From NCBI GenBank assembly GCA_963816145.1, contig CAWFJP010000017.1, forward strand, positions 251,435 through 315,434: DNA of 64,000 nucleotides, written 5' to 3'. This document shows, one piece after another, positions 1-64,000 of this stretch. The notes under the pieces were generated by a model, which had not been told where the DNA came from, did not search any database, and saw only the letters and a program-made list of their open reading frames with translations. The position numbers were made by a program, and so were the translations under genes. Each line of letters opens with the position of its first letter. Position 1 is the stretch's first letter. The DNA is from an uncultured delta proteobacterium (GTDB taxonomy: Bacteria > Desulfobacterota > Binatia > UBA9968).

Positions 1-54
1 GTACGATTTTCAGAACTTCAACACATTAGTCTATCCAACAGAGGAATACCGAGA

Positions 55-2106
55 TTGAGTGACGAAAGAAAAGACCTGAACGAGAAAATCAGGTGGCTAC
101 TCCTTCTTCGGGTAGTGATCCTTAGTTTTTTTCTGGGAGCTACGGCTCTCGTCCATTTCTTCCAAGCGGAATGGGACATTAGGTATCTCATCAGTCTCTC
201 TTTACCGCTGATTCTCGCGTACGCGATTTCGATCGGTTCAGCACTGCTCTTGCCGCGGTTGAAGCATCTCCGAGCATTTGCCCATGGGCAGGTAGCTTTG
301 GACGTACTCCTGATCACAGGGATTATCTGGATCACCGGCGATAGCTCTAGCCCGTTTTCTTTTCTTTACAATCTCGCGGTTATCAACGCAGCGATTTTAC
401 TGTTTTATCAAGGCGCGTTAATCGCCGCTGGCATTTCAAGCGTGTGTTACGCAGCGCTTCTTTTGTGGTCGCATCACTTGCTGCAAAATGGCACCAGTAT
501 TCCACTATCGTGGACTGCATTGGTGACGATGGTGATCAACGTCGGCAGTTTCTTCGTAATTGCTGCGCTGAGTGGATATCTCACGGACAAACTGGGCAAA
601 ACGCAGAAGCTGCTACAAGAAAAACAGATAGATTTTCAGGAGCTCGATGCGTTCAAGGAAGCGCTCTTGCAAGGCATCGGTAGCGGCGTAGCTATCACCG
701 ATAGTCAGGGGCGAATCAACTATTTTAATCAGCAAGCGCAGAATTTAACCTCGCTTGGCGAGGCGGATGTGATTGGAAAACGGCTCGACCAAATCTTCCC
801 TGGATTACAATTCGATTTCCAGCGTGGCGGCCGTAGCGGTGCCGTCTTCAACGAAGAGCTTCCGTTACCTGGTTTACAAGGAGTCCCAAAACAAGTGCGT
901 TTGACGCTGGCCCCGCTCAGTGATTCTGACGAACAGCTTCTCGGGTATGTTTCTATTTTCGAGGACATCACAAAACAAAAACAGATCGAAGAAAAAGTTC
1001 GGATCGAGGAAGAACTGCGCAGATCGCGGGAAGTCGAATTACAGGTACCTTCCATTGGATTTGACGACGTGCCTTTTCGCTTCGAAGGAGTCGTGGGTAA
1101 AAGCGGCGGCATGGAAAAGATTTGCCAGCTCATTCAAAAAGTTGCGGTGAGCAGCACTAACGTTTTGATCTCTGGTGAAAGCGGGACGGGTAAGGAGCTG
1201 GTTGCGAGAGCGGTTCACTTAAACGGGCCTCGGCAAAACAAACCCTTCGTGGGAGTCAATTGCGGTGCCATCCCGGAAACGCTGATCGAGAGTGAATTAT
1301 TTGGCCATGTGCGAGGGGCCTTTACCGGTGCGGTGGCGGATCACAGTGGGTTATTCAAACAAGCCGACCAGGGAACCATATTTCTCGACGAAGTGGGCGA
1401 ATTGCCGCTGCATCTCCAAGTAAAACTCTTGCGCATTTTGCAAGAGAAAACCTTCACGCCGGTCGGCGCCAGTAAACCTGTTAAGGTCGATGTGCGCGTG
1501 ATTTCTGCGACCAACCGGGATTTGCGAAAGGAATTGGAAGAAGGCAGATTTCGCGAGGATCTTTTTTATCGGCTAAATGTAGTCAACATGGTCTTACCGC
1601 CACTGCGCAGCCGGAAAGAAGATATTCCTTCCCTCGCCCACTATTTTTTACGGAAATTTGCGGCTTCCCTCAACAAGAATGTCGAAGAAATCTCCAGCGG
1701 TGCCCTTATGCAGCTGATGAATCACACTTATCCGGGAAACGTCCGGGAGTTGGAAAACATCATTGAGCATGCAGTGGCGATAACCAACAAAAATATCGTC
1801 ACGGAAGAAGATCTGCCGCAGCAACTGAGAGGTAAGACGATCATCAACGATAGCAATGTATTCGAGCAAACCGCGCCTGGCGGTGCCGAGGTATTCTTTG
1901 ACAAGGGACTCTCTCTGGATGTGGAGCTAGAGACTCACGAGAAATGCATTTTGCTGGGAGCTCTCAAGCGCGCCAACGGAGTCCAGAAGAAGGCGGCGGA
2001 AATGCTAGGTATCAATTACCGGTCGCTGCGTCACCGCTTGGAAAAATACGACCTTCTAGGAGCAAAAAATCATTCTTTTTCTGAACAAACGAATAATACC
2101 GAGTAA
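55..2106 (+). CDS. Membrane-bound sigma54-dependent activator: PilS-like N-terminal TM domain + PAS + AAA+ + Fis-type HTH (no kinase or receiver domain)
   Basis: N-terminal ~175 aa multi-TM segment resembling PilS; PAS-like segment ([21 protein letters not shown]...FEDIT); Walker [48 protein letters not shown]; C-terminal HTH ([19 protein letters not shown]). TTG start after AGAGGA. Confidence 0.9.
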
Positions 2107-2300
2107 CAAATTTTGTCACACCACCAATGTCCGCATTCCGTAAACTTGAATCTCATCCCTAACCAGAGCGCCTCTCATCGTTCAATTCAATCACAGACAG
2201 AACTTCTAACCTGTTGGAATTATGTGATTTCACTCAATTGTGACCGGAGTATTGACGAGATTCTTCCAACTTCAGACCATCATTTTAATTCAGCCATTGT

Positions 2301-2317
2301 TTGGCCTTTCAATTGCT
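2301..2317 (+). promoter_or_regulatory. sigma54 (-24/-12) promoter for pilA
   Basis: TTGGCCTTTCAATTGCT has GG-N10-GC spacing and lies between a sigma54 activator gene and pilA. Confidence 0.75.
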
Positions 2318-2464
2318 TTAGTCGTGATTCAACGTTTTGAATCTTATAACAACTATGCGCAAGGAGGTGGCGATCGACGGCATAGAAGCCATGACAACGG
2401 ATTGTTTCAGAATCGGAAAATCGTCTCAGAGTAACGGTACTTTACGAAAGGGAGTTGTCTAAAG

Positions 2465-2844
2465 ATGAAAAAGTTACGTTTGCAAAGTGATGCAGGTTTT
2501 ACCTTGATCGAATTGTTGGTGGTAGTTGCCATCATAGGTATATTGGCGGCCATCGCGATTCCCCAGTTCGCGGCTTACAGAAAGCGCGGTCATGAGGCAC
2601 AGATTAAGTCCGACTTGAGAAACGCTGCGGTCGCGGAGGAGGCATACTTCGCAGCAAATTCGGTCTATAAAGCAGGTACAATGACCTCGGGTACACCCGC
2701 AGGTTTCAACGCCACTACCGGAGTCACTGTAGTTTCAGCAATCGGACTAACACTTTCCAGTTGACCGCACTCATACGAATTGTTCTGGAAGTACTGGACT
2801 CGAGCAGTACCGGCCAGATCACCGCCAACCAGGCCTGTCAGTAA
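2465..2844 (+). CDS. pilA: Type IVa major pilin; 3' part broken by apparent indels after ~2745
   Basis: Class III signal [11 protein letters not shown]|[24 protein letters not shown]. The track ORF stops at 2764, but other frames continue as [29 protein letters not shown] (TAA 2842-2844), giving a pilin-like C-terminal Cys pair. Confidence 0.9.
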
Positions 2845-2866
2845 CACTGTTTAGCAGTTGATGAAC

Positions 2867-2904
2867 AAAAAAGGGGGTGGCTCTTACGAACCACCCCCTT
2901 TTTT
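2867..2904 (+). terminator. Intrinsic (probably bidirectional) terminator after pilA
   Basis: AAAAAAGGGGGTGG-ctcttacgaa-CCACCCCCTTTTTT hairpin with A and T tails. Confidence 0.85.
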
Positions 2905-2966
2905 CTATCTCATTTTTTCCAAGACAGGCAATTAATTATGAGTTCGAGAGTGGCAAAGGGTCCGCA

Positions 2967-5354
2967 TTGAAATCTAAGCGATTAGAAATAGGGGCAGTTG
3001 TCGTAGTAATAGCCTGCCTCTTGTGGTTTTGTCAGGATCTGGTCTTTGATGGCGAGGTGCCGTTTTATCGCGACTTAACCAATTATTTCTATCCGTTGCG
3101 TCATAGCCTATGGGAGAGCTTCCGAATTGGCGATCTTGGTCTCTGGAATCGCCATTTTGCTCAAGGCTTTCCAAACCTCGCCGCTTTTCAGACCGGGGTA
3201 TTTTATCCACCGCACTGGACTTTTTTGGTTTTACCCTTATATGCGTCGCTTCGCACACTTTTTATTTTTCATTTCCTAGTTGCTGGTTTGGGTAGTTATT
3301 TGTTGCTACGGCGTGGGCACTACAGCACGACTGGGCAAATCATCGGGGCCCGTTGTTTCCCTTAGGCGGGATAGTGGTTTCACTAACCAACCTTCTCAAT
3401 CATTTCCAATCAGCAGTCTGGCTCCCATGGCTTCTAGTCACATGGGAGCGGTTACTGCTTTCGCCACGGTGGCGTTGTTTCGTCGACTTTACCCTGATTG
3501 CGTCACTGCAGTTCCTAGCCGGGTCGCCGGAGATCACCGCCCTGAGCATGTTTCTAGCGCTGGTCAAAGGATTTTCACTTCGTCCATCACAAACGCAAAT
3601 TACTTCGGGCCGGATAATTGGCTTCGCGATCCTTGGTAACATAGTCATGCTGAGCTTGATTATGGTCCAAGTTCTGCCGACCGTGGAACTTATCTTAGAG
3701 TCCCGGCGCGGTCATTCAATCCCGGCATCTGAGTCATTCATGTGGTCGCTTGAGCCGCTGAGTTTGATCAATCTATTTTTGCCTGACAGTGAAGTTGATC
3801 GTTCTATCGGCGTTGGAATTGTCTATTATTTTGGCCGAAAAGTACCGCTCTTTTTATCCATGTATTTGGGACTTATTAGCCTCTACGGAATCGCCTTATG
3901 GATGTACTATAGCGCACGCCGGGAAATCATCGCTTTGACCTTCCTGATTTTAATGTCATTGGCGCTCGCCATGGGGGGTAACGCCCTAGTATATCCGTTC
4001 TTTTTCCATTATCTGCCGTTTCTCTCCGCGGTCCGTTTCCCAGAAAAATTTTTCTTTATTGCCAACGCACTTTTGATCGTGGTCAGCTTGAGCGGATTAC
4101 AGAGTTTCCTGATGGACGACTCCAAGAGAATGAAAGGGGCGCCGGTTATTCTTGGTACGATTTGTTTGAGCTGGCTCGGTTTGTATCTCTATCTAAACTT
4201 CCATTCGGAGATACTTAGCAATTTTATTGCGCTCAGTTATCGAGACGCAGCATCCCCAAAAGGGATCGGTGATTTGACGATCGGCGCTTTGACGAACATA
4301 CAACGACAGGTAATTTTGTCCTTCGCGATTTTGTTTCTACTGTTGTTCACCAAAACAGGCAAAATACGACCTGTCCTATTTTCCGTGTTGCTGGTTGCGG
4401 TGGTTTACGTCGACCTCACCTGGGCGCATAAGAGTTATCTCTTTCCGGTCCATCCTGAAAAACTCTTGGCGTCGCCGCCCATTATTGACCCAGCGCAGAC
4501 CCAACAAACCAGATTATTCTATTATCCCTCAGCAAATGATCTTCACCCAGCGTATTTAACCGTACGCGGTCAGCCGACTTTTGAACAAGCAGTCGCGCTC
4601 TCGTATCAAAATTACCTGCCCAATGTTGGCACGCTCTACGGCATCGACTATTTTCAAGAAATTGACGCGCTCGGTCGGCGCGACTATAGCGATTTCCTGA
4701 AGGTAGCTAACGGCCTGCCGTTGGAGGGGCAAATAAAATTGCTCGGTACGTTTAATGTAAAATATCTGGTTAGTTTCCGTAATTTGCCGGAGCGAGATAT
4801 TCACCTAGTGCGCCGGTTCCCGCAATACCTCTCATGGCTTTATGAGATCAAGTCGGTTGTGCCACGGGCATATATCGTCACCAAATTTTCTGTGGAAAAG
4901 GAATCGGTAAAAATTTTGCAGCGGCTCTCCGTTAAAGACTTTGATCCACTAAGGGAAGTTGTCCTCGATTCAGATGTTTCACTTGTTCCGCCGGCTTCGT
5001 CTTCTGCTCGGGTTGACATTCAGCGCTACGAAAATAGCATAGTTACCATCGTTACGGCGACCTGGCGAAAGCATTTTAGTTTTGGCAGATTCCTTCTATC
5101 CGGGCTGGAAGGCATATGTGGATGGTACTGAGACCGCAATTCTTCGCGCCAATCACTTCTATCGGGCCGTGCGATTACCTAGTGGAGTACATCAAGTCGA
5201 ATTTCGCTACGAACCTCGGTCGTTCATGATTGGCGCGATGATTTCACTGGCCACTCTGATTGTGATGATTTTGATATCGATCCGCCTGTTCGTGCGACAG
5301 CGCAAATGTGCCCCCTCGCGCGTTGTCGCTTCTGTAGAAATGCTGCAAATTTAA
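2967..5354 (+). CDS. YfhO-family polytopic membrane protein (GT-C-like, candidate pilin glycosyltransferase), split by two frameshifts
   Basis: Three overlapping ORFs (2877-3365, 3353-5131, 5082-5354) join into one protein with RDLTNYFYP, LWNRHFAQGFP...FYPP, RFPEKF and a C-terminal DSFYPGWKAYVDG...GVHQVEFRYEP typical of YfhO. Breaks near 3350 and 5065. Confidence 0.75.
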
Positions 5355-6112
5355 TGAATCAAATCGAGAGTGGGTCTGCCGCCATCAAAGCGGCCTCGGG
5401 ACCTGGTCAAGGCCAGCGTCCCGTGGCGATCATTGTCGCTTTATTCATACTTATATTTGTAGCTATTTCACTGAGTGCCGTGCGACAAAAATCACCCACT
5501 GCCGATGAAACTTTTCATTTGGCTTCGGGTTATAGCTATTTGAAGTGGGCGGATTTTCGACTTAATCCAGAGCATCCACCCTTAGCCAAACTGATTGCAG
5601 CGTTGCCATTGTTGGCTCTCAACAACGACGACACGCCACTGACCAGGGAACAGCGAGATACAGTACAGGTCAATGGAGTCAACGGCTGGCGGTTGGCAAA
5701 CCAATGGATATTTTCCCGCAACGATGCTGAGTCAATGCTCATTTATGCTCGACTGCCCATGCTTTTGGTGGCGGGATTACTTGGCTTATTGGTATTCGCT
5801 TGGACGCGGGAACTCTACGGTTTGTCCGCCGCTTTTGCGTCACTAGTTCTTTACGTTTTCGATCCGAACATGTTGGCTTACGCCCCGCTGATTCACACGG
5901 ATATCCCGTTTGCGCTGACCCTGTTTGGCGGCACTTATTTTTTTTGGCGCACGTTGAGAGAAATCACTTGGCTCAACTGGTTGACAACCGTGGTGTTTTT
6001 TTCGGCAGCGGCGATTACCAAGTTCTCTTTCATAGTCGTACCGCCGATCTGGGGTGTTTTGGCTATTGCACGAGTTGTTTCATCAGAACCGCTGCACTCC
6101 AGGGCCAGTTGA
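5354..6112 (+). pseudogene. ArnT/PMT-like (GT-C) glycosyltransferase, probably 3'-truncated
   Basis: SPTADETFHL, NPEHPPLAK, ARLP, IHTD, TKFS motifs; only ~250 aa, ending soon after the TK motif, whereas these proteins are usually about twice as long. Confidence 0.65.
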
Positions 6113-6113
6113 T

Positions 6114-6145
6114 AGAAGGGGGTGGCCACTGGGCCACCCCTTTCT
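6114..6145 (+). terminator. Intrinsic terminator-like hairpin
   Basis: AGAAGGGGGTGGCC-actg-GGCCACCCCTTTCT followed by a T-rich run. Confidence 0.7.
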
Positions 6146-6411
6146 TGTGTTACATGTAAACCGATCCGTTAAAAGTGATTCTCGATAATCTTAATTGCTA
6201 ATCGTTATGCGCTGTTCTTGCGCAAAACACCCGTGGCCTCGATCGGCCATTTCATTCTTGTTTACCGCGCTAAAAAGTGAACCCAAAGTTTTTCTCGCGC
6301 GGTCGCGTTCGACAACAATTTCGCAGTAAGCCAGTGACGTAGTTGCTGTACTAGCCAAGACCCGTCATCCGCCTTATAATAGCAGTAGTAACAATCCTAA
6401 GGAGCATCGAT

Positions 6412-6822
6412 ATGAAAAACTTTCTAATATTGACCTTGGTCTCAGTCCCTCAGCTTTTCTTAATGACCCCAGTGTTTGCCCAAGCCTTCGGCGAGTACGG
6501 CAGAGCAGTTGGTGGACTTCCTCAGGGTGTGGGCCCGAGAACCCCGGGAAGCGCACCGCAAGCAGGTTCGGGAACGGGAGAGTTTGGCAATCTCGGTGGT
6601 AGAGCACTCCCAATCCGTCTCGTGGTGGCGACTAAGGAAGCCGGCTTATATCCTAAACAGGATGACGAATCGGAAAAACTTGGCCAACTTGCACAGGGAG
6701 AAACCCTGGTGCCGATGGTGCAAAGCAGCGGCGGCAACGACTGGTATATGGTTAAGACCCAGAAAGGTGTGATTGGGTGGGTGAAATCTGTCGATGTCAA
6801 AGAGGAGAAAGCAAAAAAATAA
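6412..6822 (+). CDS. Secreted protein with C-terminal SH3b-like domain
   Basis: AAGGAG RBS; signal peptide ending VFA|QA; KLGQLAQGETL...DWYMVKTQKGVIGWV is an SH3b pattern. Confidence 0.75.
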   Translation: MKNFLILTLVSVPQLFLMTPVFAQAFGEYGRAVGGLPQGVGPRTPGSAPQAGSGTGEFGNLGGRALPIRLVVATKEAGLYPKQDDESEKLGQLAQGETLVPMVQSSGGNDWYMVKTQKGVIGWVKSVDVKEEKAKK

Positions 6823-7018
6823 AGTTTTAGTTTATGCGACGAGGCAAGAAGGTCGATTCGACATCGAGCACGATACATCGGGCAGATCGGCTACCCATTT
6901 CAATTAATTTGAGAAGTAGGCGTTTTCACCCTGCTAAATTACCGCACGTCGCATCAAATTTATTCCCCAGATTTCTCGCAATGGCTCGATTGTATCCAAC
7001 AATATGACGGTGGCAGAG

Positions 7019-7033
7019 TGGCATTCATGCTGC
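7019..7033 (+). promoter_or_regulatory. Second candidate sigma54 promoter
   Basis: TGGCATTCATGCTGC, GG-N10-GC spacing. Confidence 0.5.
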
Positions 7034-7046
7034 TCTACCACCGACT

Positions 7047-7205
7047 ATGATATTCCCTTTCCTCAAAACGAAAAAAATTCTCATTCCAGACGTACCGCCG
7101 CCAAGCGCTCGAGAGTCCGAAGCAGGGCTGGTGATCGCCGGGATCGGAATTTTCTGCGCTTCGGTGGTAATTGCGGCGATGCTTTTCGTCTTTCTCGGCG
7201 CTTAA
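7047..7205 (+). CDS. Small (52 aa) single-TM protein, not in ORF track
   Basis: MIFPFLKTKKILIPDVPPPSARESEAGLVIAGIGIFCASVVIAAMLFVFLGA*, with a C-terminal hydrophobic helix, directly downstream of the sigma54-like motif. Confidence 0.45.
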   Translation: MIFPFLKTKKILIPDVPPPSARESEAGLVIAGIGIFCASVVIAAMLFVFLGA

Positions 7206-7438
7206 ATTGCGGCCGGCGGTTTGTGCCACTGATCGGAGACGGTGATTCATGACATGTGCATTTAGAGTTTTTTCTTTGGCCGCCCTTCTCTTGCTCGTCG
7301 CTTAACCGACAATTAGCCCAACTCCTCGGCGGTCACCCAAAAGCGGCCATTTATGGTCACCTCAAAACCGGCCATTAAATAACGGTAGAAGCGTGCGAGA
7401 CATTGACGGCGCAGCGAAGCCTTTTAGGCTCGCGCGCC

Positions 7439-9059
7439 ATGAGCAATGTCTTGAACGAAGAAAAACAACAACAAGTACTCGTCCTTGGGCGACTTCAGTG
7501 GTCGCTGCGGCGCATCGAGGAACAGATTGGTGTTCGCCGAGAGACCGTCAGCGCGTATCTCAAAGCGGCTGGGATCGCTGTTCGCGGCCGTGGTCGCCCG
7601 GGGCGACGAGAAGTCTCAGCCCCAAGCCGTGAGCCAACGGCCAATTCGAGCGCGGCAAAACCGGCCAATCAGGTGACCACCGACTCTGGTGGGCCACCCG
7701 CAGACAAACCGCAAGCTGCACCGACAGGTCCCAGTCCCAGCGCCAGTACCTGCGAACCGTATCGCGAGAGCATAGAGCTTTGGCTGAGCCGTGGACGTAA
7801 CGCCACAGCCATCTGGCAAGACCTGGTCGATCAGCACGGCTATAGCGGCGGCTATCAAACGGTCAAGCGTTTCGTCCGTAAGCTGCACGGCACTCACTGC
7901 CCTCAAGCCGTCGGTATTATTCTGACGGCACCTGGCGAAGAAGCCCAAGTCGATTACGGCACCGGTCCGATGGTGCGCGACGAGCAAAGTGGCAAGTACC
8001 GACGCACTCGGCTGTTCGTCATGACTCTGGGCTACAGCCGCAAGGCGGTACGGTCTGTTGGTCTTTCGCTCCAGTTCCCAGACCTGGGCCGAGCTCCACG
8101 AGAAAGCTTTTCGCCGTCTGGGCGGCACGACGCGTGTCGTGGTGCTCGACAATTTGCGTGAAGGCGTGCTCAAGGCCGACATCAACGATCCCACCCTCAA
8201 TCCACTGTACCGCGATGTGCTGTCACACTACGGCGTGGTAGCCATGCCGTGCCGTGTCCGAGACCCGGATCGAAAAGGCAAAGTTGAAGCCGGCGTCGGA
8301 CACGCCCAGAAAACTCCGCTCAAGGGGCAGCGCTTCGAGAGCTTGGAAGAGGCTCAAGCCTATCTCGATCACTGGGAGAAGCGCTGGGCCGATACCCGCA
8401 TACATGGCACCACCAAGCGCCAAGTGGCAGTCATGTTCGCCGAGGAAAAGCCGTTCTTACAGCCGTTGCCGATTGAACCGTTTCGCTACTACCAGTACGG
8501 CGAGCGGGTGGTCCATCTCGATGGCTGTGTCGAAGTGGAGCGGGCTTACTACGGACTACCCTCAGGCTGGATCGGTCGGCAGGTCAAAGTCCAATGGGAT
8601 GCTCTGCATGTGCGTATCCTCGATCCCAAGAATTATCAGCTCTTGCGCGAACACCTGCGCCAGTTCCCCGGCAACTACCGCATCAACGACGAGGATCGCT
8701 CTAAGAAAACTCCGCTCTCCACCGTGCAACTGTTGGCCCGAGCTGCCAAGGCCGGTCCCCATATCGGCCAGCTCTGCCAGGCGATCTATCGCAACGAAGC
8801 CCAACTCGGCATCCGCCGTATTCTCGGTGTCATGGCGCTCGCCAAAAAGCATGGCGTGGCTGCTGTCGACGATGCCTGCGCTGCGGCTCTCGATCTGGGC
8901 GTGGAGAGCTACCGCTTCGTGCGCCGCTATCTGGAACGCCGTCCCCAGCTCTCGCTGCGCCATGTCGATCCGCTGATCCGGGAACTGTCCGAATACCGTG
9001 ATCTGATCAACCTCAGAACCAAAGACAATGAAAAGGAGCAAGAAAATGAATCTGATTGA
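7439..9059 (+). CDS. istA: IS21 transposase IstA (one extra base near 8055)
   Basis: N-terminal HTH, PGEEAQVDYG, VVLDNLREGV, DPDRKGKVEAGV, RIHGTT. Removing one base restores RKAVRLLVFRSS. Confidence 0.88.
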
Positions 9060-9801
9060 ACTCAACCGTGCCTTGAAGCAACTGCGCCTGGGCGGTATGG
9101 CCGCCGTCTTGGAAACCCGTTTACTCCAGGCTCAGGCCCAATCGATGGCCCCCATCGATCTGATCTCCTGTCTGATCTCCGATGAACTCTCGCGCAGGAG
9201 TAATCGATTGCTGGAGCGGCGCCAAAAACAAACGCAGTTTCGTGACCCGCAGAAAACTCTGGACAGCTTCGATTTCTCTTTCAACAAGAAACTCAACCGT
9301 AGTCTTGTCTTCGATCTGGCCACCGCCGGCTTTATCGCTAAGCATGAAGACGCCCTCTTTTTAGGTCCGCCCGGCACCGGTAAGTCGCATTTGGCTCAGG
9401 CTATAGGTCTGGCTGCCATCCAACAAAACTACCGCGTGCTCTACCGTGAAACCCATACGCTTCTCGATGAGATCGCTGAAGCCACCATCGACGGCTCGCG
9501 CAAGCAACACATGGAACTACTGGCCACCGTGCCGCTGCTCATCATCGATGATCTCGGTATGCGTAAACTCCCATCGACAGCGGCTGAGGATCTGCTGGAA
9601 ATCGTCATGCGCCGCTACGAGCGGGCCAGCACTTTGATGACCTCCAATCGCCCGGTGGAGGACTGGGGCAAATTACTCGGCGATAGCGCAGCGGTCTCGG
9701 CCATGCTCGATCGCTTACTGCATCACGGCCATGTCCTAAAATGCGGCCCTCGTAGTTGGAGAACTAAAATGGACTTGCCTGATCAGGAGGCAAAAAGCTA
9801 A
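9046..9801 (+). CDS. istB: IS21 helper ATPase IstB
   Basis: GPPGTGKSHLA, LLIIDDLG, TSNR, AMLDRLLHH; AAGGAG RBS. Confidence 0.93.
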   Translation: MNLIELNRALKQLRLGGMAAVLETRLLQAQAQSMAPIDLISCLISDELSRRSNRLLERRQKQTQFRDPQKTLDSFDFSFNKKLNRSLVFDLATAGFIAKHEDALFLGPPGTGKSHLAQAIGLAAIQQNYRVLYRETHTLLDEIAEATIDGSRKQHMELLATVPLLIIDDLGMRKLPSTAAEDLLEIVMRRYERASTLMTSNRPVEDWGKLLGDSAAVSAMLDRLLHHGHVLKCGPRSWRTKMDLPDQEAKS

Positions 9802-9920
9802 AACTATCCTGTCTCACGCGCTCCCGGTTAAATGGCCGGTTTTGAAGTGACCATAAATGACCGCTTTTGAGGTGACCATTGAGGCCCACGGCCCTCTCGC
9901 GACTTTTCACCCGTTAAATA

Positions 9921-10074
9921 GGGTACTCGAGGATCAAAATCTGCTGAAGTTGTTGGTACCAATATTGACTTCAACGAGGTCTAAGGTGTTTCTGACAGTG
10001 ATCATAATTACCTTGGGCATCGCCGACAACACCCCAAAAAAGTGTCGTGAAAAGCGTTGTGAAATGAACGGCAA
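9921..10074. repeat. Diverged direct repeat, copy A (copy B 41250-41403)
   Basis: Ungapped 154-bp alignment at offset 31329, 117/154 identical by hand count; the last 39 bp differ at 2 positions. Confidence 0.85.
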
Positions 10075-10305
10075 TTTTCTCCACCGCTTCCGCTTTGTGA
10101 CTTGGTCTCAAGTGAGAGCATTTTTGCAGCATCTCCAGCTCCTTCCGGCCGCCGAGTTCGTGGATGGTTCGCAGGTCCACTCCTCCGGCCATCGCCAACC
10201 TGCTTGCGAATTGACAAATTTGTCAATTATGACACGACACTTTGTGGTCCACTCCTCCGGCCATCGCCAACCTGCTTGCGAAGGTATGGCGCAGGGTATT
10301 TGGAC
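9971..10305 (-). pseudogene. Tyrosine recombinase/integrase C-terminal remnant
   Basis: Minus strand reads TLRHTFASRLAMAGGVD...LRTIHELGGRKELEMLQKCSHLRPSHKAEAVEKI, the box II region; the catalytic Tyr position reads C and no N-terminal part is recognisable. Confidence 0.8.
10174..10282. repeat. 37-bp perfect direct repeat (10174-10210, 10246-10282) around a 35-bp spacer
   Basis: GGTCCACTCCTCCGGCCATCGCCAACCTGCTTGCGAA twice; perfect palindrome AATTGACAAATTTGTCAATT at 10209-10228. Confidence 0.9.
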
Positions 10306-11041
10306 TTTGGGAGAATAAATGGAGACCGTCTGCTATCAGGCAAAGAATCCCGGACGTGTTTGTTGTGCTGAACTAAGGACAATTCAACTCCAAGCTGTGG
10401 TCATACCGAATTCGTGAAGCGATCCAAAGAGCTTCAACCCACCAAACAAACTCGCCGTGGCTTCAGAAGAGCGCACCCGTATTTATGTAAAAGTCGACTC
10501 GTGTCTACCTTGTCCGCGCTGCCTACACGGAGAGTTTTCAGCCGCCGTGACGAGTAACCAGAATCTATTCTGAGCCATCAATGGGACCTTTTGACATTCC
10601 ATATGGATTTGTTGAATCGCTCTTCTTAATTGATATGGAATGACAACTGACGGCGAACTCAACGTGCCGCTAGCAGCAAGAGGGTACGGTCACATCCTGT
10701 AGTTTTCCAATACACGGGCCTAGGATTTCAAAACTGACTTGCAGCTTTAACAGAGCAAAGTGCGCTGCCTGGCGTAAGTTTTGCGTATCCGAAATAGCTG
10801 TGATTTCAGTTGGCGTGCTCAACTACAGGGCCCTAGTCAGTCTACTGCCTTGTGTATCGGGTATTGTCGAGAAGTCCGTGTATAGGTGAACATGGTGCAA
10901 TACAACGCCGAAATAGTTGGCTCTGCCGTCAGGGTCCAGAGTCTACAAATGGGTTCCATATACGACTCTGTCGCGCTCTTCATGTGCCCGGAGAGCGGCG
11001 AATAATTTTTTCTTAGTATTTGGCGGTTCGAAGTATTACTG

Positions 11042-12709
11042 ATGTGTGGGATTGCGGGAATAGTTGATCCGGCGCTCGACCGAGATCAGGGCAAGATTCT
11101 ACTGGAACGGATGCTAGGATCTATCCGGCACCGTGGACCCGACAATTCGTCCGTATGGATAGATCCCCCGGTGATGCTGGGACATAACCGCCTGAGCATC
11201 ATCGATCTCAGCGACGCGGCCAACCAGCCGATGGAATACGGAGATCTGGTGATCGTCTACAATGGCGAGATTTACAACTACGTTGAAATCAAAAAAGAGT
11301 TGATTGAGAAAGGTTACCGCTTTCGGACGAGTTCCGACACAGAAGTCATCCTCGCGGCGTACCAAGAGTGGGGTGCGGAAAGCGTCAAGCATTTCGTCGG
11401 AATGTGGGCTTTTGCGATCTGGGACAGAGCAAAAAGAGAGCTCTTCTGCTCGCGAGACCGGTTTGGGATCAAGCCGTTCTACTATATTCATGCGGGTGAC
11501 AAATTCTATTTTGGCTCCGAGTACAAGCCGTTAAAACTGTCGCCAATTTTCAGGAATAGTTTTAACCAAGCACAAATCGCTAGGGGCTTGTTGGAAGCGA
11601 TGGTGTCCTACCAAAATGAAACCTATTTTGCTTGTTTGAAAATCCTCCCACAGCGAACCAATTTGCTCTTCAAGGACGGCAGAGTAAAGGTAACCGAGTA
11701 CTGGGATATCGATCCTTCAAGAAAATTTCACGCAGCCTTTGAGGAAAAGAAAGACCGGTTTTGCGAACTCTTTCGAGACAGCACCAAAGTGCATATGCGG
11801 AGTGATGTCGAAGTCGGCGCATGCCTGAGCGGCGGCCTCGACAGCTCGTCGATCGCTTCGGTAGTGGCTACGGATTACCGGGAGGTCCCTTTAAAGACAT
11901 TTAGTATTTATTACGAGGGCGAAGGCCAAATGGATGAGCGCCCTTGGATTAGAGAAGTCCTGAGAATGTATCCTCAAATAGAGCCCGTCTTTTATAGCCC
12001 GTCAGAAGAGGATGTCAGAGAATTTTTCGACCATGCAGTCTTAATAAACGACGCCCCATTACTAAGTTCGTTGCCTCTGTCTCTTTACTTTGTGATGAAA
12101 GTCGCCAAGCACCATGGAATGAAAGTTATGCTAGACGGCCAAGGTGCCGATGAATATCTCGGCGGATATTCACCCTCGAGCGAAAAGCAGGTCGACTGGA
12201 TTTCCTTAAGTTCGGGCAAGAGACCTGAAACTTCTATCAAAACAGTTGGGGGATCTCGTTCGAAGCAATATTTATATCACTTGATGTTTGCGATGCCTTT
12301 GCCGGAGCTTCTGCACTACGGGGATCGTATGTCCATGGCTTTCTCCATAGAGTGCCGGGTACCGTTTTTGGACCATCGGTTGGTGGAATTCGTTCATTCG
12401 TTGGATGACGAGGACATCGTGGCGGAAGGGGAAACAAAATACATACTGCGGAAATCACTATACGGGTATCTGCCTCGGGGAATCGTGAATAGAATAAAAA
12501 AACAGCCATTTTTTGGAGGGGAGGCCGCGATGTGGCTACGCGGGCCTTTAAGGTTTTTGACCGAGCCGCCATTGAACTTGGATCGGCTTCGCATCTTAAA
12601 CTCCGAAAAAATAGGCGGGCTGTTGGACAAGTTTAAGAGCGGCGACAACAGCGATGTGAGGTTTGTCTGGAGACTCGCGTTAACCAATTATTGGCTGAGC
12701 CAACAATAG
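11042..12709 (+). CDS. asnB: Asparagine synthase (glutamine-hydrolysing)-like amidotransferase
   Basis: MCGI N-terminus, HRGPD, RLSIID, NGEIYN, LSGGLDSS, DGQGADE, RVPFLDH. Confidence 0.9.
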   Translation: MCGIAGIVDPALDRDQGKILLERMLGSIRHRGPDNSSVWIDPPVMLGHNRLSIIDLSDAANQPMEYGDLVIVYNGEIYNYVEIKKELIEKGYRFRTSSDTEVILAAYQEWGAESVKHFVGMWAFAIWDRAKRELFCSRDRFGIKPFYYIHAGDKFYFGSEYKPLKLSPIFRNSFNQAQIARGLLEAMVSYQNETYFACLKILPQRTNLLFKDGRVKVTEYWDIDPSRKFHAAFEEKKDRFCELFRDSTKVHMRSDVEVGACLSGGLDSSSIASVVATDYREVPLKTFSIYYEGEGQMDERPWIREVLRMYPQIEPVFYSPSEEDVREFFDHAVLINDAPLLSSLPLSLYFVMKVAKHHGMKVMLDGQGADEYLGGYSPSSEKQVDWISLSSGKRPETSIKTVGGSRSKQYLYHLMFAMPLPELLHYGDRMSMAFSIECRVPFLDHRLVEFVHSLDDEDIVAEGETKYILRKSLYGYLPRGIVNRIKKQPFFGGEAAMWLRGPLRFLTEPPLNLDRLRILNSEKIGGLLDKFKSGDNSDVRFVWRLALTNYWLSQQ

Positions 12710-12808
12710 CCGGAGTTTTTGTGGTCGCATGATTCACCGTTCATAACCGCCGATCTCAATTTATCCGTATTGAGGCAAACCATTGCTTTAAATCATGTAA
12801 ATTACGCA

Positions 12809-15800
12809 ATGACAACTGAGAACCCAAAGTCTGCTCCACAATCATCGAACTGGCAAACTCCGAAAGATGGATCGAAACGCCAGAAGGAGTCGCTGCAGGA
12901 GCTGTTACATCACGCGTGGTTCTATTCAGCTTTCTACCGGGAGCTTTGGGCTAATCATGGAATCAAAGAGAGCTCTCTGTCGGAACTGACACTCCGTGAC
13001 TTACCTTTCGTTTCGAAGAAGCTCATGATGGATAACTTCGACGCAGTGGTGACCGATTCACGGCTGCGAAAACATGAAATAGAGGAGTGGATTCAGAATA
13101 ATCCCGACCCGGCGGCCGATTACCGTGATGGGGTGATTGTTGTCCATAGTTCCGGTTCTTCGGGAGAGATGGGTATTTACCTCTATGATCGACGAGCTTG
13201 GTACTTCGCGAACGCTACCATTGCGAATCGTGTACCAACCATTACGAATTGTGCGTCAGATCGAACAAGGGTCGCGATTTATCTCGCCTCCCACGGCCAT
13301 TTTGCAGGTGTCTCGACGGCTGTGCGGATGCCGTCGCATATATACAACGTGCAGATTCATTCTGTGCTTCATGACACTGATCGCGTGGTGGAGCAACTTA
13401 ACGCTTTTGGACCACATCGAATCGGTGGTTATTCAAGCAGCGTGGCGACCTTGGCGGAGTTGGCTCTTCAAGGGAGTCTTCAAATCCATCCAAAGACGAT
13501 ATTGGTCAGTGGTGACAAACTTACCGCTCAGATGGAGCAAAGTATTTGGGACGCGTGGAACCTGCCTGTTCACGTCCTGTACAGCGCGTCAGAATCCTTG
13601 TGCATAGCCGTCAAAACCCCAGGGACAGATGAGATGACCGTGTTGGATGAGCTGAATTCGCTCGAGGTCCTTGATCATCAAGATGAACCGGTTTTGCCCG
13701 GCACTGCGGGACGAGCAGTTCTGACGAATCTATATAACTACACGTTTCCAATAATTCGATATGAGCTAGGAGATTATTTGACTGTGGGGTCTACAAACGG
13801 AACTGCCGGTGTCACAAGCCTCCGAGATATCGAAGGCCGGCTCCGGGATGCGTTGCCTGTCGTTTTGGGGAATGGAAATTATGACACGATCCACCCCATC
13901 GCGTTGGCGGAATTTTTTGTACCGGGTCTTACGAGGATTCAATTTGTTTCGGTGCTCCCGGAATACGTTCTAATAAACTATGTGGCGAGTAGTGATCTTA
14001 GCGGATTAATCCAAACGGAGTTTCAACGAATACTCCGAATTAAGGGCGCCACGCAAACCCGCTTCGAGGTTCACCGAAAAGAACATATTCCGAACGATCC
14101 GAAAACCGGAAAATTTGCGCTGGTTAAGATCGAACCTCCAAAAGCTGATGTAAAGTCTCTCGGAAACCATTCTGAAACGGACTTGGTTACCTCGATGGCG
14201 CTGAATTCCTCGATGAACGTTGTCCTATCCAATCAAAACGAGATCGGGCCGTCGATCATCGACCGCTTTGAAATGCAGGTGGCAAAGTGTCCTGAGCGCA
14301 TTGCCGTGAAGACGAAACGCATCCGCCTCACTTACACGGAATTGAATGAGGCGGCCAATCGTTTGGCACGAGCGATTGTTGGAAAGCGCGGCCAAGAGCA
14401 AGAGCCGATTGCGCTATTGCTAGAGAACGGCGCGCCAATCATGACGGCGATCTTCGGCGTGTTGAAGGCGGGTAAGCTCTACATGCCGCTGGACCCATCG
14501 TGTCCCCAAGCGCGGATCACGGCGATGCTGGAGGATTCTCAGGCACAACTGATCATTACCAACGCTCGCCATCACACTCTGGCCCATGAATCAGCGGGAA
14601 ACGGCGTTCAGGTTATAAACATCGACGATCTCGATTCGAGCGTCTCCACTGAGAACTTACAACTTCCGCTTTCGGCGGATACGCTTGCCTGCATACTTTA
14701 CACTTCTGGCTCGACCGGTGAACCGAAGGGTGTGGTCCACAGTCATCGTAATATTCTGCACAAAACGATGGAGTACACCAGGGCGCTGCATTTTTGTATG
14801 GAGGACAAGATCGCGCTTATGAGCCCGTGCACTTTTAGTTTGTCGGTGGGCTTCATCTTCGGAGCTTTGCTAAACGGCGCATGTCTCTATCCAGTCGATG
14901 TCAGAGGGGAAGGACTTGTGCATCTCGCGGATTGGTTCCGCCAGGAAGAGGTTACCGTTTACAACTCGGTGCCGACGGTGTTTCGCAATTTCGCCGATAC
15001 GCTACCGCGGCAAGAAAACCTCCCCAGATTGCGACTCATCCATCTCGGCGGAGAGCCGGTGACGGCTAAGGATGTGGCGCTGTATAAGAAACGTTTCGCC
15101 CCGGACTGTGTTCTGTTGCATCATGTGGGTTCCAATGAAACCGGCACGATCGCCCAATGTTTCATCGATAAGAAGACCCCGGTTCACGGCAATACCGCGC
15201 CTGCTGGCCAAGCGGCTCAGGATAGCAAAATCCTGGTGCTGGACGACGACGGTAAACCGCTGGGATTTAACCGTGTTGGCGAGATCGCTGTGCGAAGCCG
15301 TTACCTCGCCGTGGGATATTGGCGCAGGCCGGAGCTTACACGTGCCGCTTTTCTGCCGGATCCCGCGGGAAGTGATGAGAGGATCTATCGCACGGGCGAT
15401 TTGGGTCTTCTCCGACCTGATGGCTCGCTGGAACACTATGGCCGCAAAGACTTTCAGGTGAAGATCAGGGGCCAGAGAGTCGAAGTCATCGAGATCGATA
15501 TGGCCCTAGCTAAGCATGGCGCAGTCAAAGAGGCTGTGACCGTGGCGCGCGAGGATGGACAGGGCGATAAGTACCTGGTGGCCTATGTCGTTTCGTCTAG
15601 CGAGCCCGCGGTGACGAGTAAAGAGTTGCGGTTATTTCTGCAGCAGCGGTTGCCGGAGTACATGGTGCCTTCGTCAATTGTGTTCCTGGATGCTATGCCG
15701 CTCACGCCCAATGGAAAATTGGATCGCCAGGCCTTGCCGGCGCCGTCCATGGAGAGAGTCGATGACGCGCCGGGGCGTGCTTTACCCAAAGACACGTTGG

Positions 15801-16135
15801 AACGTCGCTTGGCGGAGATCTGGGAAATGCTTTTGGGCGTTCACCCGGTGGGGATCCACGATAACTTTTTCGACATCGGTGGTCACTCGCTGTTGCTCAT
15901 TAAATTGCACGGCGAATTACAAGCAGCATTCGGAGTCGATATCCCGATGATTCAGTTGTTCCGATCGCCCACTATCAGCGCCCAGGCTGAATACTTGAGT
16001 CAAGCGACAATCCCGCTTCCGCCGCAAAAAAGCAACGAGTCGTCCGCGCAAGAGCGCGCGGCGCAGCAAAGACAGCGGGGACTGCAAGCCTTGGCCCAAC
16101 GGAGCGCTAGCACACGCGTCACGTCGAATAGCTGA
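12809..16135 (+). CDS. NRPS loading protein: phenylacetate-CoA-ligase/F390-synthetase-like domain fused to A-T
   Basis: N-terminal domain with LPFVSK, HSSGSSG, YSASE, LTNLYNYTFPIIRYELGD; then an A domain (LTYTEL, YTSGSTGEPKG, YRTGDL, QVKIRG, NGKLDR) and T domain (GGHSL). Start could be 12719. Confidence 0.85.
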   Translation: MTTENPKSAPQSSNWQTPKDGSKRQKESLQELLHHAWFYSAFYRELWANHGIKESSLSELTLRDLPFVSKKLMMDNFDAVVTDSRLRKHEIEEWIQNNPDPAADYRDGVIVVHSSGSSGEMGIYLYDRRAWYFANATIANRVPTITNCASDRTRVAIYLASHGHFAGVSTAVRMPSHIYNVQIHSVLHDTDRVVEQLNAFGPHRIGGYSSSVATLAELALQGSLQIHPKTILVSGDKLTAQMEQSIWDAWNLPVHVLYSASESLCIAVKTPGTDEMTVLDELNSLEVLDHQDEPVLPGTAGRAVLTNLYNYTFPIIRYELGDYLTVGSTNGTAGVTSLRDIEGRLRDALPVVLGNGNYDTIHPIALAEFFVPGLTRIQFVSVLPEYVLINYVASSDLSGLIQTEFQRILRIKGATQTRFEVHRKEHIPNDPKTGKFALVKIEPPKADVKSLGNHSETDLVTSMALNSSMNVVLSNQNEIGPSIIDRFEMQVAKCPERIAVKTKRIRLTYTELNEAANRLARAIVGKRGQEQEPIALLLENGAPIMTAIFGVLKAGKLYMPLDPSCPQARITAMLEDSQAQLIITNARHHTLAHESAGNGVQVINIDDLDSSVSTENLQLPLSADTLACILYTSGSTGEPKGVVHSHRNILHKTMEYTRALHFCMEDKIALMSPCTFSLSVGFIFGALLNGACLYPVDVRGEGLVHLADWFRQEEVTVYNSVPTVFRNFADTLPRQENLPRLRLIHLGGEPVTAKDVALYKKRFAPDCVLLHHVGSNETGTIAQCFIDKKTPVHGNTAPAGQAAQDSKILVLDDDGKPLGFNRVGEIAVRSRYLAVGYWRRPELTRAAFLPDPAGSDERIYRTGDLGLLRPDGSLEHYGRKDFQVKIRGQRVEVIEIDMALAKHGAVKEAVTVAREDGQGDKYLVAYVVSSSEPAVTSKELRLFLQQRLPEYMVPSSIVFLDAMPLTPNGKLDRQALPAPSMERVDDAPGRALPKDTLERRLAEIWEMLLGVHPVGIHDNFFDIGGHSLLLIKLHGELQAAFGVDIPMIQLFRSPTISAQAEYLSQATIPLPPQKSNESSAQERAAQQRQRGLQALAQRSASTRVTSNS

Positions 16136-16166
16136 TCAGGTTTCGTTTGGTGGGGTAACGAAAGAA

Positions 16167-19100
16167 ATGAGCGAATCAAATACTTTCCATAGTTCCTTCT
16201 CTTCCAACGGGATGGAAATCGCCATTATCGGCATGGCCGGCCGGTTTCCGGGTGCGCGGAATCTCGAGCAGTACTGGCGGAACCTGCGCGACGGAGTAGA
16301 GTCGGTGTCGTTTTTCTCTAATGAAGAGTTGATGGCTGCCGGTGTAGGCCGGGAATTGCTCGAGGATCGCAACTATGTGAGGGCAGGTCTTGTTCTAGAT
16401 GACGTGGATCTTTTCGATGCGCCGTTTTTTGGCTTGTCTCCGCGCGAGGCAACGATCCTGGATCCGCAGCAGCGCTTCTTCTTGGAATGCGCCTGGGAAG
16501 CACTGGAACAGGCGGGCTATAGTCCGGACAGCCTAGAAAGACTGACCGGGGTCTATGGCGGTGTAGGTCAGAACAACTACCTTCGAGTCAACCTGCTCGC
16601 AAACCGGCAAAATGGCGAGGGCTTTCAAGAGTACGAGTTAGGAATTGCCAATGAGAAGGATTTCCTGACGACGCGAGTGGCTTATAAACTGAATCTTCGC
16701 GGTCCGAGCGTGACGATTCAAACAGCCTGTTCTACTTCTCTGGTCGCCGTCCACCAAGCCTGTCAGAGTTTGCTGAGCTATCAGTGCGACATGGCGCTAG
16801 CGGGAGGCGTGTCGATTTCGCTGCCGCAGAGGCAGGGATATCTTTTCCAGTCGGGTTGGATCTCCTCGCCTGACGGCCATTGCCGCGCCTTTGACGCCAA
16901 CGCTGCGGGCACCATCTTCGGGAGCGGCGCGGCGATCGTTGTGTTGAAACGATTGGCGGATGCTATCACTGACGGTGACAGGATTTACGCGGTGATCAAA
17001 GGCTCAGCGATCAATAACGACGGTTCTCATAAGATCGGCTACACTGCGCCAAGCGGCGCCGGGCAGGCTGAGGTCATCGCTATGGCGCAGGCGATGGCCG
17101 AAGTGGCGCCGGCGACAGTGAGCTACATCGAGACGCATGGGACGGGAACACAACTGGGCGATCCGATCGAGATCGAAGCACTGAACCAGGTTTTTCGCCA
17201 GAGCACCGAACGTAAAAGTTTCTGCGCCATCGGGTCGGTCAAAACCAATATTGGACACGTTGATGTCGCGGCTGGCATCGCGGGTTTGATTAAAACGGTT
17301 CTCGCGCTCAAGCATGAACAGTTGCCTCCAAGTCTGAATTATGAAAAGCCCAATCCTCAAATCGATTTCGCCAATAGCCCGTTTTACGTAAACACGGAAT
17401 TAAGGGATTGGAGGACCAATGGCCATCCGCGTCGTGCCGGCGTGAGCTCGTTTGGCGTCGGAGGCACTAACGCCCATTTGGTTCTCGAAGAAGGTCCCTC
17501 CGAAGAGCCTTCGACCAAGTCGCGCCCCTGGCAGTTGTTATTGCTGTCCGCGCGGACCGAAACAGCCCTCGATGCTATGACCGTTAACTTAGCTAAGCAT
17601 CTGTACGATCATCCCCACCTGAACCTTGCCGACGTCGGACATACATTGCAGGTTGGCCGCAAGGTTTTCACTCAGCGCCGCATGATTGTCTGTCGCGACG
17701 TGGCCGATGCCGTCGAGGTTCTGATGAGACGAGATTCGGAGCGCGTCTTTTCCGGGGCACACGAGCGTCACGACCGACCAGTGGCGTTCATGTTTACCGG
17801 GCAGGGTTCTCAGTACTCCGGCATGGCCCAAGGTCTCTATGAATCGGAACCGACCTTCCGCGCCCAGATCGATGCTTGCTGCGAACTTCTTAAGTCCCAT
17901 TTGGGCCTGGATCTGCGCGAGGTGATTTATCCGAATGGGTTGAGGTTTGAGAGTCGAGAGGCGAGGCGCAAAGGACAAAAGACGGTCGACAATGGATCAG
18001 TTAACCAGACCTGGCTGACGCAGCCGGCACTGTTCGTCGTCGAATACGCGCTGGCAAAACTATGGATCGAATGGGGAGTCGAGCCGCGAGCGATGATTGG
18101 TCACAGCATCGGCGAGTACGTCGCGGCCTGTCTGGCCGGCGTTTTTTCACTTGAAGACGCGCTGGCGCTGGTAGCTGCTCGCGGCCGGCTGATTCAGGAA
18201 CTGCCGGGCGGCGCGATGCTGAGCGTTGCTCTGGACGAGAGACAGGTTCGTTCCCTGTTGGGCGCGCAGCTTTCTATCGCGGCCGTTAACGCACCATCGA
18301 CATGCGTTGTCTCCGGTCCCACCGGCGACGTGGAAGCGCTGGAGAGGCGGCTCGCAGATCAGAGTACGGCTTTTCAGCGTCTTCACACCTCGCACGGTTT
18401 TCACTCGGCGCTGATGGATCCAATACTGGAGACTTTCACACGCCTGGTCCAACAGATCAAGCTTCATGGACCTACGATTCCTTTTGTTTCCAATGTCAGC
18501 GGAAGGTGGATCACAGCGGAGGAAGCGACCGACGCGAGTTATTGGGCACGCCATTTGCGGCAAACTGTGCGCTTCGGGGAGGGCGTGCGTGAGTTGATAA
18601 AAGGGCAAAATCTGGCGCTGCTCGAAGTTGGCCCCGGACAGACGCTGACTACCCTGGTGCGGCGTAATATGGTGACTTCGCGCGAGCGCGCTCTCTCGTC
18701 GCTACGCCAGCCGCAGAGCAATAATTCGGACGTAGAGTTCATCTTGAAAACACTAGGCCGGCTTTGGCTGCTGGGCGTACCGGTCAAATGGAAAGGGTTC
18801 TATTCGCATGAACGCCGCCGCCGTATTCCGTTGCCGACCTATCCCTTTGAGCGCCAGCGCTACTGGGTGGAGCCGGAGAAATCTTCGGTCGAGAATAAAA
18901 AGCAACCGGATTTGGTAAGTAAAAAGCCTGACGTTGCGGATTGGTTTTATGTACCGGTGTGGAAGCAAGCCCCGCCATTAGGCGTGCCTAGAATCGGCGA
19001 GAGTTCCGCGCAGTCTCGATGGCTTGCTTTCGTCGACGCTGACGGGCTCGGTGATCGAATCGTGCAACGGTTGCGCGAGCAAAATCAGCATGTCGTGACC

Positions 19101-21875
19101 GTGGTAGTTGGGAAAGAGTTCGTCAAAGAGGACGATCAGCGGTACGCTATTCGCTCAACAAGCGTCGACGATTACGAGGCTTTGTTTGCAGACCTGAACA
19201 GGCTGAGATTTTTCCCCGACAATATCATTCATCTGTGGACTTTCAATGCCCAGCCCCGGAACGGTTCGGTGTTCGATCGCCTTCAAAACTCTCAAGAGCG
19301 CGGTTTCTTCAGCCTGCTCCATCTTGCCCAAACTGTCGGTAGACAGAAATCGACGGAGCCGCTTCAACTGTTGGTAGTGTCAAATGACTTGTTCGACGTG
19401 ACCGGTGAGGAAAATCTGCGGCCCGAAAACGCAACTATTCTGGGGCCCTGTAAAACCATTCCGCTGGAATATTCGAATATTACTTGCCGAGTAATAGATC
19501 TCGACGGGTCGCAGATCCGCAGTTTCCACCAGCCTATCGGGTTTATTGATCGTGTCCTCGCGGAAGTTCGACCTGAGTCTTCAAACGCTCTGGTCGCTTA
19601 CCGGGGCAATCATCGATGGGTTCAGTCTTTCGAAGCCTTAAGGCTCGCAGACCCGTTAAATGAACGACCGCGTTTGAGAGACGGTGCCGTTTGTCTGATC
19701 ACTGGAGGGTTGGGAGGAATCGGCCTTGCGTTGGCTGAATACTTGGCTCAAACCGCACACGTCAAGCTCGTTATGATCGGGCGCTCAAGCTTTCCCGATC
19801 GTAAAAATTGGGATCAGTGGCTCGCGAGTCATGGAGAAGGTGATCCCGTAAGCCTTAGAATCCGAAAACTGCGGTCGCTTGAGGCGCTGGGAGCCGAGGT
19901 CCTGGTCGTTACGGCGGATGTATCTGACTTAGAGCAAATGAAAACCGCAATCGAGCAGGCAAAGAAACGCTTTGGTACGATTCACGGGGTGATCCACGCT
20001 GCAGGGATAGCCGGCGGAGGTGTAATTCAAACAAAAGATGTCGCCACGGCAGCCAAGGTTCTGTCGCCGAAGGTGAAAGGGACGTTGGTACTCGATGAAT
20101 TGTTGAAAGATATCGCGCTGGATTTCTTTGTGCTTTGTTCGTCGGTGCTTGCACTGACGACCCGGGCCGGACAAGCAGATTATTGCGGCGCTAACGCATT
20201 CCTGGACGCATACGCCCATTACAAATCTTTAAACCATAACTCATTTACCGTTTCGATTAACTGGGTTGGCTGGCAAGAGGTGGGCATGGCTGTCGATGGC
20301 TCATTGACGAGCCAAGCTAGGGTGATTCATGCTGGCTCCATCGGCAGAGAAATCGATCATCCGCTTCTCGACCGCCTCATCTTTGAAACGCCGGATCGCC
20401 TCGTCTATCGCACCAATTTTCGCGTCGCGAAACATTGGGTTCTAAACGAGCATCGAATTTTGGGAACTGCCGCGCTTCCTGGCACAGTGTTCCTGGAAAT
20501 GGCGCGAGCCGCCTTTGGCGAATGCTTTGAGCGAGACAAAATCGAAATCAGGGACGTTGTCTTTTTAACACCGCTGACGGTAGGCGATGACGAACAAAAA
20601 GATGTTTTTACTGTCTTAGAACGAGATGGGGAGTCATGTGACTTCCGCATCATCAGCAAAACTTCGTCGATCGGTGCAGGAGAACTGGCGTGGCGCGAGC
20701 ACGCGAGGGGTAAGATTGCCCGTTTGACACAGTCTAACGCTGCCATGGCGGTCACTCAAGAAGCTCTCAGAGGACTCTATGATAATGGAACACTCGGCCT
20801 CAACCAGAAAGAGCAATCAAACGTAAGCAAAACAGTCTATTGGGGGCCCCGATGGCAGTGCGCAAGAGCTTCGATCTTCGAGGGCAGCGAAGTTCTAGCT
20901 CGTCTCGAGTTACCGAAAGAGTTTAGTGCCGATTTGGAGAAGCTCCAACTTCATCCCGCGCTCTTGGATGTGGCCACTTCGTTGGGTGTCAGACATGCAA
21001 GTGACGAGCAATATTTGCCGTTGTCGTACGGGCGCTTGGAAGTGCACGGGCCTCTGTCCCGCATGCTTTACGTCAAGCTTGAGGATAACGGTTCTTCGGG
21101 TTTCGAGACACCCACATTCGATGCGCTGATCACGGATCAAGGGGGGAAGCTACTCGTTCGAGTCGAAGCTTTCTCATTGAAGCGCGTTAATACACCAAGC
21201 GCCTCGCGGAAACTGGGCCGGAACGGGGAAAGAGATCTACGGCCTGACCATGCCCGGCTGAGCGAGGCGGAAGCGCTTTTCTATGAAAGCCTGGTGGTTG
21301 AAAGACAACACCAAAATAAATTCGAGGGCATTCTTCCGCAAGAAGGAGTCGCGGCGTTTCACCGGATCATGTCGCTCGAGAAAGTGCCGCAAATCGTCGT
21401 TTCGGTCACAGATCTTGCGCCTGTACTTAATCTCCCGGGGGCAGTTGTAGGTTCTTCCGTAGAGCTGGCGAGTCAGCAATCCTCACTTGGCACCGCGCAT
21501 GTGCGTCCGAATCTGCAGAGCACATTTGCGGTAGCGCAAAGTGACTCGGAAAGGACTCTTGCAAGCATTTGGCAGGAAGTTCTCGGTATCGAACGGGTTG
21601 GAGTCAACGACAATTTCTTCGAGCTCGGCGGTGATTCGGTGATAGCGATCCAGGTGATCACCAAGGCCAACAAAGCAGGGTTTCGCTTCGCCGCCAACGA
21701 TATATTCCAGCACCAAACAGTTGCTGAGCTCGCGGCCATTGGCGTTTCCGGGCGCCATCAAGAAGCGATTAAGGATTCAAACGACAAGTCCAAGCCTTCG
21801 CGATCAGACGACTTTGGGTGGACCCAAGAGGAGAGGGATAGAATTCGCCGCGCTCTTACTAATTCTTTGGATTGA
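16167..21875 (+). CDS. cis-AT type I PKS module KS-AT-KR-DH-ACP
   Basis: KS TACSTS, HGTGT, KTNIGH; AT GHSIG and HGFHS (malonyl-like); KR GGLGGIG, HAAG, YCGAN; DH HRILGTAALP and HPALLD placed after KR; ACP GGDS. Confidence 0.93.
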   Translation: MSESNTFHSSFSSNGMEIAIIGMAGRFPGARNLEQYWRNLRDGVESVSFFSNEELMAAGVGRELLEDRNYVRAGLVLDDVDLFDAPFFGLSPREATILDPQQRFFLECAWEALEQAGYSPDSLERLTGVYGGVGQNNYLRVNLLANRQNGEGFQEYELGIANEKDFLTTRVAYKLNLRGPSVTIQTACSTSLVAVHQACQSLLSYQCDMALAGGVSISLPQRQGYLFQSGWISSPDGHCRAFDANAAGTIFGSGAAIVVLKRLADAITDGDRIYAVIKGSAINNDGSHKIGYTAPSGAGQAEVIAMAQAMAEVAPATVSYIETHGTGTQLGDPIEIEALNQVFRQSTERKSFCAIGSVKTNIGHVDVAAGIAGLIKTVLALKHEQLPPSLNYEKPNPQIDFANSPFYVNTELRDWRTNGHPRRAGVSSFGVGGTNAHLVLEEGPSEEPSTKSRPWQLLLLSARTETALDAMTVNLAKHLYDHPHLNLADVGHTLQVGRKVFTQRRMIVCRDVADAVEVLMRRDSERVFSGAHERHDRPVAFMFTGQGSQYSGMAQGLYESEPTFRAQIDACCELLKSHLGLDLREVIYPNGLRFESREARRKGQKTVDNGSVNQTWLTQPALFVVEYALAKLWIEWGVEPRAMIGHSIGEYVAACLAGVFSLEDALALVAARGRLIQELPGGAMLSVALDERQVRSLLGAQLSIAAVNAPSTCVVSGPTGDVEALERRLADQSTAFQRLHTSHGFHSALMDPILETFTRLVQQIKLHGPTIPFVSNVSGRWITAEEATDASYWARHLRQTVRFGEGVRELIKGQNLALLEVGPGQTLTTLVRRNMVTSRERALSSLRQPQSNNSDVEFILKTLGRLWLLGVPVKWKGFYSHERRRRIPLPTYPFERQRYWVEPEKSSVENKKQPDLVSKKPDVADWFYVPVWKQAPPLGVPRIGESSAQSRWLAFVDADGLGDRIVQRLREQNQHVVTVVVGKEFVKEDDQRYAIRSTSVDDYEALFADLNRLRFFPDNIIHLWTFNAQPRNGSVFDRLQNSQERGFFSLLHLAQTVGRQKSTEPLQLLVVSNDLFDVTGEENLRPENATILGPCKTIPLEYSNITCRVIDLDGSQIRSFHQPIGFIDRVLAEVRPESSNALVAYRGNHRWVQSFEALRLADPLNERPRLRDGAVCLITGGLGGIGLALAEYLAQTAHVKLVMIGRSSFPDRKNWDQWLASHGEGDPVSLRIRKLRSLEALGAEVLVVTADVSDLEQMKTAIEQAKKRFGTIHGVIHAAGIAGGGVIQTKDVATAAKVLSPKVKGTLVLDELLKDIALDFFVLCSSVLALTTRAGQADYCGANAFLDAYAHYKSLNHNSFTVSINWVGWQEVGMAVDGSLTSQARVIHAGSIGREIDHPLLDRLIFETPDRLVYRTNFRVAKHWVLNEHRILGTAALPGTVFLEMARAAFGECFERDKIEIRDVVFLTPLTVGDDEQKDVFTVLERDGESCDFRIISKTSSIGAGELAWREHARGKIARLTQSNAAMAVTQEALRGLYDNGTLGLNQKEQSNVSKTVYWGPRWQCARASIFEGSEVLARLELPKEFSADLEKLQLHPALLDVATSLGVRHASDEQYLPLSYGRLEVHGPLSRMLYVKLEDNGSSGFETPTFDALITDQGGKLLVRVEAFSLKRVNTPSASRKLGRNGERDLRPDHARLSEAEALFYESLVVERQHQNKFEGILPQEGVAAFHRIMSLEKVPQIVVSVTDLAPVLNLPGAVVGSSVELASQQSSLGTAHVRPNLQSTFAVAQSDSERTLASIWQEVLGIERVGVNDNFFELGGDSVIAIQVITKANKAGFRFAANDIFQHQTVAELAAIGVSGRHQEAIKDSNDKSKPSRSDDFGWTQEERDRIRRALTNSLD

Positions 21876-21889
21876 TTTTTGACGAATTT

Positions 21890-24800
21890 ATGAAGAACGT
21901 CGAGGACTACTACCCGCTTTCACCCATGCAACAGGGGATGCTTTTTCATAGTCGAAGCCGCCCCTCCTCCGGGATGTACCACGAGCAGGTAAGCTCTTCG
22001 TTGCACGGACTACTTGATGTTGCGGCATTCCGTCGTGCCTGGCAGCAAGTTTTTGGGAGACATCCAGCTCTGCGGACGAGCTTTGCTTGGCAAGATCTGG
22101 ATGAGCCGGTCCAGGTTGTGCACCGGGAAGTCACGCTATCGTGGAATCAGCAGGATTGGCGCGGACTTTCTCGGGAGCAACAAGCCGAGCGGTTCGCTGC
22201 CTATCTTCAAATGGATAGAGAGCAGGCCTTTGATCTCCATCATCCTCCCTTGACGCGTTTGGTTCTTATGCGGATGGCTGACGATGTGCACAAGTTCTTG
22301 TGGAGCTATCACCACGCGCTTCTCGACGGATGGTCCGCGTCTTTAGTGCTGAAGGAAGTCTACGGTCTTTATGAGGCGTTTTGCCAGGGACGGCACATCG
22401 ATATTGAGCCGGCGCGTCCTTTTAGGGACTACATGAAGTGGTTAAAGCAACAGGACTTTCGTGAGGCCAAGCATTTTTGGCGCGCCGAGCTCAAGGGCTT
22501 CACGACTCCTACGCCACTCCCGGCAGGCCAAATGCATGGCATGCTGGCGGATTACGGAAAGGATTATGACGCGCTGACAACTAAGTTGTCAGCGGCTACC
22601 ACGGGGTTGTTGCAAAGCTTCGTCCGCCAGCACCATTTGACCTTGAACACTATTGTTCAAGGAGCATGGGCTCTACTGTTAAGTCGCTATAGCGGTGAGG
22701 AAGACGTCGTTTTTGGAGCCACGACTGCGGGTCGTCCGGCGACGCTCGAAATGGTCGAATCAATGGTCGGCGTTTTTATCAACTCCGTTCCCGTTCGAGT
22801 CCAGGTGTCCGCTTCGGATCTATTGCTTCCTTGGCTCAAGGAGATCCAAAGACGCTTCGCTGACCTGCGACAGTACGAATATGCGCCACTTGTCCAAATA
22901 CAGGGATGGAGCGAAGTTAACCGCGGATTATTTGAGAGTCTAGTAATATTTGAAAACTTTCCGACGAGCGGTCTTGCCCACGACAAAGACCAAAGTTTGA
23001 AGATCAGAGATAGTCTTTATCGTACGCGCATCAATTACCCGCTTGCGCTGATGGTCGTGCCGGAGCAAGAGATGTCTTTGCGGATCATGTACGATTGCAA
23101 ACGCTTCGACGTCGGTGCAATCAGCCGCTTGTCGGATCACTGCTTGAAACTATTGGAAGGGATGGTTGCTGGTCCGGATCGGCGGCTTTGTGAGTTCCCG
23201 ATATTGACCGAAGCGGAGCAGCGGCAACTCTTAGTGGAGTGGAACGACACAGCGAGAGATTATCCTAGAGTTGAGTCTGTTCACAAACTTATTGAAGCTC
23301 AGGTACAGCGCAGTCCGGACGCTGTTGCAGTGGTTTTTGCGGGTAAGGAATTGACCTATCGCGAGCTCAATCAGCGAAGCAACCAATTGGCTCATCGCCT
23401 GATAAAACTAGGAGTCGAGCCCGATGTGTTGGTCGGGATTTGCGCGGACCGATCGATGGAGATGGTAGTCGGATTGTTGGGGGTTTTGAAGGCAGGTGGC
23501 GCCTATGTGCCGTTGGATCCCGGCTATCCCAAGGAGCGACTGGCGTTCATGTTGCAGGATGCGCAAGTGCCGGTTTTGCTCACGCAGGCGCATCTGCTGA
23601 AGGGCCTGCCCGAGCACCGGGCGCATGTGCTCTGCTTGGATCGCGATTGGGAGATGCTCACCGGAGAGAGCACCGAGAACCCGGCGGCGACTGTGAACGG
23701 CGAGAACCTGTCCTACGTCATTTACACCTCGGGCTCCACCGGCCAGCCCAAGGGAGCAATGAACACGCACAAGGGGATCTGCAACCGACTGCTTTGGATG
23801 CAGGAGATGTATCGCTTGACGGAAGCGGATCGCGTGTTGCAGAAGACCCCTTTTAGTTTTGACGTGTCAGTTTGGGAGTTTTTTTGGCCGTTGCTGGCAG
23901 GAGCTCGTTTGGTTGTCGCCTGTCCGGAAGGGCATAAGGACAGCGCCTATTTGGTTAAAGTAATTACCGAGCAGAAGGTCACTACACTGCACTTTGTCCC
24001 GTCGATGTTGCAGGTGTTTCTCGATGAGCCGGGTCTGGAAAATTGCAGTTCTCTAAAGCGAGTTATTTGTAGCGGAGAAGCGCTGACAGTGGCGTTGCAA
24101 GAGCTGTTCTTCGCGAAATGTCACGCGGAGTTGCACAACCTCTACGGTCCGACCGAGGCGTCTGTGGACGTGACTTACTGGGCGTGTGAACGAGATAGCT
24201 CTTGGCCCACCGTGCCGATCGGCCGTCCGATCTCGAATACTCAAATCTATATACTGGACTCCCACTTACAAGCAGTGCCGATCGGTGTTGCTGGTGAGCT
24301 TCACATTGGCGGTATTGGTTTAGCCCGAGGTTATCTCAACCGGCCGGAACTAACCGATGCGAAGTTTCTTCCTGATCCGTTCAGTACCGAGCCGGAAGCT
24401 CGTATCTATAAGACAGGAGACTTAGCCCGTTATCTCCCCAACGGCAACATTGAATATCTGGGCCGCTTAGACCATCAGGTAAAGATTCGCGGTTTCCGCA
24501 TCGAGTTGGGGGAGATCGAGTCCGTGTTGTCTCGTCACCCGAGCGTAAAAGAGACTGTGGTCCTGGCGCGGGAAGATACCCCCGGCGAAAAGCACCTTGT
24601 CGCTTATGTTGTTCCCGCACACGAGTCAACGCCGACCCCGAACGAGCTGCGGGAGTTTCTCCGACACAAGCTGCCCGACTACATGGTTCCGTCAGCGTTT
24701 GTTCACCTGGAGTCCTTGCCTCTCTCGCCCAACGGCAAAGTGGATCGCAAAGCACTTCCGCCTCATGATCCAATCGCGTCGATTGTTAAGGAGGTTTTCC

Positions 24801-25138
24801 TCCCACCTCGCACCCTTACGGAGAAAACCCTTGCAAAGGCCTGGTCCGAAGTCTTGAAGGTGGAGCACATAGGGATCCACGACCACTTCTTTGATTTAGG
24901 GGGGCATTCGCTGTTGCTTGCGCAAGTCGAGCGCAAATTACGGGGAAGTTTTGACAGGGAACTATCACTGGTCGATCTGTTTGAGCACCCGACTATCGCT
25001 ACTCTGGCCCAGCACATCAATCGAGAACAGGCAGGGGATTTCTGCACCGAGCAAGGAGAGGATACGAATGTTCAGCGCCTGGACGGGAAAAGCCGCATCG
25101 CAGAGCTGCATCGAAGGAGACTAAATAGCGCAGGTTGA
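21890..25138 (+). CDS. NRPS module C-A(Ser)-T
   Basis: C HHALLDG; hand-extracted A-domain code DVWHISLVDK, matching Ser codes; T GGHSL. Confidence 0.92.
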   Translation: MKNVEDYYPLSPMQQGMLFHSRSRPSSGMYHEQVSSSLHGLLDVAAFRRAWQQVFGRHPALRTSFAWQDLDEPVQVVHREVTLSWNQQDWRGLSREQQAERFAAYLQMDREQAFDLHHPPLTRLVLMRMADDVHKFLWSYHHALLDGWSASLVLKEVYGLYEAFCQGRHIDIEPARPFRDYMKWLKQQDFREAKHFWRAELKGFTTPTPLPAGQMHGMLADYGKDYDALTTKLSAATTGLLQSFVRQHHLTLNTIVQGAWALLLSRYSGEEDVVFGATTAGRPATLEMVESMVGVFINSVPVRVQVSASDLLLPWLKEIQRRFADLRQYEYAPLVQIQGWSEVNRGLFESLVIFENFPTSGLAHDKDQSLKIRDSLYRTRINYPLALMVVPEQEMSLRIMYDCKRFDVGAISRLSDHCLKLLEGMVAGPDRRLCEFPILTEAEQRQLLVEWNDTARDYPRVESVHKLIEAQVQRSPDAVAVVFAGKELTYRELNQRSNQLAHRLIKLGVEPDVLVGICADRSMEMVVGLLGVLKAGGAYVPLDPGYPKERLAFMLQDAQVPVLLTQAHLLKGLPEHRAHVLCLDRDWEMLTGESTENPAATVNGENLSYVIYTSGSTGQPKGAMNTHKGICNRLLWMQEMYRLTEADRVLQKTPFSFDVSVWEFFWPLLAGARLVVACPEGHKDSAYLVKVITEQKVTTLHFVPSMLQVFLDEPGLENCSSLKRVICSGEALTVALQELFFAKCHAELHNLYGPTEASVDVTYWACERDSSWPTVPIGRPISNTQIYILDSHLQAVPIGVAGELHIGGIGLARGYLNRPELTDAKFLPDPFSTEPEARIYKTGDLARYLPNGNIEYLGRLDHQVKIRGFRIELGEIESVLSRHPSVKETVVLAREDTPGEKHLVAYVVPAHESTPTPNELREFLRHKLPDYMVPSAFVHLESLPLSPNGKVDRKALPPHDPIASIVKEVFLPPRTLTEKTLAKAWSEVLKVEHIGIHDHFFDLGGHSLLLAQVERKLRGSFDRELSLVDLFEHPTIATLAQHINREQAGDFCTEQGEDTNVQRLDGKSRIAELHRRRLNSAG

Positions 25139-25158
25139 CCGCGAGGAGGCAAACCCAG

Positions 25159-28100
25159 GTGAAAAATCCAACAAGCAAAAACCATCAAAACGGTATTGAG
25201 ATTGCCATTATCGGTATGGCGGCACGCTTTCCTGGAGCGGCCAATGTCAAGCAGTTTTGGCGGAATCTCCATGATGGCGTCGAGTCTCTTACGCTCTTTT
25301 CTGATGCCGAATTGCGATCCTCGGGAGTAGACCCCGCGCTGATCGCCAATCCCGACTACGTCAAAGCCAAGCCAATACTTGAAGACACGGATTCATTCGA
25401 CGCGGCTTTTTTTGGCTTCAACCCCAAGGAAGCCGAAATCATGGATCCGCAGCACCGAATTTTTCTAGAATGCGCCTGGGAGGCGCTCGAAAACGCTGGT
25501 TATGATTCGGAAAAGTACAAGGGATTGATAGGGGTGTATGCCGGCGCCAGTATGAACAGCTACCTTTTGAATCTTGTTGCGAATCACTCTTCCAAAGGGC
25601 CTCCCGACTATTACCAAATGCTCGTCGGTAACGAAAAGGATTTCCTCCCCACTCGGGTTTCCTACAAGCTCAATCTTAAGGGACCGAGCCTCAACGTTCA
25701 AAGCGCATGCTCCACTTCGCTGGTTGCTGTGCACTTGGCTTGCCAAGGTCTTCTCAGCGGGGAGTGCGACATGGTCTTAGCCGGCGGTGTCTCGATCCAA
25801 GTGCCGCAAAGAGACGGGTACCTTTACCAGGAGGGTATGATTCGTTCTCCCGATGGTCGTTGCCGCGCCTTCGATGCCAGAGCGCAGGGCACGAACTTCG
25901 GCGAAGGCGTTGGCGTTGTTGTTCTCAAGCGGCTCGCAGACGCGGAATCCGACGGAGATCACATCGAGGCGGTGATCAAAGGTTCCGCCATCAACAATGA
26001 TGGCGCATACAAGGTTGGCTACGCAGCGCCAAGTGTTGACGGCCAAGCGAAGGTGATCAGGGCCGCTCAGTCCGTTGCAGAGGTCGAACCTGACACATTG
26101 AGTTATATTGAAGCCCATGGGACCGGAACTGAAATCGGTGATCCGATCGAGATTGCCGCGCTAACAAAGGCCTTTCGTGCCAGCACCCAGAGGAAGAATT
26201 TTTGCGCCGTCGGTTCAGTTAAAACTAATTTCGGACACCTCGATGCGGCAGCTGGTATCGCGGGGTTGATCAAGACCGCTTTAGCCTTGAAGCACAAATT
26301 GCTGCCCGCAAGCATTCATTTTGAGCGGCCTAATGCGAAGATTGATTTCGACAACAGTCCATTCTACGTCAACGCTAAGCTCGCGCAATGGCCATCGGGT
26401 CCGACCCCTCGACGCGCTGGCGTAAGCTCGTTTGGTATTGGCGGAACCAATGCCCATGTTATTCTGGAAGAGGGCCCTATTGCGGAAGCCTCCGGGCCCG
26501 CACGACCCTGGCAGTTGCTCGTGCTGTCAGCCAAAACGACCACAGCATTAGAAGCTGCGGCGAGAAACCTCGCTACACATTTAAGGGACCATCCTGATTT
26601 CACGCTCGCTGATGTTGCATACACGTTGCAGGTTGGCCGGCGGCGGTTCGGGCATCGCCGAGCCGTCGTTTGCCGCGATGCGAGAAACGCAGTCGACATG
26701 TTGGAATCGTCCGATCCCAAGCTCGTCATGACGGTTCACAGTGAACAGGAAGACCGGCCGGTGGCGTTCATGTTTCCGGGACAAGGTGCCCAGTATGTAA
26801 ACATGGCTGTGTCTCTGTATCGCGAAGAAGCGATTTTCCGGAAGACTGTCGACGAGTGCGCGCAAGCGCTTGTCCCGCATCTAGAAGTCGATGTGCGCGA
26901 GATTCTCTTTCCCGAGCCGGCCCAAACGGCCGCGGCGGAACGCAAGATCACGGAGACCTACATCACTCAACCGACTCTATTTGTCATTGAATATGCGCTA
27001 GCTCAGTTGTGGCTGAATTGGGGCATTAGGCCGCGGGCGGTAATCGGTCACAGCCTCGGAGAATATGTGGCTGCCTGTCTCGCCGGCGTGATGACCCGGG
27101 ACGACGCCCTGTCCCTTCTGGCGGGACGGGCGCGGCTCATGCAACAACTCCCTCCTGGCGGCATGCTCGCCGTGCGTCTGGCTGCAAAGGACTTGAAGTC
27201 GCTTCTTGACGCACGCTTGTCGATTGCAGCGGTGAACACTACTGCCCTGACAGTGATTTCGGGGCCTTACGAAGCGCTCGAGTGCCTAGAGCTTGAACTC
27301 GCGGAACGAGGTGTCGGGTATCGCCGGTTGCCGACATCCCATGCGTTTCACTCCGACATGATGAATCCGGTACTCGAGCCGTTCGCGAAACTAACGGAAA
27401 AGATCAGGCTTAGACCGCCGCAAATTGGTTGGGTTTCCTGTCTGACCGGGGATTGGATTACAGAGTCGCAAGCCATCGATCCGACTTACTGGGTGCGCCA
27501 ATTGCGAGAAACGGTGCGCTTTACCGAGGGCGTGGGGAAACTTCTCAAGGATCATCAATCGGCGCTGCTTGAGGTCGGCCCTGGTACTAGTTTAGCAAAC
27601 TTCGCCAAGCAGCACCCCGACAGGACCAAGGAGCATGTAGTTCTTTCCTCCTCAAGCTCGGCTCGAGAAGCGGGTCTCGACATCGAATCGATGCTCCACT
27701 CGCTCGGCGGGCTCTGGCTGGCCGGGGCCGCAGTGGATTGGCAACAAGTGCATGGTGGCGAACCGCGCCGCAGGCTACCCCTACCGACCTATCCGTTCGA
27801 ACGGCAGCGTTATTGGATCGATACCCCGACCACCGCCGATCATGAACCCGAAAATGCGGCCTCCGCGGCCGATAACGGAGATCTATCAAACCACCGCGAC
27901 ATCGAGATCGAAACGGGAGTATCCGTCATGAAGTCTAATCTAGCCGAATCCGCCTCATCGGGGCAGCAGATTGAGTTGCAATCCAGGCTGCGCGCAGTTC
28001 TCTCCGAACTTTCAGGTATCGAAGCTGCCGCACTGGACAGCTCCGCGAATTTTGCGGAACTGGGATTCGATTCCCTGTTTCTGACGCAGGCCAGTGGTGC

Positions 28101-31100
28101 GATCCAGCGGTCCTTCAACGTTAAAGTATCGTTTCTCCAGTTGCTCGAAGATCTCTCAACCATCGAAGCTCTTGCGGCTCACTTGGATCGCGTCATGCCA
28201 CGTGAGCAAAAAGCAGAGACCGAAAGCCTTATTGTTGCGTCGCAGCCAACGACACAAAAACCGCCTGCGGAGCCACTTGCCGCCGCGCAGAATTTGTGTG
28301 CCACGAGCAACGGATTGCCGACAGATGGACTTGGGCGGGGCTCTGATGCGTTGGAACGAATCCTGAACCGGCACCTTGATCTCATGTCGCGTCAGTTAGA
28401 CCTGCTGCGAAATGGCTCCCGATCCATCGATGGAATATCGTTCTCGCTGGAAGAAATGTCCAGAGTGAATGGCCACTCGGAGTCAGTACCGGTTGCCGGT
28501 CGGGCTCCCGCCATTCCGGTTTCGCCCGCCGTGGCGGGCCGGTCGCAGCTGCTGGAGCGAACCGACTCGACAGCATTCGGTCCTTACAGCGCGATAAAAA
28601 AACACGCGCAAGAGGCTCTCGCTCCGCGCCAGCAAGAAAACCTCGATAGCTTTATCTCGCGGTACACAAAGCGGACTCAGGAATCGAAGCGGTATACGCA
28701 AACCCACCGGGCTCATCTAGCCGATCCACGATCGGTCGCTGGTTTCCGTTCACTGTGGAAGGAGTTGACCTATCCGATTGTCGTTGCACGCTCTTCGGGA
28801 TGCAAACTTTGGGATTTGGACGGCAACGAATATGTCGACTTGGTGAACGGTTTCGGCTCGAGTCTGTTCGGCTATGCTCCTCAATTTGTGACCGAAGCGA
28901 TCGAAGCACAACTGAAGACAGGCATGGAAATCGGTCCTCAGTCGCTTCTGGCGGGCAAAGTTGCTGAGCTAGTATGCGAAATGACTGGCATGGAGCGCGC
29001 CGCATTCTGCAACACGGGCTCCGAAGCCGTCCTGGCGGCGTTGCGCGTTGCTAGGACCGTGACCGGACGAGATAAGATTGCCCTTTTCTCAGGCTCCTAT
29101 CACGGCATCTTCGACGAAGTCCTGGTGCGATCGGTGGCCGGCGGCAGGGAAGCGCGCTCAATGCCGATTGCGCCAGGAATCGTCGAGAGCATGGTTAAGA
29201 ACGTGCTTGTGTTAGATTACGGCAACCCAGAGTCACTGAGAATTCTGAAGGAGCGCTGTGATGAAATCGCCGCCGTGTTGGTGGAACCGGTTCAGAGTCG
29301 CCGGCCAGAATTGCAGCCAACGGAATTTCTGCACGAGCTTCGTGACCTGACAAAGGCTTCGGGCATCGCGCTTATCTTCGACGAAATGATTACCGGGTTT
29401 CGCAGTCACCCAGGAGGCGTGCAGACTCTGTTTGGCGTGAAGGCGGATTTGGCGACATACGGAAAAGTGATCGGTGGCGGACTACCGATTGGCGTCGTCG
29501 CTGGTACTGCAGCATTCATGGACGCACTCGACGGCGGGACGTGGAGCTACGGGGATGCGTCGTTTCCCACCGTCGACGTTACTTTTTTTGCCGGAACGTT
29601 CGTGCGCCATCCGTTAGCGCTGGCAGCTGCCCGTGCGGTCCTGGATCATCTCAAGCGAAGCGGTCCGACCCTTCAGGCCGGCTTGAATGCTAAGACCGCC
29701 GAGCTGGTAAAATCCTTGAATGCCTATATTGAGGAACTCGGCGCGCCCATGCGAGTCACGCATTTTAGCTCATGGCTGAGCATCCATTTCACCGAAAATC
29801 TTCCACTGACGAGCCTGTTCTTCGCCTTCATGAGAGCAAAGGGAGTGCACCTATTGGAAGGGCGCCCCTGCTTCCTGACGACCGCGCATACAGACGAGGA
29901 TCTAGAGCACGTGGTAGGGGCCTTCAGGGAAAGCGTCTCAGAAATGCAGGAAGCCGGATTTTTGCCTGCGCCGCAAAATGCACGGCAACAGTCCGTCTCT
30001 CGTCAGGTGGCTGAAATTTCCTCATGCAAAGATCCTGAATACGTTCCGTTGTCCTTCACCCAGCAGCAAATATGGTTCCTGGAACAATTAATGCCTGGAA
30101 GCGCGGTTTATAATCTTGCCATCGGCTATCGTTTCAAAGGGTCGCTCAGTGTGCCAGCTCTAGAAGCTGGTTTGAATGAAATCGTTCGACGTCACAAATC
30201 GTTACGGACCACAATCTCCGTGATCGATGAAGTGCCAGTGCAAGTGATTGCGCCGTCAATAAAAATCTCTCTGCCCACGCATGATTTGACGACGGTTCCT
30301 CAATTCGAACGTGAAGCACGGGCGATGCAGATAGCTTCTGAAGAGGCGCGCGATCCGTTCAATTTAGTCGAAGGCCCGCTAATGCGCTCGACCGTGTTGA
30401 AATTGAGCGAGAACGAGTACGTTCTTCTAGTTACCTGTCATCATCTTATCACTGATGGATTGTCGCAGGACGTTTTCTTAAGGGAGTTGGCCCATCTCTA
30501 TGGAACGTTCTCTACTGGAAACCCTTCGCTTCTTCCTGAAATTTCATTCCAATATGCCGACTTCGTTCGTTGCCAGGAGGAGAAGCTGCGCGGAGATGTG
30601 CTGGAGCAGCGGTTGTTATATTGGAAGAGTCAGCTTGAGGGGCTCCCAGAACTGCTCGCTTTGCCGACCGATAGGCGGCGACCGGCCGTTCGGACCTATC
30701 ACGGTGCCACTCAATCGAAGGTGGTATCCAAGGAGCTTACCAAGAAGCTGAAGACTCTCAGCCGGAACGAACGGGTTACGCTGTATATGACGTTGCTGGC
30801 GGCCTTCAAGGTACTATTATGCCGCTTAACAGGGCAGGCAGACATGGTAGTCGGTTCACCCATCGCGGGCCGCGATCAAGTAGAAGTTGAGGGGCTAATC
30901 GGGCTGTTCGTCAACACCATGATATTGCGCACAGACCTGTCAGGCGATCCGACCTTTCGCGAATTGCTGCAAAGGGTGAGGGAATCAACACTCGGGGCCT
31001 ACCGCAACCAGGAAGTGCCATTTGACAAGTTGATGGGAGAACTTAAGTCAGAACGGCATCTCAGTCACAATACCCTGTTCCAAGTGATGTTTGTTCACGA

Positions 31101-34100
31101 GAAAGCCGACTCTGAGCAGTCACTCAAATTTCCTGGCCTTGATTTCCGTGTGTTTGTCATTGAGACAGGGACGAGCATGTTTGACTTAACCCTCTCTATA
31201 ATGGAGAGCCCTGAAAGTCTGAACTGCTCTTTTACGTATAACACGGACTTGTTTGATGACACTACTATCACGCGAATCATGGACCACTTCCAAACCGTGT
31301 TGGAAGGTATCGTCGCCAACCCTGGGGAGCGGTTCTCGGCGCTGCCGCTTTTGAAACAGGCCGAGCGGCAACGGCTCGTGGTGCAGTGGAACGACACCAG
31401 GATTGAGTACCCTCAGGACAAATTCATTCACCAACTATTCGAGGAACAGGCAAAGCGCAGGCCGAATGGAGTCGGAGTGCTGTTTGAAGGGCAGCGGCTC
31501 ACGTACCAAGAACTCGATTTACGAGCCAATCGGCTGGCCCACTATCTCGGAAAACGGGGCGTTGGTCCGGAGGTGTTGGTGGGGATCTGCATGGAGCGCT
31601 CGTTGGAGATGATTGTGGCGCTTCTCGGGGTTCTCAAAGCGGGCGCAGCATATGTGCCTCTGGACCCTCACTATCCAAAAGAACGGCTGGCGTTTATGTT
31701 AGAAGACGCGGGCGCTTCGGTGCTCATTACTCGGAGTAGTCTGGTGTCGCAGTTACCCGGGGTTAACGTCGACGGGCGACCGACGATGGACAAGGATAAT
31801 CAACACCGCTCTGCGGCCATCGGTGGACCGTATTCCATGGTTTATCTGGACACGGACTGGAACGCCATTATTCAAGAGAGTGGGGAGAATCCCGCGGTAG
31901 CGGTGGATGCGGAAAATCTGGCCTATGTGATCTACACGTCAGGTTCCACGGGGAGGCCTAAAAGAGTAGGGGTCACGCATCGGTCACTAGCTAACTATGC
32001 CCAGTTTGCCTCGGAGATGTTCGAAATCAGTAATAGCGATCGGGTTCTGCAATTCGCCTCGCTCAGCTTCGATACCTCGACGGAAGAGATTTTCCCATGC
32101 CTGATAAAAGGAGCGACGCTGGTCCTGCGATCGGATGCCATGATCGATAGCGCCGCATCATTTTTGCGGCATTGCAGCGAGTGGCATGTCAATGTGCTGG
32201 ATCTACCGACGGCTTACTGGCATGAGTTGACCGACGGAATGGTTCTTGAGGGATTGGCGCTCCCGGGTTGTGTGCGCTTGGTGATCATCGGTGGTGAACG
32301 AGCGGCACCAAAGCAGTTGATGAATTGGCGTCATGCCGTCCGCGACCATGCGCGACTATTGAACACCTATGGTCCGACTGAGGCGACGGTGGCCGCAACG
32401 GTATGGGAGTTGAGCGTAACCGATTCCGAAGATGAGTCTTTGAGAGAAGTTCCCATTGGCCGGCCGGTGGCGAACACGCAAATTTACATTCTCGATTCCC
32501 ATCTCGAACCAGTGCCGATCGGGGTTGCAGGAGACCTTTATATCGGTGGAGCGGGTCTGGCCAGGGGCTATTTGAACCACCCGAATCAGACGGCGGAAAA
32601 GTTTATTCCCAATCCGTTCGGCGAACGGGTGGGCGAGCGATTGTACTGCACGGGCGATCTGGCGCGTTATCTCGGTGACGGTAATATCGAGTTTCTTGGG
32701 CGGAGCGATCGTCAAGTTAAGGTGCGGGGATACCGTATCGAGTTAGGAGAGATAGAAGCCGTGCTTGGCCGCCACTCACAGGTGCGCCAAGCGGTCGTCT
32801 TGTTGCGGCAAGACGCTCCCGGTGATCATTCGACTTCAGTCGGGGTAAATAAACGGCTGGTCGCCTATATTGTGGCTGCGCAACCCCCCGCCCCTTCTAC
32901 GAGCGATTTGCGGAGCTTTCTCCAAGCGACGCTGCCCGACTACATGATTCCGTCGGTTTTCGTATTTTTGGATTCTTTGCCGATCACATCGAGCGGCAAA
33001 GTCGACCATCAGATGCTGCCTGAGCCTGATCAAAGTGGACCCGATCTCGAAGGCAACTTCATCACGGCGCGCAACCCTGTAGAGGAGGTGCTGGCGACGA
33101 TTTGGGCCAACATCTTGGGCATTGGGCGAGTAGGGATTTACGACAATTTCTTCGACCTCGGTGGCCATTCTCTTTTGGCCACCCAGGTTATCTCACGCAT
33201 CCGCAAAGTATTCGGCGTGGAAATTCCTTTGCGCAGCTTGTTTGAGAGTCCCTCGGTGGCCGCATTGGCGGCACGGATCGACGAGGCTCTTCGTCACCAG
33301 CAGGGGTTGCAAACCGTTCCAATTCTACCGATGCCACGAGAAGGCGATCTTGAGCTTTCCTTTGCCCAACAGCGGCTTTGGTTTTTGGACCGGTTCGACC
33401 CCCATAGCTCGGTATACAACATACGGAGCGGATTGCGTTTAAGGGGTCCGCTCGATGTCGCCGCATTGGAACGAAGCTTAAACGAGATCATATGCCGGCA
33501 TGAAACGTTGCGCAGCACGTTCAAGGATATCCGCGGAGTACCCCGGCAAACCATCGAGCAATCGGGATCTTTGAGTTTGCCTGTAATCGATCTTTCGGAT
33601 CGACCAGAGGGCTGTCGGGAAAGCGAAGCCGGGCGGCTGGCCGAGGAGGAAGGCCGACTTCCGTTCGATCTCACTTCGGATCTGATGTTGCGCGGCAAAG
33701 TGCTGCGTCTGGGCGAACGAGATCATATTTTGCTTTTGACCTTGCATCATATAGCCGCGGACGGCTGGTCGATGGGCATTTTGTTCCGCGAGATTTCGGC
33801 ATTATATGAAGCCTTTACAACCGGCAAACCATCGTCGCTTGCCGAAGTGACAATTCAGTATGCAGACTTCGCCCATTGGCAAAGGCAGTGGCTTCAAGGC
33901 GAAATGCTGCAAACTCAGCTTTCCTATTGGAAAGCAAAACTTGAGAATTTGCCCGTCTTAGATTTGCCTACTGATTATTCCCGGCCGGCCGTGCAGGGCT
34001 ACCGAGGCGCTAGCGAGTCGGTAACCATTAGCGGGACGACAGTCAGTGCTCTTCGAGAGCTGAGCCGGAAGGAAGGCGCAACGCTTTTTATGACGCTGTT

Positions 34101-36615
34101 GGCGGCGTTCAAGATATTATTATACCGCTACACAGGGCAGCAAGACATCGTCATCGGTACTCCTATTGCGGGTCGCAACCGTTCCGAAATAGAGGGATTG
34201 ATTGGGTTCTTTGTCAACACGCTGGTGCTGCGCACTGACCTTTCCGGCAACTGTACTTTTCGTGAGTTGCTGGGACGGGTGCGGGAAACGGCCTTGGGCG
34301 CCTACGCGCACCAGGATCTGCCCTTCGAGAAACTAGTCGAGGAGCTGCAGCCGGAACGCGACTTAAGTCGTAACCCTTTGTTTCAGATATTTTTCAACAT
34401 GCTCCATGGAGGAAGTAGCGACTTAGAACTATCAGGGCTGGAAATAGAAAGCCTCACATCCTTCAACTCGGAATCCAAATTTGATTTGACCTTATACGTC
34501 GGGGAACACGATGACAGCGCGCATCTGAAAATGGTTTACAACACCGACCTCTTTGAATCAGATACAATCAATCGGCTGCTGCGGCATTATTGCACGCTGC
34601 TTGAAGGAATCGCGGCGGACCCCGACCGTATTATCATGCATTACCCTTTGTTGACGCAAGACGAACGGCGGGGACTCGCCACGGGAAAGAATGCTGTTGG
34701 CCCGGCGAACGCGTTTGTGGAATTCAAGAGAGAAGAAATCGAGCAATCGATTGCCGCACGGTTCGAGCAACAGGCAACGCTTTTTCGGGAAAAAACGGCA
34801 GTGAAGAGCCAAGAGCAGCGGTGGACCTACGGCGAGTTGAATCGCAGAGCCAATCAGATCGCCAGAGCGCTACTGCAGCAGTGCGGCGCCGGGGAAGAAA
34901 GAGTTGTGTTATTGTTCGAACATGGAGCGCCGATGATTGCCGCAATCCTGGGAGTGCTTAAAAGTGCGAAGGCATATGTTCCGCTGGAGCCCAGTCATCC
35001 AACAGAACGGCTTAGCTACATGATGGAGGACAGCGAGAGCACAGTGATTCTCAGTGATCGGAGAAACCTAGAGTTGGCCCGAGAACTTTCCCGCGGGAGC
35101 CGAGCGGTGATCAACATCGAGGAGATCGATCCCGCGACATCGGCAGAGAATCTCGGCCTGACTGTCTCGCCGGAAGCTATGGCCTATATTCTTTACACCT
35201 CAGGCTCAACGGGACAGCCCAAAGGGGTGATGCAAAACCATCGCAACGTGCTGCACCACGCACGCTGCTATACCAACAGCCTACATATCCATGCTGATGA
35301 CCGACTCACGTTATTTTCCGCTTACAGTCACGATGCGGCGGTGATCGATATTTTTTCCGCTTTATTAAATGGCGCCACGCTTTATCCTTGGAAGGTTTCG
35401 GAGCAAGGCTTGATTGGATTGCCAGAGTGGTTGGAAGGGCAAGAAGTCACAGTCTACCATTCAACGCCGTCCCTATATCAGAGTTTGCTTGACACGCTCG
35501 ATTCGGGCGTGCGCTTTTCGAACGTGCGCGCAGTCGTTTTGGGGGGAGAAAAGGCAGCCAACAGACACTTTGAGGGCTTTTGGGGTCATTTTTCTCCGCA
35601 TGCTATCTTCTGCAATCTATACGGCTCAACGGAATCTTCCTTTAATTTACTTTTTTCGAGCGGTGCCCACACGCCGACCAGGCGGAACGCAATTTCCATC
35701 GGGTATCCCGTGCAGGACACCGAAGTGGTATTATTGAACGAAGATGGGACTGTGGGAGAGATATACGGGGAGATCGGGATTCGTAGTGAGCATGTGGCGC
35801 TTGGGTATTGGCACAATCCACAGTTGACCGACGCTGTCTTTTTGCCGGATTCAGAGCAGGAAACAAGGCGTCTTTACCGCACGGGGGACATCGGGCGGCT
35901 GCTGCCCGATGGAAGCATCGGGTTTTTGGGGCGTCGGGATAGCCAGGTCAAAATTCGAGGATACCGCATCGAGTTGGGCGAGGTGGAGGCAGTTCTGACT
36001 CAGCACCCGACTGTCAAACAAGCGGTGGTTGCGATTCGGGGAGAAGCGAACCGAGCGTCCTCAACACGGCCTCGCTTCGGAGAACTGTTAGTGGGGTACG
36101 TGGTGATGCAGCTGGGGGAGATTTTGAATGCAGATAAACTGCGAGATCATTTAAAGCAAAAGGTGCCCGAATACATGGTGCCGGCGGTATTCGTGGGCCT
36201 TGACACTCTGCCGCTAATGCCCAACGGCAAGGTCAACCGGCGCACGTTGCCATTGCCGGAGGACCAAGCCGGAGAGATCGAGAGCGTTTTTGTCGCGCCA
36301 CGCACGCCGATCGAGGATAGCGTGGCGGAGATCTGGCGGGAAGTCCTTGATCTCGAGCGCATCGGTATCATGGATAATTTCTTTGCATTAGGCGGACACT
36401 CGCTGCTGGCGTTGCAAGTCATCTATCTTGTGGGGAAGCAGTTTAATATTGAAGTGGCGCTGCGGATCTTGTTTGAAAAGCCAACGATCGAGCAATTTGC
36501 CGGGTTTATTTTTGATCGCTTGGTCAGGAACGAACATGGAGATTTGGATAGCCTCTTAAGTGAAATCGAAGCGCTTTCCGACGAGATGGCGCCGTCGCTG
36601 GTCGGCGATCAGTGA
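25159..36615 (+). CDS. Hybrid PKS-NRPS KS-AT-ACP-aminotransferase-C-A-T-C-A-T (no TE)
   Basis: KS SACSTS; AT GHSLG/HAFHS; ACP GFDSL; class III aminotransferase (NTGSEA, IFDEMITGFR, TYGKVIGGG); C HHLITDG; A code about DTEDIGTVAK (Lys/Arg-like); T; C HHIAADG; A; T. GTG start after GAGGAGG (track start 25135). Confidence 0.93.
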   Translation: MKNPTSKNHQNGIEIAIIGMAARFPGAANVKQFWRNLHDGVESLTLFSDAELRSSGVDPALIANPDYVKAKPILEDTDSFDAAFFGFNPKEAEIMDPQHRIFLECAWEALENAGYDSEKYKGLIGVYAGASMNSYLLNLVANHSSKGPPDYYQMLVGNEKDFLPTRVSYKLNLKGPSLNVQSACSTSLVAVHLACQGLLSGECDMVLAGGVSIQVPQRDGYLYQEGMIRSPDGRCRAFDARAQGTNFGEGVGVVVLKRLADAESDGDHIEAVIKGSAINNDGAYKVGYAAPSVDGQAKVIRAAQSVAEVEPDTLSYIEAHGTGTEIGDPIEIAALTKAFRASTQRKNFCAVGSVKTNFGHLDAAAGIAGLIKTALALKHKLLPASIHFERPNAKIDFDNSPFYVNAKLAQWPSGPTPRRAGVSSFGIGGTNAHVILEEGPIAEASGPARPWQLLVLSAKTTTALEAAARNLATHLRDHPDFTLADVAYTLQVGRRRFGHRRAVVCRDARNAVDMLESSDPKLVMTVHSEQEDRPVAFMFPGQGAQYVNMAVSLYREEAIFRKTVDECAQALVPHLEVDVREILFPEPAQTAAAERKITETYITQPTLFVIEYALAQLWLNWGIRPRAVIGHSLGEYVAACLAGVMTRDDALSLLAGRARLMQQLPPGGMLAVRLAAKDLKSLLDARLSIAAVNTTALTVISGPYEALECLELELAERGVGYRRLPTSHAFHSDMMNPVLEPFAKLTEKIRLRPPQIGWVSCLTGDWITESQAIDPTYWVRQLRETVRFTEGVGKLLKDHQSALLEVGPGTSLANFAKQHPDRTKEHVVLSSSSSAREAGLDIESMLHSLGGLWLAGAAVDWQQVHGGEPRRRLPLPTYPFERQRYWIDTPTTADHEPENAASAADNGDLSNHRDIEIETGVSVMKSNLAESASSGQQIELQSRLRAVLSELSGIEAAALDSSANFAELGFDSLFLTQASGAIQRSFNVKVSFLQLLEDLSTIEALAAHLDRVMPREQKAETESLIVASQPTTQKPPAEPLAAAQNLCATSNGLPTDGLGRGSDALERILNRHLDLMSRQLDLLRNGSRSIDGISFSLEEMSRVNGHSESVPVAGRAPAIPVSPAVAGRSQLLERTDSTAFGPYSAIKKHAQEALAPRQQENLDSFISRYTKRTQESKRYTQTHRAHLADPRSVAGFRSLWKELTYPIVVARSSGCKLWDLDGNEYVDLVNGFGSSLFGYAPQFVTEAIEAQLKTGMEIGPQSLLAGKVAELVCEMTGMERAAFCNTGSEAVLAALRVARTVTGRDKIALFSGSYHGIFDEVLVRSVAGGREARSMPIAPGIVESMVKNVLVLDYGNPESLRILKERCDEIAAVLVEPVQSRRPELQPTEFLHELRDLTKASGIALIFDEMITGFRSHPGGVQTLFGVKADLATYGKVIGGGLPIGVVAGTAAFMDALDGGTWSYGDASFPTVDVTFFAGTFVRHPLALAAARAVLDHLKRSGPTLQAGLNAKTAELVKSLNAYIEELGAPMRVTHFSSWLSIHFTENLPLTSLFFAFMRAKGVHLLEGRPCFLTTAHTDEDLEHVVGAFRESVSEMQEAGFLPAPQNARQQSVSRQVAEISSCKDPEYVPLSFTQQQIWFLEQLMPGSAVYNLAIGYRFKGSLSVPALEAGLNEIVRRHKSLRTTISVIDEVPVQVIAPSIKISLPTHDLTTVPQFEREARAMQIASEEARDPFNLVEGPLMRSTVLKLSENEYVLLVTCHHLITDGLSQDVFLRELAHLYGTFSTGNPSLLPEISFQYADFVRCQEEKLRGDVLEQRLLYWKSQLEGLPELLALPTDRRRPAVRTYHGATQSKVVSKELTKKLKTLSRNERVTLYMTLLAAFKVLLCRLTGQADMVVGSPIAGRDQVEVEGLIGLFVNTMILRTDLSGDPTFRELLQRVRESTLGAYRNQEVPFDKLMGELKSERHLSHNTLFQVMFVHEKADSEQSLKFPGLDFRVFVIETGTSMFDLTLSIMESPESLNCSFTYNTDLFDDTTITRIMDHFQTVLEGIVANPGERFSALPLLKQAERQRLVVQWNDTRIEYPQDKFIHQLFEEQAKRRPNGVGVLFEGQRLTYQELDLRANRLAHYLGKRGVGPEVLVGICMERSLEMIVALLGVLKAGAAYVPLDPHYPKERLAFMLEDAGASVLITRSSLVSQLPGVNVDGRPTMDKDNQHRSAAIGGPYSMVYLDTDWNAIIQESGENPAVAVDAENLAYVIYTSGSTGRPKRVGVTHRSLANYAQFASEMFEISNSDRVLQFASLSFDTSTEEIFPCLIKGATLVLRSDAMIDSAASFLRHCSEWHVNVLDLPTAYWHELTDGMVLEGLALPGCVRLVIIGGERAAPKQLMNWRHAVRDHARLLNTYGPTEATVAATVWELSVTDSEDESLREVPIGRPVANTQIYILDSHLEPVPIGVAGDLYIGGAGLARGYLNHPNQTAEKFIPNPFGERVGERLYCTGDLARYLGDGNIEFLGRSDRQVKVRGYRIELGEIEAVLGRHSQVRQAVVLLRQDAPGDHSTSVGVNKRLVAYIVAAQPPAPSTSDLRSFLQATLPDYMIPSVFVFLDSLPITSSGKVDHQMLPEPDQSGPDLEGNFITARNPVEEVLATIWANILGIGRVGIYDNFFDLGGHSLLATQVISRIRKVFGVEIPLRSLFESPSVAALAARIDEALRHQQGLQTVPILPMPREGDLELSFAQQRLWFLDRFDPHSSVYNIRSGLRLRGPLDVAALERSLNEIICRHETLRSTFKDIRGVPRQTIEQSGSLSLPVIDLSDRPEGCRESEAGRLAEEEGRLPFDLTSDLMLRGKVLRLGERDHILLLTLHHIAADGWSMGILFREISALYEAFTTGKPSSLAEVTIQYADFAHWQRQWLQGEMLQTQLSYWKAKLENLPVLDLPTDYSRPAVQGYRGASESVTISGTTVSALRELSRKEGATLFMTLLAAFKILLYRYTGQQDIVIGTPIAGRNRSEIEGLIGFFVNTLVLRTDLSGNCTFRELLGRVRETALGAYAHQDLPFEKLVEELQPERDLSRNPLFQIFFNMLHGGSSDLELSGLEIESLTSFNSESKFDLTLYVGEHDDSAHLKMVYNTDLFESDTINRLLRHYCTLLEGIAADPDRIIMHYPLLTQDERRGLATGKNAVGPANAFVEFKREEIEQSIAARFEQQATLFREKTAVKSQEQRWTYGELNRRANQIARALLQQCGAGEERVVLLFEHGAPMIAAILGVLKSAKAYVPLEPSHPTERLSYMMEDSESTVILSDRRNLELARELSRGSRAVINIEEIDPATSAENLGLTVSPEAMAYILYTSGSTGQPKGVMQNHRNVLHHARCYTNSLHIHADDRLTLFSAYSHDAAVIDIFSALLNGATLYPWKVSEQGLIGLPEWLEGQEVTVYHSTPSLYQSLLDTLDSGVRFSNVRAVVLGGEKAANRHFEGFWGHFSPHAIFCNLYGSTESSFNLLFSSGAHTPTRRNAISIGYPVQDTEVVLLNEDGTVGEIYGEIGIRSEHVALGYWHNPQLTDAVFLPDSEQETRRLYRTGDIGRLLPDGSIGFLGRRDSQVKIRGYRIELGEVEAVLTQHPTVKQAVVAIRGEANRASSTRPRFGELLVGYVVMQLGEILNADKLRDHLKQKVPEYMVPAVFVGLDTLPLMPNGKVNRRTLPLPEDQAGEIESVFVAPRTPIEDSVAEIWREVLDLERIGIMDNFFALGGHSLLALQVIYLVGKQFNIEVALRILFEKPTIEQFAGFIFDRLVRNEHGDLDSLLSEIEALSDEMAPSLVGDQ

Positions 36616-36636
36616 AGGTCGAACGCTTCTACCGTT

Positions 36637-36658
36637 GGCGGGTTTTGAGGTGACCATT
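36637..36658 (+). mobile_element. Orphan IS21 right-end repeat
   Basis: GGCGGGTTTTGAGGTGACCATT; 36643-36658 is identical (16 bp) to 9865-9880 of the IS21 right end, same orientation. Confidence 0.7.
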
Positions 36659-36865
36659 AATCCTGGATTCCGCAGTAGAAGGGTTAAGGCGACTGACTGA
36701 CGTTGGCAACGGGGGTCAACAGCGGAAGCCGATGCCTGGAGCTCATAAATAAACGGGGCATTTCGGCTGCGGGGAATATTAGATTCAAGAGTTGATTGAC
36801 CTTAATAACGGATGGCCGCCGTCGCATTCCAAACTCATTAATTGTCCAAAGTAAATTCCTCATCG

Positions 36866-37630
36866 TCATTGGGGACTTCGGCGCCTGCGCCCTGGCTTGG
36901 CCGGTGACTCTGCGATGTCGATGCCGAAGATCTCGGACAGTTCGCTGCCCTCGAGAACTTTTGCCGCGGCCGGTCCTTTCCTCTTGTTCGCCATGCCTTT
37001 GCCGGCACTGGCGATAAGGTCCTGCTGGTCGACGTTTCGCAGCACGAATAAAAGTTCGGGCCTTTCGTCGAGTCGTGCGCCGATCCCGTAAAGCACCGCA
37101 GCGACATGTTTGCACATCGACGCCCAGTCTGGGCAACTGCATTTGAACTTGATCTCCGCCGGTCGCGGAAACAGACCGGTCTTCTCCTGGCAAAGTCGTG
37201 TCATGACAGCTTTGGAGAAGCGCCCTTCGAGCAGTTCGACGACAGAATCGATCGCACCCAGGCAATCCGTGCAGACCGAGTTCCAGTGAGCCTTCGGAAC
37301 AGCGGTCACCTTCACTTCAACGCGATAGAGATGAGAGCCGCTAACCAGCGCAGTCGCTCCGCCAGGCGAAATCTGCAGATCGATCACGGAGCCATTGCGA
37401 ATATACGTGCGGCCGCGCGGGAGCCGGTTGGAGTAGTCGCTGTAGCGTTCAAGATTGTTGCACCACGCTTTGCCCCAAAACGTATTAGCGATCTTCGAGC
37501 TCTTGATAACGACCGGCGAAACCGTCTGGCCTTTCTTCACCAGTCTGGCAGCTTCGCGCGCCGCCTGGCGCCTTCGTTCGGCAACCGGCACGTAGGGTTT
37601 CCAACCATAATCATCTTCGTATCTGTGCAT
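36866..37630 (-). CDS. SWIM zinc-finger protein
   Basis: CSCPDWASMCKHVAAVLY SWIM motif; NRLPRGRTY. Confidence 0.88.
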   Translation of the reverse strand: MHRYEDDYGWKPYVPVAERRRQAAREAARLVKKGQTVSPVVIKSSKIANTFWGKAWCNNLERYSDYSNRLPRGRTYIRNGSVIDLQISPGGATALVSGSHLYRVEVKVTAVPKAHWNSVCTDCLGAIDSVVELLEGRFSKAVMTRLCQEKTGLFPRPAEIKFKCSCPDWASMCKHVAAVLYGIGARLDERPELLFVLRNVDQQDLIASAGKGMANKRKGPAAAKVLEGSELSEIFGIDIAESPAKPGRRRRSPQ

Positions 37631-37633
37631 GCG

Positions 37634-40384
37634 TTACTCCAGTGCGGCGGCGTGAATGTCGAGCGCGACGAGTTTCAGTAGTTCGTCGTCCTTCATCTCG
37701 GTCAGCAGCAGATCGGCTCCGCCCTCGAGCAGATCCTGCGATAGCTGTCGTTTCGAGTCAATCAGCGCGTCGATTTTCTCCTCCACTGTGCCGCGGCACA
37801 AGAACTTCTGGATGAGCACATTCTTGGTCTGACCGATGCGGAAGGCGCGATCCGTCGCTTGGTTTTCGACCGCTGGATTCCACCAACGATCGAAATGAAC
37901 GACGTGCGTTGCCGCAGTCAAATTAAGCCCGGTTCCGCCCGCCTTCAACGATAGCACGAAGAACGGCACGGCTTCGTCTTCCTGAAACTGGCGCACAAGA
38001 GACTGGCGCTTCTTCACGTCGGTTTCGCCGTGCAGCACAAGTCCAGGATGGCCAAACACCGAGCCCAGAAACGCCGCCAGCGGCGCCGTGACTTCGCGGA
38101 ATTGCGTAAAGACCAATACCTTTTCCTGCCTCGCAGCAATAACCTCGACAATCTCGCGCAGGCGCGCGAACTTGCCGCTGTCCGCTTCGGCCCATGCGCC
38201 GTCGCCGAGCCATTGCGATGGGTGATTGCAGATTTGTTTGAAACGCATCAGAAAGGCGAGGATTATACCACGACGCTCGATGCCGGCGGTCTTATCAAGT
38301 CGTTCGGATAATTCCGTCACCGCTTCCTGATACAGCGCGGCCTGCTTGCGTGTGAGTTGGCAGAACGCCTTCAACTCGGTCTTGTCCGGCAAATCCGCGA
38401 TGACGCTTTTGTCCGTCTTTAACCGCCTCAAGATGTATGGCCGCACCAACTCGCGCAGGGGCGCGTAGGGATTATGCGGCCTTTCGGCGAGGCGTTTGGT
38501 GAACGTCGTGAATTCCTTGCTCGATCCGAGCAGGCCCGGATTGATGAAGTCGAAGATCGACCAAAGATCTCCGAGCCGGTTTTCCACCGGCGTGCCGGTA
38601 AGCGCGATCCGCGCTTGAGCATCTATCTGCTTGGCCGCCCGTGTTTGCCGGGCGGCGGGGTTCTTGATCGCCTGCGCCTCGTCCAGCACGGCCAGTCGCC
38701 ATTGGATTTTCAAAATTTCGGCAACGCGCGAGAGCGTTCCGTAGCTCGTGATGACCAGATCGACGCCGGCGAGGCGGTGCGCCTCAAGACTACGCAATTC
38801 GGCGGCTGGCAGCGCCGATGGATGCGCGACGACCACCTTCAGACTTGGCGCGAAACGTGCAATTTCCGCTGCCCAGTTGGCCAATAACGACGCCGGCGCG
38901 ACGAGCAGACTAGGCCGCCCCGGACCGGCGCCGTCGCGCCGCAAGACGAGCATCAGCGCGAGCACCTGCATCGTCTTGCCCAGTCCCATATCGTCAGCCA
39001 GGCAGGCGCCGAGACCGAGCGTGGACAGGAGGTGGAGCCAGCGCAGGCCGGCCTGCTGATACGGCCGCAGCGTCGTTTTCAGTTCATCCCCTGGTTTCAA
39101 GCGCGCGAGTGCTTGCGGATGGCGGAGCTCTTCGAGAGTTTCAGCAAACCACGGACCCGCGACAATGCGCGACCAGTCGAGCGCTGCCGGATCCGCGGGA
39201 GCGCTGTCAGAGACGTTTGCGCCCGCGAGCATGCGCATGGCGTCTGCGAAAGTCATTCCGGTCTCAGCCGCCGCTTTTTCAACGGCGCGAAACTGGTCGA
39301 GCATTCTGGCGAGCTTCTCGCGATCCACTTCGACCCAGCGGCCGCGAACCAGATGCAGGCCATTGGAGTCTGCGAGCAGCTTCGCTATCTCGGCTTCGCT
39401 TAAGCGCTCGCCATCGAGCGTGACTTCCATGCGGAAATCCAGCAGCGCGTCCGTGCCGATTCCCGATGGCGGCTTGCCGCCCACGGTCGCAGTCACTTGA
39501 GGCCGCGATGGACGATTCGCTCGCCAAGCGCTTGGCACGCGCACGATCACACCCGCCGCTTCGAGGAGCGGTAGATCCTTCAGCAGTTGAAAAGCCTCTG
39601 CGGGTGTCCAGCGCAGCGGGTGAAAGACCTCGGCGGAATCGACCATCGCCTTGAGCCAGGGACACTGCTCGGCGGCGCGCTGCACTGGCAACAGCAGCGA
39701 CAGCAGCCGCGATTTGTTCGCCGCGCCGGCATACTCGCTGAGCGCCCTGCCGAGCGGCAGGTGTTGAGCCTGCGCCTGCGCCGACAAGCGCGTCGTGTAG
39801 GTGGCCAGGAATGCGAACGGCGCTTCGTTATCTTTGCGGTTCTCGGCGAGATTGAAATGGACCCGTCCAACCAGGTTCCAGGCTGGGTTCTTGCGCTTGA
39901 GGAAGTCCTGGACCGATAGCTTGGACTGCGCCAGTTCCAACCGAAACGCCGCATCGATATCGTTCCAGAGCGTACCCAGAACGGCAGCCGTCAGATATTC
40001 CGCTCCGGTCATCGACGGTGCCGCCAAAGCGAATGAGTCGAGATCCTCGCGCGCCGGCGGCGCTACCGGCGGCAATGCGTGGCCAACTTCGACATCCGCA
40101 AGCGCGCAGCGGGCCGCGACGTAACGCCCGGAAAACTCGCGCCAGTACATGAACACGGGCGGCATCGCTGTCTGAATCTCGGCGGCGCCGAGTTGCAGAA
40201 GACCGTGACCGTGGCCTTGTGTAAACGCTTCCTTCAGTCTCTCCGCGAGATCCGAGGAGAGCGGTGGCGCATCGTCAATCTCTGTGAGCAGCAAACGGCC
40301 CTGTGGCGTGAGGACCGGAGCCAGGAATGTCGTCAGCGTATTGGAGCTATGAACCACGACGGTAATAGACCAGCCTTCTCTCAC
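37634..40384 (-). CDS. SNF2/SWI2-family helicase-like ATPase
   Basis: LRPYQ, LADDMGLGKT, DEAQ, TGTPVEN, RRLK, SLKAGGTGLNL, WWNPAVENQATDRAFRIGQ. True start may be slightly downstream of 40384. Confidence 0.93.
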   Translation of the reverse strand: MREGWSITVVVHSSNTLTTFLAPVLTPQGRLLLTEIDDAPPLSSDLAERLKEAFTQGHGHGLLQLGAAEIQTAMPPVFMYWREFSGRYVAARCALADVEVGHALPPVAPPAREDLDSFALAAPSMTGAEYLTAAVLGTLWNDIDAAFRLELAQSKLSVQDFLKRKNPAWNLVGRVHFNLAENRKDNEAPFAFLATYTTRLSAQAQAQHLPLGRALSEYAGAANKSRLLSLLLPVQRAAEQCPWLKAMVDSAEVFHPLRWTPAEAFQLLKDLPLLEAAGVIVRVPSAWRANRPSRPQVTATVGGKPPSGIGTDALLDFRMEVTLDGERLSEAEIAKLLADSNGLHLVRGRWVEVDREKLARMLDQFRAVEKAAAETGMTFADAMRMLAGANVSDSAPADPAALDWSRIVAGPWFAETLEELRHPQALARLKPGDELKTTLRPYQQAGLRWLHLLSTLGLGACLADDMGLGKTMQVLALMLVLRRDGAGPGRPSLLVAPASLLANWAAEIARFAPSLKVVVAHPSALPAAELRSLEAHRLAGVDLVITSYGTLSRVAEILKIQWRLAVLDEAQAIKNPAARQTRAAKQIDAQARIALTGTPVENRLGDLWSIFDFINPGLLGSSKEFTTFTKRLAERPHNPYAPLRELVRPYILRRLKTDKSVIADLPDKTELKAFCQLTRKQAALYQEAVTELSERLDKTAGIERRGIILAFLMRFKQICNHPSQWLGDGAWAEADSGKFARLREIVEVIAARQEKVLVFTQFREVTAPLAAFLGSVFGHPGLVLHGETDVKKRQSLVRQFQEDEAVPFFVLSLKAGGTGLNLTAATHVVHFDRWWNPAVENQATDRAFRIGQTKNVLIQKFLCRGTVEEKIDALIDSKRQLSQDLLEGGADLLLTEMKDDELLKLVALDIHAAALE

Positions 40385-40585
40385 AAACCCGAAAGGGGAT
40401 CAAGCTTTAGTTTAGCTTCGGATCGAGCGAACTTGCTTACGATTTTTTCAGCGACGACTCTGCCGTTCGTCCAGATGGCGGAACCGTAGGATACGCCGTA
40501 AATATATGAAGAAAGAAGGATAGCAGACCAGCGTTGAGCTTAAAGCGCAGCCGTCCCCTGCTTTTTTCAAAATACTATCTGCGGT

Positions 40586-40939
40586 TTATACCAGAGGCGT
40601 AACTGTGGTCCGATTTATTTCTAAAAGCATATGCTGTTCCAAAGCAGCCTCTATTTCTGACAAATGATTCTCGAACAGAGAACACAATTCTCCCTTGGAC
40701 ATGTTTCCTCTCTTGACCAGAACCAGCCTCCACGGACGGCCTAATACCAGATGGGAATAGAAGAAGTCCGAATCTTTAGAAATAACGACACGCTGCTGGT
40801 CGACCGAGATCTGATTTAGTATGTTGTCCTTAGTGGCATTTTGCGCTGTAAGATCAAGCGTGTGGGTTTCATCGTGGCCATATCGCGCCAGCACCGCACG
40901 GAGACTCGGCGGCAAGTGCGCGTCCACGAGAAACTTCAT
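40586..40939 (-). CDS. DUF5615 PIN-like toxin (VapC45-like)
   Basis: MKFLVDAHLP, KD, VVISKDSDF; ATG overlaps the natural stop of the upstream antitoxin (ATGA). Confidence 0.85.
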   Translation of the reverse strand: MKFLVDAHLPPSLRAVLARYGHDETHTLDLTAQNATKDNILNQISVDQQRVVISKDSDFFYSHLVLGRPWRLVLVKRGNMSKGELCSLFENHLSEIEAALEQHMLLEINRTTVTPLV

Positions 40940-41175
40940 GTGAGCGAAAGGTGGGTGGATTTCGCGGCTAACATCCGGCGCGCGAACTAATGACAAGCAA
41001 GAATATCTTCGCGCTCCAGGTCCGGAAATTCCTTCAGCAAATCTTCAATCGTGTCACCGCCGGCGAAATATTCCAGAAGACTTTCAACCGGATACCGCAG
41101 CCCCCGAATGCAAGGCTTGCCGTGGCATATTTCCGGATCCAGAGTGATGCGAGAAATCAAACTTTTATAAGACAT
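40936..41175 (-). pseudogene. DUF433 antitoxin with in-frame TAG at 40987-40989
   Basis: [21 protein letters not shown]...[13 protein letters not shown]; after the TAG the same frame continues FARRMLAAKSTHLSLT* to 40936. Confidence 0.8.
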
Positions 41176-41249
41176 AAAAGAATTCTACACGCCCCTCCGT
41201 GGGTTGCAAGTTCCAAAAGATTCACACGTTATGGGGGCATAATCGGGTG

Positions 41250-41403
41250 GGGTTACCGAAGATCAAAATCCGCTGACGTTGTTGCTACTAATATTGGTTG
41301 CGACGAGAGTAACCGTGTTCCTGACTGTGGTCATGATTACCATCGTGCTTGGCTAATTCACTCTAAAAAAGTGTCGCGAAAAGCGTCGTGAAATGAACGG
41401 CAA
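41250..41403. repeat. Diverged direct repeat, copy B (copy A 9921-10074)
   Basis: Ends in AAAAAAGTGTCGCGAAAAGCGTCGTGAAATGAACGGCAA, 37/39 identical to 10036-10074. Confidence 0.85.
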
Positions 41404-41486
41404 AAAGGGCGAAATCTGGGGGAACGAGGAGGAATTTCCGAAAGTTGATTTCTTTCTGGATTTAAAAAAGTGCGCAAGGATTTTAA

Positions 41487-43474
41487 CCCGACTTCGCGGA
41501 TTCGCCACCGGAAAAAAAGTTTAGGCGAGCGTAAGGTTTTGGAATTGCACGAGTTGAGTGATCGAAGACAGCGAAATCAGCTGTAGTGGAGCAACCTCCT
41601 CCCTTTTCAAACCTCTCGCAATCGGCATAATGGCGGCCATGTTTTTGCGCTCGACAACCCGCAAGAAAAACGGCAAGCAGCACCGCTACTTCAGTATCGT
41701 CGAGAACCAGCGTCTGGCCGACGGGCGAGTCGTGCAGCGTCACGTCTTGTATCTCGGTGAGATCAACTCGTCGCAAGAGTTAGCGTGGCGTAAATCGATC
41801 GAAGTCTTTGAAGAGGGGAAAGACAAGCCGAGCACCCTTGCGCTGTTTCCCGAAGATCGCTGCGAAGCGGAGATCTGTGATGAGTCGATGGTGCGGGTGC
41901 GTCTGTCCGAGCTGCGGTTGTGTCGGCCGCGGCAGTGGGGAGCCTGCTGGTTGGTGGTCAAGTTGTGGCGGGAGTTGGAACTGGACCGCTTTTGGCGGGA
42001 GCGACTGGGGCGCAGTCGCAAAGGAACGCGCTGGGACGAGGTTTTGTTGGTGCTGGTGGCCTATCGGCTGATTGCTCCTGGCAGCGAGTGGCGCTTACAC
42101 CGCCAGTGGTTTGGGCAAAGCGCCCTGGGGGATTTACTGTCAGCCGATACTTCGCTGGCCGACTCGCACAAGCTCTATGGCTGCCATGATCTGTTGCTTG
42201 AACATAAACAGGCCTTGTTCGATCACTTGATCGGGCGTTGGCGCGATCTATTCAACTTGAGCTTCGAAGTCTTGCTCTATGATTTGACCAGCACCTATTT
42301 CGAGTCCAATCCTCCTGACGATGAGAATGACAAGCGGCGTTTTGGTTACAGCCGAGACAAGCGCAGCGATTGTGTGCAGGTGGTCATTGCGCTGATCGTC
42401 ACGCCGCAGGGCTTTCCGCTGGCTTACGAAGTGTTGGCAGGCAATACCAAGGACAGCAGCACACTCAGGGAGTTTCTCGACAAGATCGAGAAGCAATACG
42501 GCAAAGCGGAGCGCATCTGGTTAATGGATCGGGGCGTTCCGACAGAAAGCGTGCTCGAACAGATGCGCCAGAGCGATCCGGCGGTGAAATACTTGGTGGG
42601 CACGCCCAAGGGACGGCTTAGTCGCTTGGAGAAACAACTCACAGACAAGCCTTGGCATCAGGCGCGGCCCGGAGTCGAGGTCAAGCTGCTGGCGCAAGAC
42701 GACGAACTCTATGTGCTGGCCCAAAGTGAGGATCGGGTCAACAAGGAGCGCTCCATGCGCCGGCGCCAACTGAAGTGGCTGTGGGCAAGACTCAAACAAC
42801 TGAGCACCATGAAGCTCAAGCGCGAAGAGCTTTTGATGAAGCTCGGAGCCGCCAAACAAAAAACTCCCAGTGCTTGGCGCCTGGTCCAAATCGAAGTGGA
42901 TAAGGATAAAGCCGCTTTTACTTACCGGTTCGATCGAGAGAAGTTACGTCGCCAACGTCGGCGTGAAGGGCGCTACTTATTGCGCACCAATCTGACCGAA
43001 TCCGATCCGGCTAAGCTCTGGAGCTTGTATCTGCAACTGGTCAATGTCGAAGAGGCGTTTAAGAATCTCAAGGGCGATCTGGCGGTCCGGCCGATCTTTC
43101 ATCAGAGCGAAAAACGGATTGAGGCGCACATTTTGGTTTCATTTTTGGCTTATTGTCTGCACATCACTCTGACCGAAAGACTACGCTCACTGGCACCGGG
43201 GCTCACTGCGCGCAGCGCTTTGGAGAAGTTTGCTGCTATGCAGATGATTGACGTGCATTTGCCAACGACTGACGGTCGCCAACTCATCATGACCCGCACC
43301 ACCCAGCCCCAGCCCGAGCTGCAACTCCTGCTCGACAAGCTTAAACTCCAACTGCCTGCACAACCGCCCCCCAAGATCACACCTGCGCAAGTCGCGGCAG
43401 CCGTGGCTCTGTAGTGCAGACCTGGGTACCCAGCTTGTTGGTTTTTCAACTACTTAACCCCTTTGACCCTCCAG
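41487..43474 (+). mobile_element. IS1634-family element, right end apparently missing
   Basis: Starts CCCGACTTCGCGG after TTAA and contains a full transposase; no matching right inverted repeat seen. Confidence 0.75.
41639..43414 (+). CDS. IS1634-family DDE transposase
   Basis: LLYDLTSTYFE, GYSRDKRSDCVQ, MDRG, VEEAFKNLKGDL, RPIFHQ. Confidence 0.9.
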   Translation: MFLRSTTRKKNGKQHRYFSIVENQRLADGRVVQRHVLYLGEINSSQELAWRKSIEVFEEGKDKPSTLALFPEDRCEAEICDESMVRVRLSELRLCRPRQWGACWLVVKLWRELELDRFWRERLGRSRKGTRWDEVLLVLVAYRLIAPGSEWRLHRQWFGQSALGDLLSADTSLADSHKLYGCHDLLLEHKQALFDHLIGRWRDLFNLSFEVLLYDLTSTYFESNPPDDENDKRRFGYSRDKRSDCVQVVIALIVTPQGFPLAYEVLAGNTKDSSTLREFLDKIEKQYGKAERIWLMDRGVPTESVLEQMRQSDPAVKYLVGTPKGRLSRLEKQLTDKPWHQARPGVEVKLLAQDDELYVLAQSEDRVNKERSMRRRQLKWLWARLKQLSTMKLKREELLMKLGAAKQKTPSAWRLVQIEVDKDKAAFTYRFDREKLRRQRRREGRYLLRTNLTESDPAKLWSLYLQLVNVEEAFKNLKGDLAVRPIFHQSEKRIEAHILVSFLAYCLHITLTERLRSLAPGLTARSALEKFAAMQMIDVHLPTTDGRQLIMTRTTQPQPELQLLLDKLKLQLPAQPPPKITPAQVAAAVAL

Positions 43475-43561
43475 AGATAAACAAAGATATGCGCTTAGAG
43501 GCGAGAGGGAAGCTGGTGGCGGCAATGAAGATAGTTTTTCGAAGGCCGGAAGCTTCGAATC

Positions 43562-44986
43562 TCGATCCAGTTGGATGTAGAACTGCCAGAGCTGAGCGGG
43601 CTCTCGGCCCGACAGATTGGTCCGTAGCAGATAGCGGCCCTCGCGCCGGCGCACTTCTCTCAACTTTTGCCGATTGAGCCGGAAAGAGAAAGTGACATGG
43701 GCCGAGTGAGTTTTTGATTCAGGTAGGACAATGTCCATCAAGCGCCAAGCAGAGGGATATTTCCCCTTGGCCGCTCCCAGTTTGAGCAGCAAGTTTTGGC
43801 TGCTGTTAAATTTCATCTCGTTGAGTTCTTTAAGCCGTTTTAACAGTGCTCTAAGCTGACGCCGACGCATGGCGCGTTCTTTGTCGATGCGCTGGTGACT
43901 CTTGGCCAGTACGTAGAGTTCTTGCTCTTGGGCTAACAGTTTCACTTCGACCCCCGAGCGCACCGTGGTAAAGGGCAAAGCTAAAAGTTTTTGCTCCAGC
44001 TGGCTGAGTCTCCCTTTGGGCGTGCCCACCAAGTAGTAAACCGGTGGATCACTGTGACGCATTTCGCTTAAAACCTCTTCGGTGGGAATGCCGCGATCCA
44101 TCACCCAGATGCGCTCGGCTTTGCCGTACTGGGTTTCAATCTTGTTTAAAAACTCCTTAAGCGTGGTTCGGTCCGAGGTGTTGCCCGCCAGCACTTCGTA
44201 GGCCAAGGGAAACCCTTCAGGGGTGACCACCAACGCGATGACCACTTGGACGCAGTCCGAACGCTTGTCGCGGCTGTAGCCATAGCGCCGCTTGTCGTTC
44301 TCATCAGCCGGTCGACTGGACTCGAAATAAGTGCTGGTCAGATCGTAGAGCAGCACGTCAAACTTGGCGCCAAATAGATCCTGCCATCGCTCGGTGAGAT
44401 GACTGAACAGCGCTGGCTTGTGCTCCAGCACTTTGTCCAGACAGCGATACAGCGCATTTTTCTCCACCAGCGCATAATCCTCGCCGAGCAGATCCCCCAT
44501 CGCGCTTGTGTCAAACCACAACCGGTGTAACCGCCACTCGCTTCCTGGATCGATCAACCGGTAACATACCAGGGTCTGAAGCACATGCTGCCAACACGTC
44601 CCCTCACGACTATCAGGTAAACGGTGTTGCCAGAACTGATCGAGGGCCAATTGCTCATAAAGATGACAGGCCAACCAGCACGCGCCAAACTGCCGCGGGC
44701 GGTGTAATTCCATCGCCTCAAGGCGTACCTGAACTCCATAACCCTCGGCGTACTCGGGCAACTCCTTTCCAGCGGGGAATAGTGCCAGCTGCGTGCGTTG
44801 TTGCGTCTTTTCATCGAAGGCTTCGATCACCCGACACCACGACTCGCGTTGGCTGTCGTTGATCTCGCCCAGATACAACACCTGGCGCTGCACCACCTTC
44901 CCCCCACCACAGCGCTTGCTCTCAACGATGTTCCAGTAACGATGCTCCTTGCCGTCTTTGATTCGCCGATTGCAGCGCAAATACAT
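43562..44986 (-). pseudogene. Second IS1634-family transposase, 3'-truncated
   Basis: Same motifs as the first copy, but homology stops at LWQFYIQL, just before the catalytic E of VExAFK; the ORF runs on through unrelated sequence to 43454. Confidence 0.85.
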
Positions 44987-45140
44987 CTTGGCGTTCGATT
45001 GTACGCAAAAACTTGCGCTTGAAAAGATCCTTGGTCTACACTACAGCCACTTTGAAACTCTCACCCCTTGAAATGACAAAACTTTTTCACACTCAGACCC
45101 GTAAAAAAATCTTATTTCGATGCGAGTTGAGAAAGTTGGG
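43562..45140 (-). mobile_element. Partial IS1634-family element
   Basis: Left end on the minus strand CCCAACTTTCTCAAC from 45140, flanked by CTAG. Confidence 0.7.
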
Positions 45141-45410
45141 CTAGTAGCTTGCCCCATGACTGATTTTGAGTCCTAAACTACGAAGGACTTTTTGGAAAGG
45201 CGCTATCGCCGGCCCGAGAAACGAGTGGGGTTAATGTAGCGGGAGCTTCGGTGTGTCGGAAAGCGAATTGGACTGTAGCTAAAAGTGTAGCTGTAGCGAT
45301 GCGATAAGTGACAGTAACGGGCGCTATAGAGTTTAGGTTGCTCTTAAAGACTGCTGCAAATACAAATGCTTAGCAACTCGCGTCACGCCTTATCATCAAG
45401 GCCCAAATTC

Positions 45411-45448
45411 TTACGAATCAGTTGCTCTACCAACTGAGCTAGGGTGGC
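45411..45448 (-). tRNA. 5' half (nt 1-38) of tRNA-Thr(CGT); att-site-like fragment
   Basis: Minus strand GCCACCC TA GCTC AGTTGGTA GAGC A ACTGA TTCGTAA: acceptor 5' strand, D arm, anticodon 5' stem and loop with CGT, then non-tRNA sequence. Confidence 0.85.
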
Positions 45449-45754
45449 TTACGTGGGCCTGACGAAGTGAATAATGCCTGCAATGACGAATGAGCCGATA
45501 AAGGCAGCGATCATGTCGGCAATTACGCGGAGCTCAAGCAGGCTGTCTAGGTACTCGGTGTACTGGTAATACGCTATCATGAAATGGCCTAGGAAGAAAC
45601 CGCAGAGGCCGATGATTGTGAAGCCTAACACCCCTGGTCGGCGCTCAGCAGCGACGATTCGCGTTGCGAGAAAGCCAGCGATAAATGCTATGACCAAGCT
45701 CAGGACTGGGTTCGACTGGATATAGACTAGGATGTCCTGAGTGATTTGCTGCAA
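45449..45754 (-). CDS. Small 3-TM membrane protein
   Basis: Three hydrophobic segments; follows thiE in the same direction. Confidence 0.7.
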   Translation of the reverse strand: MQQITQDILVYIQSNPVLSLVIAFIAGFLATRIVAAERRPGVLGFTIIGLCGFFLGHFMIAYYQYTEYLDSLLELRVIADMIAAFIGSFVIAGIIHFVRPT

Positions 45755-45758
45755 AAGC

Positions 45759-46385
45759 TTACCTCGTTAGTAGCGCTATGATTTGCTTGGCTGCTAGCGC
45801 GGGATCTTCGGCGCTCATAATTGCTGAGATCAATGCAACCCCGCGGCTGCCGACAGACTTGGCCTCCAGTGCGTTGTCCGCCTTGATTCCGCCAATAGCA
45901 TAAACGGCCAGCGAAATATTTTCCACTATAAATTGCAGCGCTTTTATCCCTTGCGGTACGCCCAAATCGGCTTTGGATGGTGTGAAATAGACAGGACCGA
46001 AAACGACAAAATCGGCACCTTCCTGTTCTGCCCTGCGTGCACCATCCAGCGAATGGGTAGAAACGCCGATGCTGCGGTGAGCGCCAAGAAGCGAGCGAGC
46101 GGCAGGCACCGGTATGGAGGCTTCGCCGAGATGAACACCGGCGGCGTCGACAGCTAGCGCGACATCGACTCGGTCGTTGATGAAGAGCTGGGTATTATAT
46201 CGTTGACAGAGCCGAGTGACCCGCTCGGCTAGGGTAAAGAGTTCCTTGCCGCTTAGGTTTTTTTCGCGCAGTTGGACCGCTTTGACGCCACCGTCCAGAG
46301 CTCGCTCAAGTACCCATACCAGATCGCGGCCATGGGTGAGCTTACGGTCGGTAATGAGGTAGAGATCAAAATTTGGCTGGGGCAC
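45759..46385 (-). CDS. thiE: Thiamine-phosphate synthase
   Basis: LYLITD, VQLREK, INDRVD, GVSTH, GPVYFTPSK, AIGGI. Confidence 0.95.
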   Translation of the reverse strand: MPQPNFDLYLITDRKLTHGRDLVWVLERALDGGVKAVQLREKNLSGKELFTLAERVTRLCQRYNTQLFINDRVDVALAVDAAGVHLGEASIPVPAARSLLGAHRSIGVSTHSLDGARRAEQEGADFVVFGPVYFTPSKADLGVPQGIKALQFIVENISLAVYAIGGIKADNALEAKSVGSRGVALISAIMSAEDPALAAKQIIALLTR

Positions 46386-46394
46386 TTGCGTCGT

Positions 46395-47174
46395 TTAGCT
46401 GAGCATCCCATCCAACGGGCTTGACGCGGTGGCGTAAAGTTTTTTTGGTATGCGGCCGGCAAGATAAGCTTTGCGCCCGGCTTCAACGCCTTGGCGCATC
46501 GCTTCGGCCATCAAGATCGGATCTTTGGCGCTAGCGATGGCGGTGTTCATCAAGACGCCGGCACAGCCCATTTCCATGGCGACCGCTGCATCCGAAGCTG
46601 TGCCCACGCCCGCATCGACGATTACCGGCACTTTGGCATGCTCCAAGATAATGCGGATGTTGTAGGGATTTCTAATGCCAAGTCCAGACCCAATGGGCGC
46701 CGCCAGCGGCATGACTGCGGCGCAACCGATGTCTTCGAGCTTTTTCGCCGTGATCGGATCGTCGGTAATGTAGGGCAGGACGATAAATCCCTCTTTCACT
46801 AAGATCTTGGCGGCGTCGAGAGTCGCCGGTACGTCGGGGAAAAGTGTCCGGTCATCGCCGATCACTTCGAGCTTGACGAGTTTACCCACGCCCGCTTCGC
46901 GGGCGAGCCGGCAGGTGCGCACGGCGTCATCGGCGTTGTAGCACCCGGCGGTGTTGGGCAGGATCGTATATTTCTTCGGGTCGAGGTAATCAAGCAGATT
47001 TTCCTTGTTCGGATCGGTGATATTGACCCGGCGCACCGCCACCGTGACGATCTCGGCGCCGGACACTTCGATCGCTTTCTTGGTTTCGGCAAAATCTTTG
47101 TATTTCCCGGTACCGACGATGAGTCGCGAGCGGAATTTTTGCCCGGCCAATTCAAAAAAATCTTCCATGTTCAT
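46395..47174 (-). CDS. thiG: Thiazole synthase
   Basis: [43 protein letters not shown]. Confidence 0.97.
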
Positions 47175-47371
47175 CCTCCGCCCACGAAGTGGACGATTTC
47201 TAGTGTATCGCCGTCGTTTATCAATGTCGCGCTATAGGTGTCGCGCGGGACGATATCCCGGTTGCGTTCGACCACCACGCGACCGGGACGGATCTGTAAC
47301 AATTCTAGCAGCGCGGTCAGCGTTAATCCGTTGTCCATCTCACGGTCTTCGCCGTTAATCTTTATTCTCAT
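47171..47371 (-). CDS. thiS: Sulfur carrier protein
   Basis: MRIKINGE...[10 protein letters not shown] with C-terminal GG. Confidence 0.95.
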
Positions 47372-47377
47372 GGCAAT

Positions 47378-47428
47378 AAAAAACCGCATTCACTTAGACC
47401 ACGGAGCGGTGGTCAGGGAATACGGTTT
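47378..47428 (-). terminator. Riboswitch expression-platform terminator
   Basis: Minus strand AAACCGTATTC-cctgaccac...gtggtc-taagtGAATGCGGTTTTTT hairpin plus U tract, between the aptamer and thiS. Confidence 0.7.
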
Positions 47429-47473
47429 CAAGTTGGTTGCGCCGACTTAAATTCGACGAAACTGTGACTTTCA

Positions 47474-47561
47474 CGCTTCCCTACGCCGGTGCGACCCGGA
47501 TCAGGTTCAAAGGGTTACCCGTTTTCGGGCTCTCAGTCTGACTCTCGCAGACACCCCTAGC
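47474..47561 (-). ncRNA. TPP riboswitch aptamer
   Basis: Minus strand CTAGGGGTG...CTGAGA...ACCCTTTGAACCTGATCCGGGTCGCACCGGCGTAGGGAAG upstream of thiSGE. Confidence 0.93.
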
Positions 47562-47730
47562 AACGACAGCACCCTTAACAAAGCACTGGGGCCAAGTCAA
47601 ATTCGCGCAGCCCACCGCAAAGTTCCGGACGAGTCGACGGCAGACTTGGCAAGTTTGGTGCGGTAGCCGGATGGCTAATCCCGGCCACCGCGCATTGAAT
47701 CTTGGAATTAAGACCTTTGAGTCCGGCGTT

Positions 47731-48675
47731 TTAAGGTGCGACGATGTCGACGTGTAGACTGCCGATGCCTTCGATTTCACCTTCGACCTTGTCGCCGGGA
47801 TTCAAGAATACGGGCGGTACCCTCGCGAAGCCAACGCCGGAAGGTGTTCCGGTGCTGATGATGTCGCCCGGTTCCAGTGTCATCCCGCCGGAGAGCGATT
47901 CGATAATCGTCGGGATGTCGAAAATCATGTCGCGGGTGTTGCCGTCCTGCATGACCTGGCCGTTGACTCGGCAGATGAGCCGCACTTGTTGCGGGTCGGG
48001 CATGGCGCTTTTGTGGACAATCCAGGGACCGAGGGGGCACAGCGTATCGAGGGCTTTGCCCTTGAACCATTGGCCGTGGATTCTCTGCAGCTCGCGGGCG
48101 GTCATGTCGAGACAAATGGTGTAGCCAAACACATAGTCGTAGGCCTTGGCCTTGGGAATGTCGCGACCTTTCTTGCCGATAATCAGGGCCAGCTCGACCT
48201 CCCAATCGAGCTTATCGGTAACCTTATGCTTGATGACTTTACCATACTGTCCGATGACGGAGGTGGCCGGTTTGGTAAAGAAGACCGGGTAGTCGGGATA
48301 TTTAATTTCCAGTTGGCGCGCCCGGGCGCCTTCGTCGACATGCTCGCGGTAGTTGATGCCGAGCATGACGCAATTCTTTTTTGGCGTCGGAATCGGCGAG
48401 ATGATCTTGGCCTGGGTGGGTTTCACCAAGGCGCCGGCGGCGATGAGTTTTTTCTGCTCGTCGGGATTTTTCCCGGCGACATACTTCTCCGCCTTACGCG
48501 CCACTTGCAAAGCTTTGCTGCCGGCTTCAATAAAGGCTTGCATGCTCGCTAAGAACGGCACGTTGCCGCCTTTGAGATAACGCCGATTGACTTCGGCCAA
48601 ATCGATGATCTGATCCTGCGGCCCCATCAGGCCGACACGCTGTTGGTTCTTGCGCGTAAAGGTAACTAGTCGCAT
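47731..48675 (-). CDS. Fumarylacetoacetate hydrolase family protein
   Basis: GINYREH, PVFFTKP, LDWEVEL, DMTARELQ, PGDIISTGTPSGVG. Confidence 0.92.
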   Translation of the reverse strand: MRLVTFTRKNQQRVGLMGPQDQIIDLAEVNRRYLKGGNVPFLASMQAFIEAGSKALQVARKAEKYVAGKNPDEQKKLIAAGALVKPTQAKIISPIPTPKKNCVMLGINYREHVDEGARARQLEIKYPDYPVFFTKPATSVIGQYGKVIKHKVTDKLDWEVELALIIGKKGRDIPKAKAYDYVFGYTICLDMTARELQRIHGQWFKGKALDTLCPLGPWIVHKSAMPDPQQVRLICRVNGQVMQDGNTRDMIFDIPTIIESLSGGMTLEPGDIISTGTPSGVGFARVPPVFLNPGDKVEGEIEGIGSLHVDIVAP

Positions 48676-48703
48676 GGCTCCTCCGAAAATAAAATTGCTT
48701 TAA

Positions 48704-49699
48704 CTAAATGCCGATTCCTAACAGTTTACAAGCGTTGGCACTGGCGATCTGCTCCAGGCTGGCACCGTCAATGCGGGCGGCGCGCAGCGATGCCACCGGT
48801 TCAGGATCCCCCATATCGTAAGGATAGTCGCTGCCCAACACCACATGATCGGCGCCGAAGTTGGCGATCAAATATTCCAGCGCCATGGTGCTGTGGGTAA
48901 TGGTGTCGAAGTTGAGCAGCTTGATGTATTCTCCCGGCGCTTTGGGAATTTTTGCGTTCGCCGAGTCCTGGATCCGATAGCCGCGATCCAGTCGTCCCCA
49001 GGTGTATGGCAAAAAACCGCCGGCGTGGGCAAGCAGGAATCTCAATCTCGGGTAACGTTCAAGCACACCGCTAAAGATCAGTTTGGCAAAGGCCAGAGAA
49101 GTGTCAGTCGGGTTGCCGATCAGGTTGGCGAGGTTGAACTCTTTCATCCGATCGGCGCCGACGACTTGGTTGGGATGGACAAAGATCAGCGCGTCCAGGG
49201 CTTGGGCCGCTTCCCAGAATGGATCAAATGCCGGATCGTCGAAATAGCGGCCATTGATGTTGGTCGCAATCTCGACGCCGCGCAATCCCAGTTTTGTCAC
49301 CGCCCGTTCCAGTTCGCCGACCGCCTTGGCGCTGTCCTGCATCGGCACGGACCCTAGGGCCACTAAACGTGTCGGATGCTTCGCTACCGCCTCGGCCAAA
49401 CGGTCGTTTAGCCACTGGGCATACTCCAACGACTCTTCCGCGGCCATCCAGTAGAAAAAATAGGTGCTTGCCGGCGACAGTGCCTGCATGTCGACCCCTT
49501 GGCTGTCCATGATCGACAACCGCAGGTCAAGGTCGGCGAATTCCGCCTTGAGCTGGGTTAAAAATGGTTTGCCGTCGCGGCTGACGATCTCGCGGCCACG
49601 CTCGTTTTTACCAAGCTTCATGCCGTGGCGTTTGCCGATTTCGCTGGCGACCTTCAAGCTTTCAGCGGGAACGAAGTGGGCGTGAATGTCGATATTCAT
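48704..49699 (-). CDS. Amidohydrolase_2 family (ACMSD/LigW-like decarboxylase or hydrolase)
   Basis: IDIHAH, FVHP, AHAGG, GSDYP. Confidence 0.88.
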   Translation of the reverse strand: MNIDIHAHFVPAESLKVASEIGKRHGMKLGKNERGREIVSRDGKPFLTQLKAEFADLDLRLSIMDSQGVDMQALSPASTYFFYWMAAEESLEYAQWLNDRLAEAVAKHPTRLVALGSVPMQDSAKAVGELERAVTKLGLRGVEIATNINGRYFDDPAFDPFWEAAQALDALIFVHPNQVVGADRMKEFNLANLIGNPTDTSLAFAKLIFSGVLERYPRLRFLLAHAGGFLPYTWGRLDRGYRIQDSANAKIPKAPGEYIKLLNFDTITHSTMALEYLIANFGADHVVLGSDYPYDMGDPEPVASLRAARIDGASLEQIASANACKLLGIGI

Positions 49700-49850
49700 A
49701 GGTTACGCTATGGCAAGACTCCTCGGACAGCTACCGGAGGGTTAGATGATTGTCAAGCTAAACGGAATTCTCGTCCCGCCCGGTGCGAGCCGTTCCTTAT
49801 TTGGCTAGCGCAATCATTGCCAGTCGAAATTCTCGGTGATAACTTTGGCC

Positions 49851-50084
49851 ATGGCCAATAAGCGCAGAAGAGACAACCGGGTAACGATGCGCGAAGGCGA
49901 TCGGATTCTCATCAACAAGGGTATCGCAAAGAAAGTCATGATCATCGCGCGCACCGAGATCCCGCACTCGACCGAACGCATCTTCGTCACCAAATCGGGC
50001 GGGAAGTATACCATCGGTCTAAAAGTTTGGCGTTCGGACTACGCCTGGAGCGATAAGAACCAGATGTGGGTGCCGAAGCACTAA
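49851..50084 (+). CDS. Hypothetical basic protein
   Basis: 77-aa ORF with natural-looking composition filling the gap before holA. Confidence 0.55.
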   Translation: MANKRRRDNRVTMREGDRILINKGIAKKVMIIARTEIPHSTERIFVTKSGGKYTIGLKVWRSDYAWSDKNQMWVPKH

Positions 50085-50168
50085 GCCTGGTGCTCGAAGT
50101 TTTCTGTTGATGGCGCCGCTATCCACCCATGCTCAAAGCCCAATAACACGATTGCTCACTGACGTGCC

Positions 50169-51533
50169 GTGAAACGCGACCTACCCACGATTCTCAAGGA
50201 TATTAAGAGCGGCAAGGGACCGCAGCTGTTATTGCTTTTCGGCGATGATTTGCAAGTGCTGGAGATCTGCAAGCAAGTGGTCGACCTATTGGTGCCGGCA
50301 GATAAACGAGGCTTTAATCTCGAACGCTTCGATGGCCGGACAGTGAGCTGGGATCAGGTGGAAGGCTCGCTTATGACGCCGCCGTTTTTCCCTGGCAAGA
50401 AAGTCCTGTGGGTGGAAAATGCGCCGTACTTTTTCTCGCGCGAACAAAAGGGCGAGTTGGGCGAAAAGATTCTCGACCTATGGCGCGACGGGCGGCGCGA
50501 CGATGCCGTCAAATTGCTCGCGGACCTGTTAAATGTCGAAGGTTGGACCCAGGATCGTTGGGAGCGGCTGGAGGCGAATTCGGCACGCCAACTGGCTGAG
50601 GTCTTCGATATCGACGGCAACTCCGCGCTGGAGGAAGTCGGCACGCTGCTCGCCTATGCCAAGAGCCGCGATCTTGATCTCAGCAAACGCAAAGCCGCGG
50701 ACGGCCATCGTTTGGGCGACCTGTTGAACGGCAAACTGCCGGAATGGGCGTTCTTGCTGCTGACCGCTGTGCAAGTCGATCGCCGGACAAAGTTATTCAA
50801 GCGCTTCGAAGAGCTAGGCGCGGCATCTTTTCTCGGCTTGGAGCGCGATCGCTACGGTAAGGTCGACCGCGACGGAGTGCTCAATTTCATATCCCAGCGG
50901 CTGCGCCAGGCAGGTAAGAATATCGAACCCCAGGCCCGCGATATGATCGTTGCCCGCGCCGGCGATAATTTACGGACGCTCCAACAAGAGCTCGACAAGC
51001 TGCTGCTATACGCTGCCGAGGGGCCGGCGATTCAATCGCAAGACGTCGAGGCGGTGGTCGCCGACCATGGCGAAGGCTGGATATTCGATCTCACCCGGGC
51101 GATCGGTGATCGCGACGCTCTGGGCGCGCTTGGCCAATTGTCGCGGCTTATGGGACAGGGCGAACATCCGTTAAAAATCTTGGGTACCATCGCGGGCGAG
51201 GTGCGCCGTTTGCTCGCCGCCAGGCAGCTATTGGACGGCGATATGCGGCCTCACTGGAAGCGCGGCATGAGCTACCAGCAGTTTCAACAGATCGGTGCCA
51301 AGCTTGGCTCCGCAGCGCGATTCGGCAATCCTTACGCCGAGTATATGTGTTTTCAGCGCGCTGAACGGTTTGCCATGGCTGAACTTGTCGGCCATATGGA
51401 ATCGCTGTTCGACGCCGACTTGCGGCTTAAGTCGAGCCATGGCCAACCGCGGTTGGTCATGGAAAAGCTCATTCTCGGCATGTGTCTGGCCCCGCGGCGC
51501 AATCAGCCGCAAAGCGACCTGGTCGCGAGGTGA
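50169..51533 (+). CDS. holA: DNA polymerase III delta subunit
   Basis: LLFGDD, FNLERFDG, TPPFFPGKKV, LQQELDKLLLY, IFDLTRAIG, ADLRLKSS; longer than usual owing to an internal insertion. Confidence 0.85.
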   Translation: MKRDLPTILKDIKSGKGPQLLLLFGDDLQVLEICKQVVDLLVPADKRGFNLERFDGRTVSWDQVEGSLMTPPFFPGKKVLWVENAPYFFSREQKGELGEKILDLWRDGRRDDAVKLLADLLNVEGWTQDRWERLEANSARQLAEVFDIDGNSALEEVGTLLAYAKSRDLDLSKRKAADGHRLGDLLNGKLPEWAFLLLTAVQVDRRTKLFKRFEELGAASFLGLERDRYGKVDRDGVLNFISQRLRQAGKNIEPQARDMIVARAGDNLRTLQQELDKLLLYAAEGPAIQSQDVEAVVADHGEGWIFDLTRAIGDRDALGALGQLSRLMGQGEHPLKILGTIAGEVRRLLAARQLLDGDMRPHWKRGMSYQQFQQIGAKLGSAARFGNPYAEYMCFQRAERFAMAELVGHMESLFDADLRLKSSHGQPRLVMEKLILGMCLAPRRNQPQSDLVAR

Positions 51534-51535
51534 CC

Positions 51536-52069
51536 ATGCTTCGCCTGCGCGCCGCGCTGTTCATTTCACTTTCGATTGTTCCGTCATTCTGCTCCGCTGA
51601 GATGGTCGTGCAGGCTTGTTTCAGCCCCCAGGGGAAATGCTCGGCGCATATCCTGCGTGAGATCGAACAAGCCAAAAAAGAATTGTTGGTAGCGGTCTAT
51701 GCGCTTACCAGCGACGAGCTCGCTGGTGCGCTGGTGCAGGCGAAAAAGCGCGGCGTCGCTGTGCAGGTGGTGATCGATCGGGAGTTCGACGCGCGCACCG
51801 ACAATTCCAAGGGTAAATTTTTCGAAGCGAACAAGATACCGCTACGCCGGCTGTCTGGTAGCAATTCGAAAAGCCTGGAGCGTGACGCCGGCTTGATGCA
51901 TCAAAAGTTCGCGGTTATCGACCGGAAAACCGTTCTCACCGGTTCCTACAACTGGACCCATTCGGCGGAAACTGCCAACGATGAAAATCTTCTCCTTTTT
52001 CGCGACGCCGGCCCCCTCGCCGAGGAGTATCGCCAAGCGTTCTTGAGGCTTTGGGAAAGGAAGCCGTAA
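51536..52069 (+). CDS. Exported single-HKD phospholipase D/Nuc-family protein
   Basis: Signal peptide, FSP, MHQKFAVID...TGSYNWT...NDEN. Confidence 0.9.
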   Translation: MLRLRAALFISLSIVPSFCSAEMVVQACFSPQGKCSAHILREIEQAKKELLVAVYALTSDELAGALVQAKKRGVAVQVVIDREFDARTDNSKGKFFEANKIPLRRLSGSNSKSLERDAGLMHQKFAVIDRKTVLTGSYNWTHSAETANDENLLLFRDAGPLAEEYRQAFLRLWERKP

Positions 52070-52596
52070 TGCCGCGCGCGGCCGTAAACACCTTGGCGAT
52101 TTTGCTGGTCTTCGGCGCCGGCTTTATCTCTCATGTTTTGTACCAACGCTGGAACCCGCCGGCGACAACGGTTTCGCTCCCGGATTTGCCCGGTGAACTC
52201 GCTGCAGCGCCGGGCCAAGCGCACCGGGTCACCTACATGCCGCTGGCACCGTCGCAGGCGGCAACGGAACAGACCGCCGAAGTTCCGGCATTTGTGGCAA
52301 GAGATGTGGAGAAGATTCGCGCCCTTGCCGGCAAGCAAGCGCGCGTGCGCGGCCGGGTGTTTCGCGTCGGCCATTCGGCCAAGAGCAATACCTTTTTTCT
52401 CAACTTCGGTCCCTCGCGGGAGGCGCTTACCGCGGTTATCTTTTCTTCGGGTGTGGAGCTATTTGAAAAGAGCAAGCTCGCGCCGAAAAATTTCGAGAAC
52501 AAAGAAATCGAAGTCACTGGAGAGATCAAAGACCATCCGCAGTTTGGTTTGGAGATCATTATCGAAAACCCGAAGCAGATCAAAATTATGAATTAG
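52069..52596 (+). CDS. Membrane-anchored OB-fold-like protein
   Basis: N-terminal TM; VRGRV...FLNFG...AVIF...IEVTGEI...EIII pattern; start overlaps the PLD stop. Confidence 0.65.
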   Translation: MPRAAVNTLAILLVFGAGFISHVLYQRWNPPATTVSLPDLPGELAAAPGQAHRVTYMPLAPSQAATEQTAEVPAFVARDVEKIRALAGKQARVRGRVFRVGHSAKSNTFFLNFGPSREALTAVIFSSGVELFEKSKLAPKNFENKEIEVTGEIKDHPQFGLEIIIENPKQIKIMN

Positions 52597-52636
52597 CTGG
52601 CGAGCAAGAGCGCCGACTCATGAAAGGCCAACGTCT

Positions 52637-52813
52637 ATGAGCGAAGCAATTAAAAGATGCATGATCTGCGCAAAACCCACCGAGGTCTTGAAGGGCGGCA
52701 TTTGCCAGCCCTGCGAGGAGCGGATTCGCCGGGAGGCCCTGGGAGAGCAGGCTGGTGTGGCTGACCGGGCCGAACGGGAAATCTCGCGCCAAGGCATTGC
52801 ACCAAAAAAATAA
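52637..52813 (+). CDS. Small C4 zinc-finger protein (58 aa), not in ORF track
   Basis: MSEAIKRCMICAKPTEVLKGGICQPCEERIRREALGEQAGVADRAEREISRQGIAPKK*; CxxC-x11-CxxC; GAAAGG RBS. Confidence 0.7.
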   Translation: MSEAIKRCMICAKPTEVLKGGICQPCEERIRREALGEQAGVADRAEREISRQGIAPKK

Positions 52814-53009
52814 CCTAGTCCGTCACGCCAAAGTATCGCCAGGACGACGCAATCGCGGCCATTTTCTCCAGGCCGCAAAAATAGTCAACGAAAAGTGCCG
52901 TTTGACGCTGTTCTCATGGCTAAAGACATGTTATAAAACGCCATTATCAATCCGTTGTCCGGGTTTTGGATTGACCGGCGTCTAACTAGCGATTAGGAGG
53001 TTCAAGGTT

Positions 53010-54218
53010 CTGCGCTACAGTCGACTATTTCCTGCCGCGTTTAAGCTGGCGATTCTGTTTGTATTCATTTCGGTTTCTCCGCTCTGGTCGTTTTCTCCAG
53101 ATGACGATTTGACGGCGAAGGCCGCGCTGATAATGGATGCGGCCACGGGCCGGACTCTGTTTCAAAAAGACGCCGATCTGCGCTTGCCGCCGGCCAGCAC
53201 TACCAAAGTAATGACCGCCATTTTAGCCCTTGAGAGCGGTAGGAAGCTCAACGAAAGTCTGACGGTGTCCAAAGACGCCACGCGCGTGCCGCCGACCAAA
53301 TTGTATTTACGTCCTGGGCAGACGGTGTCCATTGAAGAACTCCTTTATGGTATCATGCTGGCGTCGGCCAACGACGCCGCCATAGTGTTGGCGGAAGGAA
53401 TCGGCGGTTCGGTGGAACGCTACACCGATCTCATGACCAAAAAAGCCCAAAGTTTGGGAGCCACCAATAGCCACTTTACCAACCCCCATGGTCTGACCGC
53501 TCCGGATCATTATTCAACGGTGCGCGACCTGGCGACGATTTTTCGCTACGCCATGAAGATCCCGTTGTTTCGCGAGATCGTCCACACCAAATTCAGCTCG
53601 GTGAGTTCAACCGCGGTGGTGAAAAAGAAAGTCGTACCGCGGCGCATCTCGGTGCGCAATCATAACCGGCTGCTTTGGGATTATGAAGGCGCCTTGGGCG
53701 GCAAGACCGGCTACACCAACGCGGCGCAACGGTGTTACGTCGGTGCGGTGCAGCGAGACGGCGTGACGCTGATTGTGTCGATCTTGGGCTCCACCAACAT
53801 GTGGAGCGACACCAAACATCTGCTCGAATACGGCTTCGATAATTACGACTCCCTAAAATCGGCGTCGCAGACCACGCAAAAACCGGTATCGGCCGAAGCT
53901 TCGCCGCGCCAACGGACCTCGACGGTTATCTTACCCGGCGACAACCAGCGGCCCAAATTTCTTACCGGTTATATACTGCAAGTTGGATCGTTCCGTGAAC
54001 GCGAACGGGCCGAGTTAGTTTCGCGGCAAATCAGCGAGATGGGATTCGAGCCGGTTATCGACACTAGCACTGGCGGCCGAGGTGAACTCGCTTATCGAGT
54101 CCAGGTCGGACCCTATACTGAGTTGGTCGCTGCTCAGGAAGTCGCTGAAGTCATCCTAGCCAAAAACGGTTACAAATCATTGATACTGCAAGTACCGGCG
54201 GCTCGCGAAGCAAGCTGA
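53010..54218 (+). CDS. D-alanyl-D-alanine carboxypeptidase (peptidase S11) with C-terminal SPOR domain
   Basis: ASTTK (SxxK), SAN, NPHGL, KTG; SPOR-like LQVGSF...YRVQVGPY. Probable CTG start at 53010 (track start 53109). Confidence 0.9.
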   Translation: MRYSRLFPAAFKLAILFVFISVSPLWSFSPDDDLTAKAALIMDAATGRTLFQKDADLRLPPASTTKVMTAILALESGRKLNESLTVSKDATRVPPTKLYLRPGQTVSIEELLYGIMLASANDAAIVLAEGIGGSVERYTDLMTKKAQSLGATNSHFTNPHGLTAPDHYSTVRDLATIFRYAMKIPLFREIVHTKFSSVSSTAVVKKKVVPRRISVRNHNRLLWDYEGALGGKTGYTNAAQRCYVGAVQRDGVTLIVSILGSTNMWSDTKHLLEYGFDNYDSLKSASQTTQKPVSAEASPRQRTSTVILPGDNQRPKFLTGYILQVGSFRERERAELVSRQISEMGFEPVIDTSTGGRGELAYRVQVGPYTELVAAQEVAEVILAKNGYKSLILQVPAAREAS

Positions 54219-54231
54219 TCACGATCTCCTT

Positions 54232-54966
54232 CTAAATTTCCAGTACCATCCCATCCTCGGCAACAAGGGTGGTAATTCCATTTCTATGCGACAGCATCTC
54301 CTCGCCGAGGTGGGTGAGGACCAGCTGCTTGCATCCCATGCGGCACAGGTCGGCGGACAATGCCTGATAATTGACATGCATCCCCGGCTGCTCGTAAAAG
54401 AACGAGCACTCGCAAAGAAACAGATCGACGCCATCGGCAAGTTCGACAAATCGTTCGGTCCACAACGAATCGCCGGAAAACAAAATCGTTTTACCCTCGT
54501 AGCTCACTTTCAAGCCCAACGAAATGGCGTCGCTTTGGTGTAGCACTCGAAACGGCGCGACGGCGATGCCGTTTACATCTATCGGCTCGTCCGGCCGCAA
54601 TACCACAAAGCGCGTCGGCGGGATCTCTTTCTCTGCCGCGCCGCCGCCGTACATCACTTCAAACAGCGCCCGGACTTTGGCTTCGGTTCCCGGCGGGCCG
54701 GCGATGACCAGCGGTTCAAGTCTGGGCTGAAGATAGAGATACTCGATGAAGAAAAACGCGAGGCCACCGAAATGATCGCCGTGCAAATGACTTAAAAGAA
54801 CCGCGTCCAGGCGCCGTGGATCGAAACCGGCGCGCTTGAGCGCCAACAAAGTCGTCGGTCCGCAGTCGAGCAGGAACCGCTTATCCGTAGCTTCGACAAG
54901 ATAGCCACTCTGATTGCGCCCGCCGCTGCCGAAAGCATCGCCGCAACCGAGGATGTGCAGTTTCAT
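54232..54966 (-). CDS. MBL-fold metallo-hydrolase (RNase Z/BN-like)
   Basis: MKLHILGCGDAFGSGGR, SHLHGDH, FSGDS, LTHL. Confidence 0.88.
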   Translation of the reverse strand: MKLHILGCGDAFGSGGRNQSGYLVEATDKRFLLDCGPTTLLALKRAGFDPRRLDAVLLSHLHGDHFGGLAFFFIEYLYLQPRLEPLVIAGPPGTEAKVRALFEVMYGGGAAEKEIPPTRFVVLRPDEPIDVNGIAVAPFRVLHQSDAISLGLKVSYEGKTILFSGDSLWTERFVELADGVDLFLCECSFFYEQPGMHVNYQALSADLCRMGCKQLVLTHLGEEMLSHRNGITTLVAEDGMVLEI

Positions 54967-55228
54967 GGTAATCAGTGAACCCCGCTCCAGCGTACCTAAC
55001 ATCGCGACTGTGCATTTGGCAATGCCGTGCGGTGAGCATGATTCGGGTTCAGCATCTGAAAATGGCGTGGTGTGTGAGGCGCAACCCTTCGGGCATGAAG
55101 AATATGGGTTACTAACTTTGCGACAGCCCGGCGGCGTGAACTTTGACGGCGAAGATTGACGGGATAGATCGTTTGTCGCACCGAGCGGTAAGTTGCTTTT
55201 TCCTTGGTGTACGACTAGAGTTACCGTC

Positions 55229-55837
55229 GTGGCAGAGGACAAGCGGCCGTTTTTTACCTCGTATAGCACCAGTCTTTGGGTTCGCTTTCTCCGTTTTAGT
55301 TTGCGTTCGCACAAGAAACTGGAAGACGACTTGCAAGAGTTGGGGCTGACGCCGCCGCAGTTCTATGTCCTGGCGACCATCGGTTATGCCGGCAGCCTGC
55401 CCTTCGGCGAGATCGGCGCAAAAATGCTGGTGACGGTGAGCAATCTGACCGGCATCGTCGACCGGCTCGAGGACAAAAAATTCGTCGTACGCAAGCGCGA
55501 CGACAAGGACCGCCGGGTGGTCCACGTGATGTTGACCGATAAGGGCGCCAAGCTTTACAAGAGCACGATTCCGCTGTTCGAAAAGTGCGTCGGGGAAATC
55601 TTCGCCGGCCTGAACAATGCCGACCAGAAGCAACTGTCCGCGTTACTGCGGCGGCTCGATCATGAAGCCTGCGACGAAGTGATCGGAGCTGTCCGCTCCA
55701 CTATCTCCTGGTTTTCTCTTTCGACTCTTAGAACTCATATTTTAGACGTCAGAAGTCCGTTGTCAGAAGGACAATTGGCCATACGCGGTGCTGCCATTTT
55801 TCAAGTTGGCCAGCGCCGCTTGATTGACACCGAATAA
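55229..55837 (+). CDS. MarR-family regulator (tail beyond ~55670 may be readthrough)
   Basis: LTPPQFYVL, TGIVDRLE, RKRDDKDRRVVHVMLTDKG winged-HTH pattern. Confidence 0.88.
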   Translation: MAEDKRPFFTSYSTSLWVRFLRFSLRSHKKLEDDLQELGLTPPQFYVLATIGYAGSLPFGEIGAKMLVTVSNLTGIVDRLEDKKFVVRKRDDKDRRVVHVMLTDKGAKLYKSTIPLFEKCVGEIFAGLNNADQKQLSALLRRLDHEACDEVIGAVRSTISWFSLSTLRTHILDVRSPLSEGQLAIRGAAIFQVGQRRLIDTE

Positions 55838-55867
55838 TGGCAAGCTATAACAGTTAAGACCTTAACT
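55824..55867 (+). promoter_or_regulatory. sigma70 promoter with overlapping palindromic operator
   Basis: TTGACA (55824)-16 bp-TATAAC (55846), immediately followed by AGTTAAG-AC-CTTAACT (55852-55867). Confidence 0.75.
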
Positions 55868-55890
55868 ATTTTTTCCAGGCGCTCATTCCA

Positions 55891-57107
55891 GTGGCAGACG
55901 CAACACAACAAACCTCTCGGACTCGAACGGGTAAAAAAATGGCTGTACGCCAAGGGGCTCGACGAGCGCAGCAGCGGTTGCGTCCTGTGCGGTTCCTGTT
56001 ACGGCCATGGGCCGGCCAATCCGATGGAGGATGTTCCTGGGCCAAAAGAAAAGTGCCCGCCCTACGAGTACTACAAGTTTCAGCGCCACACGCCCAAGTC
56101 GCGCTGGTTGATGGCGCAGCGGGTGTTTCATGGCCTCGATCCGATCACGCCGGAATTGAAAGAGGTCATGTACGCCTGCACCAATTGTCTGATGTGCCAG
56201 GAACTCTGCGGCGTGCGCGGCGACGGTTACGGGCCATGGGATATCACCGTTGCCATGCGCGAAGAGATCACCGAAAAAGACGGCCCGCTGCCGGCGCACC
56301 AGGCGATTTACGATGGGCTCAAACAACATGACAATCCTTGGGGACAAGCAGCGCATGGCGCATGGGCCGACGGCTTAGGTCTCAAGCAACTCGGCGAGGG
56401 CAAAGCTTCGACGTTGTTATTCGCCGGCTGTTCGGCCGATCGGTCGAGCGGCAAGAGCGGCGCCGTTGCGCTGGCCAAGTTGATGCAAAAGGCCGGTGAC
56501 GATTTTGCCATTCTCGGCGACCAGGAAAAATGCTGCGGACTATACGCCTTCGATCTTGGTTATCGCCGCGAGTATGAACGGCTGAAAGACGCCAATCTGG
56601 CAGCGTTGGCCCAAGCTGGCGTCAAGAAAGTCGTCGTTGCCTGCGGCAGTTGCCAGCGCATCTGGCGCGAGTATGCCAAAGAAGCGAGCGGCGTTGAGAT
56701 CATGCATGGCGTCGAGTTCGTTGCCCAGGCGGTCCAATCCGGGCAATTGCGCTTCACTCAATCCATCGACATGAAAGTGACCTATCACGACTCTTGTCAC
56801 CTCGGCCGCGGCTGCGGCGTTTACGATCCGCCGCGCGCGATTCTGCGGGCGATTCCCGGTTTGCAATTAGTCGAGATGGAGCGCAATCGACGCTGGGCCT
56901 GGTGTTGTGGCGGCGGCGGCGGCGTGCCCGAGGCTGATCCGGAATTAGCCCAGTGGAATGCGGCCGATCGCATGCGCGAAGCGCGCGCCAGCGGCGCAGA
57001 AATCATGCTGACGTCGAGCGCGTTGTGCCAACGGTCGTTTAACGATTTGCCCGAGGCCGGCCTGCCGACGCAAGATTTACTCGAATTTATCTTTAACGGC
57101 GCTATAA
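55891..57107 (+). CDS. Fe-S oxidoreductase (GlpC/HdrD-like, two ferredoxin-type clusters + two CCG domains)
   Basis: CVLCGSC...CP, CTNCLMCQELC, FAGC, EKCCG, ACGSC, YHDSCHLGR, WCCGGGGG. Extra base near 55911; a second apparent indel near 57098 removes the stop at 57105-57107. Confidence 0.82.
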
Positions 57108-57109
57108 TC

Positions 57110-57844
57110 ATGGTTAAAGAACCGCACTTCACACCGCAACGGATGCTCAACATGCTCGGTCTCAAGCCGAATTCTCTCGGCCCTTACGCGCTGGTGCCCG
57201 GTCCCAAGGAGCGCAGCGAGTCGATGTTGAAGCTCTTGGACGAGCCGCAAAAGAGCTTTACTTTTCTCGACTACGAGATGCATACCGGCGGGCTCGACGG
57301 CAAGCGCGTCAGCATCGGCAACGGCGGCCGCTACGCGCCGGACACGGCGATCACGACGGAGATTCTTTGCGGCGCCGGCGCGGAATCTTTGATCCGCGTC
57401 GGCAGCTGCGGCTCGCTGCAGGACGACGTCAAAATCGGCGATCTGGTGATCGTCACCGGCGCGCTGCGCGGCGAGGGCACCTCGCGTTATTATGTCGCCG
57501 AGAATTTTTCCACTGTGGCCGACCCGGGCATCGTCGCCGCGTTGAAGCGGGCGGCGGAAGATTTGCAAGTGCGCTTTCATCTCGGCTGGATCTTCACCAC
57601 CGACGCGCTGTTTCAAGAGACGCCGGAATTGATTCAGCAATTGAACGAGCAAAACATCTCGAGCATCGACATGGTGACTTCGACGTTTTTGACGATCTCA
57701 CAGGTGCGCGGCAAGAAGGCCGGCGCGGTGCTGGCGGTGTCGGATGAATGTCTCTATGGCAAGTTCGGTTTCCGCGATCCGGGATTTTTCGCGGCCGAAC
57801 AGAAAACCATCGAAGTCGCGCGCCAGGCGCTGAAATATCTTTAG
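57110..57844 (+). CDS. Nucleoside phosphorylase (PNP/UDP family)
   Basis: LVPGPKER, IRVGSCGSLQ, ALRGEGTS, TTDALF, IDM, AVSD. Confidence 0.85.
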   Translation: MVKEPHFTPQRMLNMLGLKPNSLGPYALVPGPKERSESMLKLLDEPQKSFTFLDYEMHTGGLDGKRVSIGNGGRYAPDTAITTEILCGAGAESLIRVGSCGSLQDDVKIGDLVIVTGALRGEGTSRYYVAENFSTVADPGIVAALKRAAEDLQVRFHLGWIFTTDALFQETPELIQQLNEQNISSIDMVTSTFLTISQVRGKKAGAVLAVSDECLYGKFGFRDPGFFAAEQKTIEVARQALKYL

Positions 57845-57871
57845 ACTCCCGCCATTGGCCCAATCGAAATC

Positions 57872-59391
57872 ATGAACGCCGCCCAAAGTCCGCTATTTGA
57901 ACCGGTTGTTTGGCACGACGGCGGCTTCAAGATCCTCGACGAGATTCAAGTCCCGCAAAAGATCCATTACATCGAGGTGACCGAGGTCGGCCAAGCGCTC
58001 GACGCCGTGCGCGAGATGAGGACCCGCGCCTTCGGCCAGGTGCTGACCTATCTCTATAGCGCAGCCTTGGTTGCACAACATTATCACAGAGCGGAAGCGG
58101 CGCCGTTGCAAGAGCAATTGCAGCAGTTAACCCAGCGCTTCTGCGACGCGCGGCCGACCTTCGATTTTCGCGGTCTCGGCGCTTTCGTCGGATGGCTTCT
58201 TCGAAAAACTCCCCGCCGGCGCCGACGTCGGCGCAACCATCGCCACGCGAGCGCGCGAGTTCGGCCAGCATATTGTGCGCGGCCGCAGCTGGCCGGGCCA
58301 AGCGGACCGCGGCGATTCTGCCCAGCCCGGTGCGGCTGCTGACGCATTGCAATATCAGCGGCGAGCTGGTCGCTGTGGCCGCGAATTGCAAAGAGATGGG
58401 CAAAGAGTTTTCCGTGATCGCTACGGAAACTCGTCCCTACTTGCAAGGCGCGCGACTGACGGCCTGGGAGCTGGCCCAGGCCGGCGTGAGCGTTTCATTG
58501 ATCCCTGACAGCGCGGTGGCGCAGGTATTGGCGCAAGGTGAAGTCAATGCGGTGATCGTCGGCGCCGACCGGGTGGCGCAAAACGGCGATGTTATCAACA
58601 AGGTCGGCACCTATCCGATCGCGCGCATGGCCAAAGAGTATGGCGTGCCGTTTCACGCCTTGGTACAAGATCCGGGTTCGTTGGCGCGCGGTATGGATGT
58701 GCCGATCGAAGAGCGGCCGGCCGAAGAGTTGCTTACTTTTCGCGGCCGCCCTTTAGTTGCCGGCGATCACGCGCAGTTGCAGGTGCGCTATCCATCGTTC
58801 GATGTGACGCCGGCTGAGTACATCACGCAACTGATCGGTTTCGACGCGGTCTATACGCCGGAAAGCTTTCGGCAGAAATATCAAAAGGACGCTTCGGCTC
58901 CGGTGATCGAGCCCCCAGCCGGCGGCAATTATTTGTTGATTTACGGCGTGCCGCCGCCGAACCAATTGTCATTTCTTCTCAGCGCGTTGAAAGCGGAGGG
59001 AGCCGGGAGCATCTTGATTCCGGAGATGCGCCCGCAGCTTTGGGGCGCGCGCCGCGTCGCTCCGGAACTTATCAAGCGCGACGCCCCGACCACGCTGATT
59101 TCCGACAACATGATGGGCACGCTGTTCGCTCATGGCGAGATCGCCAAGCTGTGCTTTTTCTATGACGGCTTGGCGCCGGAGGGGCCGCGCGGCATTTGTG
59201 GCGCACTGCTGGCAGTGCAGCTGGCGCGCTTGCATGGCGTCGCCATCGAGCTTTTCAGCGGCGACGGGCATAGCGAATCGACCGCCGATAGCGATGTCTC
59301 GACTTTTCTCGGCGAACTGATTTGTCCGGACGGCGTCGTAGTCCGGCCACTCGGTGCGGAAGTCGTTCCATGGGCTCTATTCAAAAGTTAG
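57872..59391 (+). CDS. mtnA: MtnA/eIF2B-family ribose-1-phosphate isomerase with extra C-terminal domain (frameshifts at ~58195-58290)
   Basis: ILDEIQVP, THCN, ETRPYLQGARLTAWEL, VGADRVAQNGDVINKVGTY, PIEER, FDVTP. Confidence 0.8.
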
Positions 59392-59404
59392 ACAAGGTTG
59401 AGTT

Positions 59405-60403
59405 GTGGCTAAAATCGACAACGACATGATCCGCTTGGGCAAGCTGCTGTTCGAGCGCCGGCTGATCAGCGGCTGGGGCGGCAATCTGAGTTGCCGCATT
59501 GGCAAAAACGATTTTCTCATTACCGGGCAGCATGCGCCGCTGGGCTTTTTAACGGCAAAAGATTTGGTGCGCATCCGCGCTGACGGCAAGCCGTTGAAAA
59601 AAAGCCAGCGGGCGTCGAGCGAAACGCCGATGCATCTGGCGGTCTACGCCGGCACCGATGCCCAGGCGATCGTCCATGTCCATCCGCCGATGGTGCTGGC
59701 GTTTTCCTTATCGCACGACAGCTTTGCGCCGCTCAGTTACGAAGAGAAATACACCATCGGCAAGGTGCCGGTCATTCCTCAGGACACGCCGACGGTGACC
59801 AAACCGGAAGCGGTGGTCGAAGCGCTCAAATACAACCCCATTGCGATCATCAAAGGCCACGGCACGGTGGCGATCGGCAACACTTTTCAGGAAGCGTTTC
59901 TCTACACCGACTTGCTCGAAGAAGCGGTGTTTTGCCAATTCTATCAAAGCGGCATCGCTGGGCCGCGCACGCTGGGAGATGTGCGCTCCGCGGCAGCGGC
60001 TGCGGCGAGCCCGGCCGCGGGCAAGGCGTACGAGCTGTTCTCGCAAGCGCATATGGCCGCGCTGGTCGACAGCGCCAACGGCGACGGCGACTTTCGCCAA
60101 TCCGGCAGCGCTACCAGCTTAACCACGTCGTTGACCTTGCACATGGAAGATACTGACGCGGCCTGGACGGTGCACTTTGTCGGCGGCGAAATTACCGCCT
60201 TGACCGAAAAATCGGATGGTGATTTTCTCATCAGCGGCCAGGCCGAGTGGTGGCGGGCGGTGTTCAGCAATAAGATCGACGCGTTCCTAGCGACGCAGCA
60301 GGGCAAGTTGAAACTCAAACGCGGCGAACTGGCGCAGTTATCGCGCTGGTACAAACCATTTCAGAGGGCATTTGCGTTATGGCAGACGATACCGATTCAC
60401 TAG
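59405..60403 (+). CDS. Class II aldolase/adducin-family protein fused to an SCP2-like domain
   Basis: GNLS, SSETPMH, HVHP, GHG; C-terminal DFLISG..EWWRAV...DAFLATQQGKLKLKRG is SCP2-like. Confidence 0.85.
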   Translation: MAKIDNDMIRLGKLLFERRLISGWGGNLSCRIGKNDFLITGQHAPLGFLTAKDLVRIRADGKPLKKSQRASSETPMHLAVYAGTDAQAIVHVHPPMVLAFSLSHDSFAPLSYEEKYTIGKVPVIPQDTPTVTKPEAVVEALKYNPIAIIKGHGTVAIGNTFQEAFLYTDLLEEAVFCQFYQSGIAGPRTLGDVRSAAAAAASPAAGKAYELFSQAHMAALVDSANGDGDFRQSGSATSLTTSLTLHMEDTDAAWTVHFVGGEITALTEKSDGDFLISGQAEWWRAVFSNKIDAFLATQQGKLKLKRGELAQLSRWYKPFQRAFALWQTIPIH

Positions 60404-61908
60404 GATTCTATGCCGGCGAAGTTTTGGAACGGACCGCGGCGCGCCAACCGGACAAAACCGCGATCATCGCCAAGGAAGAGGAGTTGACGTTCGCCGCGCT
60501 CAATCGGCGCGTGCACGCGCTGGCCGGCCACTTGAGCGCAGAGGGCATCCGCCAGGGCGACCGGGTCGGCGTCCTGTTGCCGAACTCCGCGGCGATTCCG
60601 CTAACTTATTATTCGACCCAGAAGATCGGCGCCGTCAGCGTGATCCTCGATGCCCGCTTGAAGGGTAAAGAACTCGAAGGCGTGTTGCAGGACGCCGATT
60701 TGAAACTGCTGGTGGTGCACCAGCAGCTTTATCCAGAAGTCGAAGAGATCTTTAAATCCATGACGCCAATCCCGGTCTGGGTCGCCGGCGCTAGCGGCGA
60801 GCGCAGTTTTGAGCTACGTTTCAGCGGCGGCGCAGCAGTGACGAACTTGCCGAGTTTCAAGCCCGACGACGATGCTTTGATTCTTTACACCTCGGGCACC
60901 ACCGGCGAGCCCAAAGGCGTGGTGCTGTCCTATCGCAATCTGCTGCAGTACCCCAGAGTGATGCGTGAGATGGGCGTTACCGATTCGGCGACCATGCGCG
61001 GTTGCGTGTTGCCGATGTCGCATATCGTCGGCCCGGTGGTGTGCAACGAGTTGGCGGAAAAGGGCTATACGCTGGTGATCTTCGATCAGATCAATCCGGT
61101 TACCTTGCTCGAAGGCATTCAAAAATACCGGGTCGATGTCTTCGAAAGCGTGCCGATCGTGTTTCAGCTTTTGCTCGGCGTGAAAAACCTGGCCAGCTAC
61201 GACACCAGCAGCATGAAGATCGCCGCGATGATGGGCACGAGCATCCCGATGCCGCTGTTGCGTGCGTTTCAGGCCGCCCAGCCGCATATCAAAGTGATTC
61301 AAGGCTACGGTTTGACCGAAACGTCACCGATGATCACGCTGGTCGATCCGGACAAAGCCGAAGCCAAGATGGGCAGCATCGGCCGGGCCGTGCCCGGCGT
61401 GGAGGTGCGCATCGTCGATGAAAACGACAAAGAAGTGCCGGTGGGCGAGGCCGGCGAGATCATCACCCGCGGACCGCATGTCATGAAGGGATACTTTCGC
61501 CGCGCCGATGCCACTGCGCAGCGCATCCGCAACGGCTGGCTCTACACCGGCGATGTCGGCAAGGTCGAAACGGACGGTTATTTCTACCATCTCGGCCGGC
61601 GCGACGACATGATCATCACCGGCGGCTTGAACGTCTACCCCGCCGAGGTGGAAAATATGATTTATACCTATCCCGGCGTGCAGGAGACCATTGTCTTCGC
61701 CATCCCCGAGGCCAAGCGCGGCCATGTGATCGGCGCCGCCATCGTGCCGCGGCCGGGGGCAGCGCTCGTCGAAAAAGAGTTGCTGACTTTTCTGCGCGCC
61801 AATCTGGCCAACTTCAAAGTGCCCGACCGCATCGTCATCCGCGAATCGCTGCCGCGCACCTCGTCGGGGAAAACGATCCGGGACGCCGCGACGCTGCTGG
61901 GGGATTGA
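60379..61908 (+). CDS. Acyl-CoA ligase (class I adenylate-forming)
   Basis: YTSGTTGEPKG, QGYGLTETSP, YTGD, GRRDDMIITGGLNVYPAEVE, SGK. Confidence 0.92.
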   Translation: MADDTDSLGFYAGEVLERTAARQPDKTAIIAKEEELTFAALNRRVHALAGHLSAEGIRQGDRVGVLLPNSAAIPLTYYSTQKIGAVSVILDARLKGKELEGVLQDADLKLLVVHQQLYPEVEEIFKSMTPIPVWVAGASGERSFELRFSGGAAVTNLPSFKPDDDALILYTSGTTGEPKGVVLSYRNLLQYPRVMREMGVTDSATMRGCVLPMSHIVGPVVCNELAEKGYTLVIFDQINPVTLLEGIQKYRVDVFESVPIVFQLLLGVKNLASYDTSSMKIAAMMGTSIPMPLLRAFQAAQPHIKVIQGYGLTETSPMITLVDPDKAEAKMGSIGRAVPGVEVRIVDENDKEVPVGEAGEIITRGPHVMKGYFRRADATAQRIRNGWLYTGDVGKVETDGYFYHLGRRDDMIITGGLNVYPAEVENMIYTYPGVQETIVFAIPEAKRGHVIGAAIVPRPGAALVEKELLTFLRANLANFKVPDRIVIRESLPRTSSGKTIRDAATLLGD

Positions 61909-61915
61909 AAATCGT

Positions 61916-62170
61916 TCACCACGAAGGACACGAAGAGCACGAAGGCCGGAATTCTGGTCGCAAAGAGCGCAAAAAAGAAATCGGATTATCTCTCGCAAAG
62001 GCGCAAAGACGCCAAGGGAAGAGAAAAATGTCATTTCGACCGGAGGGAGAAATCTTTGTTAGATCACTCGCCCGGGCTCGGGATGACTGGCTTTGCCCGT
62101 CACTTAGCGTCTTTGCGCTCCTTCGACTTTGCTCAGGACATGCTTTGCGGGAGAAATCTCCGGATCCGAT
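61916..62170. repeat. Nested composite of short palindromic intergenic repeats
   Basis: CACGAAG x3; TCTCGCAAAGGCGCAAAGACGCCAAG pairs with CTTAGCGTCTTTGCGC...CTTTGCGGGAGA, enclosing GTCATTTCGA...GGGATGAC and interrupted by CTTCGACTTTGCTCAGG. Confidence 0.75.
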
Positions 62171-62200
62171 ATCTCTATCTCCCCGGCGGTAAGTGAATCC

Positions 62201-62923
62201 ATGATAACTTGGCCGGCAGCGCCCGCTGATCTTCCAGCGCTTGAACAGACGGTCCATGTCTGGGCGGTGCCGCTTGACGATGCGAGCGTCGATCTCGACG
62301 GCGGGCGGGAGTTGCTCTCGCCGGACGAGCGCGAGCGGGCGGCGCGCTTTCACTTCGAACAGCACCGGCGGCGCTATTTAATTGCCCATATCGCGCTGCA
62401 TGAAATCCTCGGCCGCTATTTGCAAATTGACCCAGCGCGGCTGTTTTTCGAACTCGGCAGCAACGGCAAGCCCAGGCTGCCGGCGTCACTCGCGGCGAGC
62501 GGCATTGATTTCAATCTGTCCCATTCCCATGAAATGGCACTGCTCGCCGTCAACCGCATCGGCGAGCTCGGCATCGATATCGAGTACGCCAAACCCGACT
62601 TCAAATTCCAGGAAATCGCCGAGCGATTCTTCACGGCGCGGGAAGTCGCGGCAATGCGCGGATTGCCAACCGACTTGCAACGCCAGGCGTTTTTCAAATG
62701 CTGGACTAGCAAAGAGGCTTTTCTCAAGGCCAAGGGCACCGGGTTGTCGGGCAACTTGGACGAAGTTGAAATCACCCTTGGCGCTCAGGATCAAGTGCTC
62801 ATTCATGCCAACGTGTCTGGCTGGTCTTTGACCGAACTGGACCGGGTCGAGACTTACGAATCCACGCTCGTCGTTTCCGGTGCACCGGTGCCGATCCTCT
62901 ACTATCATTGGCAGCCGTATTGA
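62201..62923 (+). CDS. Sfp-type 4'-phosphopantetheinyl transferase
   Basis: LSPDERERAARF, GKP, FNLSHS, GIDIE, WTSKEAFLKAKGTGL. Confidence 0.93.
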   Translation: MITWPAAPADLPALEQTVHVWAVPLDDASVDLDGGRELLSPDERERAARFHFEQHRRRYLIAHIALHEILGRYLQIDPARLFFELGSNGKPRLPASLAASGIDFNLSHSHEMALLAVNRIGELGIDIEYAKPDFKFQEIAERFFTAREVAAMRGLPTDLQRQAFFKCWTSKEAFLKAKGTGLSGNLDEVEITLGAQDQVLIHANVSGWSLTELDRVETYESTLVVSGAPVPILYYHWQPY

Positions 62924-62933
62924 GCTGTCTGGT

Positions 62934-63062
62934 TCGGATTCGGACATTCCTCGCGCCAAGGACGCCAAGGTCGCAAAGTGACGGGCTGAAGCCCGTCATC
63001 CCGAGCGAAAGCGAGGGATCTAAGGTTGCCCGTCATTCCGGGCGGCGACCCGGAATCCAGGC
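62934..63062. repeat. Composite palindromic repeat, inverted homologue of ~62059-62168
   Basis: TCGGATTCGGA...AAGTGACGGGC..AGCCCGTCATCCCGAGC..GCGAGGGATCTAA, plus GTCATTCCGGG...CCCGGAATCCAG. Confidence 0.7.
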
Positions 63063-63563
63063 TCATGGGTGGGGGGGCTTCAGGTTTTTTCTTATCAGGT
63101 GTCCCAAGATTTGCCTGCCAAAACAACTCCACAGCAGCAATTCCCCAGCCCCAGTAGGTGTCCCGCCAATCCGACTACTATCCAAGCGGGAGTATCAAAT
63201 CGACTACATGGTGTAGCAAACTTGCGACACATAGAAGCGCTGCGCCAGTAGGATTCCCGATCCCCCCAAGCCAGGTTTTTTCCGTAATTTCGAAAGTTTA
63301 GCCGTTCACATGGCCATAGGTCATATCTGGTACATCGATTGCGCTAGAGCGTGGAAGTGTGTCCGCCGCGGTGGGGGTAGCGACCGCGGGGAACGGTTCG
63401 CCAATGGAAAAATTTCCTCTGGACAGCGGTCGATTTACAGCGATAGGTTGGATGCCAGACAGACAAACTTGACGATTCCGCAGACTGTATTGGTGCCGGC
63501 AGATAGCGTCATCAGATAAGGCAAAAGTAAAAATGCAAAAGGCGAAATGACTGGAGGCAAGCG

Positions 63564-64000
63564 ATGCCACCGAAAATCGTATTGTGTTTGCTGACAACTG
63601 TCTTGCTGACCGCTGTCCCTCCGACCGACGCACAGCAGCCAACGAAGATTCCTCGGATTGGATTCTTGCAGCGGCGGGTTGCTCCAACACCAGCCAACCC
63701 CGATCCGCTTTCCGACGCATTTCTGAAAGGGCTGCAAGAGTCCGGCTACATCGACGGGAAAAACATTAAGATAGAGCACCGCTATGCGGAGGGACGGACG
63801 GACCGCCTTCCTGGTATCATCGCTGAATTCGTGCAACCGAAGGTCGATGTCATCGTCGTCGCAAGCACCCCGGCGATCCGCGCGGTCAAGCAAGCGACAA
63901 ACACGATTCCCATTGTGATCGTGACTCAAGAAGATCCTGTTGCTGCAAAGCTGGTCGATAGCTTGGCGCGCCCAGGTGGGAACATCACCGGCCTTACGAG
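63564..64000 (+). CDS. ABC transporter substrate-binding protein (ABC_sub_bind type), runs off window end; not in ORF track
   Basis: GGAGG RBS; MPPKIVLCLLTTVLL...DAQQPTKIPRIGFL...GYIDGKNIKIEHRYAEG...VDVIV...TIPIV...SLARPGGNITG. Confidence 0.9.
   Translation, partial: MPPKIVLCLLTTVLLTAVPPTDAQQPTKIPRIGFLQRRVAPTPANPDPLSDAFLKGLQESGYIDGKNIKIEHRYAEGRTDRLPGIIAEFVQPKVDVIVVASTPAIRAVKQATNTIPIVIVTQEDPVAAKLVDSLARPGGNITGLT

Follow-up and report, generated by a model that had tools for sequence, protein, structure and literature searches.

The window, that is, the whole 64-kb stretch of DNA analysed, carries at 11042-36615 five same-strand open reading frames that, according to the ORF list, follow one another with almost no gaps (Table 1). 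Pfam, NCBIfam and our own domain mapping give the order of this operon as an AsnB-type amidotransferase, a PaaK-like-A-T protein whose A domain has no Asp235, a KS-AT-KR-DH-ACP module, a C-A(Ser)-T module and a KS-AT-ACP-AMT-C-A(Lys/Arg-like)-T-C-A(unassigned)-T hybrid of 3826 aa opening at 25135. The module order claimed by an earlier, sequence-only reading of the same DNA is borne out by this mapping; its inventory had left out AsnB and the PaaK-like domain and had not noticed that a TE is missing. Searches with Rfam and ARAGORN returned nothing within the operon.

Table 1. Positions of the operon's genes and domains and of neighbouring features in the window
Feature	Position	Strand	Basis or remarks
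PAS/sigma-54 regulator	55-2106		
Type IV pilin-like gene, long membrane-protein gene, PMT_2 glycosyltransferase	2435-6112	+	N-methyl motif in the pilin-like gene; no Pfam match for the membrane-protein gene; all apparently frameshifted or truncated
IS21-family element	7338..9869	+	42-nt inverted repeats; frameshifted istA, istB
Short ORF	9971-10282	-	No Pfam match; overlaps perfect 37-nt direct repeat (10174-10210, 10246-10282)
AsnB-type glutamine amidotransferase, 555 aa	11042..12709	+	Pfam Asn_synthase and GATase; N-terminal Cys, PP-loop
Starter protein ORF	12719..16135	+	First ATG at 12809
Starter PaaK/F390/CapK-like domain	12869-14128	+	
Starter A domain	14249-15724	+	
Starter T domain	15791-16006	+	
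PKS module KS-AT(malonyl-type)-KR-DH-carrier	16167..21875	+	Pfam, motifs
PKS carrier with C-terminal tail, next C domain	21540-21960	+	GGDS motif in the carrier
NRPS module C-A(Ser)-T	21872..25138	+	Pfam, motifs, code DVWHISLVD
KS-AT-ACP of aminotransferase module	25135..28209	+	KS 25189-26469, AT 26755-27624, ACP 27985-28209
Class III (GSAM-like) aminotransferase domain	28645..29964	+	PLP Asp1416, Lys1444
C-A(Lys/Arg-like)-T	30034..33288	+	Code DTEDIGTVA
Terminal C-A(unassigned)-T, acidic docking-like tail	33334..36615	+	Code DAIHVGLFN; without TE or R domain
SWIM/SNF2 helicase pair, PIN-like DUF5615 gene, two DDE transposases	36866-44986		Directly 3' of the operon
TPP riboswitch	47461-47568	-	Ahead of thiG/thiE; ordinary
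One ORF with cysteine-rich CCG domains and nucleoside phosphorylase domain	56024-57844	+	Fusion or frameshift join; precedes MtnA-like and class II aldolase genes
HetI/Sfp-type PPTase	62129..62923	+	25.5 kb from the operon; GC3 0.69 vs 0.58-0.61 in the operon

Among the neighbouring genes, the long membrane protein upstream is presumably YfhO-like, and the short minus-strand ORF is one that we take to resemble the C-terminus of a tyrosine recombinase. The PPTase is a candidate activator in trans, located outside the operon among housekeeping-like genes, beyond methionine-salvage-like genes and an acyl-CoA ligase; a link between it and the cluster finds no support.

Catalytic motifs were found in both KS domains, both AT domains, the KR, the DH, all six carriers, all three C domains and the AMT, the KR Tyr/Asn and the DH Asp being taken from the translation; the motifs of both AT domains are of the malonyl type. 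The product of the first gene scored above the cut-off of TIGR01536, with the hydroxyamidotransferase 7ylz as its top PDB match, and we infer that it amidates the carboxylate of either the starter or the product. The PKS module would lengthen the chain by an enoyl C2 unit. Its carrier has the GGDS motif and tail that we take to be as in carriers preceding epimerase domains; the C domain that follows resembles the DCL type, a call likewise assumed from its signature, and these features are possibly the relic of a deleted E domain.

The A-domain codes read, in order, SLGNHGHTI (starter, no Asp235), DVWHISLVD, DTEDIGTVA and DAIHVGLFN, which by reference codes we take to denote a non-amino acid, Ser, a Lys/Arg-like residue and no assignable substrate, respectively; no paper on these codes was found in the open-access literature. 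The starter and last A domains fall in one uncharacterised clade, where Asp235 is absent in 83/88 N-terminal A domains of the starter clade and present in 35 of the 36 post-C members, a split consistent with a line that starts from an acid and ends in an amino acid. For the starter and last substrates, searches of the PDB, NCBIfam, the ESM Atlas and plasmids returned generic families only; the PaaK-like domain had weak PDB matches to PaaK-family ligases, and its roughly 60 homologous PaaK-A-T fusions include some with a TE and some with a PaaK domain downstream of T. Starter A domains without Asp235 form a large uncharacterised clade (P0241-P0360 and P0001-P0061) that is common in uncultured bacteria, with Arg or His in the pocket of many members and frequent fusion to a PaaK-like domain. 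The third A domain, whose top single-domain PDB match is ApnA A1, carries a Gly-to-Arg change in the A3 loop (1/393 motifs) that could impair it; because the relative P0241 (72% domain identity) has the same change, sequencing error or recent decay is an unlikely explanation.

Judged by their sequences, both KS domains belong to the type that accepts aminoacyl donors. In a FastTree phylogeny of 74 KS domains, both fall outside the FAAL-fed group, and the KS of the AMT module lies nearest to those of a Thr-fed locus (L007) and of a Ser-fed KS-AT-KR module of Nostoc (L004). The KS domains of the window also contain the NEKD motif, which we read as the mark of an aminoacyl-accepting KS. PMC3315503 uses the term hybrid KS for domains that join an amino acid to an acyl extender.

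The AMT likewise looks intact. A check for an inactive aminotransferase gave no sign of inactivity: the domain aligns end to end with the MycA AMT (PDB 6kfm, E 2e-142), matches 102/102 columns conserved in at least 95% of 91 AMT rows, and keeps both the PLP-binding Asp1416 and the Schiff-base Lys1444. According to the portion of PMC3870968 drawn on here, MycA is the characterised member of the group, with Gln as donor, and MxcL belongs to the same subfamily. Identity between the window AMT and six FAAL-fed AMTs is 49-57%, and in AMT trees that did not include McyE, a 91-row quick tree and a 28-row tree, a 99% branch sets these six apart from it; two free-standing AMTs join the FAAL-fed side in the 91-row tree, and forcing the window and FAAL-fed AMTs into monophyly costs 12.4 log units on the quick tree, with a borderline p-AU of 0.043. 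By architecture, we take the six to be a Ralstonia RmyA-type, a Bacillus iturin-type, three cyanobacterial and one Streptomyces AMT.

Furthermore, 24 columns separate 66 aminoacyl-fed AMT rows from the six FAAL-fed rows, and at 22 of these the window AMT has the aminoacyl-fed residue. Four residues, P1198, S1296, E1328 and R1491, are invariant in all 66 aminoacyl-fed rows, of which the GTDB part consists of the matches listed and was retrieved with patterns from the window AMT, leading to bias at three diagnostic positions (I1325, E1328 and R1567); five plasmid rows obtained by tblastn, where this bias is absent, also have the invariant E1328. By these residues and the NRPS carrier upstream of it, the AMT module belongs to a widespread, uncharacterised aminoacyl-fed family distinct from MycA/RmyA.

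The best prediction, to which we assign a probability of roughly 0.65, is that the operon encodes a colinear hybrid line making a 3-amino-4-acylamino-5-hydroxypentanoyl unit, because the AMT looks intact and both KS domains appear to be aminoacyl-accepting. The PaaK-like/A/T protein would load a non-amino carboxylic acid, possibly amidated by the AsnB-type protein; the KS-AT-KR-DH module would use malonate to give an enoyl chain; and the C-A-T module would add L-Ser. The hybrid KS would then use malonate to lengthen the N-acyl-seryl unit; the PLP aminotransferase would next convert the 3-oxo group into an amine, with Gln as donor by analogy to MycA, resulting in the 3-amino-4-acylamino-5-hydroxypentanoyl chain, to which a basic residue and then one amino acid of unassigned type would be joined. 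As no TE is present, offloading is expected in trans: a protein encoded at another site would act through the acidic tail to remove the chain from the last T.

The central step of the sequence-only reading, malonate extension of a seryl unit followed by transamination, is thereby retained, with support from the intact AMT, a KS nearest to Thr- and Ser-fed ones and an AMT grouping with aminoacyl-fed ones; its diamine needs amending, for it would be N4-acylated, with the C3 amine alone free. Two other routes were considered and set aside for the window: a HemL-like aminomutase role, because the serine nitrogen would be acylated beforehand, and an aminomalonyl route, as the window holds no such genes.

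The distribution of such modules was surveyed in proteins and in GTDB genomes. Within the best 120 of 7375 homologous proteins (119 non-self), an NRPS carrier stands directly before KS-AT-ACP-AMT in one chain in 23 of the 119, the other non-self proteins begin at or within the AMT module, and none of the 119 has the architecture of the window's last protein. The GTDB scan gave at least 600 stretches, of which 585 were confirmed and 80 loci kept, with a best identity of 68% among the matches listed; 17 of the 80, with the upstream side not visible or no KS, were set aside, leaving 63 informative loci. Among these listed matches, an NRPS carrier lies upstream of KS-AT-ACP-AMT in 61/63, the upstream unit being A-T in 45, an A-less C-T in 13, a partial NRPS in 3, FAAL-type in 2 and a PKS module in none. 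The 45 A-T units of the listed loci comprise 31 Val-like, 3 Thr, 3 Pro, 1 Ser, 1 Gln and 6 other; Ser-fed AMT modules among the matches listed are those of L010 and, through an extra A-less C-T unit, L032.

The 13 A-less C-T units come after Thr or Ser, with epimerase motifs in 6/6 examined. Their loci, which span several phyla, show C-A(Thr/Ser)-T-E-C-T, in which the last, A-less module immediately precedes the AMT module, as in L013, L015, L016, L022, L027, L032, L035 and L037, and the same arrangement recurs in L038, L042, L043, L063 and L075.

The rarity that the earlier reading implied for the order aminoacyl-T to KS-AT-ACP-AMT was therefore rejected: among the listed loci (61/63) it is the normal state of the AMT group. 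Since NRPS-fed AMT modules occur in most GTDB loci and A-CP-KS-AT-CP-PLP1 layouts, with predicted monomers only, already appear in Table 2 of a 2013 paper (PMC3870968), the step is shared widely rather than peculiar to the window; the supplement of that paper covers 206 domains and may hold more cases. In the open-access literature, neither a characterised aminoacyl-fed AMT module nor its 3,4-diamino-acid product was found, and the earlier statement that no characterised cluster has this order met with no contrary match there. The accessible parts of papers on leptochelins, myxofacyclines, flavipulchrins, Pseudovibrio, Micromonospora and chitinimines were not relevant. The exact line of the window is without match in these searches; it represents a further variant of a known module type and belongs to an orphan family with many other members.

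Chain release bears on how complete the operon is. No TE was detected in six frames of the 64-kb window with a profile built from 21 sequences, nor any R domain in the 64 kb. The TE-less end is conserved, because P0241 (77.5% identity), P0245, P0247 and P0259 end alike, with T and an acidic tail. In addition, among the 55 listed GTDB loci where 1.5 kb or more of sequence lies past the synthetase, 41 have no NRPS-type TE, and a few have other alpha/beta hydrolases. Operon GC3 is 0.58-0.61 vs 0.63-0.78 in 10 of the 11 downstream genes measured, the IS21-family element bounds the operon upstream and two DDE transposases lie 5-8 kb downstream; the low GC3 and the transposases on both sides suggest that the operon was acquired.

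Flanked by mobile elements, the operon may be incomplete. A stranded fragment, its later modules and TE lost or elsewhere, so that the unit would be part of a larger product or no product would form, is nevertheless an unlikely reading: the missing TE, a tail resembling NRPS docking tails, the transposable elements on both sides and the GC3 difference are consistent with it, but the operon's 25 kb of ORFs are unbroken where neighbouring genes are frameshifted, and the TE-less ending is kept in P0241, at the identity given above, and in three more proteins.

Another improbable possibility concerns the fate of the chain, which could be a substituent put on a surface glycan (exopolysaccharide, LPS or pilin glycan) instead of a released small molecule. 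Polysaccharide-biosynthesis genes lie in the flanks of 26 of the 66 GTDB loci among the matches listed, in six phyla (Pfam scan of 310/344 candidate ORFs in 66 loci; E cut-offs 1e-8 and 1e-10), a lower bound since some candidates are shadow frames, but a raw count in which about ten of the 26 positives are related Rhodanobacteraceae. Among annotated plasmid loci, that of Variovorax (L001) sits inside an EPS operon and those of Rhizobium (L088/L089) accompany a DegT-family aminotransferase and EPS genes, while AsnB and PaaK-like genes each occur near 3/80 of the listed loci. In the window itself, a pilin gene and a fragment of a PMT-type glycosyltransferase lie 5-8 kb ahead of the operon, but the IS21 element sits in between, and flippase, Wzy and sugar transferase are all absent near the operon. 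Moreover, EPS linkage shows no excess in TE-less loci (19/40 vs 6/14 TE-bearing among those listed), so that the notion that a TE-less end means glycan transfer was dropped, and L007, the closest relative among the matches listed, has a TE and no EPS gene.

Equally tentative is the broadest view, namely that aminoacyl-fed KS-AT-ACP-AMT lines constitute an undescribed cross-phylum pathway that makes 3,4-diamino acids and places cationic acyl-peptides onto surface glycans, the present operon being a serine version with an AsnB/PaaK-built enoyl cap and TE-less offload. Separately, a Nostoc sp. UHCC 0926 plasmid locus (L085, 19734-30879) has a TE-less starter-A-T and C-A(Thr)-T-C, with three glycosyltransferases immediately after them.

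Least probable is that the AMT is bypassed or its intermediate diverted, leaving a 3-oxo unit or letting the seryl hydroxyl form a delta-lactone with early offload, which is chemically plausible, as a 5-hydroxy thioester should be able to lactonise, but sits poorly with a fully conserved AMT and two intact C domains downstream of it in the same protein.

If the 3-amino-4-acylamino-5-hydroxypentanoyl prediction is true, it would provide a rule that genome mining seems to lack, whereby an AMT module that receives its chain from an amino-acid carrier signals a 3,4-diamino acid, an amino analogue of statine; the four invariant AMT residues would help to flag such modules, and the enzyme would be worth considering as a catalyst to make protected vicinal diamines. 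Cultured relatives, including Dyella, Luteibacter, Variovorax, Rhizobium and Spirosoma, bring the AMT family within experimental reach, and its frequent occurrence beside polysaccharide genes hints that some glycan decorations may be made by NRPS/PKS lines.

Among described systems, the orphans of Pedobacter heparinus, Salinisphaera shabanensis and Thiorhodococcus drewsii likewise place an amino-acid module before KS-AT-ACP-AMT, but in Table 2 of PMC3870968 they appear as antiSMASH monomer predictions only, with no compound, no Ser case and no enoyl or PaaK-type starter. MycA (mycosubtilin), with its iturin-type relatives, and RmyA (ralsolamycin) share with the window KS-(AT)-ACP-AMT-C in one protein and a class III AMT whose PLP motifs agree; their substrates are fatty acids loaded by a FAAL, from which beta-amino fatty acids result, whereas the donor in the window would be an N-acyl-seryl carrier of the C-A(Ser)-T module, and the window's KS and AMT both fall outside their group. 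McyE (microcystin Adda) has the same KS-AT-ACP-AMT-C-A-T-C core as the window and receives a polyketide from a PKS module, yet none of the 63 informative GTDB loci among the matches listed has a PKS module directly upstream.

Vicinal diamines are also reached by other means. In guadinomine, a PKS-embedded AMT gives a vicinal diamine whose second amine comes from an aminomalonyl extender, whereas the ATs of the window are of malonyl type and no aminomalonyl-ACP genes are present among the 35 window ORFs scanned. A 1,2-diamine arises when an alpha-acylamino carbonyl is transaminated. The AMT subfamily of the window includes MxcL (myxochelin B) and anachelin-like enzymes, the MxcL placement following the consulted portion of PMC3870968. 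These enzymes are free-standing and act on a reductase-released aldehyde (compare L080 and L092), whereas the window AMT is embedded, would act on a carrier-bound ketone and has no R domain beside it.

A chemical parallel lies in the statine- and galantinic-acid-type modules of paenilamicin and anachelin, in which Ser-T is followed by KS-AT-KR. There, as in the Nostoc locus L004, serine and malonate are likewise joined by a hybrid KS after A-T, and the KR leads to a 3-hydroxyl group, whereas in the module of the window the AMT replaces the KR and would give a 3-amine.

What the first reader, a model, noticed from the sequence alone, without database searches (positions are those of the whole stretch)
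55229..61908. MarR-linked extended DHAP-shunt operon for an unknown, probably hydrophobic, 5'-substituted nucleoside
Seen: a single run of tightly spaced genes for an Fe-S/CCG oxidoreductase, nucleoside phosphorylase, MtnA-like isomerase, class II aldolase-SCP2 fusion and acyl-CoA ligase behind a promoter with an operator. Known: phosphorylase + isomerase + class II aldolase is the DHAP shunt for 5'-deoxyadenosine and MTA (and the fluoroacetaldehyde route of Streptomyces cattleya), giving DHAP plus an aldehyde. Inference: the added redox enzyme, lipid-binding domain and CoA ligase would carry the released aldehyde to an acyl-CoA, pointing to catabolism of a bulky 5'-modified nucleoside (for example alkylthio-adenosines, futalosine-like or adenosylhopane-like compounds). 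I do not know this combination as a described pathway.
Basis: partly seen in the sequence, partly recalled or inferred. Interest (0 to 1): 0.8.

Follow-up and report, generated by a model that had tools for sequence, protein, structure and literature searches.

The report
Nucleoside-trimming operon with lipid-binding aldolase
A soil bacterium of the class Binatia carries a regulated operon that should cut a modified adenosine-like nucleoside down to a sugar phosphate plus a probably greasy acid that is then activated, a variant of a known salvage route whose real substrate nobody has identified.

Summary
The gene run is real and is conserved. All 34 Binatia-type loci with 5 kb or more on both sides carry MarR, phosphorylase, long MtnA-like isomerase, class II aldolase and AMP-ligase; 32 of 34 also carry the CCG Fe-S gene. 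A conserved sigma-70 promoter with a palindromic operator precedes the CCG gene. In this assembly, single extra bases in coding sequence alter the MarR tail, remove the CCG start, fuse CCG to the phosphorylase and split the isomerase into three frames. Contigs of four metagenome runs and five relatives lack these bases, so I read them as probable assembly errors. The aldolase's C-terminal domain is an SCP2 lipid-binding fold. In distant lineages the same phosphorylase, isomerase and aldolase-SCP2 set sits beside a B12-radical SAM enzyme, an aldehyde dehydrogenase and lipid-export genes. The genome keeps separate housekeeping MtnP and MtnA and lacks HpnH, HpnG and a cyclase. Best reading: a DHAP-shunt-like module that trims a 5'-substituted, probably hydrophobic nucleoside to DHAP plus an activated acid. 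The substrate is unknown, and plain 5'-deoxyadenosine disposal remains the main rival. This scan noted the same operon and module before on other DNA. I found no paper describing it.

The parts
55193..55221 (+). Promoter of the MarR gene: -35 TTGCTT (55193-55198), 17-nt spacer, -10 TAGAGT (55216-55221). The GTG start follows 7 nt later, so the mRNA has almost no leader.
   Evidence: Sequence. Both hexamers and the GTG are conserved in the alignment of upstream regions from Binatia relatives.
55229..55837 (+). MarR-family regulator as a literal ORF. One extra base near 55667/55668 removes the normal stop. Relatives end ...LDHEPVAK; without that base the stop would be TGA at 55680-55682.
   Evidence: PF01047 57.8 bits. 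tblastn of the intact relative covers 55229-55666 at 91% identity. The extra base is seen.
55824..55867 (+). Operon promoter (TTGACA 55824-55829, 16-nt spacer, TATAAC 55846-55851) followed directly by the palindromic operator AGTTAAG-ac-CTTAACT (55852-55867). The family consensus is GTTWA-N4-TWAAC.
   Evidence: The pattern has 13 genome-wide matches (about 10 expected by my estimate), and only this one has promoter context.
55891..57107 (+). CCG-domain Fe-S protein of the HdrD/GlpC/TfrB type. The GTG start at 55891 is put out of frame by an extra base at 55901. A second extra base near 57091 removes the stop (TAA 57105-57107 in the corrected frame) and fuses the reading frame to the phosphorylase.
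   Evidence: PF02754 x2 98.4 bits and Fer4_8 19 bits. Cys motifs CVLCGSC and CTNCLMCQELC. Relatives have a separate 411-residue open frame (about 404 aa from its start codon). Breaks.
57110..57844 (+). Nucleoside phosphorylase of the hexameric DeoD/Udp/SsMTAP type. It belongs to a distinct clade with D-M-V where solved enzymes have E-M-E, and it keeps the VSD aspartate.
   Evidence: PF01048 108.8 bits. No NCBIfam cut-off is reached and MtnP is not among the hits. Alignment A3; profile against PDB.
57872..59391 (+). Long MtnA-like isomerase: an IF-2B-family core plus a C-terminal degenerate half-copy of about 165 aa ('C2'). Here it is split over three frames by extra bases near 58189 and 58288.
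   Evidence: Intact 505-aa orthologues in relatives. Three tblastn pieces in three frames. NF004326 244.3 bits against a cut-off of 271. The THCN Cys and GADR Asp are kept relative to 2yrf and 1t5o. C2 against the core: 30% identity, E 6e-9.
59405..60403 (+). Class II aldolase (about residues 1-185) fused to an SCP2 lipid-binding domain (about residues 195-332).
   Evidence: PF00596 137.2 bits. E73, H91, H93 and H152 are invariant. SCP2 matches in 24 of 32 family members, best E 1.2e-9. AlphaFold2 model with pLDDT 88; best Foldseek match is SCP2 2cx7, TM 0.79/0.84.
60379..61908 (+). FadD-like AMP-forming ligase (acyl-CoA or acyl-carrier ligase). It overlaps the aldolase gene by 25 nt.
   Evidence: PF00501 286.1 bits and PF13193 62.1 bits. 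Nearest solved structures are feruloyl-CoA and fatty-acyl-CoA synthetases, FadD5 and FadD13. Present in 34 of 34 Binatia-type loci.
62129..62923 (+). Sfp/HetI-type 4'-phosphopantetheinyl transferase, 220 nt downstream. It is a frequent neighbour, and its membership of the operon is uncertain.
   Evidence: PF01648 65.7 bits and PF22624. HetI model 206 bits against a cut-off of 370. Present in 22 of 34 Binatia-type loci. No carrier-protein gene lies between it and the ligase.

Best explanation
This is the Binatia form of a widespread, uncharacterised nucleoside-trimming module built on DHAP-shunt chemistry. The upstream MarR probably represses a sigma-70 promoter through the palindrome at its transcription start until a ligand arrives. 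That promoter drives the CCG Fe-S protein, the phosphorylase, the long isomerase, the aldolase-SCP2 fusion and the ligase. The inferred steps are as follows. (1) The DeoD/SsMTAP-type phosphorylase removes a purine, probably adenine, from a 5'-substituted 5'-deoxy-nucleoside and gives the pentose 1-phosphate. (2) The MtnA-type isomerase converts it to the ketose 1-phosphate; its degenerate C2 half-domain is non-catalytic. (3) The zinc aldolase splits this into DHAP and an aldehyde made of C4', C5' and the 5' substituent, while the fused SCP2 domain holds a hydrophobic tail. (4) The aldehyde is oxidised to the acid. Other lineages use a dedicated aldehyde dehydrogenase for this; in Binatia the enzyme is not identified and the role of the CCG protein is unknown. 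(5) The FadD-like ligase adenylates the acid and passes it to CoA or a carrier protein. What is shown: gene content, conservation, promoter and operator, domain folds, conserved catalytic residues and paralogy to the housekeeping genes. What is inferred: every reaction, the hydrophobic substrate, MarR control, and the origin of the nucleoside. That origin may be a 5'-deoxyadenosyl adduct made by the B12-radical SAM enzyme that is linked to the module elsewhere and unlinked in this genome. The frame breaks in this copy are most likely assembly errors.
For: - **Conservation in Binatia.** In 34 of 34 Binatia-type loci the set MarR, PNP, MtnA, C2, aldolase and ligase is present, and CCG in 32 of 34. 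A sister family keeps MarR, PNP, long MtnA, aldolase and ligase without CCG or SCP2.
- **Regulation.** The promoter and operator are conserved.
- **Catalytic residues.** The aldolase keeps E73, H91, H93 and H152. The isomerase keeps its Cys and Asp motifs relative to 2yrf. The phosphorylase keeps its phosphate-site Arg and Ser and the VSD Asp.
- **SCP2 fold.** Shown.
- **Paralogy.** The genome has a separate MtnP (321.6 bits) and a separate MtnA (296.2 bits). All 8 of 8 phylum genomes with a module-type isomerase also carry a second, weaker MtnA-family match.
- **Distant lineages.** In 12 metagenome loci with 5 kb or more on both sides: rSAM 12, PNP 11, MtnA 12, aldolase-SCP2 12, ALDH 11, ligase 7, MMPL 8, LolA-like 8, DUF1302 7.
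- **Radical SAM partner.** The same rSAM subfamily is in this genome: it is the best hit of the module rSAM here, and its own best hit is the module rSAM in 3 of 5 genomes, a near tie in the other 2. Its presence tracks the full module across relatives.
- **Frame breaks.** The extra bases are absent from contigs of 4 of 4 runs where covered and from 5 of 5 relatives.
Against: - No enzyme activity is known for any member.
- The phosphorylase keeps an invariant N-terminal His. From memory, this His contacts the 5'-OH in DeoD-type enzymes, which sits uneasily with a bulky 5' group.
- In Binatia the radical SAM gene is unlinked. It lies with SDR, FAD_binding_4, a heme-oxygenase/TenA-like gene and an O-methyltransferase, and the operator motif is not found upstream of it.
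- No close orthologue (E <= 1e-60) of the module's aldehyde dehydrogenase was found in this genome with the one query used, so the oxidation step is unassigned here.
- The sister family lacks the SCP2 domain.
- In a quick tree the Binatia ligases group only with the ligase of one distant rSAM cluster (aLRT 97), not with the main module-ligase clade, and the backbone is unresolved.
- B12-domain radical SAM enzymes are known mainly as methylases, which would simply release 5'-deoxyadenosine.
- If the frame breaks are real, this copy is inactive.
Confidence: 0.5

Rival explanations
1. This is an ordinary by-product disposal route: a paralogous DHAP shunt that clears 5'-deoxyadenosine (or MTA) released by radical SAM enzymes and yields DHAP plus acetaldehyde (or methylthioacetaldehyde). 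The ligase, the CCG protein and the SCP2 domain would serve a neighbouring lipid pathway or have only minor roles.
For: [quoted passage not shown] In distant lineages the module always sits beside a radical SAM enzyme, 12 of 12 loci. That enzyme is BchE/P-methylase-like and would release 5'-deoxyadenosine. No MtnB reaches its cut-off in the genome, and the window's aldolase is the best match to that model.
Against: The SCP2 domain is fused to the aldolase itself in both Binatia and distant lineages, which has no purpose if the product is acetaldehyde. The ligase is FadD-like, not acetyl-CoA-synthetase-like. The genome already has an MtnP and an MtnA. In Binatia the operon has its own MarR-type control and no radical SAM gene within 10 kb, 0 of 34 loci. 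The phosphorylase pocket differs from all solved relatives: E-M-E is replaced by D-M-V.
Confidence: 0.25
2. The operon catabolises the ribose of ordinary nucleosides. Phosphorolysis gives ribose 1-phosphate, isomerisation gives ribulose 1-phosphate, and aldol cleavage gives DHAP plus glycolaldehyde, which is oxidised and activated. This would be a shortened analogue of the haloarchaeal non-carboxylating pentose bisphosphate route.
For: The aldolase gives a sub-threshold match to the NCBIfam 'ribulose-1-phosphate aldolase' model (70 bits, cut-off 300), and the isomerase matches ribose-1,5-bisphosphate isomerase at 124 bits (cut-off 314). The CCG protein is weakly GlcF-like (27 bits).
Against: There is no kinase or phosphatase in the operon. 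All these matches are far below their cut-offs. This reading explains neither the SCP2 domain nor the radical SAM and lipid-export partners. The isomerase scores far higher against MtnA models (244 bits) than against the R15P isomerase model.
Confidence: 0.07
3. In this particular strain the operon is decaying. The single-base insertions are real mutations, so the isomerase is truncated and the locus does nothing here, whatever the family does elsewhere.
For: Five of the seven extra bases lie in coding sequence within 2.7 kb, whereas the 10 kb upstream shows few window-specific frame-breaking indels, mostly between genes. The aldolase and ligase genes have none.
Against: All the differences are single inserted bases. 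Other low-contig-count assemblies of the genus show split genes in the same operon (G018 and G003; G019 has several single-base extras), as expected of consensus errors. Contigs of 4 of 4 runs at about 90-99% identity lack every one of the bases wherever they cover the site. No raw reads of the source sample were available to settle it.
Confidence: 0.15

Closest known systems
DHAP shunt / 5-deoxyribose salvage (MtnP or MtnK/DrdK, MtnA/DrdI, Ald2/DrdA). Sources: Beaudoin et al. 2018, PMC6079011 (passages read); E. coli papers PMC10986504 and PMC12632272 (listing and abstracts only).
   Same: The order and logic are the same: a purine nucleoside phosphorylase, an IF-2B-family 1-phosphopentose isomerase and a zinc class II aldolase in one operon, paralogous to the housekeeping methionine-salvage genes. 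The predicted products are adenine, DHAP and an aldehyde.
   Different: The phosphorylase is DeoD/SsMTAP-type with an altered pocket, not MtnP. The isomerase carries, or is followed by, a degenerate half-domain. The aldolase is fused to SCP2. A FadD-like ligase is constant. Binatia add a CCG Fe-S protein and MarR control; other lineages add a B12-radical SAM enzyme, an aldehyde dehydrogenase and lipid-export genes. No member reaches an NCBIfam cut-off.
HpnH/HpnG steps of hopanoid side-chain synthesis, and MqnE/MqnB of the futalosine route (review PMC13459092, section 3 read).
   Same: These set the precedent for a radical SAM enzyme adding the 5'-deoxyadenosyl radical to an olefin of a lipid or metabolite, followed by removal of adenine by a PNP-family enzyme.
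   Different: HpnH and MqnE are not B12-domain enzymes. Neither pathway goes on to an isomerase, an aldolase or a ligase. The phosphorylase here scores 21.6-30 bits on HpnG (cut-off 187.1) and 24.9 bits on MqnB (cut-off 124.7). The genome lacks HpnH and a real cyclase.
Fluoroacetaldehyde route of Streptomyces cattleya (mentioned in PMC6079011).
   Same: A 5'-substituted 5'-deoxyadenosine is processed by a phosphorylase, an isomerase and an aldolase so that the 5' substituent leaves on a two-carbon aldehyde.
   Different: The substituent there is small and polar. That route has no SCP2 domain, no ligase, no Fe-S protein and no radical SAM partner.
The same module noted earlier in this scan on other DNA: Binatia operons e1-1182672, e1-4504276, e1-5219794; Omnitrophota and other cassettes e1-4986186, e1-2764466, e1-2732343, e1-1216454, e1-1079183, e1-1187321, e1-2035315. 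These are AI notes, not publications.
   Same: The gene set and the reading are the same: a nucleoside is cut to a two-carbon-extended acid and activated, probably on a greasy substrate.
   Different: This report adds the frame-break analysis against metagenome contigs, the promoter and operator, the altered phosphorylase motif, the unlinked radical SAM orthologue with its phyletic pattern, and the absence of hopanoid genes. I did not test the polyketide-synthase link that those notes report for Omnitrophota.

Membership tests
DHAP shunt / 5-deoxyribose salvage | A phosphorylase (MtnP type) or a kinase that yields the 5-deoxypentose 1-phosphate. | tested here: inconclusive
   A PNP_UDP_1 enzyme is present, but it is DeoD/Udp/SsMTAP-like. 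The best NCBIfam hit is uridine phosphorylase at 139.5 bits (cut-off 280.3), and MtnP (TIGR01694) is not among the hits. The genome's true MtnP lies elsewhere at 321.6 bits.
DHAP shunt / 5-deoxyribose salvage | An MtnA/DrdI-type isomerase with the catalytic Cys and Asp. That these two residues are catalytic is recalled from memory. | tested here: met
   PF01008 170.7 bits. NF004326 244.3 bits, just under its cut-off of 271. The THCN and GADR motifs align with 2yrf and 1t5o.
DHAP shunt / 5-deoxyribose salvage | A class II (zinc) aldolase with three His ligands and the catalytic Glu. The FucA residue numbering is recalled from memory. | tested here: met
   PF00596 137.2 bits. E73, H91, H93 and H152 are invariant in 32 sequences. 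The nearest solved structure is 2fk5; DrdA (6btd) is weaker at 44 bits. Sequence cannot separate an aldolase from an MtnB-type dehydratase (the MtnB model gives 60.9 bits against a cut-off of 137).
DHAP shunt / 5-deoxyribose salvage | Activity on 5'-deoxyadenosine or MTA, giving DHAP plus acetaldehyde or methylthioacetaldehyde. | not testable with these tools
   This needs enzyme assays.
MarR-family repressor with operator | A winged-helix MarR domain and a palindromic site at the regulated promoter. | tested here: met
   PF01047 57.8 bits against a cut-off of 24.6. A 16-bp palindrome directly follows the -10 hexamer, and a promoter-plus-palindrome site was extracted in 35 of 37 upstream regions, 33 of which look correct by eye. 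Binding and ligand were not tested.
SCP2 lipid-binding domain | SCP2 sequence family and the alpha/beta SCP2 fold. | tested here: met
   The window copy alone scores 18.5 bits, under the cut-off of 21.3. However, 24 of 32 family members match, best E 1.2e-9. The profile hits solved SCP2 proteins at E 9e-5. The model (pLDDT 88) matches SCP2 2cx7 at E 1.6e-9, TM 0.79/0.84, and also UbiJ-SCP2 and the alkylsulfatase SCP2-like domains. Lipid binding itself was not tested.
HdrD/GlpC/GlcF/TfrB-type CCG Fe-S subunits | Two CCG domains plus two [4Fe-4S] motifs, and assignment to a defined enzyme. | tested here: inconclusive
   CCG x2 at 98.4 bits is met. Fer4_8 at 19 bits is under its cut-off of 27. 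There are two Cys motifs, the first without a fourth Cys in register. The best equivalog is TfrB at 136.8 bits against a cut-off of 385, so no specific enzyme can be assigned. The Atlas returns only generic CCG clusters.
ANL acyl-CoA synthetases | AMP-binding core and C-terminal domain, and a defined substrate subfamily. | tested here: inconclusive
   The superfamily is met (286.1 and 62.1 bits). The best subfamily model, PRK06187, scores 422.3 bits against a cut-off of 476. Substrate and acceptor are unknown.
Hopanoid side-chain enzymes (HpnG, with HpnH and a cyclase in the genome) | An HpnG-type phosphorylase, plus HpnH and a squalene-hopene cyclase in the same genome. | tested here: not met
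   HpnG 21.6 bits against a cut-off of 187.1. HpnH best 41.4 bits against a cut-off of 225. The cyclase family gives only a 33.7-bit fragment with an in-frame stop.

The most novel reading that the evidence does not exclude
The module is the back half of an undescribed way of building lipids. A B12-domain radical SAM enzyme adds the 5'-deoxyadenosyl radical of SAM to an olefinic carbon of a lipid, as HpnH does to diploptene. The phosphorylase, isomerase and SCP2-aldolase then trim the adenosyl group so that only C5' and C4' remain, which amounts to a two-carbon carboxymethyl extension. The acid is activated for transfer to CoA, a carrier protein or an acyltransferase, and in other phyla the product is exported by MMPL, LolA-like and DUF1302 proteins. 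Binatia would run the same chemistry under MarR control, with the radical SAM step encoded elsewhere beside a heme-oxygenase-like enzyme that could make the olefin. Alternatively, they use the trimming half to feed on such adenosylated lipids from soil.
Probability: 0.3. Interest if true: 0.85.

Novelty: new variant of a known kind. Interest (0 to 1): 0.6.

Why it matters
If the reading holds, DHAP-shunt enzymes are more than waste disposal. They would convert an adenosylated, probably lipidic intermediate into a two-carbon-extended activated acid. That would be a new use of SAM as a carbon donor, found in soil Binatia, Thermodesulfobacteriota and Omnitrophota. It would assign a function to several families of "hypothetical" proteins: the stand-alone half-IF-2B protein, the aldolase-SCP2 fusion and a new phosphorylase clade. 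It also yields a testable regulator-operator pair. If the rival holds, the locus is only an elaborately dressed 5'-deoxyadenosine salvage operon.

Tried and rejected
- **Adenosylhopane made by the cell.** Rejected: HpnH, HpnG and a real cyclase were not found. Uptake of foreign adenosylhopane is not excluded.
- **Futalosine-like substrate.** The phosphorylase is not MqnB-like, and no MqnE reaches its cut-off (308.8 against 434.55 bits). I did not pursue this further.
- **Canonical methionine salvage.** No MtnB reaches its cut-off, and the only ARD-family match is a borderline 26.8-bit partial hit (27.3 with its neighbours, cut-off 27).
- **Shared regulon with the radical SAM operon.** The operator pattern has 13 genome matches (about 10 expected by my own estimate), and none lies upstream of the rSAM gene.
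- **Riboswitch or other known RNA in 54-64 kb.** None at E <= 0.1.
- **Carrier-protein gene between the ligase and the PPTase.** None.
- **Orthology of the Binatia ligase with the main module-ligase clade.** Unresolved in a quick tree; the careful search did not finish.
- **Close orthologue of the module's aldehyde dehydrogenase in this genome.** None at E <= 1e-60 with one query.
- **Consensus promoter scan.** It missed the real promoter because TATAAC fails its rule.
- **Link to the NRPS-PKS cluster at 11-36.6 kb.** That region is not syntenic with the operon in the two relatives compared.
- **Full-length aldolase-SCP2 model.** The job was interrupted once and then never finished, so the packing of the domains is unknown. 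Only the C-terminal domain was folded.
- **Literature.** Six searches returned no paper joining DHAP-shunt genes to SCP2, an acyl-CoA ligase, a B12-radical SAM enzyme or MMPL. Subscription journals are not covered by these searches.

Full report
**What is there.** On the + strand of 55.2-61.9 kb lie the following genes:
- a MarR gene (PF01047, 57.8 bits);
- a CCG-domain Fe-S gene (PF02754 twice, 98.4 bits, plus a weak Fer4_8 match);
- a PNP_UDP_1 nucleoside phosphorylase (108.8 bits);
- an IF-2B/MtnA-family isomerase (170.7 bits);
- a class II aldolase (137.2 bits) with a C-terminal extension that matches SCP2 weakly (18.5 bits, cut-off 21.3);
- an AMP-forming ligase (286.1 and 62.1 bits).

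An Sfp/HetI-type phosphopantetheinyl transferase follows 220 nt later. Upstream lie a D-Ala-D-Ala carboxypeptidase with a SPOR domain and a divergent metallo-beta-lactamase-fold gene. Within the operon the spacing is 2, 27, 13 and -25 nt. The names of candidate Binatia seen among close homologues place the organism in that class. The assembly has 7.8 Mb in 31 contigs.

**Frame breaks in this copy.** As assembled:
- the CCG gene has no in-frame start;
- the CCG gene and the phosphorylase read as one 606-aa ORF;
- the isomerase is split;
- MarR reads about 50 codons past its normal stop.

An alignment with five relatives shows window-specific single extra bases at about 55667, 55901, 57091, 57845, 58190 and 58290. 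The intact isomerase of a relative matches the window in three pieces in three frames.

I laid contigs of four public metagenome runs on 55600-58400; they fit at about 90-99% identity. Each lacks one base at 55668, 55784/5, 55901, 58189 and 58288 in 4 of 4 runs. At 57090-57094 and at 57843 the base is missing in the 3 runs that cover the site. Five of these seven positions fall in coding sequence.

The 10 kb upstream shows few window-specific frame-breaking indels, mostly between genes. Other low-contig-count assemblies of the genus show split genes in the same operon or scattered single-base extras. I therefore read the breaks as probable consensus errors, at about two in three, but strain-specific decay is not excluded. 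All family-level statements below use intact orthologues.

**Promoter and operator.** I aligned the 170 nt ahead of the CCG start in 37 Binatia loci. The alignment shows a conserved TTGACA, a 16-17 nt spacer, a TATAAA/TATAAC hexamer and, directly after it, a palindrome GTTWA-N4-TWAAC. In the window these lie at 55824-55829, 55846-55851 and 55852-55867, and the GTG start is at 55891. A script extracted a promoter-plus-palindrome site in 35 of 37 regions, of which 33 look correct by eye.

The exact pattern occurs 13 times in the genome, against about 10 expected by my estimate, and only this copy has promoter context. MarR has its own conserved promoter, which ends 7 nt before its GTG at 55229. 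So MarR is a separate upstream transcription unit, and the operator sits on the start site of the five-gene operon. Binding was not tested.

**The proteins.** No protein reaches a curated NCBIfam cut-off.
- **Phosphorylase.** It belongs to the hexameric DeoD/Udp/SsMTAP group, not to MtnP. A 13-sequence alignment of its clade has an invariant D-M-V/I where solved uridine phosphorylase (3qpb), purine nucleoside phosphorylase (1xe3) and Sulfolobus MTA phosphorylase (1jds) have E-M-E. It keeps the VSD aspartate of the purine and MTA enzymes.
- **Isomerase core.** It keeps the Cys and Asp motifs of Bacillus MtnA (that these are catalytic is recalled). Its last 165 residues or so ('C2') are a degenerate copy of core residues 180-276 (30% identity, E 6e-9).
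- **Aldolase.** E73, H91, H93 and H152 are invariant. Sequence does not separate an aldolase from an MtnB-type dehydratase.
- **C-terminal domain of the aldolase.** It is an SCP2 domain. Of 32 family members, 24 match PF02036, best E 1.2e-9. Its profile finds solved SCP2 proteins (1wfr at E 9e-5, 2cx7 at E 1.2e-4). An AlphaFold2 model of the domain (20 sequences, pLDDT 88, pTM 0.78) matches SCP2 2cx7 at E 1.6e-9 with TM 0.79/0.84 and rmsd 1.8 A. The next matches are UbiJ-SCP2 and the SCP2-like domains of alkylsulfatases.
- **Ligase.** It is FadD-like; the nearest solved structures are feruloyl-CoA and fatty-acyl-CoA synthetases, FadD5 and FadD13.
- **CCG protein.** It resembles TfrB, HdrD and GlpC far below their cut-offs. 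Its role is unknown.

**Conservation in Binatia.**
- In 41 related genomes, a full-length aldolase-SCP2 is found in 23 of 24 genomes of the genus. That count includes the unpublished G005 and one copy that is split in two. The exception, G017, is 80% complete.
- Of 12 genus loci that I mapped, 12 carry CCG, phosphorylase, isomerase, C2, aldolase and ligase, and 11 carry MarR.
- Of 34 Binatia-type loci with 5 kb or more on both sides, drawn from a collection of species-representative genomes, all 34 carry MarR, phosphorylase, isomerase, C2, aldolase and ligase. Thirty-two carry CCG and 22 carry the PPTase. None has a radical SAM gene, an aldehyde dehydrogenase or an MMPL gene of the module type.
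- A sister family (G025, G029) has AddAB, then MarR, phosphorylase, long isomerase, aldolase without SCP2, and ligase, with no CCG gene.
- A third family has only the phosphorylase and the aldolase, in 4 of 11 genomes.

**The wider module.**
- Among 151 genomes of the phylum, 8 have an isomerase that is closer to this one (38-43% identity) than the second, weaker MtnA-family match that each of them also carries.
- Their loci carry the phosphorylase, the isomerase, a separate 152-aa C2 protein and the aldolase-SCP2 (SCP2 over the Pfam cut-off) together with a B12-binding radical SAM enzyme, an aldehyde dehydrogenase, an MMPL transporter, LolA-like/DUF1329 and DUF1302 proteins and an AMP-ligase.
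- The stand-alone C2 protein has 95 relatives, all named 'hypothetical' or given generic IF-2B or MtnA-family names. The record names that are given come from Desulfofervidus, Thermodesulfobacteriota and Omnitrophota.
- I anchored on C2 in metagenome contigs. The 12 loci with 5 kb or more on both sides have rSAM 12, phosphorylase 11, isomerase 12, aldolase-SCP2 12, aldehyde dehydrogenase 11, ligase 7, MMPL 8, LolA-like 8 and DUF1302 7, in several gene orders.
- A profile search of 1.84 billion representatives finds 216 proteins at E <= 1e-30. By my count, about 27 of the best 150 are full-length fusions.
- The radical SAM enzyme is BchE/P-methylase-like, below every cut-off.

**This genome.**
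- It has a true MtnP (321.6 bits) and a canonical MtnA (296.2 bits) at other loci. No MtnB reaches its cut-off, and the ARD family gives only a borderline partial match.
- It has about 20 matches to the class II aldolase family.
- It lacks HpnH and HpnG and has only a cyclase fragment.
- It has a radical SAM gene of the module's subfamily at C12:36995-38506. This is by far the best match of the module enzyme in this genome (374.6 against 92.1 bits). In return, its best hit is the module's radical SAM gene in 3 of 5 distant genomes, with a near tie in the other 2.
- In the genus this gene sits in a conserved set with an SDR, a FAD_binding_4 oxidase, a heme-oxygenase/TenA-like protein and an O-methyltransferase. 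In the sister family its neighbours differ.
- Across relatives it is present in 21 of 24 genus genomes, including G005; the three without it are 65-84% complete. It is present in 4 of 5 genomes of the sister family and in 0 of 11 of the third family. This pattern parallels the full module, but it amounts to only two or three independent events.

**How it most likely works.** The shown facts fit DHAP-shunt chemistry: phosphorolysis, 1-phosphopentose isomerisation and aldol cleavage to DHAP plus an aldehyde that carries the 5' substituent. Oxidation and adenylation follow.

Four observations point to a hydrophobic 5' substituent rather than the hydrogen of 5'-deoxyadenosine:
- a lipid-binding domain is fused to the aldolase itself in lineages as far apart as Binatia and Desulfofervidaceae;
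- the ligase is FadD-like;
- lipid-export genes accompany the module elsewhere;
- housekeeping paralogues exist alongside it.

The constant radical SAM partner suggests that the nucleoside is a 5'-deoxyadenosyl adduct. The precedent is HpnH and HpnG (PMC13459092, section 3 read).

The main rival is that the radical SAM enzyme merely releases 5'-deoxyadenosine and the module recycles it, as the known three-gene clusters do (PMC6079011, passages read). This rival explains the core but not the SCP2 fusion, the ligase type or the stand-alone, MarR-controlled Binatia operon.

Weak points of my reading:
- the N-terminal His of the phosphorylase is invariant;
- the oxidation step is unassigned in Binatia;
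- the radical SAM gene is unlinked here;
- the sister family lacks SCP2;
- the ligase tree is unresolved.

**Novelty.** Six full-text searches found no paper that links these genes to SCP2, a ligase, a B12-radical SAM enzyme or MMPL. Subscription journals are outside the library. This scan's own earlier notes describe the same Binatia operon in three other genomes and the cassette in Omnitrophota and other anaerobes. Those are AI notes that I saw only after reaching the same reading, so they are not independent evidence. I class the finding as a new variant of a known kind.

Noticed in passing
window 11042-36615 (+): A hybrid NRPS-PKS cluster. It contains an asparagine-synthase-like gene, a 1138-aa protein whose only Pfam domains are A-T, a KS-AT-KR-DH-ACP protein, a C-A-T protein, and a 3826-aa protein with KS, AT, aminotransferase, two condensation, two adenylation and three carrier domains. 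It is not syntenic with the operon in the two relatives compared. The PPTase at 62129-62923 could serve it.
   Followed up: partly
G000:C12:36995-42800 (locus L061:9996-15804): A conserved set of a B12-radical SAM gene, an SDR, a FAD_binding_4 oxidase, a heme-oxygenase/TenA-like gene and an O-methyltransferase. The complete set is seen in four genomes of the genus (G000, G003, G004, G018). The radical SAM gene belongs to the subfamily that accompanies the module in other phyla.
   Followed up: partly
L055 (G157:C241), 7783-13975: A variant cluster without an aldolase: phosphorylase, isomerase, B12-radical SAM enzyme, a weak IF-2B half-domain protein (182 aa), ligase and a lipid A-type acyltransferase. 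Its ligase is the nearest relative of the Binatia ligases. A lipid A-type acyltransferase also lies near the operon in G025.
   Followed up: partly
window 55193-55231: The MarR promoter ends 7 nt before the GTG start, so the MarR mRNA may be leaderless. This is conserved in relatives.
   Followed up: no
whole genome G000: There are about 20 separate matches to the class II aldolase/MtnB model, an unusually large paralogue family. A similar count is seen in relatives.
   Followed up: no
window 8058-9801 and 41558-43414: Mobile-element genes: a Mu-transposase-like gene with IstB (IS21-type) and a DDE transposase. An SNF2 helicase gene lies at 37634-40384.
   Followed up: no
window 54232-55314 (-): The metallo-beta-lactamase-fold gene is listed as a 360-aa ORF, but homology starts near residue 118 (MKLHILGCG...), so the true gene is about 242 aa (54232-54960). 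It gives a weak match to the Apyc1 family.
   Followed up: no
L053 (G166:C9), 7747-8085: An ACPS-type phosphopantetheinyl transferase lies between the phosphorylase and the isomerase of a distant cassette. This is a second hint, besides the Binatia PPTase, that a carrier protein is involved.
   Followed up: no
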